The notes beneath the pieces are model-generated. The model was given only the letters and a program-made list of their open reading frames with translations. It ran no database searches and was not told the DNA's origin. Positions 1 through 64,000 of a DNA stretch of 64,000 nt are shown here, one piece after another. Within the stretch, counting starts at the first letter, position 1; the number at the start of each line of letters is the position of its first letter. The position numbers and the translations under genes were made by a program. This DNA is from Nemertoderma westbladi (taxonomy: Eukaryota; Animalia; Xenacoelomorpha). The stretch is from positions 1-64,000 of the forward strand of contig JAUCBJ010004707.1 of the NCBI GenBank assembly GCA_032718475.1, given 5' to 3'.

Positions 1-1570
1 AGAAGTGAAGGATGCTATAAAGAGCATTAAGACTAATCGTGCCAGTGGAGTAGATGGTGTTCCCCCTGAGGTCTTTAAAATACCTGAGTGTTTAAAGCTC
101 ATCTATCCCATCATAGTAGACATGTACCGAACAACAAGAGTCCCACAAGAAATGAAAACAAATAAGTTGGTGCCAGTTCCCAAGAAGGGCAACCTAACAC
201 TCTATGGTTCTTTTCGGGGAATTTCATTGATCTCGATTGCCGCAAAGCTATACAATAGAACTCTATTAAATCGCATCAGGGATCCCATTGAGAGACTGCT
301 TCGTGGAAATCAGAATGGGTTCCGTAAAGGTCGTGGGTCCATGGAGCCAATTTTGGCACTTAGAAGGATAATTAAAGAGTTATCAAAAAAGAAAGACAGG
401 CATCTTATCTTTGTTGACTTCTTCAAGGCCTTTGATTCAGTCTCTCGCTCACGTATGTTCAGCATACTTTCATTATATGGGATTCCTGATGAAATTATTT
501 CAGCAATCAGATCAGTATACGATGGTTCGACAACATTTGTGTCTACTGTTGACGGTGACACAGAACCATTTGAAGTGTTATGGGGCGTCCTCCAGGGAGA
601 CACACTTGCACCATTCTTGGTCATAATTGTGGTTGACTATGTTTTACGCATGTCCTTAGATCATCATAATGATGATGGGGTGATGATGATAACTCCACCT
701 ACTGGCTCCAGAAGTTGAGGAAATCCTGCCAAGTACCTAACTGATCTAGACTTTGCTGATGACTTAGGAGTACTCTCAGAAGTCACTAGAGGGAGCCCAA
801 CGGCTCCTCAGCTCATTAGAACATGCTGCTTCTAGTGTTCGTCTTTTATTAACTCCAGAAAGACCAAAATTTTGACAGTTAACTTTGAAAGTCCTCAGCA
901 AGTCTCTGATCGGATGAGCATAAGCTCAAAGGATGGTATGCTTGAGCAGGTGGACGACTTCTGTTACCTGGGATCATGGATCCGGAAGCCAGGTGAGGAC
1001 CTTCGAATACGTAAGGGAAAGGCATGGGCATCCTTGAATAGGCTTTCCAGGATTTGAAAGTCACCGAGAATTAATCGGAAACTTAAGGTCCGATTATTTA
1101 GAGCAGCAGTAGTTCCAGTACTCCTCTATGGGAGTCCATGCTGGGCTCTAATTGCCGAGGACACCAAATCTCTGCATGGCACATTCTCAAGAATGCTACG
1201 CCGGGTTCATTGTGTCAAGTACAATGCACACATCTCCAACCAGACACTATATAACATTGGAGGTATCTCATTGGTTCCTCCGAGCTTGACACTAGAACAA
1301 AATCGCCTCCGCTTTGCAGGACATTGCTTTCGCCGTGAGGACCAGCCAGTGTATAATCTTGTACTTTGGCAGCCTCATGGAGTGAATAAGCATAGTGAAC
1401 AGCCCATTACTTTCTTGAGATGCATCTTAAAGGACACTGGCCTTGAAGATGCGGATGATCTAGTAAATGTCATGGGTGATAGGGAGTTGTGGCGGCGCAA
1501 TTTTGTCGACAAGCCGTCACAGAATTCTTAAAAATGCAGCAGCAATGCAGCATGCCGATCCTAGTAGTGG
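1..1570 (+). mobile_element. Decayed non-LTR retrotransposon (RTE-like LINE), RT domain and C-terminus, intronic; 5' part outside window
   Basis: ORF 5-718 has LINE RT motifs (PKKGNL...FRGISL, QNGFRKGR, FVDFFKAFDSV, GVLQGDTLAP). After an in-frame TGA at 716-718 the same frame continues YLTDLDFADDL. Further fragments FCYLGS and RLRFAGHCFR...LVLWQP lie in other frames, so the element has frameshifts. 3' limit approximate. Confidence 0.92.
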
Positions 1571-1641
1571 TGCTGGCGTAGGTGTAGGTGTTGCCTTTAC
1601 CCCCGACTATTGATAGAATGCCATTATCTTTTACTTCTTAG

Positions 1642-1759
1642 GTTCTAGCTACAGACCAAGATGAACCGACTTCTAGCGAACCTTTCCATGGTAAGATCGT
1701 CTACAGTCTGCAACCCAAAACTCCGAATTCTCTTTATTTCAAAATCCATCCTTATTCAG
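1642..1759 (+). CDS. cadherin gene exon 1 (numbered within window)
   Basis: ttcttag|VLATDQDEPTSSEPFHGKIVYSLQPKTPNSLYFKIHPYSG|gtgagt; phase 0-1. Confidence 0.88.
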
Positions 1760-2067
1760 GTGAGTCAATTTATTAGGAACATTCTCGGCGCCATTGACTT
1801 CAATCTCTCCTAGTCCTAGAGCCTTTAGGTCACCACACCAAAACCCAAACACTAAAAGTTTCCGCTTTAATTATTTTATATATAGAAGTGTATAATAGTT
1901 TTTGTTGTCGATCAAACTAATTAATAGTTAATTAGTATTACATTAGTTAGTGATTTTGTAATAATGTTATAGTTAATATGGTAATTAAATTTAATTGTTA
2001 ATGTTAGTTTTTTCATATACATACTTCTGTGTATTTAATATTTCAACCTAATTTGAGATAAGCAAAA

Positions 2068-5000
2068 AAGCAGTTGGGCGATACCTGAAGGCTCCCCTTT
2101 CGATAGCTGCCACCCTAATGTAGGGGGGGGCGCTACTCCTATCTGCTACCTTAAGGTAGGGGTGGGCTCTACTCCTCTCTGCTACCCGAAGGTTGGGGTG
2201 GGCGCTACTCCTATCTGCTACCCGAAGGTTGGGGTGGGCGCTGCTCCTCTCTGCTACCCGAAGATAGGGGTGGGCGCTACTCCTCCCTGCTACCCGAAGG
2301 ATGGGGTGGACCTCTACTCCTCTCTGCTACCCGAAGGTAGGGGTGGGCGCTACTCCTATCTGCTACCCTAAGGTAGGGGTGGGCTCTACTCCTATCTGCT
2401 ACCCGAAGGTATGGGTGGGCGCTACTCCTATCTGCTACCCGAAGGTAGGGGTGGGCGCTACTCCTCCCTGCTACCCGAAGGATGGGGTGGACCTCTACTC
2501 CTCTCTGCTACCCGAAGGTAGGGGTGGGCGCTACTCCTATCTGCTACCCGAAGGTAGGGGTGGGCGCTACTCCTATCTGCTACCCGAATGTAGGGGTGGG
2601 CGCTAATCCTATCTGCTACCCGAAGGTAGGGGTGGGCGCTACTCCTATCTGCTACCCTAAGGTAGGGGTGGGTGCTACTCCTATCTGCTACCCGAAGGTA
2701 GGGGTGGGCGCTACTCCTATCTGCTAACCTAAGGTAGGGGTGGGCGCTACTCCTCTCTGCTACCCGAAGGTAGGGGTGGGCGCTACTAATATCTGCTACA
2801 CGAAGGTAGGGGTGGGCGCTACTCCTATCTGCTACCCGAAGGTAGGGGTGGGCGCTCTGCTACCCTAAGGTAGGGGTGGGCGCTACTCCTATCTGTTACC
2901 CGAAGGTAGGGGTGGGCGCTACTCCTATCTGCTACCCTAAGGTAGGGGTGGGCGCTACTCCTATCTTCTACCCGAAGGTAGGGGTGGGCGCTCTGCTACC
3001 CTAAGGTAGGGGTGGGCGCTACTCCTATCTGCTACCCGAAGGTAGGGGTGGGCGCTACTCCTATCTGCTACCCGAAGGTAGGGGTGGGCGCTACTCCTAT
3101 CTGCTACCCGAATGTAGGGGTGGGCGCTAATCCTATCTGCTACCCGAAGGTAGGGGTGGGCGCTACTCCTATCTGCTACCCTAAGGTAGGGGTGGGTGCT
3201 ACTCCTATCTGCTACCCGAAGGTAGGGGTGGGCGCTACTCCTATCTGCTAACCTAAGGTAGGGGTGGGCGCTACTCCTCTCTGCTACCCGAAGGTAGGGG
3301 TGGGCGCTACTCATATCTGCTACACGAAGGTAGGGGTGGGCGCTACTCCTATCTGCTACCCGAAGGTAGGGGTGGGCGCTCTGCTACCCTAAGGTAGGGG
3401 TGGGCGCTACTCCTATCTGTTACCCGAAGGTAGGGGTGGGCGCTACTCCTATCTGCTACCCTAAGGTAGGGGTGGGCGCTACTCCTATCTTCTACCCGAA
3501 GGTAGGGGTGGGCGCTCTGCTACCCTAAGGTAGGGGTGGGCGCTACTCCTATCTGCTACCCGAAGGTAGGGGTGGGCGCTACTCCTATCTGCTACCCGAA
3601 GGTAGGGGTGGGCGCTACTCCTCTCTGCTACCCGAAGGTAGGGGTGGGCGCTACTCCTATCTGCTACCCTAAGGTAGGGGTGGGCGCTACTCCTATCTTC
3701 TACCCGAAGGTAGGGGTGGGCGCTCTGCTACCCTAAGGTAGGGGTGGGCGCTACTCCTATCTGCTACCCGAAGGTAGGGGTGGGCGCTACTCCTATCTGT
3801 TACCCGAAGGTAGGGGTGGGCGCTACTCCTATCTGCTACCCTAAGGTAGGGGTGGGCGCTACTCCTATCTTCTACCCGAAGGTAGGGGTGGGCGCTCTGC
3901 TACCCTAAGGTAGGGGTGGGCGCTACTCCTATCTGCTACCCGAAGGTAGGGGTGGGCGCTACTCCTATCTGCTACCCGAAGGTAGGGGTGGGCGCTACTC
4001 CTATCTGCTACCCGAAGGTAGGGGTGGGCGCTACTCCTATCTGCTACCCGAATGTAGGGGTGGGCGCTAATCCTATCTGCTACCCGAAGGTAGGGGTGGG
4101 CGCTACTCCTATCTGCTACCCTAAGGTAGGGGTGGGTGCTACTCCTATCTGCTACCCGAAGGTAGGGGTGGGCGCTACTCCTATCTGCTAACCTAAGGTA
4201 GGGGTGGGCGCTACTCCTCTCTGCTACCCGAAGGTAGGGGTGGGCGCTACTCATATCTGCTACACGAAGGTAGGGGTGGGCGCTACTCCTATCTGCTACC
4301 CGAAGGTAGGGGTGGGCGCTCTGCTACCCTAAGGTAGGGGTGGGCGCTACTCCTATCTGTTACCCGAAGGTAGGGGTGGGCGCTACTCCTATCTGCTACC
4401 CTAAGGTAGGGGTGGGCGCTACTCCTATCTTCTACCCGAAGGTAGGGGTGGGCGCTCTGCTACCCTAAGGTAGGGGTGGGCGCTACTCCTATCTGCTACC
4501 CGAAGGTAGGGGTGGGCGCTACTCCTATCTGCTACCCGAAGGTAGGGGTGGGCGCTACTCCTCTCTGCTACCCGAAGGTAGGGGTGGGCGCTACTCCTAT
4601 CTGCTACCCTAAGGTAGGGGTGGGCGCTACTCCTATCTTCTACCCGAAGGTAGGGGTGGGCGCTCTGCTACCCTAAGGTAGGGGTGGGCGCTACTCCTAT
4701 CTGCTACCCGAAGGTAGGGGTGGGCGCTACTCCTATCTGTTACCCGAAGGTAGGGGTGGGCGCTACTCCTATCTGCTACCCTAAGGTAGGGGTGGGCGCT
4801 ACTCCTATCTTCTACCCGAAGGTAGGGGTGGGCGCTCTGCTACCCTAAGGTAGGGGTGGGCGCTACTCCTATCTGCTACCCGAAGGTAGGGGTGGGCGCT
4901 ACTCCTATCTGCTACCCGAAGGTAGGGGTGGGCGCTACTCCTCTCTGCTACCCGAAGGTAGGGGTGGGCGCTACTCCTATCTGCTACACGAAGGTAGGGG

Positions 5001-5820
5001 TGGGCGCTACTCCTATCTGCTACACAAAGGTAGGGGTGGGCGCTACTCCTATCTGCTACCCGAAGGTAGGGGTGGGTGCTCTGCTACCCTAAGGTAAGGG
5101 TGGGCGCTACTCCTATCTGCTACCCTAAGGTAGGGGTGGGCGCTACTCCTATCTTCTACCCGAAGGTAGGGGTGGGCGCTCTGCTACCCTAAGGTAGGGG
5201 TGGGCGCTACTCCTATCTGCTACCCGAAGGTAGGGGTGGGCGCTACTCCTATCTGCTACCCGAAGGTAGGGGTGGGCGCTACTCCTCTCTGCTACCCAAA
5301 GGTAGGGGTGGGCGCTACTCCTATCTGCTACACGAAGGTAGGGGTGGGCGCTACTCCTATCTGCTACACGAAGGTAGGGGTGGGCGCTACTCCTCTCTGC
5401 TACCCAAAGGTAGGGGTGGGCGCTACTCCTATCTGCTACACGAAGGTAGGGGTGGGCGCTACTCCTATCTGCTACACGAAGGTAGGGGTGGGAGCTACTC
5501 CTATCTGCTCCCTAAGATAGGGGGGTGGGCGCTACTCCTATCTGCTACCCGAAGGTAGGGGTGGGTGCTCTCCTACCCTAAGGTAGGGGTGAGCGCTACT
5601 CCTATCTGCTACCCGAAGGTAGGGGTGGGCGCTACTCCTATCTGCTACCCTAAGGTAAGGGTGGGCGCTACTCCTCTCTGCTACCCGAAGGTAGGGGTTG
5701 GGCGCTACTCCTATCTGTTTTGCTCCCAGCGATTCAACTGGTCCTCATTTTATCGACCACATTGGCTGAGTGGACCCTAGCAGGACTCGAACCCACAACC
5801 AATAGATTGCAGCCGCCCGG
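2068..5820 (-). mobile_element. tRNA-derived SINE-like element whose internal segment is expanded into the 36-bp array
   Basis: The minus strand has B-box GGTTCGAGTCC (5793-5783), then CACTCAGCC...GGTCGATAAAATGAGGACCAG, resembling SINE central domains from memory. It runs directly into the repeat unit and exits as ...GGCAGCTATCGAAAGGGGAGCCTTC. Ends approximate. Confidence 0.55.
2106..5717. repeat. 36-bp minisatellite (GGTAGGGGTGGGCGCTACTCCTATCTGCTACCCGAA)n, ~100 copies, with interspersed 28-bp deletion units
   Basis: Tandem repeat read directly. 28-bp variants lack ACTCCTAT. Lies within intron 1. Confidence 0.97.
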
Positions 5821-5906
5821 AGCTCATTTTTATCGTTCAGATAAACCCGATGATAATTATTAGTAATTTTTTTTAATTGAAAAAATTTGCTTTCATAACG
5901 TTTCAG

Positions 5907-6052
5907 GACAAATCGAAGTTAACAAACCGTTGGATTACGAGACTTTATCTTCTCATACGATAGTAGTGCACGCAACTGATTTAGGAGTTCCTATCAAAAC
6001 TGCAACTCCCAAAGAAATTATTATAAACATTGGGAATGTCAATGACGTCACA
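5907..6052 (+). CDS. cadherin gene exon 2
   Basis: tttcag|(G)QIEVNKPLDYETLSSHTIVVHATDLGVPIKTATPKEIIINIGNVNDVT|gtaagt; phase 1-0. Confidence 0.92.
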
Positions 6053-6380
6053 GTAAGTAAACTGCAAAAGGATAAGAATAAAATATACCGATGGAACAAT
6101 TAATTGATTATAAATTATGATTCCTAAAATTTACAAATAGGGGGGTTCTTTTACTTCAATTTATTGTTGTGGTTGGAATAAGGTACCACGGCAACCTGCT
6201 CCTTACCCTTAATTGATAATTAATCATTGGGACGAGAGATGAATTTGCCGAGATGGGATATTCGAGAAGTTTCCCCACTGTCTGAAAATTTATTGATAAA
6301 TTATTAAATATGTTAAGTAACAATAGTTCTAGTTATAGTTATTAGTTGTTCGAAGATTAATTTCTCATATTATGATGCAG

Positions 6381-6598
6381 CCGTTGTGCGACCCAGAGGG
6401 GTATATTCTGGAAACACGCGAGGACGAAACAACAAAATCTGTCACTATATCCTGCGGTGATGGCGAAGATTTAGTCGGAGGTTCACCAAAGTTCGAGATA
6501 GTTTCCGTTACCCCGGGCACTGTGGGTTTGTTTACTATCGGTACTACTACAGGAGTGATCACTGCTTCAGGTCCCTTTAATTACGATACGGCAGAGAG
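6381..6598 (+). CDS. cadherin gene exon 3
   Basis: atgcag|PLCDPEGYILETRED...FTIGTTTGVITASGPFNYDTAE|gtaagt; phase 0-2. Confidence 0.9.
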
Positions 6599-6702
6599 GT
6601 AAGTGGTTCCTATTAGTACCGAGAATAACATCATTGTTGTTATGAGAACTTTAAGGAAGATTGCTCCTGACGGATTCCTTTACACGTGTGTTTATTTTTC
6701 AG

Positions 6703-6893
6703 TTATGAAGTTGAGCTAAAGTTCACTGATGATTCTGGCGGTGCTATCGAGAAGACGAGAAGTGTCTTCGTGCATGTATTTATCGCAGATGTAATAAACA
6801 ATCCACCGTTACTCACCGGTGTTCCCGGAGCGATAGCCCTGGATGAGAACACATTAGTAAATACAGCGATACTTGACGCACAATCTAATTATG
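6703..6893 (+). CDS. cadherin gene exon 4
   Basis: tttttcag|YEVELKFTDDSGG...IADVINNPPLLTGVPGAIALDENTLVNTAILDAQSNY|gtgagg; phase 2-1. Confidence 0.9.
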
Positions 6894-7068
6894 GTGAGGG
6901 TTTCATTGTTGTACGTCGATTCGATATTGTTGTTTATTTGTGTATTTTACGTAATTAATAATGTAATTTAAATTAAATAATTAGACTTAAAAATATATTT
7001 AAAAATGTACCATTATAATCATAAATAACATTTTCCATCAACTAAAAATCGTTGAAATATTCCCCCAG

Positions 7069-7275
7069 AAACGGCTTGGGACCTTTGTAAAGCCTCGGGA
7101 TGTTTACCAACCTACGCTTACAGCATATCTCTCAGTCTGCCAGACACGGTAAACGGTTACGGCGATAAATTCAGCATCGATCCATACACTGGCGTACTTC
7201 GTGGAACTAAGACTTTGGATTACGAGAGTTTACTGGCTGATTCGATACCGACAACTGTCGATATCACTGTAACAC
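7069..7275 (+). CDS. cadherin gene exon 5
   Basis: cccccag|(E)TAWDLCKASGCLPTYAYSIS...KFSIDPYTGVLRGTKTLDYES...VDITVT|gttagt; phase 1-1. Confidence 0.85.
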
Positions 7276-7962
7276 GTTAGTACTGTATATTAATTATTAT
7301 TATTTGTAACAAAATGTACAGTAAATTTCATTTATTTATAAATTATATACATCATTATTGCTTTACATTTCAATTAAAGATTGCCCTTCTGCTGATTGGC
7401 AATGATTTTTTTCTCAAACCATATTACGACATACCGAATAATAAAGCAGTTTATCTTACAGTAGGCCTACTAATCAGAATAGTTCTAGAACCGTTTTCTC
7501 AAGACGTACTGTAACATACATAGTAGAGTCAAGGTGTCTGAGTGGATACAAAACCTGAACTTATTAAAGAGATAAACTTTAGACATTAGTTCTTACGCAA
7601 ACCGAACGGTACAATGTGAACCCGGGAGAGTTAATGTATTGATATGAAGTGTTCACTCTACGGTTTTGATTTGCCATCAGTACCATTTAGCAAAGAGCCA
7701 AGAGAGAGAAGGTTCCGGGTTACTTCCGTTGTTTCGTGGTTCACCATCTCCTTTAGCTTTACTTTACAAAAATATTTACCGACCGACGTGTTGCCTGAGT
7801 AGGGGAAGATGTGAATCGTTGTCGTTGACAAACATAACATTAGTCTTCCTACCCTATTGGAAGACAGGTCTAATTAAAATTAATAATAATAATTAATTAA
7901 AATTAATAGTAATAATTCATTATAATAAACTTCTTTGACTTTAAATGGTTTTATTATTTCAG

Positions 7963-8120
7963 TAACGGACACTACCGGTCGAGCTGTACCCACCGGTAGC
8001 TCAGCTACAACGTCGTCTGTCGTCACTGTAAACGTAAAAGATGTGAACGATATAGCCCCGTATTTCACTCCCTCTGCCTCATTCGAGGGTTGTATAGACG
8101 AAATGGGGACTACAGGGACC
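7963..8120 (+). CDS. cadherin gene exon 6
   Basis: tttcag|(L)TDTTGRAV...VVTVNVKDVNDIAPYFTPSASFEGCIDEMGTTGT|gtaagt; phase 1-0. Confidence 0.92.
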
Positions 8121-8419
8121 GTAAGTTAGCAGCAATACTGTACGATGGCCACGCATTATAGCCTATATTACATAGTTTTGTGGGAAATCTTATTTCTGAA
8201 AATATCTAAACAGTATAATTTAATGAAAGGTTATCATTTTTTACTGTTTTGCAACTTTTTATAATATTAATATATACTTTCAGATTTAATTAATAATTTA
8301 GAATAATTAAAAATTAATGCAACAAAACATTTCATGAAATTAATTTAAATAAATGTGATATTTTAATATGTAAATGAATTAATAATATCGTTATTATCAA
8401 ACCGATTTATTTTGATTAG

Positions 8420-8618
8420 GTTTCGGGTGTTAACATGTTGTACAAAGACACGGACTTCCCGCCCACCAACCCCATTACTATACTCCCTTCCTCGAACACG
8501 AACCCGCCCAGATTCGCGATCAGCGGCAACCAGGTCACCTACGGGCCGGTTCCACCTGCGACGACACATTTCGACTTTGATTACGAAACTACTAAGTATT
8601 ATAATCTTACTGTTCTGA
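8420..8618 (+). CDS. cadherin gene exon 7
   Basis: gattag|VSGVNMLYKDTDFPPTNP...RFAISGNQV...FDFDYETTKYYNLTVL|gtaagt; phase 0-1. Confidence 0.9.
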
Positions 8619-8851
8619 GTAAGTTACCATTGTAAAACTCACTAAAATTGTAGTTTAACTGTTGGTAATTTTTTCATCCGTCTGTCTGCATCTGTCTTCA
8701 TCTGTTTTTCCACGTTCCACTTCTCTCAACCGCTCCTCATACTAGCGGATCTAGCGCAACTAATATGTTGGTAATAATCTATAATAAATAAAGTAATTAT
8801 ATTTCACGGGCATTTCTGCCGATCATTGAATCAGTGTATTTCTTGTTTCAG

Positions 8852-9043
8852 TCGCGGACAGTCCGACATCCGGTACTGCACTCACCGGTACCGGTCTCGT
8901 CGTCGTCTGTATTCGTCCGATCAATGAATTCCCTCCCGTTTGGGTCGACGCCACTGACCCGTTTCCCATCGATTTCCCGGAAATAGATGTTTTGGGAAAG
9001 AAAGTTGGATCTGCCGCTATCTCTGCTACAGATGCTGATGCTG
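8852..9043 (+). CDS. cadherin gene exon 8
   Basis: tttcag|(I)ADSPTSGTALTGTGLVVVCIRPINEFPPVW...ISATDADA|gttagt; phase 1-1. Confidence 0.92.
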
Positions 9044-9206
9044 GTTAGTTTATATATATTATACTTTAGCGAGATACTGTGGTAAAAAAACTTGTACTTA
9101 AAAAAAATATTATTAAATATAGGCTAGATCGATCGGATGCCTCCACAGTACCAAGGGACCTCTCTTCCGTTTAACTGGCGCCACTCAATCGCCATGGGCA
9201 CCAAGT

Positions 9207-9336
9207 CTGTGCCTGAGGCACTGCGGCTGTGCCACAAGTATTGTGGCTGTGTCACTAACTCTGTAGCTGTGCTACAAGTATTGTGGCTGTGTCACAAGCT
9301 CTGTAGCTGTGCCACACGCATTGCGACTGTGCCACA
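9207..9336. repeat. Degenerate 20-bp tandem repeat (CTGTGCCACAAGTATTGTGG-like), ~6.5 copies, alternating A/B units
   Basis: Units ctgtgccacaagtattgtgg / ctgtgtcactaactctgtag / ctgtgctacaagtattgtgg / ctgtgtcacaagctctgtag. Confidence 0.75.
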
Positions 9337-9534
9337 TGCAATACCACCTCCAACGCATAAAAGTGACGGAAGGGTTTTTTAAAAATACAGAAGGCCTAAA
9401 ATATAATGAAAAAAAATAAAATAAAATATAATTCACATAATGATTATTATAATTCCACAGTAAATGGAGAAATTATATTCTTAAACATTATACTCTTCTA
9501 GAATCATTAATATGTTTTATTATTATTGCATTAG

Positions 9535-9726
9535 GTATCGATGGCGTCGTTACTTACTCTATTACTCAAGCTCCTTTAGAATTTGTTAATAAGTTTCACA
9601 TGGATGAGTCGACGGGTTGGATTTACAGCACCGGAACTTTTGATAGAGAAGTCATTTCGTCGGCAATAAAGTTAACCGTGAAAGCGATAGATACTGGCGG
9701 GAAAGCAATACAGAAGGAAGTACAAG
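9535..9726 (+). CDS. cadherin gene exon 9
   Basis: cattag|(G)IDGVVTYSI...FHMDESTGWIYSTGTFDREV...LTVKAIDTGGKAIQKEVQ|gtttgt; phase 1-1. Confidence 0.9.
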
Positions 9727-10258
9727 GTTTGTTGTTTTGGTTGCAATAGAACGCGGACGTGTTAAATACAATGTGATAAGTTATTTGCCAGTATTTTAAC
9801 TTTAAGTTTCGTATTCTTCTACATAATATTGCTGGTGTATTTGATCTAACCCGTTTATGTATTGTTATATGCACTGTTTTAATGAACACTGACATTAAGG
9901 CCTAGTAACATAATGCTGACTTCTACTTACAGCCTTATATGGTGTCTCTAAATGGCCAAAATATAAATTATTAATTACCTATATGAAACAGTAAATATTG
10001 TTACTGCACTAACTGCAGTATTAAATATTAATTACTACTGTAATAAATAATCGTTATTACAGTAATAAATAGTTGGTACTGCAGTAACAAATAAATATTA
10101 CTGCATTATGTTTTTGGAGGGGTTTTTATTGTTTGATAGAGGTTTTTATTAATTATTATATTTTGACCTTTTAGAGACGACATACGTTATTTGGCAATCC
10201 TTAATGCTTGTTCGATTACAATACTTATTTCCTGATTGCTAACAATGTATTTTTTTAG

Positions 10259-10428
10259 TTACAATAACGGACGTTAACGATAATATCCCTATTTGCGATA
10301 CATATATCGGTGAGGCCAAGGTTGAGGAAGGAACCGCAGCCGGAGATCAGGATCTATTCAGTCTGAGCGCATTGAACTGTATTGATAGGGACGCAGACGC
10401 ACCGAATAATCAGATATCGTATAGTCAG
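10259..10428 (+). CDS. cadherin gene exon 10
   Basis: ttttag|(V)TITDVNDNIPICDTY...LNCIDRDADAPNNQISYSQ|gtttgt; phase 1-0. Confidence 0.92.
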
Positions 10429-10652
10429 GTTTGTAACCTATAGTAACGTTGTTATAGTACGATGTAAATACCTACTGAGATCATATAACTCTACCTAAGC
10501 CCGCCTCACATGAGTGTTTTTCGTTGCAACAATTTTTATGTTGCTCCCTCAAATATCGTCTATGTGTAACATATTTTTGGTATTATATTGTAAAATATGT
10601 AATGATTAATAAATGTGTTTCAGTGATCTTAACTTTTCGCATTTTAACTCAG

Positions 10653-10830
10653 GTTGGAGTGGCGTGGGACCCATTCAAATGGGATGGGGTGAACAACAAA
10701 GTCCAATGGTCTAACGGGAAATCTTTGGATTACGATTTGGGACCCACAAGTTATACGAGACAAGTTAACGTCGAGGACGGCGGCCTACCGCCGCTGATAA
10801 GGACTGTTACAGTCCATATTGAGGTTACAC
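10653..10830 (+). CDS. cadherin gene exon 11 (its 3' end is the first unit of the 27/29-bp array)
   Basis: actcag|VGVAWDPFKW...SLDYDLGP...VEDGGLPPLIRTVTVHIEVT+C|gtgagt; phase 0-1. Joining to exon 12 gives HIEVTPKNEFTP, matching other linkers in the protein (VLPKNEYTP, VTPSNEFPP). Confidence 0.9.
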
Positions 10831-13800
10831 GTGAGTTACAGTCCATAGAAGTTATACGTGAGTTACAGTCCATATTGAGGTTACACGTGAGTTACAGCCC
10901 ATAGAGGTTACACGTGAGTTACAGTCCATAGAGGTTACACGTGAGTTACAGCCCATAGAGGTTACTCGTGAGTTACAGTCCATAGAGGTTACACGTGAGT
11001 TACAGTCCATAGAGGTTACACGTGAGTTACAGTCCATAGAGGTTACACGTGAGTTACAGACCATAGAGGTTACACGTGAGTTACAGTCCATAGAGGTTAT
11101 ACGTGAGTTACAGTCCATATTGAGGTTACACGTGAGTTACAGTCCATAGAGGTTACACGTGAGTTGCAATCCATACAGGTTACACGTGAGTTACAGTCCA
11201 TAGAGGTTACACGTGAGTTACAGCCCATAGAGGTTACACGTGAGTTACAATCCATAGAGGTTACACGTGAGTTACAGTCCATAGAGGTTACTCGTGAGTT
11301 ACAATCCATAGAGGTTACACGTGAGTTACAGTCCATATTGAGGTTACACGTGAGTTGCAATCCATAGAGGTTACACGTGAGTTACAGTCCATATTGAGGT
11401 TACACGTGAGTTACAGTCCATAGAGGTTACTCGTGAGTTACAATCCATAGAGGTTACACGTGAGTTACAGTCCATATTGAGGTTACACGTGAGTTGCAAT
11501 CCATAGAGGTTACACGTGAGTTACACTCCATATTGAGGTTACACGTGAGTTACAGTCCATATTGAGGTTACACGTGAGTTACAGCCCATAGAGGTTACAC
11601 GTGAGTTACAATCCATAGAGGTTACACGTGAGTTACAGCCCATAGAGGTTACACGTGAGTTACAATCCATAGAGGTTACACGTGAGTTACAGTCCATATT
11701 GAGGTTACACGTGAGTTACAGTCCATATTGAGGTTACACGTGAGTTACAGCCCATAGAGGTTACACGTGAGTTACAATCCATAGAGGTTACACGTGAGTT
11801 ACAGCCCATAGAGGTTACACGTGAGTTACAATCCATAGAGGTTACACGTGAGTTACAGTCCATAGAGGTTACACGTGAGTTACAGCCCATAGAGGTTACA
11901 CGTGAGTTACAATCCATAGAGGTTACACGTGAGTTACAGCCCATAGAGGTTACACGTGAGTTACAATCCATAGAGGTTACACGTGAGTTACAGTCCATAG
12001 AGGTTACACGTGAGTTACAGTCCATAGAGGTTACACGTGAGTTACAATCCATAGAGGTTACACGTGAGTTACAGTCCATAGAGGTTACACGTGAGTTACA
12101 GTCCATAGAGGTTACACGTGAGTTACAATCCATAGAGGTTACACGTGAGTTACAGTCCATAGAGGTTACACGTGAGTTACAGTCAATATTGAGGTTACAC
12201 GTGAGTTACAGTCCATATTGAGGTTACACGTGAGTTACAGCCCATAGAGGTTACACGTGAGTTACAGTCCATATTGAGGTTACACGTGAGTTACAGTCCA
12301 TATTGAGGTTACACGTGAGTTACAGCCCATAGAGGTTACACGTGAGTTACAATCCATAGAGGTTACACGTGAGTTACAGTCCATAGAGGTTACACGTGAG
12401 TTACAATCCATAGAGGTTACACGTGAGTTACAGTACATAGAGGTTACACGTGAGTTACAGTCCATATTGAGGTTACACGTGAGTTACAGCCCATAGAGGT
12501 TACACGTGAGTTACAATCCATAGAGGTTACACGTGAGTTACAGTCCATAGAGGTTACACGTGAGTTACAATCCATAGAGGTTACACGTGAGTTACAGTCC
12601 ATAGAGGTTACTCGTGAGTTACAATCCATAGAGGTTACACGTGAGTTACAGTCCATATTGAGGTTACACGTGAGTTGCAATCCATAGAGGTTACACGTGA
12701 GTTACAGTCCATATTGAGGTTACACGTGAGTTACAGTCCATAGAGGTTACTCGTGAGTTACAATCCATAGAGGTTACACGTGAGTTACAGTCCATATTGA
12801 GGTTACACGTGAGTTGCAATCCATAGAGGTTACACGTGAGTTACACTCCATATTGAGGTTACACGTGAGTTACAGTCCATATTGAGGTTACACGTGAGTT
12901 ACAGCCCATAGAGGTTACACGTGAGTTACAATCCATAGAGGTTACACGTGAGTTACAGCCCATAGAGGTTACACGTGAGTTACAATCCATAGAGGTTACA
13001 CGTGAGTTACAGTCCATATTGAGGTTACAGGTGAGTTACAGTCCATATTGAGGTTACACGTGAGTTACAGCCCATAGAGGTTACACGTGAGTTACAATCC
13101 ATAGAGGTTACACGTGAGTTACAGCCCATAGAGGTTACACGTGAGTTACAATCCATAGAGGTTACACGTGAGTTACAGTCCATAGAGGTTACACGTGAGT
13201 TACAGCCCATAGAGGTTACACGTGAGTTACAATCCATAGAGGTTACACGTGAGTTACAGCCCATAGAGGTTACACGTGAGTTACAATCCATAGAGGTTAC
13301 ACGTGAGTTACAGTCCATAGAGGTTACACGTGAGTTACAGTCCATAGAGGTTACACGTGAGTTACAATCCATAGAGGTTACACGTGAGTTACAGTCCATA
13401 GAGGTTACACGTGAGTTACAATCCATAGAGGTTACACGTGAGTTACAGTCCATAGAGGTTACACGTGAGTTACAGTCCATATTGAGGTTACACGTGAGTT
13501 ACAGTCCATATTGAGGTTACACGTGAGTTACAGCCCATAGAGGTTACACGTGAGTTACAATCCATAGAGGTTACACGTGAGTTACAGTCCATAGAGGTTA
13601 CACGTGAGTTACAATCCATAGAGGTTACACGTGAGTTACAGTCCATATTGAGGTTACACGTGAGTTACAGTCCATATTGAGGTTACACGTGAGTTACAGC
13701 CCATAGAGGTTACACGTGAGTTACAATCCATAGAGGTTACACGTGAGTTACAGCCCATAGAGGTTACACGTGAGTTACAGTCCATAGAAGTTATACGTGA

Positions 13801-16800
13801 GTTACAGTCCATATTGAGGTTACACGTGAGTTACAGTCCATAGAAGTTACTCGTGAGTTACAATCCATAGAGGTTACACGTGAGTTACAGTCCATATTGA
13901 GGTTACACGTGAGTTACAGTCCATAGAGGTTACACGTGAGTTGCAATCCATAGAGGTTACACGTGAGTTACAGTCCATATTGAGGTTACACGTGAGTTAC
14001 AGTCCATAGAGGTTACTCGTGAGTTACAATCCATAGAGGTTACACGTGAGTTACAGTCCATATTGAGGTTACACGTGAGTTGCAATCCATAGAGGTTACA
14101 CGTGAGTTACACTCCATATTGAGGTTACACGTGAGTTACAGTCCATATTGAGGTTACACGTGAGTTACAGCCCATAGAGGTTACACGTGAGTTACAATCC
14201 ATAGAGGTTACACGTGAGTTACAGCCCATAGAGGTTACACGTGAGTTACAATCCATAGAGGTTACACGTGAGTTACAGTCCATATTGAGGTTACAGGTGA
14301 GTTACAGTCCATATTGAGGTTACACGTGAGTTACAGCCCATAGAGGTTACACGTGAGTTACAATCCATAAAGGTTACACGTGAGTTACAGCCCATAGAGG
14401 TTACACGTGAGTTACAGTCCATAGAGGTTACACGTGAGTTACAATCCATAGAGGTTACACGTGAGTTACAGTCCATAGAGGTTACACGTGAGTTACAGTC
14501 CATATTGAGGTTACACGTGAGTTACAGTCCATATTGAGGTTACACGTGAGTTACAGCCCATAGAGGTTACACGTGAGTTACAATCCATAGAGGTTACACG
14601 TGAGTTACAGTCCATAGAGGTTACACGTGAGTTACAATCCATAGAGGTTACACGTGAGTTACAGTCCATATTGAGGTTACACGTGAGTTACAGTCCATAT
14701 TGAGGTTACACGTGAGTTACAGCCCATAGAGGTTACACGTGAGTTACAATCCATAGAGGTTACACGTGAGTTACAGCCCATAGAGGTTACACGTGAGTTA
14801 CAGTCCATAGAAGTTATACGTGAGTTACAGTCCATATTGAGGTTACACGTGAGTTACAGTCCATAGAAGTTACTCGTGAGTTACAATCCATAGAGGTTAC
14901 ACGTGAGTTACAGTCCATATTGAGGTTACACGTGAGTTACAGTCCATAGAGGTTACACGTGAGTTGCAATCCATAGAGGTTACACGTGAGTTACAGTCCA
15001 TATTGAGGTTACACGTGAGTTACAGTCCATAGAGGTTACTCGTGAGTTACAATCCATAGAGGTTACACGTGAGTTACAGTCCATATTGAGGTTACACGTG
15101 AGTTGCAATCCATAGAGGTTACACGTGAGTTACACTCCATATTGAGGTTACACGTGAGTTACAGTCCATATTGAGGTTACACGTGAGTTACAGCCCATAG
15201 AGGTTACACGTGAGTTACAATCCATAGAGGTTACACGTGAGTTACAGCCCATAGAGGTTACACGTGAGTTACAATCCATAGAGGTTACACGTGAGTTACA
15301 GTCCATATTGAGGTTACACGTGAGTTACAGTCCATATTGAGGTTACACGTGAGTTACAGCCCATAGAGGTTACACGTGAGTTACAATCCATAGAGGTTAC
15401 ACGTGAGTTACAGCCCATAGAGGTTACACGTGAGTTACAATCCATAGAGGTTACACGTGAGTTACAGTCCATAGAGGTTACACGTGAGTTACAGTCCATA
15501 GAGGTTACACGTGAGTTACAGTCCATAGAGGTTACACGTGAGTTACAGTCCATAGAGGTTACACGTGAGTTACAATCCATAGAGGTTACACGTGAGTTAC
15601 AGTCCATAGAGGTTACACGTGAGTTACAATCCATAGAGGTTACACGTGAGTTACAGTCCATAGAGGTTACACGTGAGTTACAGTCCATATTGAGGTTACA
15701 CGTGAGTTACAGTCCATATTGAGGTTACACGTGAGTTACAGCCCATAGAGGTTACACGTGAGTTACAATCCATAGAGGTTACACGTGAGTTACAGTCCAT
15801 AGAGGTTACACGTGAGTTACAATCCATAGAGGTTACACGTGAGTTACAGTACATAGAGGTTACACGTGAGTTACAGTCCATATTGAGGTTACACGTGAGT
15901 TACAGCCCATAGAGGTTACACGTGAGTTACAATCCATAGAGGTTACACGTGAGTTACAGTCCATAGAGGTTACACGTGAGTTACAATCCATAGAGGTTAC
16001 ACGTGAGTTACAGTCCATAGAGGTTACTCGTGAGTTACAATCCATAGAGGTTACACGTGAGTTACAGTCCATATTGAGGTTACACGTGAGTTGCAATCCA
16101 TAGAGGTTACACGTGAGTTACAGTCCATATTGAGGTTACACGTGAGTTACAGTCCATAGAGGTTACTCGTGAGTTACAATCCATAGAGGTTACACGTGAG
16201 TTACAGTCCATATTTAGGTTACACGTGAGTTGCAATCCATAGAGGTTACACGTGAGTTACACTCCATATTGAGGTTACACGTGAGTTACAGTCCATATTG
16301 AGGTTACACGTGAGTTACAGCCCATAGAGGTTACACGTGAGTTACAATCCATAGAGGTTACACGTGAGTTACAGCCCATAGAGGTTACACGTGAGTTACA
16401 ATCCATAGAGGTTACACGTGAGTTACAGTCCATATTGAGGTTACAGGTGAGTTACAGTCCATATTGAGGTTACACGTGAGTTACAGCCCATAGAGGTTAC
16501 ACGTGAGTTACAATCCATAGAGGTTACACGTGAGTTACAGCCCATAGAGGTTACACGTGAGTTACAATCCATAGAGGTTACACGTGAGTTACAGTCCATA
16601 GAGGTTACACGTGAGTTACAGCCCATAGAGGTTACACGTGAGTTACAATCCATAGAGGTTACACGTGAGTTACAGCCCATAGAGGTTACACGTGAGTTAC
16701 AATCCATAGAGGTTACACGTGAGTTACAGTCCATAGAGGTTACACGTGAGTTACAGTCCATAGAGGTTACACGTGAGTTACAATCCATAGAGGTTACACG

Positions 16801-19800
16801 TGAGTTACAGTCCATAGAGGTTACACGTGAGTTACAATCCATAGAGGTTACACGTGAGTTACAGTCCATAGAGGTTACACGTGAGTTACAGTCCATATTG
16901 AGGTTACACGTGAGTTACAGTCCATATTGAGGTTACACGTGAGTTACAGCCCATAGAGGTTACACGTGAGTTACAATCCATAGAGGTTACACGTGAGTTA
17001 CAGTCCATAGAGGTTACACGTGAGTTACAATCCATAGAGGTTACACGTGAGTTACAGTCCATATTGAGGTTACACGTGAGTTACAGTCCATATTGAGGTT
17101 ACACGTGAGTTACAGCCCATAGAGGTTACACGTGAGTTACAATCCATAGAGGTTACACGTGAGTTACAGCCCATAGAGGTTACACGTGAGTTACAGTCCA
17201 TAGAAGTTATACGTGAGTTACAGTCCATATTGAGGTTACACGTGAGTTACAGTCCATAGAAGTTACTCGTGAGTTACAATCCATAGAGGTTACACGTGAG
17301 TTACAGTCCATATTGAGGTTACACGTGAGTTACAGTCCATAGAGGTTACACGTGAGTTGCAATCCATAGAGGTTACACGTGAGTTACAGTCCATATTGAG
17401 GTTACACGTGAGTTACAGTCCATAGAGGTTACTCGTGAGTTACAATCCATAGAGGTTACACGTGAGTTACAGTCCATATTGAGGTTACACGTGAGTTGCA
17501 ATCCATAGAGGTTACACGTGAGTTACACTCCATATTGAGGTTACACGTGAGTTACAGTCCATATTGAGGTTACACGTGAGTTACAGCCCATAGAGGTTAC
17601 ACGTGAGTTACAATCCATAGAGGTTACACGTGAGTTACAGCCCATAGAGGTTACACGTGAGTTACAATCCATAGAGGTTACACGTGAGTTACAGTCCATA
17701 TTGAGGTTACACGTGAGTTACAGTCCATATTGAGGTTACACGTGAGTTACAGCCCATAGAGGTTACACTTGAGTTACAATCCATAGAGGTTACACGTGAG
17801 TTACAGCCCATAGAGGTTACACGTGAGTTACAATCCATAGAGGTTACACGTGAGTTACAGTCCATAGAGGTTACACGTGAGTTACAGTCCATAGAGGTTA
17901 CACGTGAGTTACAGTCCATAGAGGTTACACGTGAGTTACAGTCCATAGAGGTTACACGTGAGTTTCAATCCATAGAGGTTACACGTGAGTTACAGTCCAT
18001 AGAGGTTACACGTGAGTTACAATCCATAGAGGTTACACGTGAGTTACAGTCCATAGAGGTTACACGTGAGTTACAGTCCATATTGAGGTTACACGTGAGT
18101 TACAGTCCATATTGAGGTTACACGTGAGTTACAGCCCATAGAGGTTACACGTGAGTTACAATCCATAGAGGTTACACGTGAGTTACAGTCCATAGAGGTT
18201 ACACGTGAGTTACAATCCATAGAGGTTACACGTGAGTTACAGTCCATAGAGGTTACACGTGAGTTACAGTCCATATTGAGGTTACACGTGAGTTACAGCC
18301 CATAGAGGTTACACGTGAGTTACAATCCATAGAGGTTACACGTGAGTTACAGTCCATAGAGGTTACACGTGAGTTACAATCCATAGAGGTTACACGTGAG
18401 TTACAGTCCATAGAGGTTACTCGTGAGTTACAATCCATAGAGGTTACACGTGAGTTACAGTCCATATTGAGGTTACACGTGAGTTGCAATCCATAGAGGT
18501 TACACGTGAGTTACAGTCCATATTGAGGTTACACGTGAGTTACAGTCCATAGAGGTTACTCGTGAGTTACAATCCATAGAGGTTACACGTGAGTTACAGT
18601 CCATATTGAGGTTACACGTGAGTTGCAATCCATAGAGGTTACACGTGAGTTACACTCCATATTGAGGTTACACGTGAGTTACAGTCCATATTGAGGTTAC
18701 ACGTGAGTTACAGCCCATAGAGGTTACACGTGAGTTACAATCCATAGAGGTTACACGTGAGTTACAGCCCATAGAGGTTACACGTGAGTTACAATCCATA
18801 GAGGTTACACGTGAGTTACAGTCCATATTGAGGTTACAGGTGAGTTACAGTCCATATTGAGGTTACACGTGAGTTACAGCCCATAGAGGTTACACGTGAG
18901 TTACAATCCATAAAGGTTACACGTGAGTTACAGCCCATAGAGGTTACACGTGAGTTACAATCCATAGAGGTTACACGTGAGTTACAGTCCATAGAGGTTA
19001 CACGTGAGTTACAGCCCATAGAGGTTACACGTGAGTTACAATCCATAGAGGTTACACGTGAGTTACAGTCCATAGAGGTTACACGTGAGTTACAATCCAT
19101 AGAGGTTACACGTGAGTTACAGTCCATAGAGGTTACACGTGAGTTACAGTCCATAGAGGTTACACGTGAGTTACAATCCATACAGGTTACACGTGAGTTA
19201 CAGTCCATAGAGGTTACACGTGAGTTACAGTCAATATTGAGGTTACACGTGAGTTACAGTCCATATTGAGGTTACACGTGAGTTACAGCCCATAGAGGTT
19301 ACACGTGAGTTACAATCCATAGAGGTTACACGTGAGTTACAGTCCATAGAGGTTACACGTGAGTTACAATCCATAGAGGTTACACGTGAGTTACAGTCCA
19401 TAGAGGTTACACGTGAGTTACAGTCCATATTGAGGTTACACGTGAGTTACAGTCCATAGAGGTTACACGTGAGTTACAGTCCATAGAGGTTACACGTGAG
19501 TTACAGTCCATATTGAGGTTACACGTGAGTTACGGTCCATATTGATGTTACACGTGAGTTACAGTCCATATTGAGGTTACACGTGAGTTACAGTCCATAG
19601 AGGTTACACGTGAGTTACAGTCCATAGTGGTTACACGTGAGTTACAGTCCATATTGTGGTTACACTTGAGTTACAATCCATAGAGGTTACACGTCAGTTA
19701 CAGTCCATAGAGGTTACACGTGAGTTACAATCCATAGAGGTTACACGTGAGTTACAGTCCATAGAGGTTACACGTGAGTTACGTCCATATTGAGGTTACA

Positions 19801-22065
19801 CGTGAGTTACAATCCATAGAGGTTACACGTGAGTTACAGTCCATATTGAGGTTACACGTGAGTTACGGTCCATATTGATGTTACACGTGAGTTCCAGTCC
19901 ATATTGAGGTTACACGTGAGTTACAGTCCATAGAGGTTACTCGTGAGTTACAGTCCATATTGAGGTTACACGTGAGTTACGGTCCATATTGATGTTACAC
20001 GTGAGTTCCAGTCCATATTGAGGTTACACGTGAGTTACAGTCCATAGAGGTTACTCGTGAGTTACAGTCCATATTGAGGTTACACGTGAGTTACGGTCCA
20101 TATTGATGTTACACGTGAGTTCCAGTCCATATTGAGGTTACACGTGAGTTACAGTCCATAGAGATTACTCGTGAGTTACAGTCCATAGATGTTACACGTG
20201 AGTTCCAGTCCATATTGAGGTTACACGTGAGTTACAGTCCATAGAGGTTACACGTTAGTTACAGTCCATAGAGGTTACACGTGAGATACAGTCCATATTG
20301 AGGTTACACGTGAGTTACGGTCCATATTGATGTTACACGTGAGTTACAGTCCATATTGAGGTTACACGTGAGTTACAGTCCATAGAGGTTACACGTGAGT
20401 TACAGTCCATAGAGGTTACCCGTGAGTTACAATCCATAGAGGTTACACGTGAGTTACAGTCCATATTGAGGTTACACGTGAGTTACAGTCCATATTGAGG
20501 TTACACGTGAGTTACAGCCCATAGAGGTTACACGTGAGTTACAATCCATAGAGGTTACACGTGAGTTACAGCCCATAGAGGTTACACGTGAGTTACAATC
20601 CATAGAGGTTACACGTGAGTTACAGCCCATAGAGGTTACACGTGAGTTACAATCCATAGAGGTTACACGTGAGTTACAGTCCATAGAGGTTACACGTGAG
20701 TTACAGTCCATAGAGGTTACACGTGAGTTACAATCCATAGAGGTTACACGGGAGTTACAGCCCATAGAGGTTACACGTGAGTTACAATCCATAGAGGTTA
20801 CACGTGAGTTACAGTCCATTGAGGTTACACGTGAGTTACAGTCCATAGAGGTTACACGTGAGTTACAGTCCATAGAGGTTACACGTGAGTTACAGTCCAT
20901 TGAGGTTACACGTGAGTTACAGTCCATAGAGGTTACACGTGAGTTACAGTCCATAGAGGTTACACGTGAGTTACAATCCATAGAGGTTACACGGGAGTTA
21001 CAGCCCATAGAGGTTACACGTGAGTTACAATCCATAGAGGTTACACGTGAGTTACAGCCCATAGAGGTTACACGTGAGTTACAATCCATAGAGGTTACAC
21101 GTGAGTTACAGTCCATAGAGGTTACACGTGAGTTACAGTCCATAGAGGTTACACGTGAGTTACAATCCATAGAGGTTACACGGGAGTTACAGCCCATAGA
21201 GGTTACACGTGAGATACAGTCCATATTGAGGTTACACGTGAGTTACGGTCCATATTGATGTTACACGTGAGTTACAGTCCATATTGAGGTTACACGTGAG
21301 TTACAGTCCATAGAGGTTACACGTGAGTTACAGTCCATAGAGGTTACCCGTGAGTTACAATCCATAGAGGTTACACGTGAGTTACAGTCCATATTGAGGT
21401 TACACGTGAGTTACAGTCCATATTGAGGTTACACGTGAGTTACAGCCCATAGAGGTTACACGTGAGTTACAATCCATAGAGGTTACACGTGAGTTACAGT
21501 CCATAGAGGTTACACGTGAGTTACAGTCCATAGAGGTTACACGTGAGTTACAATCCATAGAGGTTACACGGGAGTTACAGCCCATAGAGGTTACACGTGA
21601 GTTACAATCCATAGAGGTTACACGTGAGTTACAGTCCATTGAGGTTACACGTGAGTTACAGTCCATAGAGGTTACACGTGAGTTACAGTCCATAGAGGTT
21701 ACACGTGAGTTACAGTCCATAGAGGTTACACGTGAGTTACAGTCCATAGAGGTTACACGTGAGTTACAATCCATAGAGGTTACACGGGAGTTACAGCCCA
21801 TAGAGGTTACACGTGAGTTACAATCCATAGAGGTTACACGTGAGTTACAGTCCATTGAGGTTACACGTGAGTTACAATCCATAGAGGTTACACGTGAGTT
21901 ACAGTCCATAGAGGTTACACGTGAGTTACAGTCCATAGAGGTTACACGTGAGTTACAGACCATAGAGGTTACTCGTGAGTTACAGACCATATAGTTTACA
22001 CGTGAGTTACAGTCCATAGAGGTTACACGTGAGTTACAATCCATAGAGGTTACACGTGAGTTACA
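10806..22065. repeat. 27/29-bp minisatellite (GTTACAGTCCATA[TT]GAGGTTACACGTGA)n, ~410 copies, derived from the exon 11 / intron junction
   Basis: Tandem array read directly. The 29-bp unit is identical to the last 25 nt of exon 11 plus GTGA. Confidence 0.98.
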
Positions 22066-22222
22066 TAACTGAGTTTAATAACATTGAATGTACTGTTGTC
22101 GAGTAGTAATTTACAGTATTTTAAATGCAGAGCCGATTAATTATTAGACTTCTGAGTTTACTACTGAATGGCCCCACAACGGTCTTTATTGTGACTCATC
22201 TGTTCATTGAATTATTTTGCAG

Positions 22223-22396
22223 CTAAGAACGAGTTTACCCCCTCGGTTACCGTAGCGACTCCGCCCTGGCCGTATACAACATCCTCCCCAGTTCTTCTCC
22301 CAGAAGACACGCCCAGACTGACCCACTTTGCTACAATGCAGTGCACCGACCAGGACGCCGGCGACGACGGCAATGTCGTCATGGAACTACAAGCAG
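22223..22396 (+). CDS. cadherin gene exon 12
   Basis: ttgcag|(P)KNEFTPSV...LPEDTP...MQCTDQDAGDDGNVVMELQA|gtgcgg; phase 1-1. Confidence 0.9.
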
Positions 22397-23669
22397 GTGC
22401 GGTTACTTTCTCTTAATTTAGTGTTTGGTTGTTTACACCTATTTTATTCTACACAGTATCAGATCACGGGGCGGTGCCTGGAATTTAGCCCCAGGCGATC
22501 TCAGGAATGTCTGAGGTGTAAGAAGTCTGAGGAATCCCACTTTTGGCCGAGTCAGCAAATTGAATGGTTGACCTCAGTCGTTTTTGTTTACTAAGGACGT
22601 ATTTATACGTCCTGTTGTTAATGGCTGCCAATGGGGATGGTAGAAGTTTAGGTTATTCTCGCAGTGTTTATTCATCCCATAGGACAGTATACTTACTACC
22701 CGTTTTACTTAAAACAAGCGCGAAATCGCGCCAAGGTCCTCGTCTACTAACGAATGAAATGTTTCCTTGAATGGCTTACTACCAATCTTACAACAAAAAA
22801 CATTCACCGGAATGAGGGGATTGAACTCGGTACCTGCCAACTGAGCAACTGGGGCCGTATCAATCCTTAATACCAAAACCTAACGTGAAATTAACACCAC
22901 CGACAACAACAACAACAACAACGCAACGGAGTGAATACTAGAGGTCTCGCTACGCGGACCTAAAAAGTGATCTGGAGTTTGGGTTAGAGGTTGGGATGTA
23001 GAATTCAACCAATCAGCGATGAGCTTCTTTTTTTTAGAGAAAGCAGGCGGCTTATTGATTGCAGATTGATTGTACCTTGTACATGGCAGAGGCTTGAAAG
23101 CCCTTGAGAATTCCAACCAATCAGCGTTTATTTCCCTTTCAAGCTTCCACTGTAATTTACTTTGTAAATAAATAAATATAACATTATGACTGAAAAGTGA
23201 AAACCTGGTATTCTTCATAATATTGGTGTACTTCGTAATTGAATTAAAAATATGAATGCATTAAATTAAAAAGATATGGCGCATAAGAATATCATGACAC
23301 CTTTTAAGATAAAAGTCAAATAATTTTAAAATTGTGTCATAACTTCTAGATGATTGGCATTGGCTTAAATGTGTTTTAAAGTTTTCTTAATTTTTAGGTT
23401 CTGGGGGGTTATTTAAAAAAGGGCCTAGTAACTAAAGGGTAAAGGTTAAGACGGTAGGTAGTTTTGACACATTTTATAATTTTTTTCACCAACCTTAGAT
23501 ACCATAATCTCGAATAATGACTTCTGCCTATTAGAATTCATTTTCTCTCATATTTAAATATTTTGTTTGTCTTTTATTCTAATTCAAACAATTAATTTAA
23601 CTATCTTATTTTATTTTATAGACAAATTAATCGTCAGTAATTATTTTATTATTTTATTGTAAATTTCAG

Positions 23670-23860
23670 GAGGCAACTTCAACAAATGGTTTAGTATTCA
23701 TCCCATTACTGGTGCAATAAAGGTTGCCAGACAACTGGATAAAGAAGCGGCTGGCCTCCCGGCCTCCATCACGCTGGTTGCAGACTGCACTGACCAGTCC
23801 GCTGTAGTTGGTAACAGATTGACTGCCGCATCTAACCCATCAGTGGTCGTTCAATTACAG
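23670..23860 (+). CDS. cadherin gene exon 13
   Basis: tttcag|(G)GNFNKWFSIHPITGAIKVARQLDKE...CTDQS...VVVQLQ|gtgggc; phase 1-0. Confidence 0.92.
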
Positions 23861-24410
23861 GTGGGCAATCACCCGATTGTCTCATATTCATAATAGTGCT
23901 TTGTTACCAGAAATAATGTACCGAAACATTGAAATAGATAACATGGAAAAGTTTAAAGAACATAAATCATAAATACAAAACGGTTGTTGATGTCTTCTTG
24001 CATGTCGTCAAGGCGGTCTTTGTTTAATATTAGTGATCTTTAATTTAATAATGTGTAATGCAGCTACAGTACTTATTTATTACAGTAGAAACAAATAGGC
24101 TTTTCTTCCCTATGATTTGAAATAAAATAAATCACCGGGGAACAGGTCTGAAACTTCACTTTAAGTGCGGGATATAAAGTCAAGAATAATTAACTTTTTT
24201 AACAAAAAAAAAATTATATTCACTATTAATTAATTATTAATTATTATTTAATTAATCTAACTATTAATTAATTAAATTAATTCACTGTCAAGGTATATTC
24301 ACTATTATTGGCAAATAACCGGTAAATTGAGGTTATTTATAAATTTTTCATTAAATCGGTATTCTCAATAACCTTCCTAGTACTGTAATATTATTTATAT
24401 ATTTGTTTAG

Positions 24411-24581
24411 GACGTGAACGACAACGCACCAGTCTGTTCCTCACAATATTTCGCTGTTAGCGCGATGGAAGCCGTCAACTTTGCCTCCACCAACACCCCC
24501 GGAATAGCGACAATATCTGGATGTACCGACGCTGATATTACTGGTCCATTCAACTCACTGGTCTACGTCATTACAAAACAA
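24411..24581 (+). CDS. cadherin gene exon 14
   Basis: tttatatatttgtttag|DVNDNAPVCSSQYF...SGCTDADITGPFNSLVYVITKQ|gtcagt; phase 0-0. Confidence 0.9.
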
Positions 24582-24995
24582 GTCAGTGTAACAATAAGTT
24601 AATCATATATATAATTATTCCTAATTACATAATTGATCTTATACTTTTTGTTACATGATGTTAAATGTAGCAAATAACCATCTTGTCTTATAGTCTTCCT
24701 TCGTGCGCACCCTGGTAACAATACTGAAGACAATGGCCGCAGTACTGCAGTTAGCCAACCAGATGTTTTTTATTATTTAGTCTGTCTGTCGCTGTGGCAC
24801 CTTTCGTTTCTGTCCATTTTTTTCACATCTATGTAAAATGTTTTCCTGAAAAAAATCTTTTCACATTATGTTGTTACATCGGTGGGTTTAACTCTTATTG
24901 ACTATCTATATTTTCGGAGGAGTTTCCCGTTATTTACATACATACAGACCTCCATACAGACCTCCACGGTCTTATAAAATATCTTCTCATTTTAG

Positions 24996-25226
24996 GTAAA
25001 AGTTGACAACAGCGTTAGCCCTGCAAAGACCACTGATATAACATCGACTCCGCACTTTAAAATGTCCACCGTGAGTGGGAATAGGGTTGCTGTCAACGAT
25101 AATCCTCCTGGATTCGAGTTAGACTACGAGATTGCGGATCAGAGAGTGTACGAGGTTACCGTGGAAGTTCGCGATAACAATGGAGTCGCGCCCTACTTCA
25201 GTACAGAGGTGCATGTTACTATAGAG
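24996..25226 (+). CDS. cadherin gene exon 15
   Basis: ttttag|VKVDNSVSP...ELDYEIADQRVYEVTVEVRDNNGVAPYFSTEVHVTIE|gtgagg; phase 0-0. Confidence 0.88.
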
Positions 25227-25367
25227 GTGAGGTGAAGATTGATAATTAACTATAAAGTCTCATCCCTTTCTTATTTTTACGATTTTAAGCAATTTATTTT
25301 TTATCTTATTAAGACTAAATTATTTTTAGACGTTTTCGAATTACATGTATGTGATTAATATTAACAG

Positions 25368-25606
25368 GTTCTTCCAAAGAACGAATATACCCCAACGTGG
25401 ACGTTGTCCCCAGAACCTTACGAATTCCATGTTCTAGAAAGCGCCCCGGCCGGCTACATTATTCACACGTTTGGGGAATTCGAGATCTACGACAAAGATT
25501 CCGGGGTACAAGGCGATGTCTCTTTCGAGTTTAACGCGAACCCCGTTAATATCGTGGCGATAGACGACACGGGCCGTAATCTCATACTCACTCAATCTAT
25601 AGACAG
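25368..25606 (+). CDS. cadherin gene exon 16
   Basis: taacag|VLPKNEYTPTW...VLESAPAG...IYDKDSGVQG...LTQSID|gtgggt; phase 0-2. Confidence 0.92.
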
Positions 25607-25893
25607 GTGGGTCGGAATTAGTAGATCTGTTGTACTGCAAACAGGCAGGTGGACTTAAAAATGAAATGAAATAAATTAAAATAAAATAACATAAAAGTGT
25701 AATAAAATTTATTGTGTGGTTAACTTGAGAGCAATATTAATATTATATATTATATTAGCCAATCAACTGCGCTTGGCGACTATTATGACTGACGTCAAAT
25801 GAGCAAGTTCCTGAAAAATTTATCTCTAGGGTTTTTTCACATGCTCTTGCACATGAAAACAATAATGAAGACTCGATAAATTTTCCTGAGTCG

Positions 25894-28759
25894 CCAAACC
25901 CCATTGTATTTGTGTTCCCAAACCCCATTGTATTTGTGTTCCCAAACCCCATTGTATTTGTGTTCCCAAACCCCATTGTATTTGTGTTCCCAAACCCCAT
26001 TGTATTTGTGTTCGCAAACCCCATTGTATTTGTGTTCCCAAACCCCATTGCTTTTGTGTTCCCAAACCCAATTGTATTTGTGTTCCCAAACCCCATTGTA
26101 TTTGTGTTCCCAAACCCCATTGTATTTGTGTTCCCAAACCCCATTGTATTTGTGTTCCCAAACCCCATTGTATTTGTGTTCCCAAACCCCATTGTATTTG
26201 TGTTCGCAAACCCCATTGTATTTGTGTTCCCAAACCCCATTGCTTTTGTGTTCCCAAACCCAATTGTATTTGTGTTCCCAAACCCCATTGTATTTGTGTT
26301 CCCAAACCCCATTGTATTTGTGTTCCCAAACCCCATTGTATTTGTGTTCCCAAACCCCATTGTATTTGTGTTCCCAAACCCCATTGTATTTGTGTTCCCA
26401 AACCCCATTGTATTTGTGAACCCAAACCCCATTACATTTGTGTTCCCAAACCCCATTGTATTTGTGTTCCCAAACCCCATTGTATTTGTGTTCCCAAACC
26501 CCATTGTATTTGTGTTCCCAAACCCCATTGTATTTGTGTACCCAAACCCCATTACATTTGTGTTCCCAAACCCCATTGTATTTGTGTTCCCAAACCCCAT
26601 TGTATTTGTGTTCCCAAACCCCATTGTATTTGTGTTCCCAAACCCCATTGTATTTGTGTTTCCAAACCACATTGCTTTTGTGTTCCCAAACCCCATTGCA
26701 TTTGTGTTCCCAAACCCCATTGTATTTGTGTTCCCAAACCCCATTGTATTTGTGTTCCCAAACCCCATTGTATTTGTGTTCCCAAACCCCATTGTATTTG
26801 TGTTACCAAACCCCATTGTATTTGTGTTCCCAAACCCAATTGTATTTGTGTTCCCAAACCCCATTGTATTTGTGTTCCCATACCCCATTGTATTTGTGTT
26901 CCCAAACCCCATTGTATTTGTGTTCCCAAACACCATTGTATTTGTGTTCCCAAACCCCATTGTATTTGTGTTCCCAAACCCCATTGTATTTGTGTTCCCA
27001 AACCCCATTGTATTTGTGTTCCCAAACCCCATTGTATTTGTGTTCCCAAACCCCATTGTATTTGTGTTCCCAAACCCCATTGTATTTGTGTTCCCAAACC
27101 CCATTGTATTTGTGTTCCCAAACCCCATTGTATTTGTGTTCCCAAACCCCATTGTATTTGTGTTCCCAATCCCCATTGCATTTGTGTTCCCAAACCCCAT
27201 TGTATTTGTGTTCCCAAACCCCATTGTATTTGTGTTCCCAAACCCCATTGTATTTGTGTTCCCAAACCCCATTGTATTTGTGTTCCCAAACCCCATTGTA
27301 TTTGTGTTCCCAAACCCCATTGTATTTGTGTTCCCAAACCCCATTGTATTTGTGTTCCCAAACCCCATTGTATTTGTGTTCCCAAACCCCATTGTGTTTG
27401 TGTTCCCAAACCCCATTGTATTTGTGTTCCCAATCCCCATTGCATTTGTGTTCCCAAACCCCATTGTATTTTTGTTCCCAAACCCCATTGTATTTGTGTT
27501 CCCAAACCCCATTGTATTTGTGTTCCCAAACCCCATTGTATTTTTGTTCCCAAACCCCATTGTATTTGTGTTCCCCCCTTGATTTGTGTTCCCAAACCCC
27601 ATTGTATTTGTGTTCCCAAACCCCTTGTATTTGTGTTCCCCCCTTGTATTTGTGTTCCCAAACCCCATTGTATTTGTGTTCCCAAACCCCATTGTATTTG
27701 TGTTCCCAAACCCCATTGTATTTGTGTTCCCAAACCCCATTGTATTTGTGTTCCCAAACCCCATTGTATTTGTGTTCCCAAACCCCATTGTATTTGTGTT
27801 CCCAAACCCCATTGTATTTGTGTTCCCAAACCCCATTGTATTTGTGTTCCCAAACCCCATTGTATTTGTGTTCCCAAACCCCATTGTATTTGTGTTCCCA
27901 AACCCCATTGTATTTGTGTTCCCAAACCCCATTGTATTTGTGTTCCCAAACCCCATTGTATTTGTGTTCCCAAACCCATTGTATTTGTGTTCCCAAACCC
28001 ATTGTATTTGTGTTCCCAAACCCCATTGTATTTGTGTTCCCAAACCCCATTGCATTTGTGTTCCCAAACCCCATTGTATTTGTGTTCCCAAACCCCATTG
28101 TATTTGTGTTGCCAAACCCCATTGTATTTGTGTTCCCAAACCCCATTGTATTTGTGTTCCCAAACCCCATTGTATTTGTGTTCCCATACCCCATTGTATT
28201 TGTGTTCCCAAACCCCATTGTATTTGTGTACCCAAACCCCATTGTATTTGTGTACCCAAACCCCATTGTATTTGTGTTCCCAAACCCCATTGTATTTGTG
28301 TTCCCACACCCCATTGTATTTGTGTTCCCAAACCCCATTGTATTTGTGTACCCAAACCCCATTGTATTTGTGTTCCCAAACCCCATTGTATTTGTGTTCC
28401 CAAACCCCATTGTATTTGTGTTCCCAAACCCCATTACATTTGTGTACCCAAACCCCATTGTATTTGTGTACCCAAACCCCATTGTATTTGTGTTCCCAAA
28501 CCCCATTGTATTTGTGTACCCAAACCCCATTGTATTTGTGTTCCCAAACCCCATTGTATTTGTGTTCCCAAACCCCATTGTATTTGTGTTCCCAAACCCC
28601 ATTGTATTTGTGTTCCCAAACCCCATTGTATTTGTGTACCCAAACCCCATTGTATTTGTGTTCCCAAACCCCATTGTATTTGTGTTCCCAAACCCCATTG
28701 TATTTGTGTTCCCACACCCCATTGTATTTGTGTTCCCAAACCCCATTGTATTTGGGTTC
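25894..28759. repeat. 24-bp minisatellite (CCAAACCCCATTGTATTTGTGTTC)n, ~119 copies
   Basis: Tandem array read directly, in the intron between exons 16 and 17. Ends ~23 nt before the exon 17 acceptor. Confidence 0.98.
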
Positions 28760-28782
28760 TCTCGATTTGTTATCTTTTCCAG

Positions 28783-28930
28783 GGAATCCATCGCTAAGTA
28801 CACCGGAATTATTATCAATGCTAAGGACGGTGGCGATCCAGGCGCTGGTGATCAGTTAACCGCTACACTACAGATGTCATTGGTTATTGATGACGTCATT
28901 GACACGCCGCCAGTATGTAATTCGCCCCAG
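28783..28930 (+). CDS. cadherin gene exon 17
   Basis: ttttccag|(R)ESIAKYTGIIINAKDGGDP...LVIDDVIDTPPVCNSPQ|gtaagg; phase 2-0. Completes the DRE motif with exon 16. Confidence 0.93.
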
Positions 28931-29014
28931 GTAAGGCTTCGTGGTCTATCCATCTATATTATTTAGTAGGGACGTTAAGCACCGGATTGTGGAGGAATTC
29001 TGCATTTTGTGATA

Positions 29015-29353
29015 CTAACTGCTACTACTAGGTCGAGCGAACTCGGGCAGTGGAAATGAGATCCTTCCAGGCTTCCCGATTCTCCATAGTTGTCGCAATT
29101 TCGTTTCTCCCAAGTTCAGTATCCCTTTCAAGTTGATCTATATATGTTATGGCAGGTCGTCCACGACTACGCTTTCCATGAGTTGGTTGCCAGAGAAGTA
29201 GATCTGGTATGACCTCGTCTTTACTTCGCCAGCAGTGCCCACTGAATCTTAATCTGCGTTCACGGAGGGTGGTTGATACAGGTGGTATTGTACCACAAAG
29301 CTCGCCGTTTGTCATGTGATGTCTCCAGCTGATCTTTAGGGCTGCCCTTACAT
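29015..29353 (-). mobile_element. 5'-truncated RTE-like LINE with (TAG)n-like tail and 14-bp target-site duplication
   Basis: Minus ORF RERRLRFSGHCWRSKDE...LLWQPTHGKRSRGRP (typical RTE C-terminus). TGCATTTTGTGATA occurs at 29001-29014 and 29354-29367. Confidence 0.88.
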
Positions 29354-29862
29354 TGCATTTTGTGATAAAAGCACCAAATCAACCCAAGATAGTCCATATA
29401 TGGGCGAATGTCTTAGCATAGAGAACCATCTCTGAGTATCATTGGTACCATGTTACCATGCCAACAAAATCTACATAAAGGCTATATAAAGTCTATTCCT
29501 TTACTGACGTAGCTTACTTGATGTGTTGTAGATTTTAAATTTGGCGGAATATTTTTTAGAATCTAATTGTTAATTTGGAGTATATTAAATACGACTATTT
29601 CAAATGTATTGTACATATTATTTTAAGTTTAGCCGATAATAATCTGAAATTTAATGTGTTAAATTTAAAAAGTGTTTATTTTATTTCCGCATTAAGGAAC
29701 GCTGTTGTAACAGTACCCGGTAGAGGGGAGGCTAAAGGGGACGTGTTTAATCTAAATCTCACTATCAGTAAAGCGTATAAGTACAATTAAGTATAAGTAT
29801 AATTACGTACATTAAAAACCAGAAGGGGGGGGGGGGGGGGGTGCACAATAAACAAGTATTAG

Positions 29863-29986
29863 ACTGTAACCTGTGTTCCATTGACTTTCGTTTATTGTTT
29901 TGGTTAGAATGCCATCCCCTGTAACCTGTGCTCTATTGACTTTCGTTTATTGTTTTGGTTAGAATATCACTCCCTGTAATCTGTGC
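29863..29986. repeat. ~56-bp tandem duplication (2+ copies) next to a G-run (29825-29841)
   Basis: ctgtaacctgtg...attgactttcgtttattgttttggttagaat occurs twice, followed by a partial third copy. Confidence 0.8.
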
Positions 29987-30121
29987 CTTTCCTTTAGTTA
30001 ATAATTAACAATATCAATTCACAGACATCATGTGATTTACGACCAATTCCCCCTTGCCCGCTGTCTCTATATTAAACATATTTTTTTTTTCCTTTTAATG
30101 AATAGTTATTATTTTTTCCAG

Positions 30122-30303
30122 TACGAAGTTGAACTCCCAGAAGACACTGTCGATGGTACACTGGTCATTGACCTCTCTCCCAACGTATGCAGCGACGCCG
30201 ATTCAACAGACTCGATAACATTCTCCGTCGTCTCAGTTTCCACCGGGTTGCCTCTATTCGAGTTCCAGAATAACGGAATTAACAACGGCCGACTTATAAC
30301 CTC
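30122..30303 (+). CDS. cadherin gene exon 18
   Basis: tttccag|YEVELPEDTVDGTLVIDL...VCSDADSTDSITFS...GRLIT|gtgagt; phase 0-2. Confidence 0.92.
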
Positions 30304-30430
30304 GTGAGTTTATAGAAATTATTTATTATCCACATTTACAAATATTTATAGTTATATATATTTATAGTTATAATTTATTGTTTTTTTAACCTAAAATGTT
30401 GTGTACAATTGTTGTTATTTCCCCTTATAG

Positions 30431-30692
30431 ACATGCCGCCAAACTGTTTTTGGACTATGACTCAACTTACCCAACAACCCATGACCTCACCATAAAGATA
30501 GAAGATACGGACGGGTTTAGTACCACTGCGAGAGTTATCGTTTACGTAACCCCTAGCAACGAGTTTCCACCTAAGTTTAAGTACGTTCCTTCGGACGGAG
30601 TGTACCGTAGCCACCCGAACCCACTGCCGGAGGACTTCATCCCAGGAGGGGCAACTCCAATTGGGCAGGTCTATGCAGAAGATGATGATAAG
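30431..30692 (+). CDS. cadherin gene exon 19
   Basis: ttatag|HAAKLFLDYDS...KIEDTDG...VTPSNEFPPKF...LPED...VYAEDDDK|gtatat; phase 2-0. Confidence 0.9.
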
Positions 30693-31049
30693 GTATATAG
30701 GATGTAGGATTATGTATAGGATTATTTATTTTATTACAATAAATACATTTATATTATAAATAATAGTTACTACTGTTGTTATCTTATTTTATAGTTTTTA
30801 TAAAATATGTGTGTGGTCCTATATAATTTGGCCTACTGACAAATGTTACAACTGTATATTCTGTATGTAAAATGTAGAAATATTATATTTGTAATTTGTC
30901 ATTTTGTAGAGATATGGTTAACTGAACTACAGTAGGCCCGCCGATAAGGTATAAATATACCCATTACTATTATGTAAAAAGGCGTAAAAAATAGTAACAA
31001 TATTAATATTTCGCGATACAACATATTTCATTTTCATTCAATTTGGTCG

Positions 31050-31122
31050 ACCAATAAATAGTTTTTCTCGAACAATAAATAGTTTTTCTCGACCAATAAA
31101 TAGTTTTTCTCGACCAATAAAT
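31050..31122. repeat. 21-bp tandem repeat (GACCAATAAATAGTTTTTCTC) x~3.5
   Basis: Read directly. Confidence 0.8.
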
Positions 31123-31813
31123 ATCGGAAAGTACAGAAAAAAAAAGTAATAATCACCACCGTAAAATGCAGTTGTTGTTTTAGAGGTCGGCCCCTAAACG
31201 GTAATTATACGAATAATAATGTCACAAAAGTAAATAATAAATAATATCACTAAACATGTGGAGGGAAATTTAAACTTTATAGAGTTAGGTTCCTTCTGAC
31301 TTGGACTGAACTCGTACCATTGCCTCTTCTGCGCTGTACTGCAGTACACTGCGAACAAGCAAACAATCAATCGCAAACTGTGCGGAAAGTTACTAGGACC
31401 AGTAGTTGCGAATAGGCTTTCGAAACATCCGTTATCAACACTGGAGTAACTTTATCGACCATTCTGCGTTCTGCCATTAGTACGGTTTACTTACGGTATG
31501 AGTGTAGTATATGGATGGTGTTCTCCAGTAGCAGAACCTCCGCGGTCGGTGATCGCGAATAACGTCGATTCAAGGAGTCCGTTGCGCTAAGGTACCGGTA
31601 CCAAGCTACCAATGTCACCCCCAACTGTGGAGTTCAACCTTCTTCCCATCGCACCGACACCCAGGTGGTTTCGGGATGGAAGCCATGTAACTCTCCCAAC
31701 AGGTCCCAGGACTATGAACGTCTCACAGATCGCACGCGGCGCTCGGCAGATTCCTGATTACCGGAGTAAATTTTTTAAAAAGAAGCTTTCGTTGAACGCT
31801 GCTTTACTAAGTC

Positions 31814-32162
31814 GGCAATGACGTCCAGTGGGGATCGAACTGGTGACCTCCGGGTTGGAAGTTTCGCACTGTTGTGTCCCTAGGCAAGACACTTTAGACA
31901 TTAGTGCCTACGTCAACCCAGCGGTATAATGGGGACCTGGCTTTGCTGGGGTAATGATAATAAAAGCGCTTTGAGTATGCTGAGCGTAGAAAAGCGCTAT
32001 ATAAATAAACCAATATTATTATTATTATTATTATTGAAGTTTGACTCTATATAACCGTTCAGCTAGCGGCTCAGGTAAAATATAGACCAGGAAATACTAT
32101 CTGATACCTTGTATGTCCGCTATTTACCTCATCATGGCCTCCCATCTGTTAGTTAATACCAT
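31814..32162 (-). mobile_element. tRNA-like/SINE-containing interspersed repeat, copy 1 (interrupted by a second SINE)
   Basis: Aligns by eye with 35986-36152 once the 31865-32035 insert is removed. Minus-strand B-box GTTCGATCC. Confidence 0.7.
31865..32035 (+). mobile_element. 5'-truncated SINE with L2-type 3' tail and (TTA)n, flanked by a 7-bp TSD
   Basis: TGTTGTGTCCCTAGGCAAGACACTT core and AAAGCGCTTTGAG...AAAGCGCTATATAAAT tail with (ATT)n end. GAAGTTT occurs at 31858-31864 and 32036-32042. Confidence 0.78.
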
Positions 32163-32428
32163 AATCCGCCGCCACTGTGCTCAACCCTACAGTGTGTGGC
32201 CGTCTCTTTAGTGGATTATATTGCACTGGAAAATAATGGTAATTGAGGGGCAATATCAGGTTTAGAATATGTGGATTTTTTCTAACCAATACAAGCGTTT
32301 GTTTGTAGAAATTTACGTATAGGCCTACATACCTAAACAATCACATTTGTTATTAAACTTGCTGGTCTAATAAATATATGTAAACAGTAAAACTATTTAT
32401 TACTTTATGCTAATTATTATTCATTTAG

Positions 32429-32620
32429 GGCCGGGACGGAGATATACGTTTTTCTATCACTGACATCAAAGTGGCCAACACCTGGAATGTAAACAACTTA
32501 GTAGCCAGTACGGAAACTAAGTTCACCATAGACCCGGTCAGTGGCGCGGTCTATCTGTCCGGCATACTAAATCGAGAATACGCCGTCAGATACGTAATGG
32601 AAATAACGGCTACTGACCAG
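32429..32620 (+). CDS. cadherin gene exon 20
   Basis: atttag|GRDGDIRFSI...KFTIDPVSGAVYLSGILNREYAVRYVMEITATDQ|gttggt; phase 0-0. Confidence 0.92.
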
Positions 32621-32729
32621 GTTGGTAGAATAAAGTTACTACAGCGAACAAGGTTGTCGGTGGGGGTTGAACCAGGGTTGGGCGGTACTCGCGTGCTAAT
32701 GTGATCGATTACGGTCGTCTGCTTTTCAG

Positions 32730-32877
32730 GCTGTTTCTCCCAATCAACGGACGGCTGTAGAGACTATGGAGATCGCCCTGGGTGATGTTAATGACGTTTA
32801 CCCCAAGTGCACCCCGCAGATATTCAACCAAGACATCGATATTAAGGCGTTAGAGGATGACTTTGCCAACTTTAACG
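32730..32877 (+). CDS. cadherin gene exon 21
   Basis: tttcag|AVSPNQRTAVETMEIALGDVNDVYPKCTPQIF...LEDDFANFN+G|gtttgt; phase 0-1 (donor inferred from the phase of downstream exons). Confidence 0.85.
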
Positions 32878-33011
32878 GTTTGTACGAAATTGGGAGGCAA
32901 ATCTATCTTCGAATAATTACCAATTACAATAATATAATAAATTTATTCACTAATTTCAATTCAGTTACTTTACATTATTATTACATAACATTCAATGACA
33001 TTCTGTTATTA

Positions 33012-33285
33012 TACATTACATCACGTGCCATTACATTATATCACGTGCCATTACATTATATCACGTGTCATTACATTATATCACGTGCCATTACATCACC
33101 TCACATGCCATTAAATTACCTCACGTGCCATTACATTACATCACGTGCCATTACATCACCTCACATGCCATTAAATTACCTCACGTGCCATTACATTACC
33201 TCACGTGCCATTACATCACCTCACGTGCCATTACATCACCTCACTTGCCATTACATTACTTCACGTGTCATTACATTACGTTACA
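33012..33285. repeat. 20-bp degenerate minisatellite (TCACGTGCCATTACATYAYM), ~13 copies
   Basis: Period-20 repeat read directly in the intron after exon 21. Confidence 0.9.
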
Positions 33286-33595
33286 TTCCATTCCATCCCC
33301 ATAACATTTTGCCATAGATCATATCATTTTATTTCATTTCCCTGTGGCTATAACCGGCAAATATTACAATAAATCTGTAAAGTATAACTTAACATGAGGT
33401 AAAGTTCAATGTAACGCTGTACTGCGTGTGCAGAGCAGAGAGCATTGCTGTAAATATAGACAGTAAGTAATTAAGTACTTATTAATTAAATAATGAATTA
33501 TTTTAGTAGAAATTCTTACATACCAAACATATCAATATCGTGGTAATAAATAATAATTGTTCTCATTGAAATATATAGGAGTTTTTATTTTGCAG

Positions 33596-34021
33596 CGGCA
33601 AATGGCGGTATTCTAGCGGCAAGTCAGGTACTTGTAAGTATGGGGATTTCACCGAATAATGCAATAGATGGAAACCTACTAGCCTGTGCGTCTATCAGTA
33701 AAGGCCGTTGGTACAGACACAGACTAGCCCCGAATGGCCAGTGCAAAAGTGTCCATAAAGTCCGCCTTCACAATACACTAACCGCTCTAAAAAATAAAAT
33801 AATTGGTTTACAAGTCTATCTAACTGACGTTAAACCGGCCATTGGTAACCCCACCACGTTAGTGAAATCTTTAGCCAAGGAGTTCTGTGGCTCTGTGTCT
33901 ACCAGCGCCCCCATAACCGAGGTATACTGCCATCACACCTGCGCCACATGGGTACTATTGATATCTCCCAACGCTCAGGCCGTGGTATGTGAGGTGCAAG
34001 TTATCAGGACCGTCGCTAGAG
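33596..34021 (+). CDS. exon 22: divergent F-type lectin (fucolectin/FTP, F5/8C-fold)-like domain, 142 codons, phase 1-1
   Basis: ttttgcag|(A)ANGGILAASQ...NNAIDGNLLAC...W...V.KVRLHN...IIGLQVYL...FCG...VYC...WVLL...VVCEVQV...R+G|gtttgt. The AIDGN, C, W, VxxVxLxN and CEVQV pattern matches F-type lectin domains. Confidence 0.72.
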
Positions 34022-35087
34022 GTTTGTAACGGATAGAGTATATCTTAATAACTATAGTAATTACTGTAACGTTGGTAGTATTATTCGTTTATTGAGCTTC
34101 TGGTTTGAAAATATCTGAACAAATACAGTATAATAATATTAAATTATCTTTTTTACTGCAGTCAGTATGAGATTGAGTTGCTCAAATATTTACCAAAATT
34201 TAATAATCTTTCAAATTTAAAATCCACTGCGAGCTGGTTTAACCTGTCGTTGTCAGCAACTAAAAAACCAAATGCGATTGATTAAATATTTGTAATAATA
34301 TAAAATAGTTTTTTTTATTTTTGCAACTGGCATTGGTGAAATTATTTGTTTTTTAAGGCCAAGAGTTGTAATAATAGAAATCGTATTTGGTGCTCAAGAT
34401 GTTATTGCTATAATAATATTAGTCGTCCAGGAATAACTTTAAGTTATTGACTTATGTTAACATAAAACTTTAACTTAAAAAACGTTAACTAAAATGTTTT
34501 AATAAATTGTGAGACGGGGAATTATAGCTTTATTTTGGCTCTCGTTCGCATCGACTCCATTCATTTCGACTTCAATCATCTCGACTGTGTCAATCATGTT
34601 TTCCATTTTTCGTCTTCATCCGGCTGGTTATTTTTTAATTTCAAAAATTGTAAACTTTTTCGTTTTCCATATAGGAATAATAATTAGTCAAATCACAAAA
34701 AATTTAAATATTCAAGTAATTAAAACTAATCTAATCCAATTATATATATATTTATTTATACCATTTTGTCTGTGTTTTTTCTCTCCAGTAATATAATTCA
34801 TAGACTTTATAGCTATTTACTATTGATGAGTTAGGCCTACTTCTCGTAAACGGATTACTAATAATTTTGGTAAACTGATAAATTTTATTATTTCTTCTTT
34901 TATAAAAATTTAACAACTTTTATTTTATTTTATCACATTTTATCAAAAATATAATCTTTATTTAACAACAAAAGTTTAATAAAGTAAAGGTTTCGTTATG
35001 TTAGAATTTTATAATAAAAACATTATATACTTAAAGTGTTTCAAATGGTTTTCATACAGGAACTTTATTTTCATTATTTATATATAG

Positions 35088-35245
35088 TTATTGATTTGGA
35101 TCCGAGTTGTAAAGATCTCGATATGGGACTTCCCAACTATCTGAGGACTTTTTCTATAATATCTGGGAACACAAACAACGCCTTCGCGATTACAGACGAC
35201 GGAAACCTTTTCGTCAACGATTTGACACAGTTTCATAAGGATACG
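35088..35245 (+). CDS. cadherin gene exon 23
   Basis: tatatag|(V)IDLDPSCKDLDMGLPNYLRTFSIISGNTNNAFAITDDGNLFV...HKDT|gtaata; phase 1-0. Confidence 0.85.
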
Positions 35246-35734
35246 GTAATAATTGTAACAATAATGACTGTGAAGTATAATCTATCATTAAAAGTTACAT
35301 ACAACTCATGCAAAAAGTAAGGTGATCATTACTTAGGCGCGTGTTCCACTGGTAAGTCAAGTCGATTTCAGATTTAGTCTGAGTGCGCGTGTTCAAATTA
35401 TAATCCCACTGCTCCACTGGTATGGTAATATCATAAATCATTTGTTTCAAAATATAAGATGAGTCTTACATTTCAATTTTGAGCCAAAAGTAAACCAATT
35501 GCAGGCCTCCAGCCTGCTATAAGTCGTATGTCAAAAGTTGGATTATGGGATATAATCACTTTCTACCCGATGAGTTAAACATATGACTTTATATAGTATA
35601 CCAGTGGCCTAAATGTCTACTTTCAGTAACCAGCAAGTATTATGACATTACAGCTACAACTGAAGCCAGGTTTATGTATTTTTTACTTTAGACTTAACAC
35701 GTTAACATTATATCATAATTTTTCCCGCTTGCAG

Positions 35735-35852
35735 ACTCCGTATTACTCACTGGTTATTCGCGTGTCTGACCGTGGAATCCCATCTCTTCATACCGATATC
35801 GTTGTAACTGGGAATATCGTAGACACTTACAACGTGGCACCAACCTTCATCA
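35735..35852 (+). CDS. cadherin gene exon 24
   Basis: ttgcag|TPYYSLVIRVSDRGIPSLHTDIVVTGNIVDTYNVAPTFI|gtaagt; phase 0-1. Confidence 0.92.
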
Positions 35853-35985
35853 GTAAGTATACTCATCTTCTGTGATATACACTGTAAGGAAGTGCGGCCC
35901 TCGAAAGTATGTAATTTTGCTATGCATTGATGGCTAGGACTTTGTTGTCATTGCATCGAAAATCAGCTTTTATAACTTTCTGTTG

Positions 35986-36152
35986 GGCAATGACGTCCGG
36001 GTGGGATCGAACTGGTGACCTCCGAGTTGGAAGTCTGACGCTCTAACCATTCAGCTAGCGGCTCAGGTAAAAGATAGACCTAGAAATACTATCTAATACC
36101 TTGTATGTCCGCAATTTACCTCCTCATGGCCTCCAATCTGTCAATACCACCA
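35986..36152 (-). mobile_element. tRNA-like/SINE-containing interspersed repeat, copy 2 (uninterrupted)
   Basis: The minus strand reads GCCGCTAGCTGAATGGTTAGAGCGTCAGACTTCCAACTCGGAGGTCACCAGTTCGATCCC (A box, TCC anticodon-like loop, B box). Homologous to 31814-32162. Confidence 0.7.
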
Positions 36153-36251
36153 TCTGCAGCCAATGTTCTCACTCCCTTTTGTACTTGGCCGTCTTGGCTA
36201 TTGAATTGGATTTGCTTTTTTTTACCATATATTTAATTATTATTGTTTCAG

Positions 36252-36367
36252 TCGGTAATGGTCCGGTTACGGTAGAATTATTAGAAGGGACTCCGATAGG
36301 AACTGTGGTCTCCAAAGTCTACACACCAGTGTTAGCAACCGACAAGGACGAACTTTATCCTGAGAAG
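36252..36367 (+). CDS. cadherin gene exon 25
   Basis: tttcag|(I)GNGPVTVELLEGTPIGTVV...VLATDKDELYPEK|gttagc; phase 1-0. Confidence 0.9.
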
Positions 36368-36495
36368 GTTAGCAAAAATAATGACAGTATTATTGTCGGT
36401 GACTCACTGGGTTCACCATAGCTGTGATTGACTGATTTAATTTAATTATTATATTTAATTGTTTCAATATTAATTAATGAAAACATTTTGTTTAG

Positions 36496-36684
36496 GTTTT
36501 GAGATACACAGTAGATGTTATAGCCGTAAATGTTGCCGCCCAGGTTGGGGCTGTACTTAAATCCCCCGAGGACCCAACCTTCGATATTTACTGCTGCGTC
36601 GAGGACTCCCCAAACACAGCTGTACTAATAACAACGGCGCCTTTGGACGCCGAGTATGTTACTAAATGGGATGTTACTGTAAAG
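36496..36684 (+). CDS. cadherin gene exon 26
   Basis: gtttag|VLRYTVDV...TFDIYCC...LITTAPLDAEYVTKWDVTVK|gtaagg; phase 0-0. Confidence 0.9.
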
Positions 36685-36711
36685 GTAAGGACGTTGTGAA
36701 ATATCTATCTA

Positions 36712-37047
36712 TAATCGGCCAGCTGCATTTGCAGCTGCACATATGCTATGCTGGCTTAAATAAAATATTGTACCACCACCACGCAATCCACATTTGAGAT
36801 GCCCCAATGCAGCGATCATTAGATAAGCTATGTCGGCTTATCAACAAAATTGCGCCGCCACAACTCCCTATCACCCATGACATTTGCTAGATCATCCGCA
36901 TCTTCATGGCCAGTGTCCTTTAAGATGCGTCTCAAGAAAGTCATAGGCTGTCCACCATGCTTATTCACTCCATGAGGCTGCCAAAGTACAAGATTATGTA
37001 ATGGGTAGTCCTCTCGGCGAAAGCAATGTCCTGCAAAGCGGAGGCGA
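36712..37047 (-). mobile_element. 3' fragment of the same RTE-like LINE family as 1-1570, inverted
   Basis: The reverse complement of ~36835-37047 closely matches ~1303-1515 (TCGCCTCCGCTTTGCAGGACATTGCTTT...GGGTGATAGGGAGTTGTGGCGGCGCAATTTTG). Confidence 0.88.
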
Positions 37048-37133
37048 AGCTCAAGCTTGACCGTTGAAGTGTAAAGATTAGCGTGTAGTCGATTTATTAA
37101 GTATCGTCGCTACTCGTAGGAGTGTTAATCTAC

Positions 37134-40100
37134 TGCGCTTTATATATTTGTTTGTAGGTGTGGGACCCTTCTAGTGCGCTTTATATATTTGTTTGTAGGT
37201 GTGGGACCCTTCTAGTGCGCTTTATATATTTGTTTGTAGGTGTGGGACCCTTCTAGTGCGCTTTATATATTTGTTTGTAGGTGTGGGACCCTTCTAGTGC
37301 GCTTTATATATTTGTTTGTTTGTGTGGGACCCTTCTAGTGCGCTTTATATATTTGTTTGTTTGTGTGGGACCCTTCTAGTGTGCTTTATATATTTGATTG
37401 TAGGTGTGGGACCCTTCTAGTGCGCTTTATATATTTGTTTGTAGGTGTGGGACCCTTCTAGTGCGCTTTATATATTTGTTTGTAGGTGTGGGACCCTTCT
37501 AGTGCGCTTTATATATTTGATTGTAGGTGTGGGACCCTTCTTGTGCGCTTTATATATTTGTTTGTAGGTGAGGGACCCTTCTAGTGCGCTTTATATATTT
37601 GTTTGTTTGTGTGGGACCCTTCTAGTGCGCTTTATATATTTGTTTGTAGGTGTTGGACCCTTCTAGTGCGCTTTATATATTTGATTGTAGGTGTGGGACC
37701 CTTCCAGTGCGCTTTATATATTTGTTTGTAGGTGTGGGACCCCTCTTGTGCGCTTTATATATTTGTTTGTAGGTGTGGGACCCTTCTAGTGCGCTTTATA
37801 TATTTGTTTGTTTGTGTGGGACCCTTCTAGTGTGCTTTATATATTTGATTGTAGGTGTGGGACCCTTCTAGTGCGCTTTATATATTTGTTTGTAGGTGTG
37901 GGACCCTTCTAGTGCGTTTTATATATTTGTTTGTTTGTGTGGGACCCTTCTAGTGTGCTTTATATATTTGATTGTAGGTGTGGGACCCTTCTAGTGCGCT
38001 TTATATATTTGTTTGTAGGTGTGGGACCCCTCTTGTGCGCTTTATATATTTGTTTGTAGGTGTGGGACCCCTCTTGTGCGCTTTATATATTTGTTTGTAG
38101 GTGAGGGACCCTTCTAGTGCGCTTTATATATTTGTTTGTAGGTGTGGGACCCTTCTAGTGCGCTTTATATATTTGTTTGTAGGTGTGGGGCCCTTCTAGT
38201 GCGCTTTATATATTTGTTTGTAGGTGTGGGACCCTTCTAGTGCGCTTTATATATTTGATTGTAGGTGTGGGACCCTTCTAGTGCGCTTTATATATTTGAT
38301 TGTAGGTGTGGGACCTTCTAGTGCGCTTTATATATTTGATTGTAGGTGTGGGACCCTTCCAGTGCGCTTTATATATTTGTTTGTAGGTGTGGGACCCCTC
38401 TTGTGCGCTTTATATATTTGTTTTTAGGTGAGGGACCCTTCTAGTGCGCTTTATATATTTGTTTGTTTGTGTGGGACCCTTCTAGTGCGCTTTATATATT
38501 TGATTGTAGGTGTGGGACCCTTCTAGTGCGCTTTATATATTTGATTGTAGGTGTGGGACCCTTCCAGTGCGCTTTATATATTTGTTTGTAGGTGTGGGAC
38601 CCTTCTAGTACGCTTTATATATTTGTTTGTAGGTGTGGGACCCTTCTATTGCGCTTTATATATTTGTTTGTAGGTGTGGGACCCCTCTTGTGCGCTTTAT
38701 ATATTTGTTTGTAGGTGTGGGACCCCTCTTGTGCGCTTTATATATTTGTTTGTAGGTGAGGGACCCTTCTAGTGCGCTTTATATATTTGTTTGTAGGTGT
38801 GGGACCCTTCTAGTGCGCTTTATATATTTGTTTGTAGGTGTGGGGCCCTTCTAGTGCGCTTTATATATTTGTTTGTAGGTGTGGGACCCTTCTAGTGCGC
38901 TTTATATATTTGATTGTAGGTGTGGGACCCTTCTAGTGCGCTTTATATATTTGATTGTAGGTGTGGGACCTTCTAGTGCGCTTTATATATTTGATTGTAG
39001 GTGTGGGACCCTTCCAGTGCGCTTTATATATTTGTTTGTAGGTGTGGGACCCCTCTTGTGCGCTTTATATATTTGTTTTTAGGTGAGGGACCCTTCTAGT
39101 GCGCTTTATATATTTGTTTGTTTGTGTGGGACCCTTCTAGTGCGCTTTATATATTTGATTGTAGGTGTGGGACCCTTCTAGTGCGCTTTATATATTTGAT
39201 TGTAGGTGTGGGACCCTTCCAGTGCGCTTTATATATTTGTTTGTAGGTGTGGGACCCTTCTAGTACGCTTTATATATTTGTTTGTAGGTGTGGGACCCTT
39301 CTAGTGCGCTTTATATATTTGATTGTAGGTGTGGGACCCTTCTAGTGCGCTTTATATATTTGTTTGTAGGTGAGGGACCCTTCTAGTGCGCTTTATATAT
39401 TTGTTTGTTTGTGTGGGACCCTTCTAGTACGCTTTATATATTTGTTTGTAGGTGTGGGACCCTTCTATTGCGCTTTATATATTTGTTTGTAGGTGTGGGA
39501 CCCTTCTAGTGTGCTTTATATATTTGTTTGTTTGTGTGGGACCCTTCTAGTGCGCTTTATATATTTGTTTGTTTGTGTGGGACCCTTCTAGTGCACTTTA
39601 TATATTTGTTTGTTTGTGTGGGACCCTTCTAGTGCGCTTTATATATTTGTTTGTTTGTGTGGGACCCTTCTAGTGCACTTTATATATTTGTTTGTTTGTG
39701 TGGGACCCTTCTAGTGCGCTTTATATATTTGATTGTAGGTGAGGGACCCTTCTAGTGCGCTTTATATATTTGTTTGTTTGGTGTGGGACCCTTCTAGTGC
39801 GCTTTATATATTTGTTTGTTTGTGTGGGACCCTTCTAGTGCACTTTATATATTTGTTTGTTTGTGTGGGACCCTTCTAGTGCGCTTTATATATTTGTTTG
39901 TTTGGTGTGGGACCCTTCTAGTGCGCTTTATATATTTGTTTGTTTGTGTGGGACCCTTCTAGTGCACTTTATATATTTGTTTGTTTGTGTGGGACCCTTC
40001 TAGTGCGCTTTATATATTTGTTTGTAGGTGTTGGACCCTTCTAGTGTGCTTTATATATTTGTTTGTAGGTGTTGGACCCTTCTAGTGCGCTTTATATATT

Positions 40101-43100
40101 TGTTTGTAGGTGAGGGACCCTTCTAGTGCGCTTTATATATTTGTTTGTTTGTGTGGGACCCTTCTAGTGCGCTTTATATATTTGATTGTAGGTGTGGGAC
40201 CCTTCTAGTGCGCTTTATATATTTGTTTGTAGGTGTTGGACCCTTCTAGTGCGCTTTATATATTTGTTTGTTTGTGTGGGACCCTTCTAGTGCGCTTTAT
40301 ATATTTGATTGTAGGTGTGGGACCCTTCTAGTGCGCTTTATATATTTGTTTGTAGGTGTGGGACCCCTCTTGTGCGCTTTATATATTTGTTTGTAGGTGA
40401 GGGACCCTTCTAGTGCGCTTTATATATTTGTTTGTTTGTGTGGGACCCTTCTAGTGTGCTTTATATATTTGATTGTAGGTGTGGGACCCTTCTAGTGCGC
40501 TTTATATATTTGATTGTAGGTGTGGGACCCTTCTAGTGCGCTTTATATATTTGTTTGTAGGTGTGGGACCCTTCTAGTGCGCTTTATATATTTGTTTGTT
40601 TGTGTGGGACCCTTCTAGTGTGCTTTATATATTTGATTGTAGGTGTGGGACCCTTCTAGTGCGCTTTATATATTTGTTTGTAGGTGTGGGACCCTTCTAG
40701 TGCGCTTTATATATTTGTTTGTAGGTGTGGGACCCTTCTAGTGCGCTTTATATATTTGTTTGTAGGTGTGGGACCCTTCTAGTGCGCTTTATATATTTGT
40801 TTGTAGGTGTGGGACCCTTCTAGTGCGCTTTATATATTTGTTTGTAGGTGTGGGACCCTTCTAGTGCGCTTTATATATTTGTTTGTAGGTGTGGGACCCT
40901 TCTAGTGCGCTTTATATATTTGTTTGTAGGTGTGGGACCCTTCTAGTGCGCTTTATATATTTGTTTGTAGGTGTGGGACCCTTCTAGTGCGCTTTATATA
41001 TTTGTTTGTAGGTGTGGGACCCTTCTAGTGTGCTTTATATATTTGCTTGTAGGTGTGGGACCCTTCTAGTGCGCTTTATATATTTGTTTGTAGGTGTTGG
41101 ACCCTTCTAGTGCGCTTTATATGTTTGTTTGTAGGTGTGGGACCCTTCTAGTGCGCTTTATATATTTGTTTGTAGGTGTGGGACCCTTCTAGTGCACTTT
41201 ATATATTTGTTTGTTGGTGTGGGACCCTTCTAGTGCGCTTTATATATTTGTTTGTTTGTGTGGGACCCTTCTAGTGCGCTTTATATATTTGTTTGTTTGT
41301 GTGGGACCCTTCTAGTGCACTTTATATATTTGATTGTAGGTGTGGGACCCTTCTAGTGCGCTTTATATATTTGATTGTAGGTGTGGGACCCTTCTAGTGC
41401 GCTTTATATATTTGATTGTAGGTGTGGGACCCTTCCAGTGCGCTTTATATATTTGTTTGTTTGTGTGGGACCCTTCTAGTGTGCTTTATATATTTGATTG
41501 TAGGTGTGGGACCCTTCTAGTGCGCTTTATATATTTGATTGTAGGTGTGGGACCCCTCTAGTGCGCTTTATATATTTGTTTGTAGGTGTTGGACCCTTCT
41601 AGTGCGCTTTATATATTTGTTTGTTTGTGTGGGACCCTTCTAGTGTGCTTTATATATTTGATTGTAGGTGTGGGACCCTTCTAGTGCGCTTTATATATTT
41701 GATTGTAGGTGTGGGACCTTCTAGTGCGCTTTATATATTTGATTGTAGGTGTGGGACCCTTCTAGTGCGCTTTATATATTTGATTGTAGGTGTGGGACCC
41801 TTCTAGTGCGCTTTATATATTTGATTGTAGGTGTGGGACCCTTCTAGTGCGCTTTATATATTTGTTTGTAGGTGTGGGACCCTTCTAGTGCGCTTTATAT
41901 ATTTGTTTGTAGGTGTGGGACCCTTCTAGTGCGCTTTATATATTTGTTTGTAGGTGTGGGACCCTTCTAGTGCGCTTTATATATTTGTTTGTTTGTGTGG
42001 GACCCTTCTAGTGCGCTTTATATATTTGTTTGTAGGTGTGGGACCCTTCTAGTGCGCTTTATATATTTGGTTGTAGGTGTGGGACCCCTCTTGTGCGCTT
42101 TATATATTTGTTTGTAGGTGAGGGACCCTTCTAGTGCGCTTTATATATTTGTTTGTTTGTGTGGGACCCTTCTAGTGCGCTTTATATATTTGTTTGTAGG
42201 TGTGGGACCCTTCTAGTGCGCTTTATATATTTGTTTGTAGGTGTGGGACCCTTCTGTGCGCTTTATATATTTGTTTGTTGGTGTGGGACCCTTCTAGTGC
42301 GCTTTATATATTTGTTTGTTTGTGTGGGACCCTTCTAGTGCGCTTTATATATTTGTTTGTAGGTGTGGGACCCTTCTAGTGCGCTTTATATATTTGGTTG
42401 TAGGTGTGGGACCCCTCTTGTGCGCTTTATATATTTGTTTGTAGGTGAGGGACCCTTCTAGTGCGCTTTATATATTTGTTTGTTTGTGTGGGACCCTTCT
42501 AGTGCGCTTTATATATTTGTTTGTTTGTGTGGGACCCTTCTAGTGCGCTTTATATATTTGTTTGTTTGTGTGGGACCCTTCTAGTGCGCTTTATATATTT
42601 GTTTGTAGGTGTGGGACCCTTCTAGTGCGCTTTATATATTTGTTTGTTTGTGTGGGACCCTTCTAGTGCGCTTTATATATTTGTTTGTAGGTGTGGGACC
42701 CTTCTAGTGCACTTTATATATTTGTTTGTTTGTGTGGGACCCTTCTAGTGCGCTTTATATATTTGTTTGTTTGTGTGGGACCCTTCTAGTGCACTTTATA
42801 TATTTGTTTGTTTGTGTGGGACCCTTCTAGTGCGCTTTATATATTTGATTGTAGGTGTGGGACCCTTCTAGTGCGCTTTATATATTTGTTTGTTTGTGTG
42901 GGACCCTTCTAGTGCGCTTTATATATTTGTTTGTTTGTGTGGGACCCTTCTAGTGCGCTTTATATATTTGTTTGTTTGTGTGGGACCCTTCTAGTGCACT
43001 TTATATATTTGTTTGTTTGTGTGGGACCCTTCTAGTGCGCTTTATATATTTGTTTGTAGGTGTGGGACCCTTCTAGTGCGCTTTATATATTTGTTTGTAG

Positions 43101-46100
43101 GTGTGGGACCCTTCTAGTGCGCTTTATATATTTGTTTGTTTGTGTGGGACCCTTCTAGTGCGCTTTATATATTTGTTTGTTTGTGTGGGACCCTTCTAGT
43201 GCGCTTTATATATTTGTTTGTTTGTGTGGGACCCTTCTAGTGCACTTTATATATTTGTTTGTTTGTGTGGGACCCTTCTAGTGCACTTTATATATTTGTT
43301 TGTTTGTGTGGGACCCTTCTAGTGCGCTTTATATATTTGATTGTAGGTGTGGGGCCCTTCTAGTGCGCTTTATATATTTGTTTGTAGGTGTGGGACCCTT
43401 CTAGTGCGCTTTATATATTTGTTTGTTTGTGTGGGACCCTTCTAGTGCGCTTTATATATTTGTTTGTTTGTGTGGGACCCTTCTAGTGCACTTTATATAT
43501 TTGTTTGTTTGTGTGGGACCCTTCTAGTGCGCTTTATATATTTGATTGTAGGTGTGGGACCCTTCTAGTGCGCTTTATATATTTGTTTGTAGGTGTGGGA
43601 CCCTTCTAGTGCGCTTTATATATTTGTTTGTAGGTGTGGGACCCTTCTAGTGCGCTTTATATATTTGTTTGTTTGTGTGGGACCCTTCTAGTGCGCTTTA
43701 TATATTTGTTTGTTTGTGTGGGACCCTTCTAGTGCGCTTTATATATTTGTTTGTTTGTGTGGGACCCTTCTAGTGCGCTTTATATATTTGTTTGTTTGTG
43801 TGGGACCCTTCTAGTGCGCTTTATATATTTGTTTGTAGGTGTGGGACCCTTCTAGTGCGCTTTATATATTTGTTTGTAGGTGTGGGACCCTTCTAGTGCA
43901 CTTTATATATTTGTTTGTTTGTGTGGGACCCTTCTAGTGCACTTTATATATTTGTTTGTTTGTGTGGGACCCTTCTAGTGCGCTTTATATATTTGATTGT
44001 AGGTGTGGGACCCTTCTAGTGCGCTTTATATATTTGTTTGTAGGTGTGGGACCCTTCCAGTGCGCTTTATATATTTGTTTGTAGGTGTGGGACCCTTCTA
44101 GTGCGCTTTATATATTTGTTTGTAGGTGTGGGACCCTTCTAGTGCGCTTTATATATTTGTTTGTTTGTGTGGGACCCTTCTAGTGCGCTTTATATATTTG
44201 TTTGTTTGTGTGGGACCCTTCTAGTGCGCTTTATATATTTGTTTGTTTGTGTGGGACCCTTCTAGTGCGCTTTATATATTTGTTTGTTTGTGTGGGACCC
44301 TTCTAGTGCACTTTATATATTTGTTTGTTTGTGTGGGACCCTTCTAGTGCGCTTTATATATTTGATTGTAGGTGTGGGACCCTTCTAGTGCGCTTTATAT
44401 ATTTGTTTGTAGGTGTGGGACCCTTCTAGTGCGCTTTATATATTTGTTTGTTTGTGTGGGACCCTTCTAGTGCGCTTTATATATTTGTTTGTTTGTGTGG
44501 GACCCTTCTAGTGCGCTTTATATATTTGTTTGTTTGTGTGGGACCCTTCTAGTGCGCTTTATATATTTGTTTGTTTGTGTGGGACCCTTCTAGTGCGCTT
44601 TATATATTTGTTTGTTTGTGTGGGACCCTTCTAGTGCACTTTATATATTTGTTTGTTTGTGTGGGACCCTTCTAGTGCGCTTTATATATTTGATTGTAGG
44701 TGTGGGACCCTTCTAGTGCGCTTTATATATTTGTTTGTAGGTGTGGGACCCTTCTAGTGCGCTTTATATATTTGTTTGTTTGTGTGGGACCCTTCTAGTG
44801 CGCTTTATATATTTGTTTGTTTGTGTGGGACCCTTCTAGTGCGCTTTATATATTTGTTTGTTTGTGTGGGACCCTTCTAGTGCACTTTATATATTTGTTT
44901 GTTTGTGTGGGACCCTTCTAGTGCGCTTTATATATTTGTTTGTTTGTGTGGGACCCTTCTAGTGCACTTTATATATTTGTTTGTTTGTGTGGGACCCTTC
45001 TAGTGCGCTTTATATATTTGATTGTAGGTGTGGGACCCTTCTAGTGCGCTTTATATATTTGTTTGTAGGTGTGGGACCCTTCTAGTGCACTTTATATATT
45101 TGATTGTAGGTGTGGGACCCTTCTAGTGCGCTTTATATATTTGTTTGTAGGTGTGGGACCCTTCTAGTGCGCTTTATATATTTGTTTGTAGGTGTGGGAC
45201 CCTTCTAGTGCGCTTTATATATTTGTTTGTAGGTGTGGGACCCTTCTAGTGCACTTTATATATTTGTTTGTTTGTGTGGGACCCTTCTAGTGCACTTTAT
45301 ATATTTGTTTGTTTGTGTGGGACCCTTCTAGTGCGCTTTATATATTTGATTGTAGGTGTGGGACCCTTCTAGTGCGCTTTATATATTTGTTTGTAGGTGT
45401 GGGACCCTTCCAGTGCGCTTTATATATTTGTTTGTAGGTGTGGGACCTTCTAGTGCGCTTTATATATTTGGTTGTAGGTGTGGGACCCCTCTTGTGCGCT
45501 TTATATATTTGTTTGTAGGTGTGGGACCCTTCTAGTGCGCTTTATATATTTGTTTGTAGGTGTGGGACCCTTCTAGTGCACTTTATATATTTGTTTGTTT
45601 GTGTGGGACCCTTCTAGTGCACTTTATATATTTGTTTGTTTGTGTGGGACCCTTCTAGTGCGCTTTATATATTTGATTGTAGGTGTGGGACCCTTCTAGT
45701 GCGCTTTATATATTTGTTTGTAGGTGTGGGACCCTTCCAGTGCGCTTTATATATTTGTTTGTAGGTGTGGGACCTTCTAGTGCGCTTTATATATTTGGTT
45801 GTAGGTGTGGGACCCCTCTTGTGCGCTTTATATATTTGTTTGTAGGTGTGGGACCCTTCTAGTGCGCTTTATATATTTGTTTGTAGGTGTGGGACCCTTC
45901 TAGTGCGCTTTATATATTTGTTTGTTTGTGTGGGACCCTTCTAGTGCGCTTTATATATTTGTTTGTAGGTGTGGGACCCTTCTAGTGCGCTTTATATATT
46001 TGGTTGTAGGTGTGGGACCCCTCTTGTGCGCTTTATATATTTGTTTGTAGGTGAGGGACCCTTCTAGTGCGCTTTATATATTTGTTTGTTTGTGAGGGAC

Positions 46101-49100
46101 CCTTCTAGTGCGCTTTATATATTTGTTTGTTTGTGAGGGACCCTTCTAGTGCGCTTTATATATTTGTTTGTAGGTGTGGGACCCTTCTAGTGCGCTTTAT
46201 ATATTTGTTTGTTTGTGTGGGACCCTTCTAGTGCACTTTATATATTTGTTTGTAGGTGTGGGACCCTTCTAGTGCGCTTTATATATTTGTTTGTAGGTGT
46301 GGGACCCTTCTAGTGCGCTTTATATATTTGGTTGTAGGTGTGGGACCCCTCTTGTGCGCTTTATATATTTGTTTGTAGGTGAGGGACCCTTCTAGTGCGC
46401 TTTATATATTTGTTTGTTTGTGAGGGACCCTTCTAGTGCGCTTTATATATTTGTTTGTTTGTGAGGGACCCTTCTAGTGCGCTTTATATATTTGTTTGTA
46501 GGTGTGGGACCCTTCTAGTGCGCTTTATATATTTGTTTGTTTGTGAGGGACCCTTCTAGTGCGCTTTATATATTTGTTTGTTTGTGTGGGACCCTTCTAG
46601 TGCGCTTTATATATTTGTTTGTTTGGTGTGGGACCCTTCCAGTGCGCTTTATATATTTGTTTGTAGGTGTTGGACCCTTCTAGTGCGCTTTATATATTTG
46701 TTTGTAGGTGAGGGACCCTTCTAGTGCGCTTTATATATTTGTTTGTAGGTGTGGGACCCTTCTAGTGCGCTTTATATATTTGGTTGTAGGTGTGGGACCC
46801 CTCTTGTGCGCTTTATATATTTGTTTGTTTGTGAGGGACCCTTCTAGTGCGCTTTATATATTTGTTTGTTTGTGAGGGACCCTTCTAGTGCGCTTTATAT
46901 ATTTGTTTGTTTGTGAGGGACCCTTCTAGTGCGCTTTATATATTTGTTTGTTTGGTGTGGGACCCTTCTAGTGCGCTTTATATATTTGTTTGTTTGTGAG
47001 GGACCCTTCTAGTGCGCTTTATATATTTGTTTGTTTGTGAGGGACCCTTCTAGTGCGCTTTATATATTTGTTTGTTTGTGAGGGACCCTTCTAGTGCGCT
47101 TTATATATTTGTTTGTTTGGTGTGGGACCCTTCTAGTGCGCTTTATATATTTGTTTGTTTGTGAGGGACCCTTCTAGTGCGCTTTATATATTTGTTTGTT
47201 TGTGAGGGACCCTTCTAGTGCGCTTTATATATTTGTTTGTTTGGTGTGGGACCCTTCTAGTGCGCTTTATATATTTGTTTGTTTGTGAGGGACCCTTCTA
47301 GTGCGCTTTATATATTTGTTTGTTTGTGAGGGACCCTTCTAGTGCGCTTTATATATTTGTTTGTTTGTGAGGGACCCTTCTAGTGCGCTTTATATATTTG
47401 TTTGTTTGGTGTGGGACCCTTCTAGTGCGCTTTATATATTTGTTTGTTTGTGAGGGACCCTTCTAGTGCGCTTTATATATTTGTTTGTTTGTGAGGGACC
47501 CTTCTAGTGCGCTTTATATATTTGTTTGTTTGGTGTGGGACCCTTCTAGTGCGCTTTATATATTTGTTTGTTTGTGAGGGACCCTTCTAGTGCGCTTTAT
47601 ATATTTGTTTGTTTGTGAGGGACCCTTCTAGTGCGCTTTATATATTTGTTTGTTTGGTGTGGGACCCTTCTAGTGCGCTTTATATATTTGTTTGTTTGTG
47701 AGGGACCCTTCTAGTGCGCTTTATATATTTGTTTGTTTGTGAGGGACCCTTCTAGTGCGCTTTATATATTTGTTTGTTTGTGAGGGACCCTTCTAGTGCG
47801 CTTTATATATTTGTTTGTTTGTGAGGGACCCTTCTAGTGCGCTTTATATATTTGTTTGTTTGGTGTGGGACCCTTCTAGTGCGCTTTATATATTTGTTTG
47901 TTTGTGAGGGACCCTTCTAGTGCGCTTTATATATTTGTTTGTTTGTGAGGGACCCTTCTAGTGCGCTTTATATATTTGTTTGTAGGTGTGGGACCCTTCT
48001 AGTGCGCTTTATATATTTGATTGTAGGTGTGGGACCTTCTAGTGCGCTTTATATATTTGTTTGTAGGTGTGGGACCCTTCTAGTGCGCTTTATATATTTG
48101 TTTGTTTGTGAGGGACCCTTCTAGTGCGCTTTATATATTTGTTTGTAGGTGTGGGACCCTTCTAGTGCGCTTTATATATTTGTTTGTTTGTGAGGGACCC
48201 TTCTAGTGCGCTTTATATATTTGTTTGTAGGTGTGGGACCCTTCTAGTGCGCTTTATATATTTGTTTGTTTGTGAGGGACCCTTCTAGTGCACTTTATAT
48301 ATTTGTTTGTAGGTGTGGGACCCTTCTAGTGCGCTTTATATATTTGTTTGTAGGTGTGGGACCCTTCTAGTGCGCTTTATATATTTGTTTGTTTGTGAGG
48401 GACCCTTCTAGTGCGCTTTATATATTTGTTTGTTTGTGAGGGACCCTTCTAGTGCGCTTTATATATTTGTTTGTAGGTGTGGGACCCTTCTAGTGCGCTT
48501 TATATATTTGATTGTAGGTGTGGGACCTTCTAGTGCGCTTTATATATTTGTTTGTAGGTGTGGGACCCTTCTAGTGCGCTTTATATATTTGTTTGTTTGT
48601 GAGGGACCCTTCTAGTGCGCTTTATATATTTGTTTGTTTGTGAGGGACCCTTCTAGTGCGCTTTATATATTTGTTTGTTTGTGAGGGACCCTTCTAGTGC
48701 GCTTTATATATTTGTTTGTTTGTGAGGGACCCTTCTAGTGCGCTTTATATATTTGTTTGTTTGGTGTGGGACCCTTCTAGTGCGCTTTATATATTTGTTT
48801 GTTTGTGAGGGACCCTTCTAGTGCGCTTTATATATTTGTTTGTTTGTGAGGGACCCTTCTAGTGCGCTTTATATATTTGTTTGTAGGTGTGGGACCCTTC
48901 TAGTGCGCTTTATATATTTGATTGTAGGTGTGGGACCTTCTAGTGCGCTTTATATATTTGTTTGTAGGTGTGGGACCCTTCTAGTGCGCTTTATATATTT
49001 GTTTGTTTGTGAGGGACCCTTCTAGTGCGCTTTATATATTTGTTTGTAGGTGTGGGACCCTTCTAGTGCGCTTTATATATTTGTTTGTTTGTGAGGGACC

Positions 49101-52100
49101 CTTCTAGTGCGCTTTATATATTTGTTTGTAGGTGTGGGACCCTTCTAGTGCGCTTTATATATTTGTTTGTTTGTGAGGGACCCTTCTAGTGCACTTTATA
49201 TATTTGTTTGTAGGTGTGGGACCCTTCTAGTGCGCTTTATATATTTGTTTGTAGGTGTGGGACCCTTCTAGTGCGCTTTATATATTTGTTTGTTTGTGAG
49301 GGACCCTTCTAGTGCGCTTTATATATTTGTTTGTTTGTGAGGGACCCTTCTAGTGCGCTTTATATATTTGTTTGTAGGTGTGGGACCCTTCTAGTGCGCT
49401 TTATATATTTGGTTGTAGGTGTGGGACCCTTCTAGTGCGCTTTATATATTTGTTTGTTTGTGAGGGACCCTTCTAGTGCGCTTTATATATTTGTTTGTTT
49501 GTGAGGGACCCTTCTAGTGCGCTTTATATATTTGTTTGTAGGTGTGGGACCCTTCTAGTGCGCTTTATATATTTGGTTGTAGGTGTGGGACCCTTCTAGT
49601 GCGCTTTATATATTTGTTTGTTTGTGAGGGACCCTTCTAGTGCGCTTTATATATTTGTTTGTTTGTGTGGGACCCTTCTAGTGCGCTTTATATATTTGTT
49701 TGTTTGTGAGGGACCCTTCTAGTGCGCTTTATATATTTGTTTGTAGGTGAGGGACCCTTCTAGTGCGCTTTATATATTTGTTTGTTTGTGAGGGACCCTT
49801 CTAGTGCGCTTTATATATTTGTTTGTAGGTGAGGGACCCTTCTAGTGCGCTTTATATATTTGTTTGTTTGTGAGGGACCCTTCTAGTGCGCTTTATATAT
49901 TTGTTTGTTTGTGAGGGACCCTTCTAGTGCGCTTTATATATTTGTTTGTTTGTGAGGGACCCTTCTAGTGCGCTTTATATATTTGTTTGTTTGGTGTGGG
50001 ACCCTTCTAGTGCGCTTTATATATTTGTTTGTTTGTGAGGGACCCTTCTAGTGCGCTTTATATATTTGTTTGTTTGTGAGGGACCCTTCTAGTGCGCTTT
50101 ATATATTTGTTTGTAGGTGTGGGACCCTTCTAGTGCGCTTTATATATTTGGTTGTAGGTGTGGGACCCCTCTTGTGCGCTTTATATATTTGTTTGTTTGT
50201 GAGGGACCCTTCTAGTGCGCTTTATATATTTGTTTGTTTGGTGTGGGACCCTTCTAGTGCGCTTTATATATTTGTTTGTTTGTGAGGGACCCTTCTAGTG
50301 CGCTTTATATATTTGTTTGTTTGTGTGGGACCCTTCTAGTGCGCTTTATATATTTGGTTGTAGGTGTGGGACCCCTCTTGTGCGCTTTATATATTTGTTT
50401 GTTTGTGAGGGACCCTTCTAGTGCGCTTTATATATTTGTTTGTTTGGTGTGGGGCCCTTCTAGTGCGCTTTATATATTTGTTTGTAGGTGTGGGGCCCTT
50501 CTAGTGCGCTTTATATATTTGTTTGTAGGTGTGGGACCCTTCTAGTGCGCTTTATATATTTGGTTGTAGGTGTGGGACCCCTCTTGTGCGCTTTATATAT
50601 TTGTTTGTTTGTGAGGGACCCTTCTAGTGCGCTTTATATATTTGTTTGTTTGGTGTGGGACCCTTCTAGTGCGCTTTATATATTTGTTTGTTTGTGAGGG
50701 ACCCTTCTAGTGCGCTTTATATATTTGTTTGTTTGTGTGGGACCCTTCTAGTGCGCTTTATATATTTGTTTGTTTGGTGTGGGACCCTTCCAGTGCGCTT
50801 TATATATTTGTTTGTAGGTGTTGGACCCTTCTAGTGCGCTTTATATATTTGTTTGTTTGTGAGGGACCCTTCTAGTGCGCTTTATATATTTGTTTGTTTG
50901 TGAGGGACCCTTCTAGTGCGCTTTATATATTTGTTTGTTTGGTGTGGGACCCTTCTAGTGCGCTTTATATATTTGTTTGTTTGTGAGGGACCCTTCTAGT
51001 GCGCTTTATATATTTGTTTGTTTGTGTGGGACCCTTCTAGTGCACTTTATATATTTGTTTGTTTGTGTGGGACCCTTCTAGTGCGCTTTATATATTTGTT
51101 TGTTTGTGAGGGACCCTTCTAGTGCGCTTTATATATTTGTTTGTTTGTGAGGGACCCTTCTAGTGCGCTTTATATATTTGTTTGTTTGTGTGGGACCCTT
51201 CTAGTGCGCTTTATATATTTGTTTGTTTGTGAGGGACCCTTCTAGTGCGCTTTATATATTTGTTTGTTTGTGAGGGACCCTTCTAGTGCGCTTTATATTT
51301 GTTTGTTTGTGAGGGACCCTTCTAGTGCGCTTTATATATTTGTTTGTTTGTGAGGGACCCTTCTAGTGCGCTTTATATATTTGTTTGTTTGTGAGGGACC
51401 CTTCTAGTGCGCTTTATATATTTGTTTGTTTGTGAGGGACCCTTCTAGTGCGCTTTATATATTTGTTTGTTTGTGAGGGACCCTTCTAGTGCGCTTTATA
51501 TATTTGTTTGTTTGTGTGGGACCCTTCTAGTGCGCTTTATATATTTGTTTGTTTGGTGTGGGACCCTTCCAGTGCGCTTTATATATTTGTTTGTAGGTGT
51601 TGGACCCTTCTAGTGCGCTTTATATATTTGTTTGTAGGTGAGGGACCCTTCTAGTGCGCTTTATATATTTGTTTGTAGGTGTGGGACCCTTCTAGTGCGC
51701 TTTATATATTTGGTTGTAGGTGTGGGACCCCTCTTGTGCGCTTTATATATTTGTTTGTTTGTGAGGGACCCTTCTAGTGCGCTTTATATATTTGTTTGTT
51801 TGTGAGGGACCCTTCTAGTGCGCTTTATATATTTGTTTGTTTGTGAGGGACCCTTCTAGTGCACTTTATATATTTGTTTGTTTGTGAGGGACCCTTCTAG
51901 TGCGCTTTATATATTTGTTTGTTTGTGTGGGACCCTTCTAGTGCGCTTTATATATTTGTTTGTAGGTGTGGGACCCTTCTAGTGCGCTTTATATATTTGG
52001 TTGTAGGTGTGGGACCCTTCTAGTGCGCTTTATATATTTGTTTGTTTGTGAGGGACCCTTCTAGTGCGCTTTATATATTTGTTTGTTTGTGAGGGACCCT

Positions 52101-55100
52101 TCTAGTGCGCTTTATATATTTGTTTGTAGGTGTGGGACCCTTCTAGTGCGCTTTATATATTTGTTTGTAGGTGTGGGACCCTTCTAGTGCGCTTTATATA
52201 TTTGTTTGTAGGTGTGGGACCCTTCTAGTGCGCTTTATATATTTGTTTGTAGGTGTGGGACCCTTCTAGTGCTCTTTATATATTTGTTTGTAGGTGTGGG
52301 ACCCTTCTAGTGCGCTTTATATATTTGTTTGTAGGTGTGGGACCCTTCTAGTGCGCTTTATATATTTGTTTGTAGGTGAGGGACCCTTCTAGTGCGCTTT
52401 ATATATTTGTTTGTTTGTGAGGGACCCTTCTAGTGCGCTTTATATATTTGTTTGTTTGTGAGGGACCCTTCTAGTGCGCTTTATATATTTGTTTGTAGGT
52501 GTGGGACCCTTCTAGTGCGCTTTATATATTTGTTTGTTTGTGAGGGACCCTTCTAGTGCGCTTTATATATTTGTTTGTAGGTGTGGGACCCTTCTAGTGC
52601 GCTTTATATATTTGTTTGTTTGTGAGGGACCCTTCTAGTGCGCTTTATATATTTGTTTGTTTGTGAGGGACCCTTCTAGTGCGCTTTATATATTTGATTG
52701 TAGGTGTGGGACCCTTCTAGTGCACTTTATATATTTGTTTGTTTGTGTGGGACCCTTCTAGTGCGCTTTATATATTTGTTTGTTTGTGTGGGACCCTTCT
52801 AGTGCACTTTATATATTTGTTTGTTTGTGTGGGACCCTTCTAGTGCGCTTTATATATTTGTTTGTTTGTGTGGGACCCTTCTAGTGCGCTTTATATATTT
52901 GTTTGTAGGTGTGGGACCCTTCTAGTGCGCTTTATATATTTGTTTGTTTGTGTGGGACCCTTCTAGTGCGCTTTATATATTTGTTTGTAGGTGTGGGACC
53001 CTTCTAGTGCGCTTTATATATTTGATTGTAGGTGTGGGACCCTTCTAGTGCGCTTTATATATTTGTTTGTTTGTGTGGGACCCTTCTAGTGTGCTTTATA
53101 TATTTGATTGTAGGTGTGGGACCCTTCTAGTGCGCTTTATATATTTGGTTGTAGGTGTGGGACCCCTCTTGTGCGCTTTATATATTTGTTTGTAGGTGAG
53201 GGACCCTTCTAGTGCGCTTTATATATTTGTTTGTAGGTGTGGGACCCTTCTAGTGCGCTTTATATATTTGTTTGTAGGTGTGGGACCCTTCTAGTGCGCT
53301 TTATATATTTGGTTGTAGGTGTGGGACCCCTCTTGTGCGCTTTATATATTTGTTTGTAGGTGAGGGACCCTTCTAGTGCGCTTTATATATTTGTTTGTAG
53401 GTGTGGGACCCTTCTAGTGCGCTTTATATATTTGTTTGTAGGTGAGGGACCCTTCTAGTGCGCTTTATATATTTGTTTGTAGGTGTGGGACCCTTCTAGT
53501 GCGCTTTATATATTTGTTTGTAGGTGTGGGACCCTTCTAGTGCGCTTTATATATTTGTTTGTTTGTGTGGGACCCTTCTAGTGCGCTTTATATATTTGTT
53601 TGTTTGTGTGGGACCCTTCTAGTGCGCTTTATATATTTGTTTGTAGGTGTGGGACCCTTCTAGTGTGCTTTATATATTTGATTGTAGGTGTGGGACCCTT
53701 CTAGTGCGCTTTATATATTTGTTTGTTTGTGTGGGACCCTTCTAGTGCGCTTTATATATTTGTTTGTTTGTGTGGGACCCTTCTAGTGCGCTTTATATAT
53801 TTGTTTGTTTGTGTGGGACCCTTCTAGTGCACTTTATATATTTGTTTGTTTGTGTGGGACCCTTCTAGTGCGCTTTATATATTTGTTTGTTTGTGAGGGA
53901 CCCTTCTAGTGCGCTTTATATATTTGTTTGTTTGTGAGGGACCCTTCTAGTGCGCTTTATATATTTGTTTGTTTGTGTGGGACCCTTCTAGTGCGCTTTA
54001 TATATTTGTTTGTTTGTGTGGGACCCTTCTAGTGCGCTTTATATATTTGTTTGTTTGTGTGGGACCCTTCTAGTGCGCTTTATATATTTGTTTGTTTGTG
54101 TGGGACCCTTCTAGTGCACTTTATATATTTGTTTGTTTGTGTGGGACCCTTCTAGTGCGCTTTATATATTTGTTTGTTTGTGTGGGACCCTTCTAGTGCG
54201 CTTTATATATTTGTTTGTTTGTGTGGGACCCTTCTAGTGCGCTTTATATATTTGTTTTTAGGTGTGGGACCCTTCTAGTGCGCTTTATATATTTGTTTGT
54301 AGGTGTGGGACCCTTCTAGTGCGCTTTATATATTTGTTTGTAGGTGTGGGACCCTTCTAGTGCGCTTTATATATTTGTTTGTAGGTGTGGGACCCTTCTA
54401 GTGCGCTTTATATATTTGTTTGTAGGTGTGGGACCCTTCTAGTGCGCTTTATATATTTGTTTGTAGGTGTGGGACCCTTCTAGTGCGCTTTATATATTTG
54501 TTTGTTTGTGTGGGACCCTTCTAGTGCGCTTTATATATTTGTTTGTTTGTGTGGGACCCTTCTAGTGCGCTTTATATATTTGTTTGTTTGTGTGGGACCC
54601 TTCTAGTGCGCTTTATATATTTGTTTGTTTGTGTGGGACCCTTCTAGTGCGCTTTATATATTTGTTTGTTTGTGTGGGACCCTTCTAGTGCGCTTTATAT
54701 ATTTGTTTGTTTGTGTGGGACCCTTCTAGTGCGCTTTATATATTTGTTTGTTTGTGTGGGACCCTTCTAGTGCGCTTTATATATTTGTTTGTTTGTGTGG
54801 GACCCTTCTAGTGCGCTTTATATATTTGTTTGTTTGTGTGGGACCCTTCTAGTGCGCTTTATATATTTGTTTGTTTGTGTGGGACCCTTCTAGTGCGCTT
54901 TATATATTTGTTTGTTTGTGTGGGACCCTTCTAGTGCGCTTTATATATTTGTTTGTTTGTGAGGGACCCTTCTAGTGCGCTTTATATATTTGTTTGTAGG
55001 TGTGGGGCCCTTCTAGTGCGCTTTATATATTTGTTTGTAGGTGTGGGACCCTTCTAGTGCGCTTTATATATTTGTTTGTAGGTGTGGGACCCTTCTAGTG

Positions 55101-58100
55101 CGCTTTATATATTTGTTTGTAGGTGTGGGACCCTTCTAGTGCGCTTTATATATTTGTTTGTTTGTGTGGGACCCTTCTAGTGCGCTTTATATATTTGTTT
55201 GTTTGTGAGGGACCCTTCTAGTGCGCTTTATATATTTGTTTGTTTGTGTGGGACCCTTCTAGTGCGCTTTATATATTTGTTTGTAGGTGTGGGACCCTTC
55301 TAGTGCGCTTTATATATTTGTTTGTTTGTGAGGGACCCTTCTAGTGCGCTTTATATATTTGTTTGTAGGTGTGGGGCCCTTCTAGTGCGCTTTATATATT
55401 TGTTTGTAGGTGTGGGGCCCTTCTAGTGCGCTTTATATATTTGTTTGTTTGTGTGGGACCCTTCTAGTGCACTTTATATATTTGTTTGTTTGTGAGGGAC
55501 CCTTCTAGTGCACTTTATATATTTGTTTGTTTGTGTGGGACCCTTCTAGTGCACTTTATATATTTGTTTGTTTGTGTGGGACCCTTCTAGTGCGCTTTAT
55601 ATATTTGTTTGTAGGTGTGGGGCCCTTCTAGTGCGCTTTATATATTTGTTTGTTTGTGAGGGACCCTTCTAGTGCGCTTTATATATTTGTTTGTAGGTGT
55701 GGGGCCCTTCTAGTGCGCTTTATATATTTGTTTGTAGGTGTGGGGCCCTTCTAGTGCGCTTTATATATTTGTTTGTTTGTGTGGGACCCTTCTAGTGCAC
55801 TTTATATATTTGTTTGTTTGTGAGGGACCCTTCTAGTGCACTTTATATATTTGTTTGTTTGTGTGGGACCCTTCTAGTGCACTTTATATATTTGTTTGTT
55901 TGTGTGGGACCCTTCTAGTGCGCTTTATATATTTGTTTGTTTGTGTGGGACCCTTCTAGTGCACTTTATATATTTGTTTGTTTGTGAGGGACCCTTCTAG
56001 TGCGCTTTATATATTTGTTTGTAGGTGTGGGGCCCTTCTAGTGCGCTTTATATATTTGTTTGTAGGTGTGGGGCCCTTCTAGTGCGCTTTATATATTTGT
56101 TTGTTTGTGTGGGACCCTTCTAGTGCGCTTTATATATTTGTTTGTTTGTGTGGGACCCTTCTAGTGCACTTTATATATTTGTTTGTTTGTGAGGGACCCT
56201 TCTAGTGCGCTTTATATATTTGTTTGTTTGTGTGGGACCCTTCTAGTGCACTTTATATATTTGTTTGTTTGTGAGGGACCCTTCTAGTGCGCTTTATATA
56301 TTTGTTTGTTTGTGTGGGACCCTTCTAGTGCGCTTTATATATTTGTTTGTTTGTGAGGGACCCTTCTAGTGCGCTTTATATATTTGTTTGTTTGTGAGGG
56401 ACCCTTCTAGTGCGCTTTATATATTTGTTTGTTTGTGTGGGACCCTTCTAGTGCACTTTATATATTTGTTTGTTTGTGTGGGACCCTTCTAGTGCACTTT
56501 ATATATTTGTTTGTTTGTGAGGGACCCTTCTAGTGCACTTTATATATTTGTTTGTTTGTGTGGGACCCTTCTAGTGCACTTTATATATTTGTTTGTTTGT
56601 GTGGGACCCTTCTAGTGCGCTTTATATATTTGTTTGTTTGTGTGGGACCCTTCTAGTGCACTTTATATATTTGTTTGTTTGTGAGGGACCCTTCTAGTGC
56701 GCTTTATATATTTGTTTGTAGGTGTGGGGCCCTTCTAGTGCGCTTTATATATTTGTTTGTAGGTGTGGGGCCCTTCTAGTGCGCTTTATATATTTGTTTG
56801 TTTGTGTGGGACCCTTCTAGTGCGCTTTATATATTTGTTTGTTTGTGTGGGACCCTTCTAGTGCACTTTATATATTTGTTTGTTTGTGAGGGACCCTTCT
56901 AGTGCGCTTTATATATTTGTTTGTTTGTGTGGGACCCTTCTAGTGCGCTTTATATATTTGTTTGTTTGTGAGGGACCCTTCTAGTGCGCTTTATATATTT
57001 GTTTGTTTGTGAGGGACCCTTCTAGTGCGCTTTATATATTTGTTTGTTTGTGTGGGACCCTTCTAGTGCACTTTATATATTTGTTTGTTTGTGAGGGACC
57101 CTTCTAGTGCGCTTTATATATTTGTTTGTTTGTGTGGGACCCTTCTAGTGCGCTTTATATATTTGTTTGTTTGTGAGGGACCCTTCTAGTGCGCTTTATA
57201 TATTTGTTTGTTTGTGAGGGACCCTTCTAGTGCGCTTTATATATTTGTTTGTTTGTGAGGGACCCTTCTAGTGCGCTTTATATATTTGTTTGTTTGTGAG
57301 GGACCCTTCTAGTGCGCTTTATATATTTGTTTGTTTGTGAGGGACCCTTCTAGTGCGCTTTATATATTTGTTTGTTTGTGTGGGACCCTTCTAGTGCGCT
57401 TTATATATTTGTTTGTTTGTGAGGGACCCTTCTAGTGCGCTTTATATATTTGTTTGTTTGTGAGGGACCCTTCTAGTGCGCTTTATATATTTGTTTGTAG
57501 GTGAGGGACCCTTCTAGTGCACTTTATATATTTGTTTGTTTGTGTGGGACCCTTCTAGTGCGCTTTATATATTTGTTTGTTTGTGTGGGACCCTTCTAGT
57601 GCACTTTATATATTTGTTTGTTTGTGAGGGACCCTTCTAGTGCGCTTTATATATTTGTTTGTTTGTGTGGGACCCTTCTAGTGCGCTTTATATATTTGTT
57701 TGTTTGTGAGGGACCCTTCTAGTGCGCTTTATATATTTGTTTGTTTGTGAGGGACCCTTCTAGTGCGCTTTATATATTTGTTTGTAGGTGTGGGGCCCTT
57801 CTAGTGCGCTTTATATATTTGTTTGTAGGTGTGGGGCCCTTCTAGTGCGCTTTATATATTTGTTTGTAGGTGTGGGACCCTTCTAGTGCGCTTTATATAT
57901 TTGTTTGTTTGTGTGGGACCCTTCTAGTGCGCTTTATATATTTGTTTGTTTGTGTGGGACCCTTCTAGTGCGCTTTATATATTTGTTTGTTTGTGTGGGA
58001 CCCTTCCAGTGCGCTTTATATATTTGTTTGTTTGTGTGGGACCCTTCTAGTGCGCTTTATATATTTGTTTGTAGGTGTGGGACCCTTCTAGTGCGCTTTA

Positions 58101-61100
58101 TATATTTGTTTGTTTGTGAGGGACCCTTCTAGTGCGCTTTATATATTTGTTTGTTTGTGAGGGACCCTTCTAGTGCGCTTTATATATTTGTTTGTTTGTG
58201 AGGGACCCTTCTAGTGCGCTTTATATATTTGTTTGTTTGTGTGGGACCCTTCTAGTGCGCTTTATATATTTGTTTGTTTGTGTGGGACCCTTCTAGTGCA
58301 CTTTATATATTTGTTTGTTTGTGTGGGACCCTTCTAGTGCGCTTTATATATTTGTTTGTTTGTGTGGGACCCTTCTAGTGCACTTTATATATTTGTTTGT
58401 TTGTGTGGGACCCTTCTAGTGCACTTTATATATTTGTTTGTTTGTGTGGGACCCTTCTAGTGCGCTTTATATATTTGTTTGTTTGTGTGGGACCCTTCTA
58501 GTGCACTTTATATATTTGTTTGTTTGTGTGGGACCCTTCTAGTGCGCTTTATATATTTGTTTGTTTGTGTGGGACCCTTCTAGTGCACTTTATATATTTG
58601 TTTGTTTGTGTGGGACCCTTCTAGTGCGCTTTATATATTTGTTTGTAGGTGTGGGACCCTTCTAGTGCGCTTTATATATTTGTTTTTAGGTGAGGGACCC
58701 TTCTAGTGCGCTTTATATATTTGTTTGTTTGGTGTGGGACCCTTCTAGTGCGCTTTATATATTTGTTTGTTTGTGTGGGACCCTTCTAGTGCACTTTATA
58801 TATTTGTTTGTTTGTGTGGGACCCTTCTAGTGCGCTTTATATATTTGTTTGTTTGTGTGGGACCCTTCTAGTGCGCTTTATATATTTGTTTGTTTGTGTG
58901 GGACCCTTCTAGTGCGCTTTATATATTTGTTTGTTTGTGAGGGACCCTTCTAGTGCGCTTTATATATTTGTTTGTTTGTGTGGGACCCTTCTAGTGCGCT
59001 TTATATATTTGTTTGTTTGTGTGGGACCCTTCTAGTGCGCTTTATATATTTGTTTGTAGGTGTGGGACCCTTCTAGTGCGCTTTATATATTTGTTTTTAG
59101 GTGAGGGACCCTTCTAGTGCGCTTTATATATTTGTTTGTTTGGTGTGGGACCCTTCTAGTGCGCTTTATATATTTGTTTGTTTGTGTGGGACCCTTCTAG
59201 TGCACTTTATATATTTGTTTGTTTGTGTGGGACCCTTCTAGTGCGCTTTATATATTTGTTTGTTTGTGTGGGACCCTTCTAGTGCGCTTTATATATTTGT
59301 TTGTTTGTGTGGGACCCTTCTAGTGCGCTTTATATATTTGTTTGTTTGTGAGGGACCCTTCTAGTGCGCTTTATATATTTGTTTGTTTGTGTGGGACCCT
59401 TCTAGTGCGCTTTATATATTTGTTTGTTTGTGTGGGACCCTTCTAGTGCGCTTTATATATTTGTTTGTTTGTGTGGGACCCTTCTAGTGCACTTTATATA
59501 TTTGTTTGTTTGTGTGGGACCCTTCTAGTGCGCTTTATATATTTGTTTGTTTGTGTGGGACCCTTCTAGTGCACTTTATATATTTGTTTGTTTGTGAGGG
59601 ACCCTTCTAGTGCACTTTATATATTTGTTTGTTTGTGTGGGACCCTTCTAGTGCACTTTATATATTTGTTTGTTTGTGTGGGACCCTTCTAGTGCGCTTT
59701 ATATATTTGTTTGTTTGTGTGGGACCCTTCTAGTGCACTTTATATATTTGTTTGTTTGTGAGGGACCCTTCTAGTGCACTTTATATATTTGTTTGTTTGT
59801 GTGGGACCCTTCTAGTGCGCTTTATATATTTGTTTGTTTGTGTGGGACCCTTCTAGTGCACTTTATATATTTGTTTGTTTGTGAGGGACCCTTCTAGTGC
59901 GCTTTATATATTTGTTTGTTTGTGTGGGACCCTTCTAGTGCGCTTTATATATTTGTTTGTTTGTGTGGGACCCTTCTAGTGCGCTTTATATATTTGTTTG
60001 TTTGTGTGGGACCCTTCTAGTGCGCTTTATATATTTGTTTGTAGGTGTGGGACCCTTCTAGTGCGCTTTATATATTTGTTTGTTTGTGTGGGACCCTTCT
60101 AGTGCGCTTTATATATTTGTTTGTTTGTGTGGGACCCTTCTAGTGCACTTTATATATTTGTTTGTTTGTGTGGGACCCTTCTAGTGCGCTTTATATATTT
60201 GTTTGTTTGTGTGGGACCCTTCTAGTGCGCTTTATATATTTGTTTGTTTGTGTGGGACCCTTCTAGTGCACTTTATATATTTGTTTGTTTGTGTGGGACC
60301 CTTCTAGTGCGCTTTATATATTTGTTTGTTTGTGTGGGACCCTTCTAGTGCACTTTATATATTTGTTTGTTTGTGTGGGACCCTTCTAGTGCGCTTTATA
60401 TATTTGTTTGTTTGTGTGGGACCCTTCTAGTGCACTTTATATATTTGTTTGTTTGTGTGGGACCCTTCTAGTGCACTTTATATATTTGTTTGTTTGTGTG
60501 GGACCCTTCTAGTGCACTTTATATATTTGTTTGTTTGTGTGGGACCCTTCTAGTGCGCTTTATATATTTGTTTGTTTGTGTGGGACCCTTCTAGTGCACT
60601 TTATATATTTGTTTGTTTGTGTGGGACCCTTCTAGTGCACTTTATATATTTGTTTGTAGGTGAGGGACCCTTCTAGTGCACTTTATATATTTGTTTGTTT
60701 GTGTGGGACCCTTCTAGTGCGCTTTATATATTTGTTTGTTTGTGTGGGACCCTTCTAGTGCGCTTTATATATTTGTTTGTAGGTGTGGGACCCTTCTAGT
60801 GCGCTTTATATATTTGTTTGTAGGTGTGGGACCCTTCTAGTGCGCTTTATATATTTGTTTGTAGGTGTGGGACCCTTCTAGTGCGCTTTATATATTTGTT
60901 TGTAGGTGTGGGACCCTTCTAGTGCGCTTTATATATTTGTTTGTAGGTGTGGGACCCTTCTAGTGCGCTTTATATATTTGTTTGTAGGTGTGGGACCCTT
61001 CTAGTACGCTTTATATATTTGTTTGTAGGTGTGGGACCCTTCTAGTGCGCTTTATATATTTGTTTGTAGGTGTGGGACCCTTCTAGTGCGCTATATATTT

Positions 61101-64000
61101 GTTTGTAGGTGAGGGACCCTTCTAGTGCGCTTTATATATTTGTTTGTAGGTGTGGGACCCTTCTAGTGCGCTTTATATATTTGTTTGTAGGTGTGGGACC
61201 CTTCTAGTGCGCTTTATATATTTGTTTGTAGGTGTGGGACCCTTCTAGTGCGCTTTATATATTTGTTTGTAGGTGTGGGACCCTTCTAGTGCGCTTTATA
61301 TATTTGTTTGTAGGTGTGGGACCCTTCTAGTGCGCTTATATATTTGTTTGTAGGTGTGGGACCCTTCTAGTGCGCTTTATATATTTGTTTGTAGGTGTGG
61401 GACCCTTCTAGTGCGCTTTATATATTTGTTTGTAGGTGTGGGACCCTTCTAGTGCGCTTATATATTTGTTTGTAGGTGTGGGACCCTTCTAGTGCGCTTT
61501 ATATATTTGTTTGTAGGTGTGGGACCCTTCTAGTGCGCTTTATATATTTGTTTGTAGGTGTGGGACCCTTCTAGTGCGCTTATATATTTGTTTGTAGGTG
61601 TGGGACCCTTCTAGTGCGCTTTATATATTTGTTTGTAGGTGTGGGACCCTTCTAGTGCGCTTTATATATTTGTTTGTAGGTGTGGGACCCTTCTAGTGCG
61701 CTTTATATATTTGTTTGTAGGTGTGGGACCCTTCTAGTGCGCTTTATATATTTGTTTGTAGGTGTGGGACCCTTCTAGTGCGCTTTATATATTTGTTTGT
61801 AGGTGTGGGACCCTTCTAGTGCGCTTTATATATTTGTTTGTAGGTGTGGGACCCTTCTAGTGCGCTTTATATATTTGTTTGTAGGTGTGGGACCCTTCTA
61901 GTGCGCTTTATATATTTGTTTGTAGGTGTGGGACCCTTCTAGTGCGCTTTATATATTTGTTTGTAGGTGTGGGACCCTTCTAGTGCGCTTTATATATTTG
62001 TTTGTAGGTGTGGGACCCTTCTAGTGCGCTTTATATATTTGTTTGTAGGTGTGGGACCCTTCTAGTGCGCTTTATATATTTGTTTGTAGGTGTGGGACCC
62101 TTCTAGTGCGCTTTATATATTTGTTTGTAGGTGTGGGACCCTTCTAGTGCGCTTTATATATTTGTTTGTTGGTGTGGGACCCTTCTAGTGCGCTTTATAT
62201 ATTTGTTTGTAGGTGTGGGACCCTTCTAGTGCGCTTTATATATTTGTTTGTAGGTGTGGGACCCTTCTAGTGCGCTTTATATATTTGTTTGTAGGTGTGG
62301 GACCCTTCTAGTGCGCTTTATATATTTGTTTGTAGGTGTGGGACCCTTCTAGTGCGCTTTATATATTTGTTTGTAGGTGTGGGACCCTTCTAGTGCGCTT
62401 TATATATTTGTTTGTAGGTGTGGGACCCTTCTAGTGCGCTTTATATATTTGTTTGTAGGTGTGGGACCCTTCTAGTGCGCTTTATATATTTGTTTGTAGG
62501 TGTGGGACCCTTCTAGTGCGCTTTATATATTTGTTTGTTGGTGTGGGACCCTTCTAGTGCGCTTTATATATTTGTTTGTAGGTGTGGGACCCTTCTAGTG
62601 CGCTTTATATATTTGTTTGTAGGTGTGGGACCCTTCTAGTGCGCTTTATATATTTGTTTGTAGGTGTGGGACCCTTCTAGTGCGCTTTATATATTTGTTT
62701 GTAGGTGTGGGACCCTTCTAGTGCGCTTTATATATTTGTTTGTAGGTGTGGGACCCTTCTAGTGCGCTTTATATATTTGTTTGTAGGTGTGGGACCCTTC
62801 TAGTGCGCTTTATATATTTGTTTGTAGGTGTGGGACCCTTCTAGTGCGCTTTATATATTTGTTTGTAGGTGTGGGACCCTTCTAGTGCGCTTTATATATT
62901 TGTTTGTAGGTGTGGGACCCTTCTAGTGCGCTTTATATATTTGTTTGTAGGTGTGGGACCCTTCTAGTGCGCTTTATATATTTGTTTGTAGGTGTGGGAC
63001 CCTTCTAGTGCGCTTTATATATTTGTTTGTAGGTGTGGGACCCTTCTAGTGCGCTTTATATATTTGTTTGTAGGTGTGGGACCCTTCTAGTGCGCTTTAT
63101 ATATTTGTTTGTAGGTGTGGGACCCTTCTAGTGCGCTTTATATATTTGTTTGTAGGTGTGGGACCCTTCTAGTGCGCTTTATATATTTGTTTGTAGGTGT
63201 GGGACCCTTCTAGTGCGCTTTATATATTTGTTTGTAGGTGTGGGACCCTTCTAGTGCGCTTTATATATTTGTTTGTAGGTGTGGGACCCTTCTAGTGCGC
63301 TTTATATATTTGTTTGTAGGTGTGGGACCCTTCTAGTGCGCTTTATATATTTGTTTGTAGGTGTGGGACCCTTCTAGTGCGCTTTATATATTTGTTTGTA
63401 GGTGTGGGACCCTTCTAGTGCGCTTTATATATTTGTTTGTAGGTGTGGGACCCTTCTAGTGCGCTTTATATATTTGTTTGTAGGTGTGGGACCCTTCTAG
63501 TGCGCTTTATATATTTGTTTGTAGGTGTGGGACCCTTCTAGTGCGCTTTATATATTTGTTTGTAGGTGTGGGACCCTTCTAGTGCGCTTTATATATTTGT
63601 TTGTAGGTGTGGGACCCTTCTAGTGCGCTTTATATATTTGTTTGTAGGTGTGGGACCCTTCTAGTGCGCTTTATATATTTGTTTGTAGGTGTGGGACCCT
63701 TCTAGTGCGCTTTATATATTTGTTTGTAGGTGTGGGACCCTTCTAGTGCGCTTTATATATTTGTTTGTAGGTGTGGGACCCTTCTAGTGCGCTTTATATA
63801 TTTGTTTGTAGGTGTGGGACCCTTCTAGTGCGCTTTATATATTTGTTTGTAGGTGTGGGACCCTTCTAGTGCGCTTTATATATTTGTTTGTAGGTGTGGG
63901 ACCCTTCTAGTGCGCTTTATATATTTGTTTGTAGGTGTGGGACCCTTCTAGTGCGCTTTATATATTTGTTTGTAGGTGTGGGACCCTTCTAGTGCGCTTT
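37134..64000. repeat. 41-bp satellite (TGCGCTTTATATATTTGTTTGTAGGTGTGGGACCCTTCTAG)n, ~655 copies in window, continues past the end; probably an amplified 3' splice junction
   Basis: Tandem array read directly. The unit is a T-rich tract + TAG + GTG TGG GAC CCT TCT AGT GCG CT. Confidence 0.98.

What the first reader, a model, noticed from the sequence alone, without database searches (positions are those of the whole stretch)
10806..22065. An 11-kb satellite made from a coding exon's end plus its own 5' splice site (~410 tandem donors)
Seen: exon 11 ends ...ACT GTT ACA GTC CAT ATT GAG GTT ACA C|GTGAGTTACA, and the 29-bp unit is exactly GTTACAGTCCATATTGAGGTTACACGTGA. The array ends ...CAC|GTGAGTTACA TAACTGAG, leading into a 167-bp ordinary intron remainder (22056-22222). 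GTTACA occurs at both ends of the ancestral segment, giving a 6-bp microhomology for the founding duplication. Splicing from the first donor (10831) to exon 12 restores HIEVT-PKNEFTP, so the gene is intact. Inference: a ~170-bp intron was inflated about 70-fold by amplifying its own exon/donor junction. The spliceosome must pick the first of ~410 near-identical CAC|GTGAGT sites, presumably by exon definition or co-transcriptional order.
Basis: partly seen in the sequence, partly recalled or inferred. Interest (0 to 1): 0.85.

Follow-up and report, generated by a model that had tools for sequence, protein, structure and literature searches.

The report
Giant splice-donor minisatellite in cadherin intron
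The predicted end of a cadherin exon and its splice signal are repeated about 409 times over 11 kb of the next intron; the cell likely still uses the first signal, as with the known human and lancelet repeats of this kind, one of which reaches the same size.

Summary
Real. The array at 10806-22065 has about 409 units, and its first unit is the last 25 coding bases of a predicted cadherin exon plus 4 intron bases. Correction: the main unit is a 27-bp derivative (303 of 408); the 29-bp form is 104 of 408. A 26-exon model spliced at the first donor gives 1,638 residues without a stop. Of 398 full donor hexamers, only the first two keep the frame. A second individual has the array too, probably much shorter. 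No RNA run was listed, so donor choice is inferred. The kind is known: F7, CBS, 6-16, amphioxus 'mirages', and the ABCA7 repeat, which reaches about 427 units and 10.7 kb. This scan has found such arrays before on other DNA. It is best read as a tolerated, turning-over minisatellite in a repeat-rich gene. The better lead is a 41-bp array of at least 27 kb in the same gene that looks copied from a splice acceptor. New member of a known kind; interest 0.2.

The parts
10653..10830 (+). Predicted coding exon (11th in the window) ending a cadherin repeat; its last 25 bases are the source of most of the unit
   Evidence: Open frame in phase with the 26-exon model; Pfam Cadherin positions 55-93, weak at E 0.068; weak alignments to CELSR1 and protocadherins ending on the last strand
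10828..10836 (+). First donor (GT at 10831), the predicted authentic 5' splice site
   Evidence: 7 of 9 U1 matches, within the 5-8 range of the gene's other 25 donors; best linker score of 26 open-frame donor/acceptor pairs
10855..10863 (+). Second donor (GT at 10858), weaker; the only other donor hexamer that keeps the frame (+9 residues)
10806..22065 (+). Minisatellite of about 409 units of 27/29 bp, 36 unit variants, higher-order duplicated blocks
22056..22222 (+). Last donor copy and non-repeat intron remainder with the acceptor (167 bp)
   Evidence: acceptor scores 7.3 against at most 4 for any AG in the array
22223..22396 (+). Next predicted exon (12th), completing the inter-repeat linker
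   Evidence: Pfam Cadherin positions 4-35, weak at E 0.2
1642..36684 (+). Host gene as far as seen: 26 predicted exons of a long cadherin-repeat protein, open at both ends
   Evidence: 1,638 residues, no stop; Pfam Cadherin at E < 0.001 in 5 of 10 single exons, best 3.8e-07
37129..64000 (+). Second, larger array in the same gene (41-bp unit, at least 655 copies) whose unit looks like an acceptor plus the start of the next exon; outside the finding, runs off the window
   Evidence: acceptor score 10.5, reached by 2 of 460 intronic AGs; continues the cadherin strand pattern when joined to exon 26; the real exon is not in the window

Best explanation
This is an exon-intron junction minisatellite: about 409 copies of a 27/29-bp unit matching a predicted cadherin exon end and its splice donor fill the next intron, likely a tolerated by-product of repeat turnover in which the first donor is predicted to be used. 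Shown: the unit matches the exon end, the copies keep their donors, large blocks were re-duplicated, and a second individual has the array. Inferred steps: (1) slippage between the three copies of a hexamer in the 35 bases around the junction made the first duplication; (2) a 2-base deletion made the 27-bp variant; (3) unequal exchange expanded the array in blocks of up to 1.5 kb; (4) the most upstream donor wins, as tested for human F7, helped by the lack of a strong acceptor inside the array; (5) a small leak to the second donor would add 9 residues, and leaks to later donors would meet a stop and likely be degraded.
For: The first donor gives 1,638 residues without a stop; 396 of the other 397 donor hexamers give a premature stop. 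It also gives the best match to seven of the gene's own linkers, 26.3 against 21.1 for donor 2, among 26 open-frame pairs. Donor positions carry as many distinct changes as the rest of the unit (9 in 9 positions, 19 in 18; p = 1.0), so there is no sign of selection for or against decoys. No AG in the array scores above 4, against 7.3 for the real acceptor. Identical runs of 53, 35 and 32 units. Flanking contigs stop at 10835 in all three runs that hold the locus, from two individuals. Depth per copy is 1.6-2.4 times flank depth in X1 and about 0.15 times in X2. Four arrays fill 70% of the window. Precedents: PMC1557585, PMC3087553, PMC5954066.
Against: No transcript was seen, so the exon end and the donor choice rest on reading frame and internal likeness. 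No orthologue was found to show the short ancestral intron. The second individual's 3' edge differs, which weakens the simple microhomology account. Depth of contigs is no copy number by the tool's own warning, and X1 may be the source of the window. The F7 experiments were in mammalian cells with six or so copies; carrying them to about 400 copies in an invertebrate is an extrapolation. ABCA7 shows that such arrays can have length-dependent effects on splicing, so 'neutral' is not assured.
Confidence: 0.82

Rival explanations
1. The array is a length-polymorphic splicing modifier: more copies draw more use of donor 2 (+9 residues in a predicted calcium-binding linker), more unproductive splicing or skipping of the next exon, and so tune cadherin dose or stiffness.
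For: Donor 2 is the only in-frame alternative. CBS and 6-16 use two proximal pseudo-sites (PMC1557585, introduction). ABCA7 shows retention of one unit, and exon skipping and lower expression with length (PMC5954066). Depth hints at different lengths in two individuals.
Against: Donor 2 is weaker (6 of 9 U1 matches). 75% of all units are multiples of three, so an in-frame second unit is the expected case. No signature of selection on donor positions. In the passage read, ABCA7 single-unit retention was listed among events not affected by length (sentence cut off).
Confidence: 0.1
2. A pre-existing satellite was inserted at or spread into this intron, and its first unit was taken over as the exon end and donor.
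For: The genome region is rich in satellites, two of them with no tie to a junction. The test for foreign flanks was weak: the known exon-side flank itself did not appear as a loose end.
Against: The first unit encodes the terminal cadherin strand in the same register as the gene's other repeats and aligns weakly with solved cadherins. No contig with a foreign flank was listed among 71 laid. X1 depth fits about two arrays of this size, not a large genome-wide family.
Confidence: 0.04
3. The array is real but its length is inflated by mis-assembly, for example by joining two haplotypes or duplicating kilobase blocks.
For: Perfectly identical blocks of up to 1,459 bp; no spanning read was seen; the second individual holds far fewer array words.
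Against: X1 holds about twice the array words expected from one window-length array at flank depth, so the sample has at least this many copies in total. The blocks are interrupted by unique variants.
Confidence: 0.04

Closest known systems
Human ABCA7 intron 18 VNTR (PMC5954066, passages read; PMC13747324, passages read)
   Same: 25-bp unit that begins with the exon's donor; largest allele 10,678 bp, about 427 units, so the same scale; use of the second donor retains one unit; strong length polymorphism.
   Different: The ABCA7 unit starts at the GT and is described as intronic and C-rich; here 25 of 29 bases are coding exon. One extra unit shifts the frame in ABCA7 but not here. ABCA7 inflates its intron eightfold over the reference, here about 68-fold over a one-unit intron. 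ABCA7 has RNA and disease data; this has none.
Human CBS intron 13 31-bp VNTR, c.1444_1467+7(16_21) (PMC2630376, passages read; splicing outcome from PMC1557585 introduction)
   Same: By its name the unit is 24 exon plus 7 intron bases, nearly the anatomy seen here (25 plus 4); units vary by substitutions.
   Different: 16-21 copies against about 409; use of two pseudo-sites is reported for CBS and untested here.
Human F7 intron 7 37-bp VNTR (PMC1557585; abstract, introduction and discussion read)
   Same: First unit spans the boundary and repeats an identical donor; only the most upstream site is used, and stronger downstream sites short of a perfect consensus did not compete.
   Different: 5-9 copies, 4 exon plus 33 intron bases; mechanism tested by mutation there, inferred here.
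Amphioxus 'mirages' (Adh3, globins BflGb6/BflGb9, troponin C, PGBD5; PMC3087553 and PMC3902484, passages read; the original Adh3 paper was not seen)
   Same: [quoted passage not shown]
   Different: The globin cases read have 3-6 units of about 150 bp; this array has about 409 short units, and the same gene probably holds a second, acceptor-side array of at least 655 units.

Membership tests
Junction-spanning minisatellite ('mirage'; F7/CBS/ABCA7 type) | Head-to-tail array of a minisatellite-sized unit | tested here: met
   Period 27, 409 copies; mean identity to consensus 96%
Junction-spanning minisatellite ('mirage'; F7/CBS/ABCA7 type) | First unit spans an exon-intron boundary of a gene | tested here: met
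   Boundary at 10830/10831 from the open 26-exon model and the linker test; a prediction, no transcript seen
Junction-spanning minisatellite ('mirage'; F7/CBS/ABCA7 type) | Splice signal repeated intact in the copies | tested here: met
   402 of 409 keep GT; 368 identical over 9 bases
Junction-spanning minisatellite ('mirage'; F7/CBS/ABCA7 type) | Copy number varies between alleles | tested here: inconclusive
   Depth per copy over flank depth about 2 in X1 and 0.15 in X2; different 3' edge; contig depth is only a hint
Junction-spanning minisatellite ('mirage'; F7/CBS/ABCA7 type) | mRNA uses the authentic site, with at most a leak to the nearest copies | not testable with these tools
   No RNA holder listed; frame argument only
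Dispersed or multi-locus satellite family | Same unit in arrays at unrelated loci | tested here: inconclusive
   No genome held; no foreign flank among 71 contigs laid, but sensitivity is low; total depth fits one locus
Coding tandem repeat | Array lies in an open reading frame | tested here: not met
   Read-through in the exon's frame stops in the third unit; 29-bp units shift the frame about every fourth unit

The most novel reading that the evidence does not exclude
One gene has amplified both kinds of splice site into giant arrays, about 409 donors and at least 655 acceptor-type units, because in this genome satellites are preferentially seeded at or retained across exon junctions. The donor array's length would tune a +9-residue cadherin isoform, and the acceptor array, where 319 units have AG followed directly by GT, would be removed stepwise like a recursive-splicing ratchet.
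Probability: 0.08. Interest if true: 0.6.

Novelty: new member of a known kind. Interest (0 to 1): 0.2.

Why it matters
It is at the upper end of a known kind: about 409 intact donors in an invertebrate gene whose median intron is 489 bp. With RNA it would be a clean natural test of whether first-donor choice, shown for a handful of copies in mammalian cells, holds over hundreds of copies in another animal lineage, and whether short and long alleles splice alike. It does not show a new mechanism, and human ABCA7 already offers an array of this size with RNA data. The probable acceptor-side array in the same gene would allow both directions to be tested in one transcript.

Tried and rejected
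No whole genome is held, so no genome-wide scan for the unit or for other junction arrays was possible. No RNA holder was listed among 6 runs; this says nothing about expression. Orthologue searches with single exons found nothing: exon 11, 0 of 11 candidates; exon 22, 0 of 296; both were limited to proteins of at most 2,000 residues, so this is weak. The HMMER search of representatives never ran; the Atlas did not answer. The organism and the cadherin subfamily therefore remain unnamed. Run X5 did not cover the array's 3' side, which proves nothing. Masking of decoys by RNA structure: the first 301 bases fold no better than shuffles (z = +0.79, 77 of 100 as good), so rejected for that stretch. 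Rfam found nothing in 1-38000. Coding repeat: rejected. Erosion of decoy donors by selection: not seen. Enrichment of arrays at junctions in this gene: 2 of the 4 large arrays gives P 0.04-0.11 and 2 of 9 arrays P 0.18-0.39 by unit length, counting the unproven acceptor array, so not claimed. Literature searches with no or no relevant hits; these do not show that arrays this large are unreported in invertebrates. No supplements were read; the Adh3 'mirage' paper was not seen and may report larger arrays.

Full report
Observation. Tandem Repeats Finder reports an array at 10806-22065 with period 27 and 409.2 copies. Parsing at the donor core gives 408 complete units in 36 variants: 303 of 27 bp, 104 of 29 bp and 1 of 28 bp (an earlier, stricter parse gave 405 pieces with the same picture). 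The 29-bp form at 10806-10834 is the last 25 bases of a predicted exon plus 4 intron bases and recurs exactly 78 times; the 27-bp form lacks two bases. Of 409 donor cores, 402 keep GT, 368 equal the first over 9 bases and 4 match U1 better (the U1 consensus used is recalled, not from a call). The last donor is at 22056 and the remainder to the acceptor is 167 bp.

Host gene. I placed 26 exons between 1642 and 36684 by eye from the sequence, all with AG and GT ends once the end of exon 22 was corrected; joined, they give 1,638 residues without a stop. Single exons hit Pfam Cadherin at E < 0.001 in 5 of 10 cases and only weakly, E 0.02-0.2, in 4 of another 5. The model is open at both ends. The organism is an animal by its gene; I could not name it or the subfamily, since two homologue searches found nothing and the larger search never ran.

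Among 26 donor/acceptor pairs near the junction that keep the frame open, 10830 to 22223 gives the best match to seven other linkers of the same protein (26.3; next 21.1 for donor 2, then 14.4). The exon end also aligns, weakly, with the last strand of solved cadherin repeats (E 0.06-0.9). This favours the exon end being older than the array. Of 398 full donor hexamers, only donor 1 and donor 2 (10858, +9 residues) avoid a stop through exon 21; the other 396 meet one. No transcript could be examined.

How it grew. A hexamer occurs at 10806, 10824 and 10835, so the junction was already internally repetitive, a plausible seed for slippage. The unit string has identical runs of 53, 35 and 32 units (1,459, 969 and 884 bp) against at most 7 in 30 shuffles, which points to expansion by block duplication. 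The 29-bp form is spread evenly along the array. Distinct changes fall in donor positions as often as elsewhere (9 in 9, 19 in 18), so decoys are neither being removed nor kept.

Other individuals. Three DNA runs from two samples hold the locus; X1 may be the window's source. The flanking contig ends at 10835 in X1, X2 and X3, and an X3 contig runs from exon 12 into array units, so the second individual has the array at the same place. One exactly matching array contig gives 32 depth units per window copy in X1 (flanks 13.6 and 19.8) and one gives 3.3 in X2 (flanks 24.2 and 18.9). That fits about two arrays of this size in X1 and a much shorter array in the second sample. It rests on one contig per run, the tool warns that depth is no copy number, and variant make-up may differ, so it is a hint. 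The only loose ends among 71 contigs laid were more array, but the exon-side flank did not show either, so dispersed copies are not excluded.

Why the first donor probably wins. In human F7, identical downstream donors are functional but silent, the most upstream is chosen, and stronger downstream sites short of a perfect consensus do not compete (PMC1557585; abstract, introduction and discussion read). Here no AG in the array scores above 4 on a matrix from the gene's own acceptors, against 7.3 for the real one, so internal donors lack a partner for exon definition. The first 301 bases fold no better than shuffles. A leak to the nearest copies is likely by analogy with CBS, 6-16 and ABCA7. 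These steps are inferred.

Comparison. The kind is described: F7 (5-9 copies), CBS (15-21, unit 24 exon plus 7 intron bases by its name; passages of PMC2630376), 6-16 (25 pseudo-sites), lamin B2 and PDGF, and amphioxus 'mirages' on donor and acceptor sides (passages of PMC3087553 and PMC3902484). Size is not new either: the ABCA7 repeat begins each unit with the donor and reaches 10,678 bp, about 427 units (passages of PMC5954066 and PMC13747324). The leads to F7, CBS and the word 'mirage' came from earlier notes of this scan, which has met such arrays in other genomes, one of them a cadherin; the ABCA7 lead was my recall, then checked.

Context. Four arrays fill 44.6 kb, 70% of the window. 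The 36-bp array is mid-intron and the 24-bp array ends 24 bases before an acceptor. The 41-bp array from 37129 to the window's end has a T-rich tract and AG that score 10.5, reached by 2 of 460 intronic AGs, and joining exon 26 to it continues the cadherin strand pattern by eye; 265 sites score near that level and 319 have AG followed by GT. It is probably the acceptor-side mirror, but the exon lies beyond the window. With 52 junctions in about 17.8 kb of pre-expansion gene, a random seed overlaps one 9-15% of the time, so two hits are not clearly above chance.

Verdict. It is a large new member of a known kind, with donor use untested. Interest 0.2.

Noticed in passing
window 37129-64000: 41-bp array, at least 655 copies and 26.9 kb, whose unit looks like a strong acceptor plus the start of the next cadherin exon; 319 units have AG followed by GT, though the donors this would regenerate are weak (4-6 of 9 U1 matches). 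Probable acceptor-side mirage, larger than the finding.
   Followed up: partly
window 25894-28759: 24-bp array, 120 copies, ending 24 bases before the acceptor of exon 17; next to a splice site but not across it.
   Followed up: partly
window 2107-5717: 36-bp GC-rich array, 103 copies, mid-intron, with a donor-like AG-GT in each unit by eye; no link to an exon end found.
   Followed up: no
window 33596-34021: 426-bp predicted exon encoding about 141 non-cadherin residues with several cysteines; no Pfam hit, no homologue. The model stays open with or without it, so it may be a cassette exon with an inserted domain; it recalls a lectin or discoidin-type domain from memory only.
   Followed up: partly
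window 1-1530 and about 36860-37065: Decayed non-LTR retrotransposon reverse-transcriptase-like sequence by eye, with a related fragment on the minus strand just before the 41-bp array; not tested with a tool.
   Followed up: no
window 9123-9173 and 8778-9558: The second individual lacks 49 intron bases (X2, X3); one X5 contig joins an intron repeat to the middle of exon 9, skipping 779 bases, unexplained and possibly chimeric.
   Followed up: no
window about 31830-32010 and 35990-36130: Two copies of a short tRNA-like interspersed element by eye; Rfam gave no match at gathering score.
   Followed up: no

Follow-up and report, generated by a model that had tools for sequence, protein, structure and literature searches.

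How an intact message could be spliced from a gene in which hundreds of copies of a 3′ splice site lie end to end is the question raised by this locus, a stretch of 64,000 nucleotides of Nemertoderma westbladi DNA (hereafter the window). The host is a cadherin-repeat gene on the forward strand (1642..36684), modelled as 26 exons and 1,638 codons that are stop-free and open at both ends, with all introns GT-AG. Pfam Cadherin matched 5 of the 12 exon translations scanned, with 1 match above the curated cut-off. Protein searches returned no homologue for exon 26 (proteins of 34-2000 aa) or for exon 22 (proteins of 248-2000 aa and the PDB), and a structure predicted for exon 22 from its sequence alone was too poor to use (mean pLDDT 42.9). 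The last exon of the model, exon 26 (36496..36684, forward strand), ends W-D-V-T-V-K in phase 0 at the donor AAG/GTAAGG, and the unique part of the intron that follows (36685..37133, forward strand) holds no other acceptor above 3.7 bits.

This unique part leads into a 41-bp tandem array (37134..64000, forward strand) of at least 655 head-to-tail units, which is still open at the window end. An earlier note on this DNA had described a satellite of more than 26 kb starting at 37134, and the array bears this out: Tandem Repeats Finder (TRF) delimited it at 37129-64000 with a period of 41, 655.3 copies and 96% matches, and its span of 26.9 kb up to the window end is a lower bound. A 21-mer of the unit matched the window 650 times, compared with 0 times in 100 shuffles, and the units fall into 44 types arranged as a mosaic. 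The unit had no match in a metagenome collection, and Rfam gave no match either. Throughout the array (37134..64000, forward strand), the unit can be read as the last 24 nt of intron 26, comprising a pyrimidine-rich tract and AG, joined to the first 17 nt of a putative exon 27. In the first copy, the intron part (37134..37157, forward strand) is a U-rich tract with a TAG acceptor, and the exon-like part (37158..37178, forward strand) starts with GT, as do 7 of the gene's 26 exons, and encodes V-W-D-P-S-S-A in phase 0.

Scored with splice-site matrices built from this cadherin gene itself (26 donor sites), the unit acceptor reaches 10.3 bits, a value equalled or exceeded by 4 of the 25 real acceptors, and it has a 15-base run in common with the acceptor of exon 14, a likeness that had been claimed before. 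Its seven codons extend exon 26 in phase, and the gene model confirms the phase-0 W-D-V-T-V-K end from which the earlier note argued. Among 11,304 unique-intron positions, an AG of at least 10 bits was found at 2 and an AG followed by [VILAF]-x-D at 2, with both together at 0; the codon score of the seven codons is exon-like and is attained by 2.5% of intron 21-mers. The exon start had been proposed as V-W-D-P-S-S-A-L, of which the codons from V to A hold and the Leu is not exonic, because contigs leave the array for unique DNA after codon 7 (Ala). A coding repeat was rejected, as the three-unit cycle has stops in every frame. The head-to-tail units appear to span an intron-exon boundary, the exon being identified from DNA.

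The end of the array lies beyond the window and is known only from assembled contigs of public runs, in which the first 30 letters of unique DNA were read and at least 255 more follow. In each of the three public DNA runs analysed, from two samples, there is one exit from the 41-mer into unique DNA, and the 41-mer therefore behaves as a single-locus array. A multi-locus satellite, named beforehand as one of the findings that would overturn the proposal, should show several unrelated flanks; what was seen was a single long loose end in each of the three runs. Foreign entry was also absent inside a 67-base stretch in 3/3 runs, although an entry in identical phase would not show. The array is present at high depth in both samples covering the gene, whose flanks differ by SNPs; a further run, X4, covers neither the exon nor the array. 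The summed contig depth of the array is no measure of copy number, and two runs from a single sample gave values about threefold apart. It is locus-specific and derived from its host gene.

Entry and exit share a short motif. The sequence TCTA-C-TGCG at the entry (37129..37137, forward strand) pairs with TCTA-G-TGCG at 37170-37178, with 8 of 9 bases in agreement, and the contigs exit after the base equivalent to 37178, at the same TGCG. The microhomology had been given as TGCGCT, and the shared bases are instead TGCG. This TCTA-[C/G]-TGCG match is the likely seed of the first duplication. Since entry and exit phase match, we infer that the acceptor was duplicated by slippage or unequal exchange between the two motifs, which lie 41 bp apart, and that ordinary minisatellite turnover may then have produced the mosaic of at least 655 copies. 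With the array collapsed, intron 26 measures 473 nt, a typical size for this gene, the array-free introns of which measure 104-1736 nt.

The evidence supports a real exon 27 that would begin at the last array copy, beyond the window. The array had been predicted to run into cadherin-coding DNA, with an end in ordinary intron as a further refuting outcome; the 30 visible letters do not refute the proposal and lean towards it: they continue in frame with V-W-D, are stop-free over 10/10 visible codons and have G-strand-like spacing, but are AT-rich and intron-like in composition. Their G-strand score of 0.67 is matched by 361 of 24,120 intron 30-mers (605 of 24,120 with free register; p 0.015-0.025) and lies below 11 of the 12 real G strands of this protein. 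Their GC content is 27%, as low as only 1.9% of exon 30-mers, and their codon score falls below that of all 12 G strands, in a range about 2:1 denser among intron than exon 30-mers. Within them no good donor or acceptor was found (-0.7 to -4.1 bits), and a microexon of 28 or 46 nt was rejected, its candidate donors scoring below zero bits. The exit contig is linked to the array solely as its only exit, with no read spanning the two. These features leave some room for a chance reading, in which the unit is ordinary intron DNA with a fortuitous cadherin motif, the array gives way to intron, with exon 27 lying further on. The intron-like GC and codon score of the exit agree with it, as do the gene's 36-mer and 24-mer arrays, which lack a splice site, and the protein searches, which yielded no homologue to confirm a V-W-D continuation. 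It would nevertheless require the coincidence of a top-rank acceptor, a branch-point motif, a phased V-x-D, seven exon-like codons and an in-frame, G-strand-like exit, and we regard it as highly improbable.

We consider it probable instead that the array is a single-locus mirage minisatellite over the likely acceptor of exon 27, and that the mRNA joins exon 26 to the last copy. This reading is supported by the acceptor together with V-x-D, the lack of a rival acceptor in intron 26, the single exit, the upstream branch-point motif, the 473-nt collapsed intron and the 26 stop-free exons; against it stand the intron-like exit composition, the low G-strand score and the link of the contig to the array as sole exit only. 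As a mirage minisatellite the array is of a kind already described, from which it differs in scale. Mirages reported from amphioxus include the acceptor-type BflGb6, the donor-type BflGb9, Adh3, troponin C and PGBD5 (PMC3087553, PMC3902484). As far as these reports describe them, they too are tandem copies of intron-exon boundaries of both acceptor and donor type, with units of 10-160 bp, a range that includes 41 bp, and with AG or GT kept in many but not all copies. BflGb6 is described with 3 and 6 units, compared with at least 655 (26.9 kb) here, and the cadherin gene has about 409 donor copies besides. Within the literature collection searched, no acceptor array of comparable size was found. 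Splicing is reported as undisturbed in amphioxus mirages, an acceptor-type one included (PMC3087553), whereas the cadherin array is known here from DNA alone. The exon-intron variable-number tandem repeats (VNTRs) described in human genes are likewise minisatellites spanning a splice site, with pseudo-sites that are silent or partly used: F7 IVS7 (37 bp, 5-9 copies), 6-16 (25 pseudo-sites), CBS IVS13 (15-20), LMNB2 (10-15) and PDGF (16-18) (PMC1557585). Those described are all donor arrays with the authentic site first, whereas the authentic cadherin acceptor would have to stand at the end of a series of hundreds, at least 27 kb past the first. Because the mirages and VNTRs described in amphioxus and human have 3-26 copies (PMC3087553, PMC3902484, PMC1557585), tolerance at 655 is an extrapolation.

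What, then, would the splicing machinery meet in this intron? The hundreds of decoy acceptors announced by the earlier note exist, in that 319 copies carry an AG, but they make up only 319 of 655 units; the remaining 336 have lost it, the commonest variant being one that destroys the AG. Retention in many but not all units is as described for mirages. A TTAAT branch-point-like motif (37125..37129, forward strand), its A at position -30 relative to the first acceptor, lies outside the amplified unit, so that only the first copy has one: such a motif accompanies 1 of 319 array acceptors compared with 17 of 26 real ones, against a background of 33%. The branch point would thus have stayed with the first copy and, judging from the contigs, the exon body with the last. 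Read-through from the first acceptor (37158) runs for 32 codons before a stop in the third unit, in line with the earlier statement; 222 of the 319 intact acceptors likewise give 32 codons and then a stop, and all 317 resolvable ones stop within 73. Stop-free in-frame pairs of acceptor and donor up to 600 nt apart number only 9 among the 319 acceptors. Concealment of the decoys by RNA structure was rejected, since a stretch of six units does not fold more stably than shuffled sequence (z +1.28). An intact message would have to pass some 320 look-alike splice signals.

Under the preferred reading, the last copy would be chosen by exon definition, because it alone would precede a full exon body with its own donor, and the decoy products, almost all of which prove frameshifted or stopped on translation, would be cleared by nonsense-mediated decay. 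The array would then most likely be a tolerated by-product without a role of its own. Exon definition in its simple form does not clearly suffice, because most intact decoys have a donor-like TAG/GTGTGG downstream and only the first copy has a branch-point motif. Another possibility is that the array, of the same origin, is harmful or regulatory, with many transcripts spliced to the first copy, stopped after 32 codons and degraded or translated into a truncated, likely secreted ectodomain, and with copy number tuning the dose of full protein. Branch point, tract and AG do occur together in the first copy only; the stops after 32 codons at 222/319 intact acceptors, and within 73 at 317/317 resolvable ones, fit; and pseudo-donors are reported in use in human 6-16 and CBS (PMC1557585). 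The loss of AG in 336/655 copies, compared with about 398 GTGAGT kept in 405 units of the donor array, would follow if decoy acceptors, lying upstream, were costlier than decoy donors, lying downstream. Comparing a single array with a single other is, however, no test of selection; AG-to-TT is an easy change beside the TTTG repeat, and drift can carry one such event through a whole array. AG loss is moreover lowest at the 5′ end, where 43 of the first 50 units are intact and removal of decoys should help most, and both samples covering the gene have the array. We judge this possibility decidedly unlikely.

Every intact copy reads AG/GT (AG/GTGTG in 284 copies, AG/GTGAG in 26), and splicing to one would consequently regenerate a usable donor. 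The AG stands directly before a GT of donor strength: the in-place TAG/GTGTGG, which follows most intact decoys at a distance of 41 nt or a few units, scores 7.7 bits, above 7 of 26 real donors, and the junction of exon 26 with a unit, AAG/GTGTGG, scores 9.9 bits, at least as high as 17 of 26 real donors by the 26-site matrix and attained by 1 of 709 unique-intron GT sites. An intron of the same origin could accordingly be removed stepwise, with exon 26 joined to copy 1 at the native branch point, AAG/GTGTGG outcompeting the next TAG/GTGTGG and re-splicing onward, and the decoys acting as zero-length recursive sites until the donor of the real exon wins. The 9.9 bits of the regenerated donor against the 7.7 of those downstream of decoys would favour such a course, as would the rarity of 9.9 bits (1/709) beside 284 AG/GTGTG and 26 AG/GTGAG copies. 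Parallels are described in Drosophila, where donor competition determines skipping at ratchet points (PMC8605326), and in human UBC, where tandem AG/GT sites serve as donor and acceptor (PMC10809524). Nonetheless, AG/GT is an ancestral property of the exon start (7/26 exons start with GT) and not an adaptation, the matrix is based on 26 sites, the Drosophila exon junction complex is reported to suppress regenerated splice sites (PMC8184009), and the same regenerated donor would arise at the real junction, which must resist re-splicing. Stepwise removal is in our view unlikely. Its fuller form, in which more than 300 recursive sites make up a natural chain, mis-splicing corrects itself and splicing ratchets over a satellite of more than 27 kb to the true exon, so that self-correction permits an acceptor mirage of satellite size and AG-less units spread by shortening the ratchet, is as a whole distinctly unlikely.

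The cadherin array resembles human UBC (PMC10809524) and the Drosophila ratchet points and RS-exons (PMC8605326) in having AG directly before a donor-like GT, and UBC also in being a tandem array. As described in these sources, dual-site use is demonstrated there, whereas the cadherin sites are predicted from DNA, and UBC units are 228 nt long, coding and frame-preserving, whereas those here are 41 nt, intronic and frame-breaking. A dual-site array of the UBC type was rejected given the 41-nt unit and the 9 stop-free pairs among 319 acceptors.

New are the sole branch-point motif at the first copy, the loss of AG in 336 of 655 units and the AG/GT of the intact ones, of which the first and last also set the array apart from amphioxus mirages. 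Its scale, about 320 near-identical acceptors before the presumed real one, offers nature's own sharp test of how a 3′ splice site is chosen: the intermediates to be expected differ between first-AG scanning, exon definition and recursive splicing, and reads could be placed along the array by the variants that distinguish its units. An internal comparison is offered by the donor array of the same gene (10806..22065, forward strand; 27/29-bp unit, about 409 copies), which begins with the final codons of exon 11 and its donor, which the earlier note described as mirrored by the acceptor array, and in which GTGAGT was counted 398 times for 405 segmented units. It is the direct parallel to the human VNTRs described (PMC1557585). 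Together with the two further large arrays, of a 36-mer and a 24-mer and both lacking a splice site, 2 of 4 arrays in the gene lie at splice sites, an enrichment that does not clearly exceed chance, given that 6-11% of random seeds of such size would span a splice site. A gene's own splice junctions can evidently give rise to arrays of satellite size, a point of importance when genes are annotated in long-read assemblies. Dispersed repeats also occur in introns 24 and 26, the stretch at about 36827-37047 within intron 26 being a piece of a high-copy one.

Downstream of exon 26 of the cadherin gene, a 41-bp unit is repeated in tandem from 37134 to the end of the window (655.3 copies, 96% matches). 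A 21-mer from this unit matched the window 650 times and none of 100 shuffles, and the array, already reported in the earlier note, is real. When split on an anchor, its units fall into 44 types in mosaic order and contain two longer block repeats (20 units at lag 22 and 15 at lag 16), which suggests real turnover as opposed to a collapsed or inflated assembly; an assembly error in array length is possible.

The host gene, animal in structure, was modelled from stop-free segments and splice candidates as 26 exons spanning 1642-36684 (GT-AG throughout), with 1638 codons and no stops. The model contains 12 cadherin-type linkers. Of 12 exon translations scanned, five matched Pfam Cadherin, one of them exceeding the curated cut-off; the exon 26 translation had no Pfam match, and searches with exons 22 and 26 against proteins of up to 2000 aa found no homologue. 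Exon 22 (33596-34021) encodes a 141-residue cysteine-containing non-cadherin insert within a cadherin repeat, with no Pfam, PDB or homologue match and an unusable predicted structure; it may resemble an F-type lectin-like domain.

Exon 26 closes with W-D-V-T-V-K in phase 0, directly before the V-x-D position that follows the same strand in other repeats. Using matrices derived from the gene's own splice sites, the unit acceptor scores 10.3 bits, which four of 25 real acceptors equal or exceed (leave-one-out), and intron 26 offers one alternative acceptor, at 3.7 bits. Among 11304 unique-intron positions, an AG scoring at least 10 was found at two, an AG continued in phase by [VILAF]-x-D at two, and both together at none. 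The codon score of the unit's seven exon-like codons equals the exon median and exceeds 97.5% of intron 21-mers. The acceptor score and the absence of comparable intronic positions support the earlier proposal of a splice acceptor followed by V-W-D, and the unit very probably originated as a splice junction.

Of 26 real acceptors, 17 have a YTRAY branch-point motif 12-45 nt upstream, compared with a background frequency of 33% of windows (binomial p 0.0007). In the array the motif accompanies the first copy (A at -30) but is missing upstream of the 318 further intact copies, so the unique flank resembles the original end of the intron. A model in which splicing goes heavily to the first copy, at a cost in dose, would also fit this branch-point position but is quite unlikely in our judgement.

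The array end was sought by matching contigs from public DNA runs to 37134-37200 (14, 61 and 16 records per run; two samples). Exactly one record in each of the three runs carried a long loose end, which departs from the array past 37178 and is visible for 30 letters, identical in all three; one run also shows a 12-letter end that represents an AG-less unit. The contigs lose rare variants, and the array is spanned by no read. The single exit per run agrees with the claim that the 41-mer is a single-locus sequence, not a multi-locus satellite. The second sample is not the window's own haplotype, because five of 607 letters differ across exons 25-26. Entry from unique intron and exit both fall in TGCG, inside TCTA-[C/G]-TGCG, as expected if one 41-bp piece was cleanly amplified, and collapsing the array gives a 473-nt intron, within the gene's range.

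Read in the V-W-D-P-S-S-A frame, the exit gives F-D-S-L-L-F-H-I-S-V, with hydrophobic residues at D+10, +12 and +14, a spacing found in two of 12 repeats. Its G-strand profile score is matched by 361 of 24120 intron 30-mers (605 with free register) and is below 11 of the 12 real G strands. The GC content is 27% versus 47.5% in exons and 33% in introns. In codon score the exit ranks under every one of the 12 real G strands and under 96.5% of exon 30-mers, and introns hold such scores at about twice the density of exons. The in-frame, G-strand-like exit leans towards the anticipated run into cadherin-coding sequence, against which its intron-like composition and codon score speak. Exit composition would suit a chance resemblance of the unit to cadherin, an explanation that we regard as highly improbable.

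The AG is present in 319 of 655 copies and lost in 336, mostly by AG to TT adjoining the TTTG repeat. Counted in blocks of 50 units, the intact copies number 43 at the array's 5' end, drop to 8 at around 56-59 kb and rise again to 48 where the window ends. The last 2.5 kb (61400-64000) is near-pure consensus with AG intact, unlike the array middle, which may reflect recent expansion or approach to the true exon. In 143 of 655 units a T-to-A variant converts GTGTGG to the stronger donor GTGAGG; 117 of these units lack AG. All 317 intact acceptors readable to a stop terminate within 73 codons (222 after 32) and nine in-frame stop-free acceptor-donor pairs up to 600 nt were found, so full-length protein would need the last copy.

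We consider it probable that the array is neutral, the spliceosome joining exon 26 directly to the last copy through exon definition while products of the preceding decoy acceptors would be degraded. This reading leans on amphioxus mirages (minisatellites whose units span an intron-exon boundary), described in PMC3087553 as not disturbing splicing. Recursive ratcheting across the array would fit the AG|GT anatomy of all intact copies, in which the acceptor abuts a donor of 7.7 bits that becomes 9.9 bits after joining to exon 26, a score that 17 of 26 real donors do not exceed. Ratcheting is in keeping with the competition between donors described for Drosophila ratchet points (PMC8605326), but the exon-junction complex suppresses regenerated sites (PMC8184009), and we view this reading as unlikely.

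By the features tested, namely a tandem unit that spans a junction, specificity to one locus and loss of the signal in part of the copies, the array is a mirage as that term is used in PMC3087553, and the earlier note was right in substance in describing an amplified splice junction. The PGBD5 mirage agrees with the published pattern (PMC3902484). Amphioxus BflGb6 has 3-6 units (PMC3087553) and human donor VNTRs 5-26 (PMC1557585), whereas the window holds 655.3 copies of the acceptor unit; what is new about this mirage is its anatomy and its scale, at least 25-fold above the highest count among the published cases compared. No acceptor array of comparable size was found in literature covering few subscription papers and no supplements. 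A UBC-type array (PMC10809524) was rejected since the 41-bp unit breaks frame.

A donor-type mirage at 10806-22065 (about 409 copies) repeats the last codons of exon 11 with its GTGAGT donor. Nearly all donors are intact (GTGAGT kept 398 times in 405 units), whereas the acceptor array has lost many AGs, a suggestive contrast of one array against one. Half of the donor units carry a 2-base length variant. In intron 16, a 24-bp array (25894-28759, 120 copies) stops 23 nt short of exon 17, within the expected branch-point region but with the AG outside, and a 36-bp G+C-rich array in intron 1 (2107-5717, 103 copies) touches no splice site. Together the four arrays contribute 44.6 kb, against 17.8 kb for the rest of the gene's sequence here. 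The intron preceding the first exon of the model harbours, at 1-1530, a degenerate reverse-transcriptase-like retroelement, read by eye. Part of a dispersed high-copy repeat occupies about 36827-37047, and two similar-looking intronic copies of a dispersed repeat, at 35986-36166 and about 31815-32190, have very high depth in public contigs.
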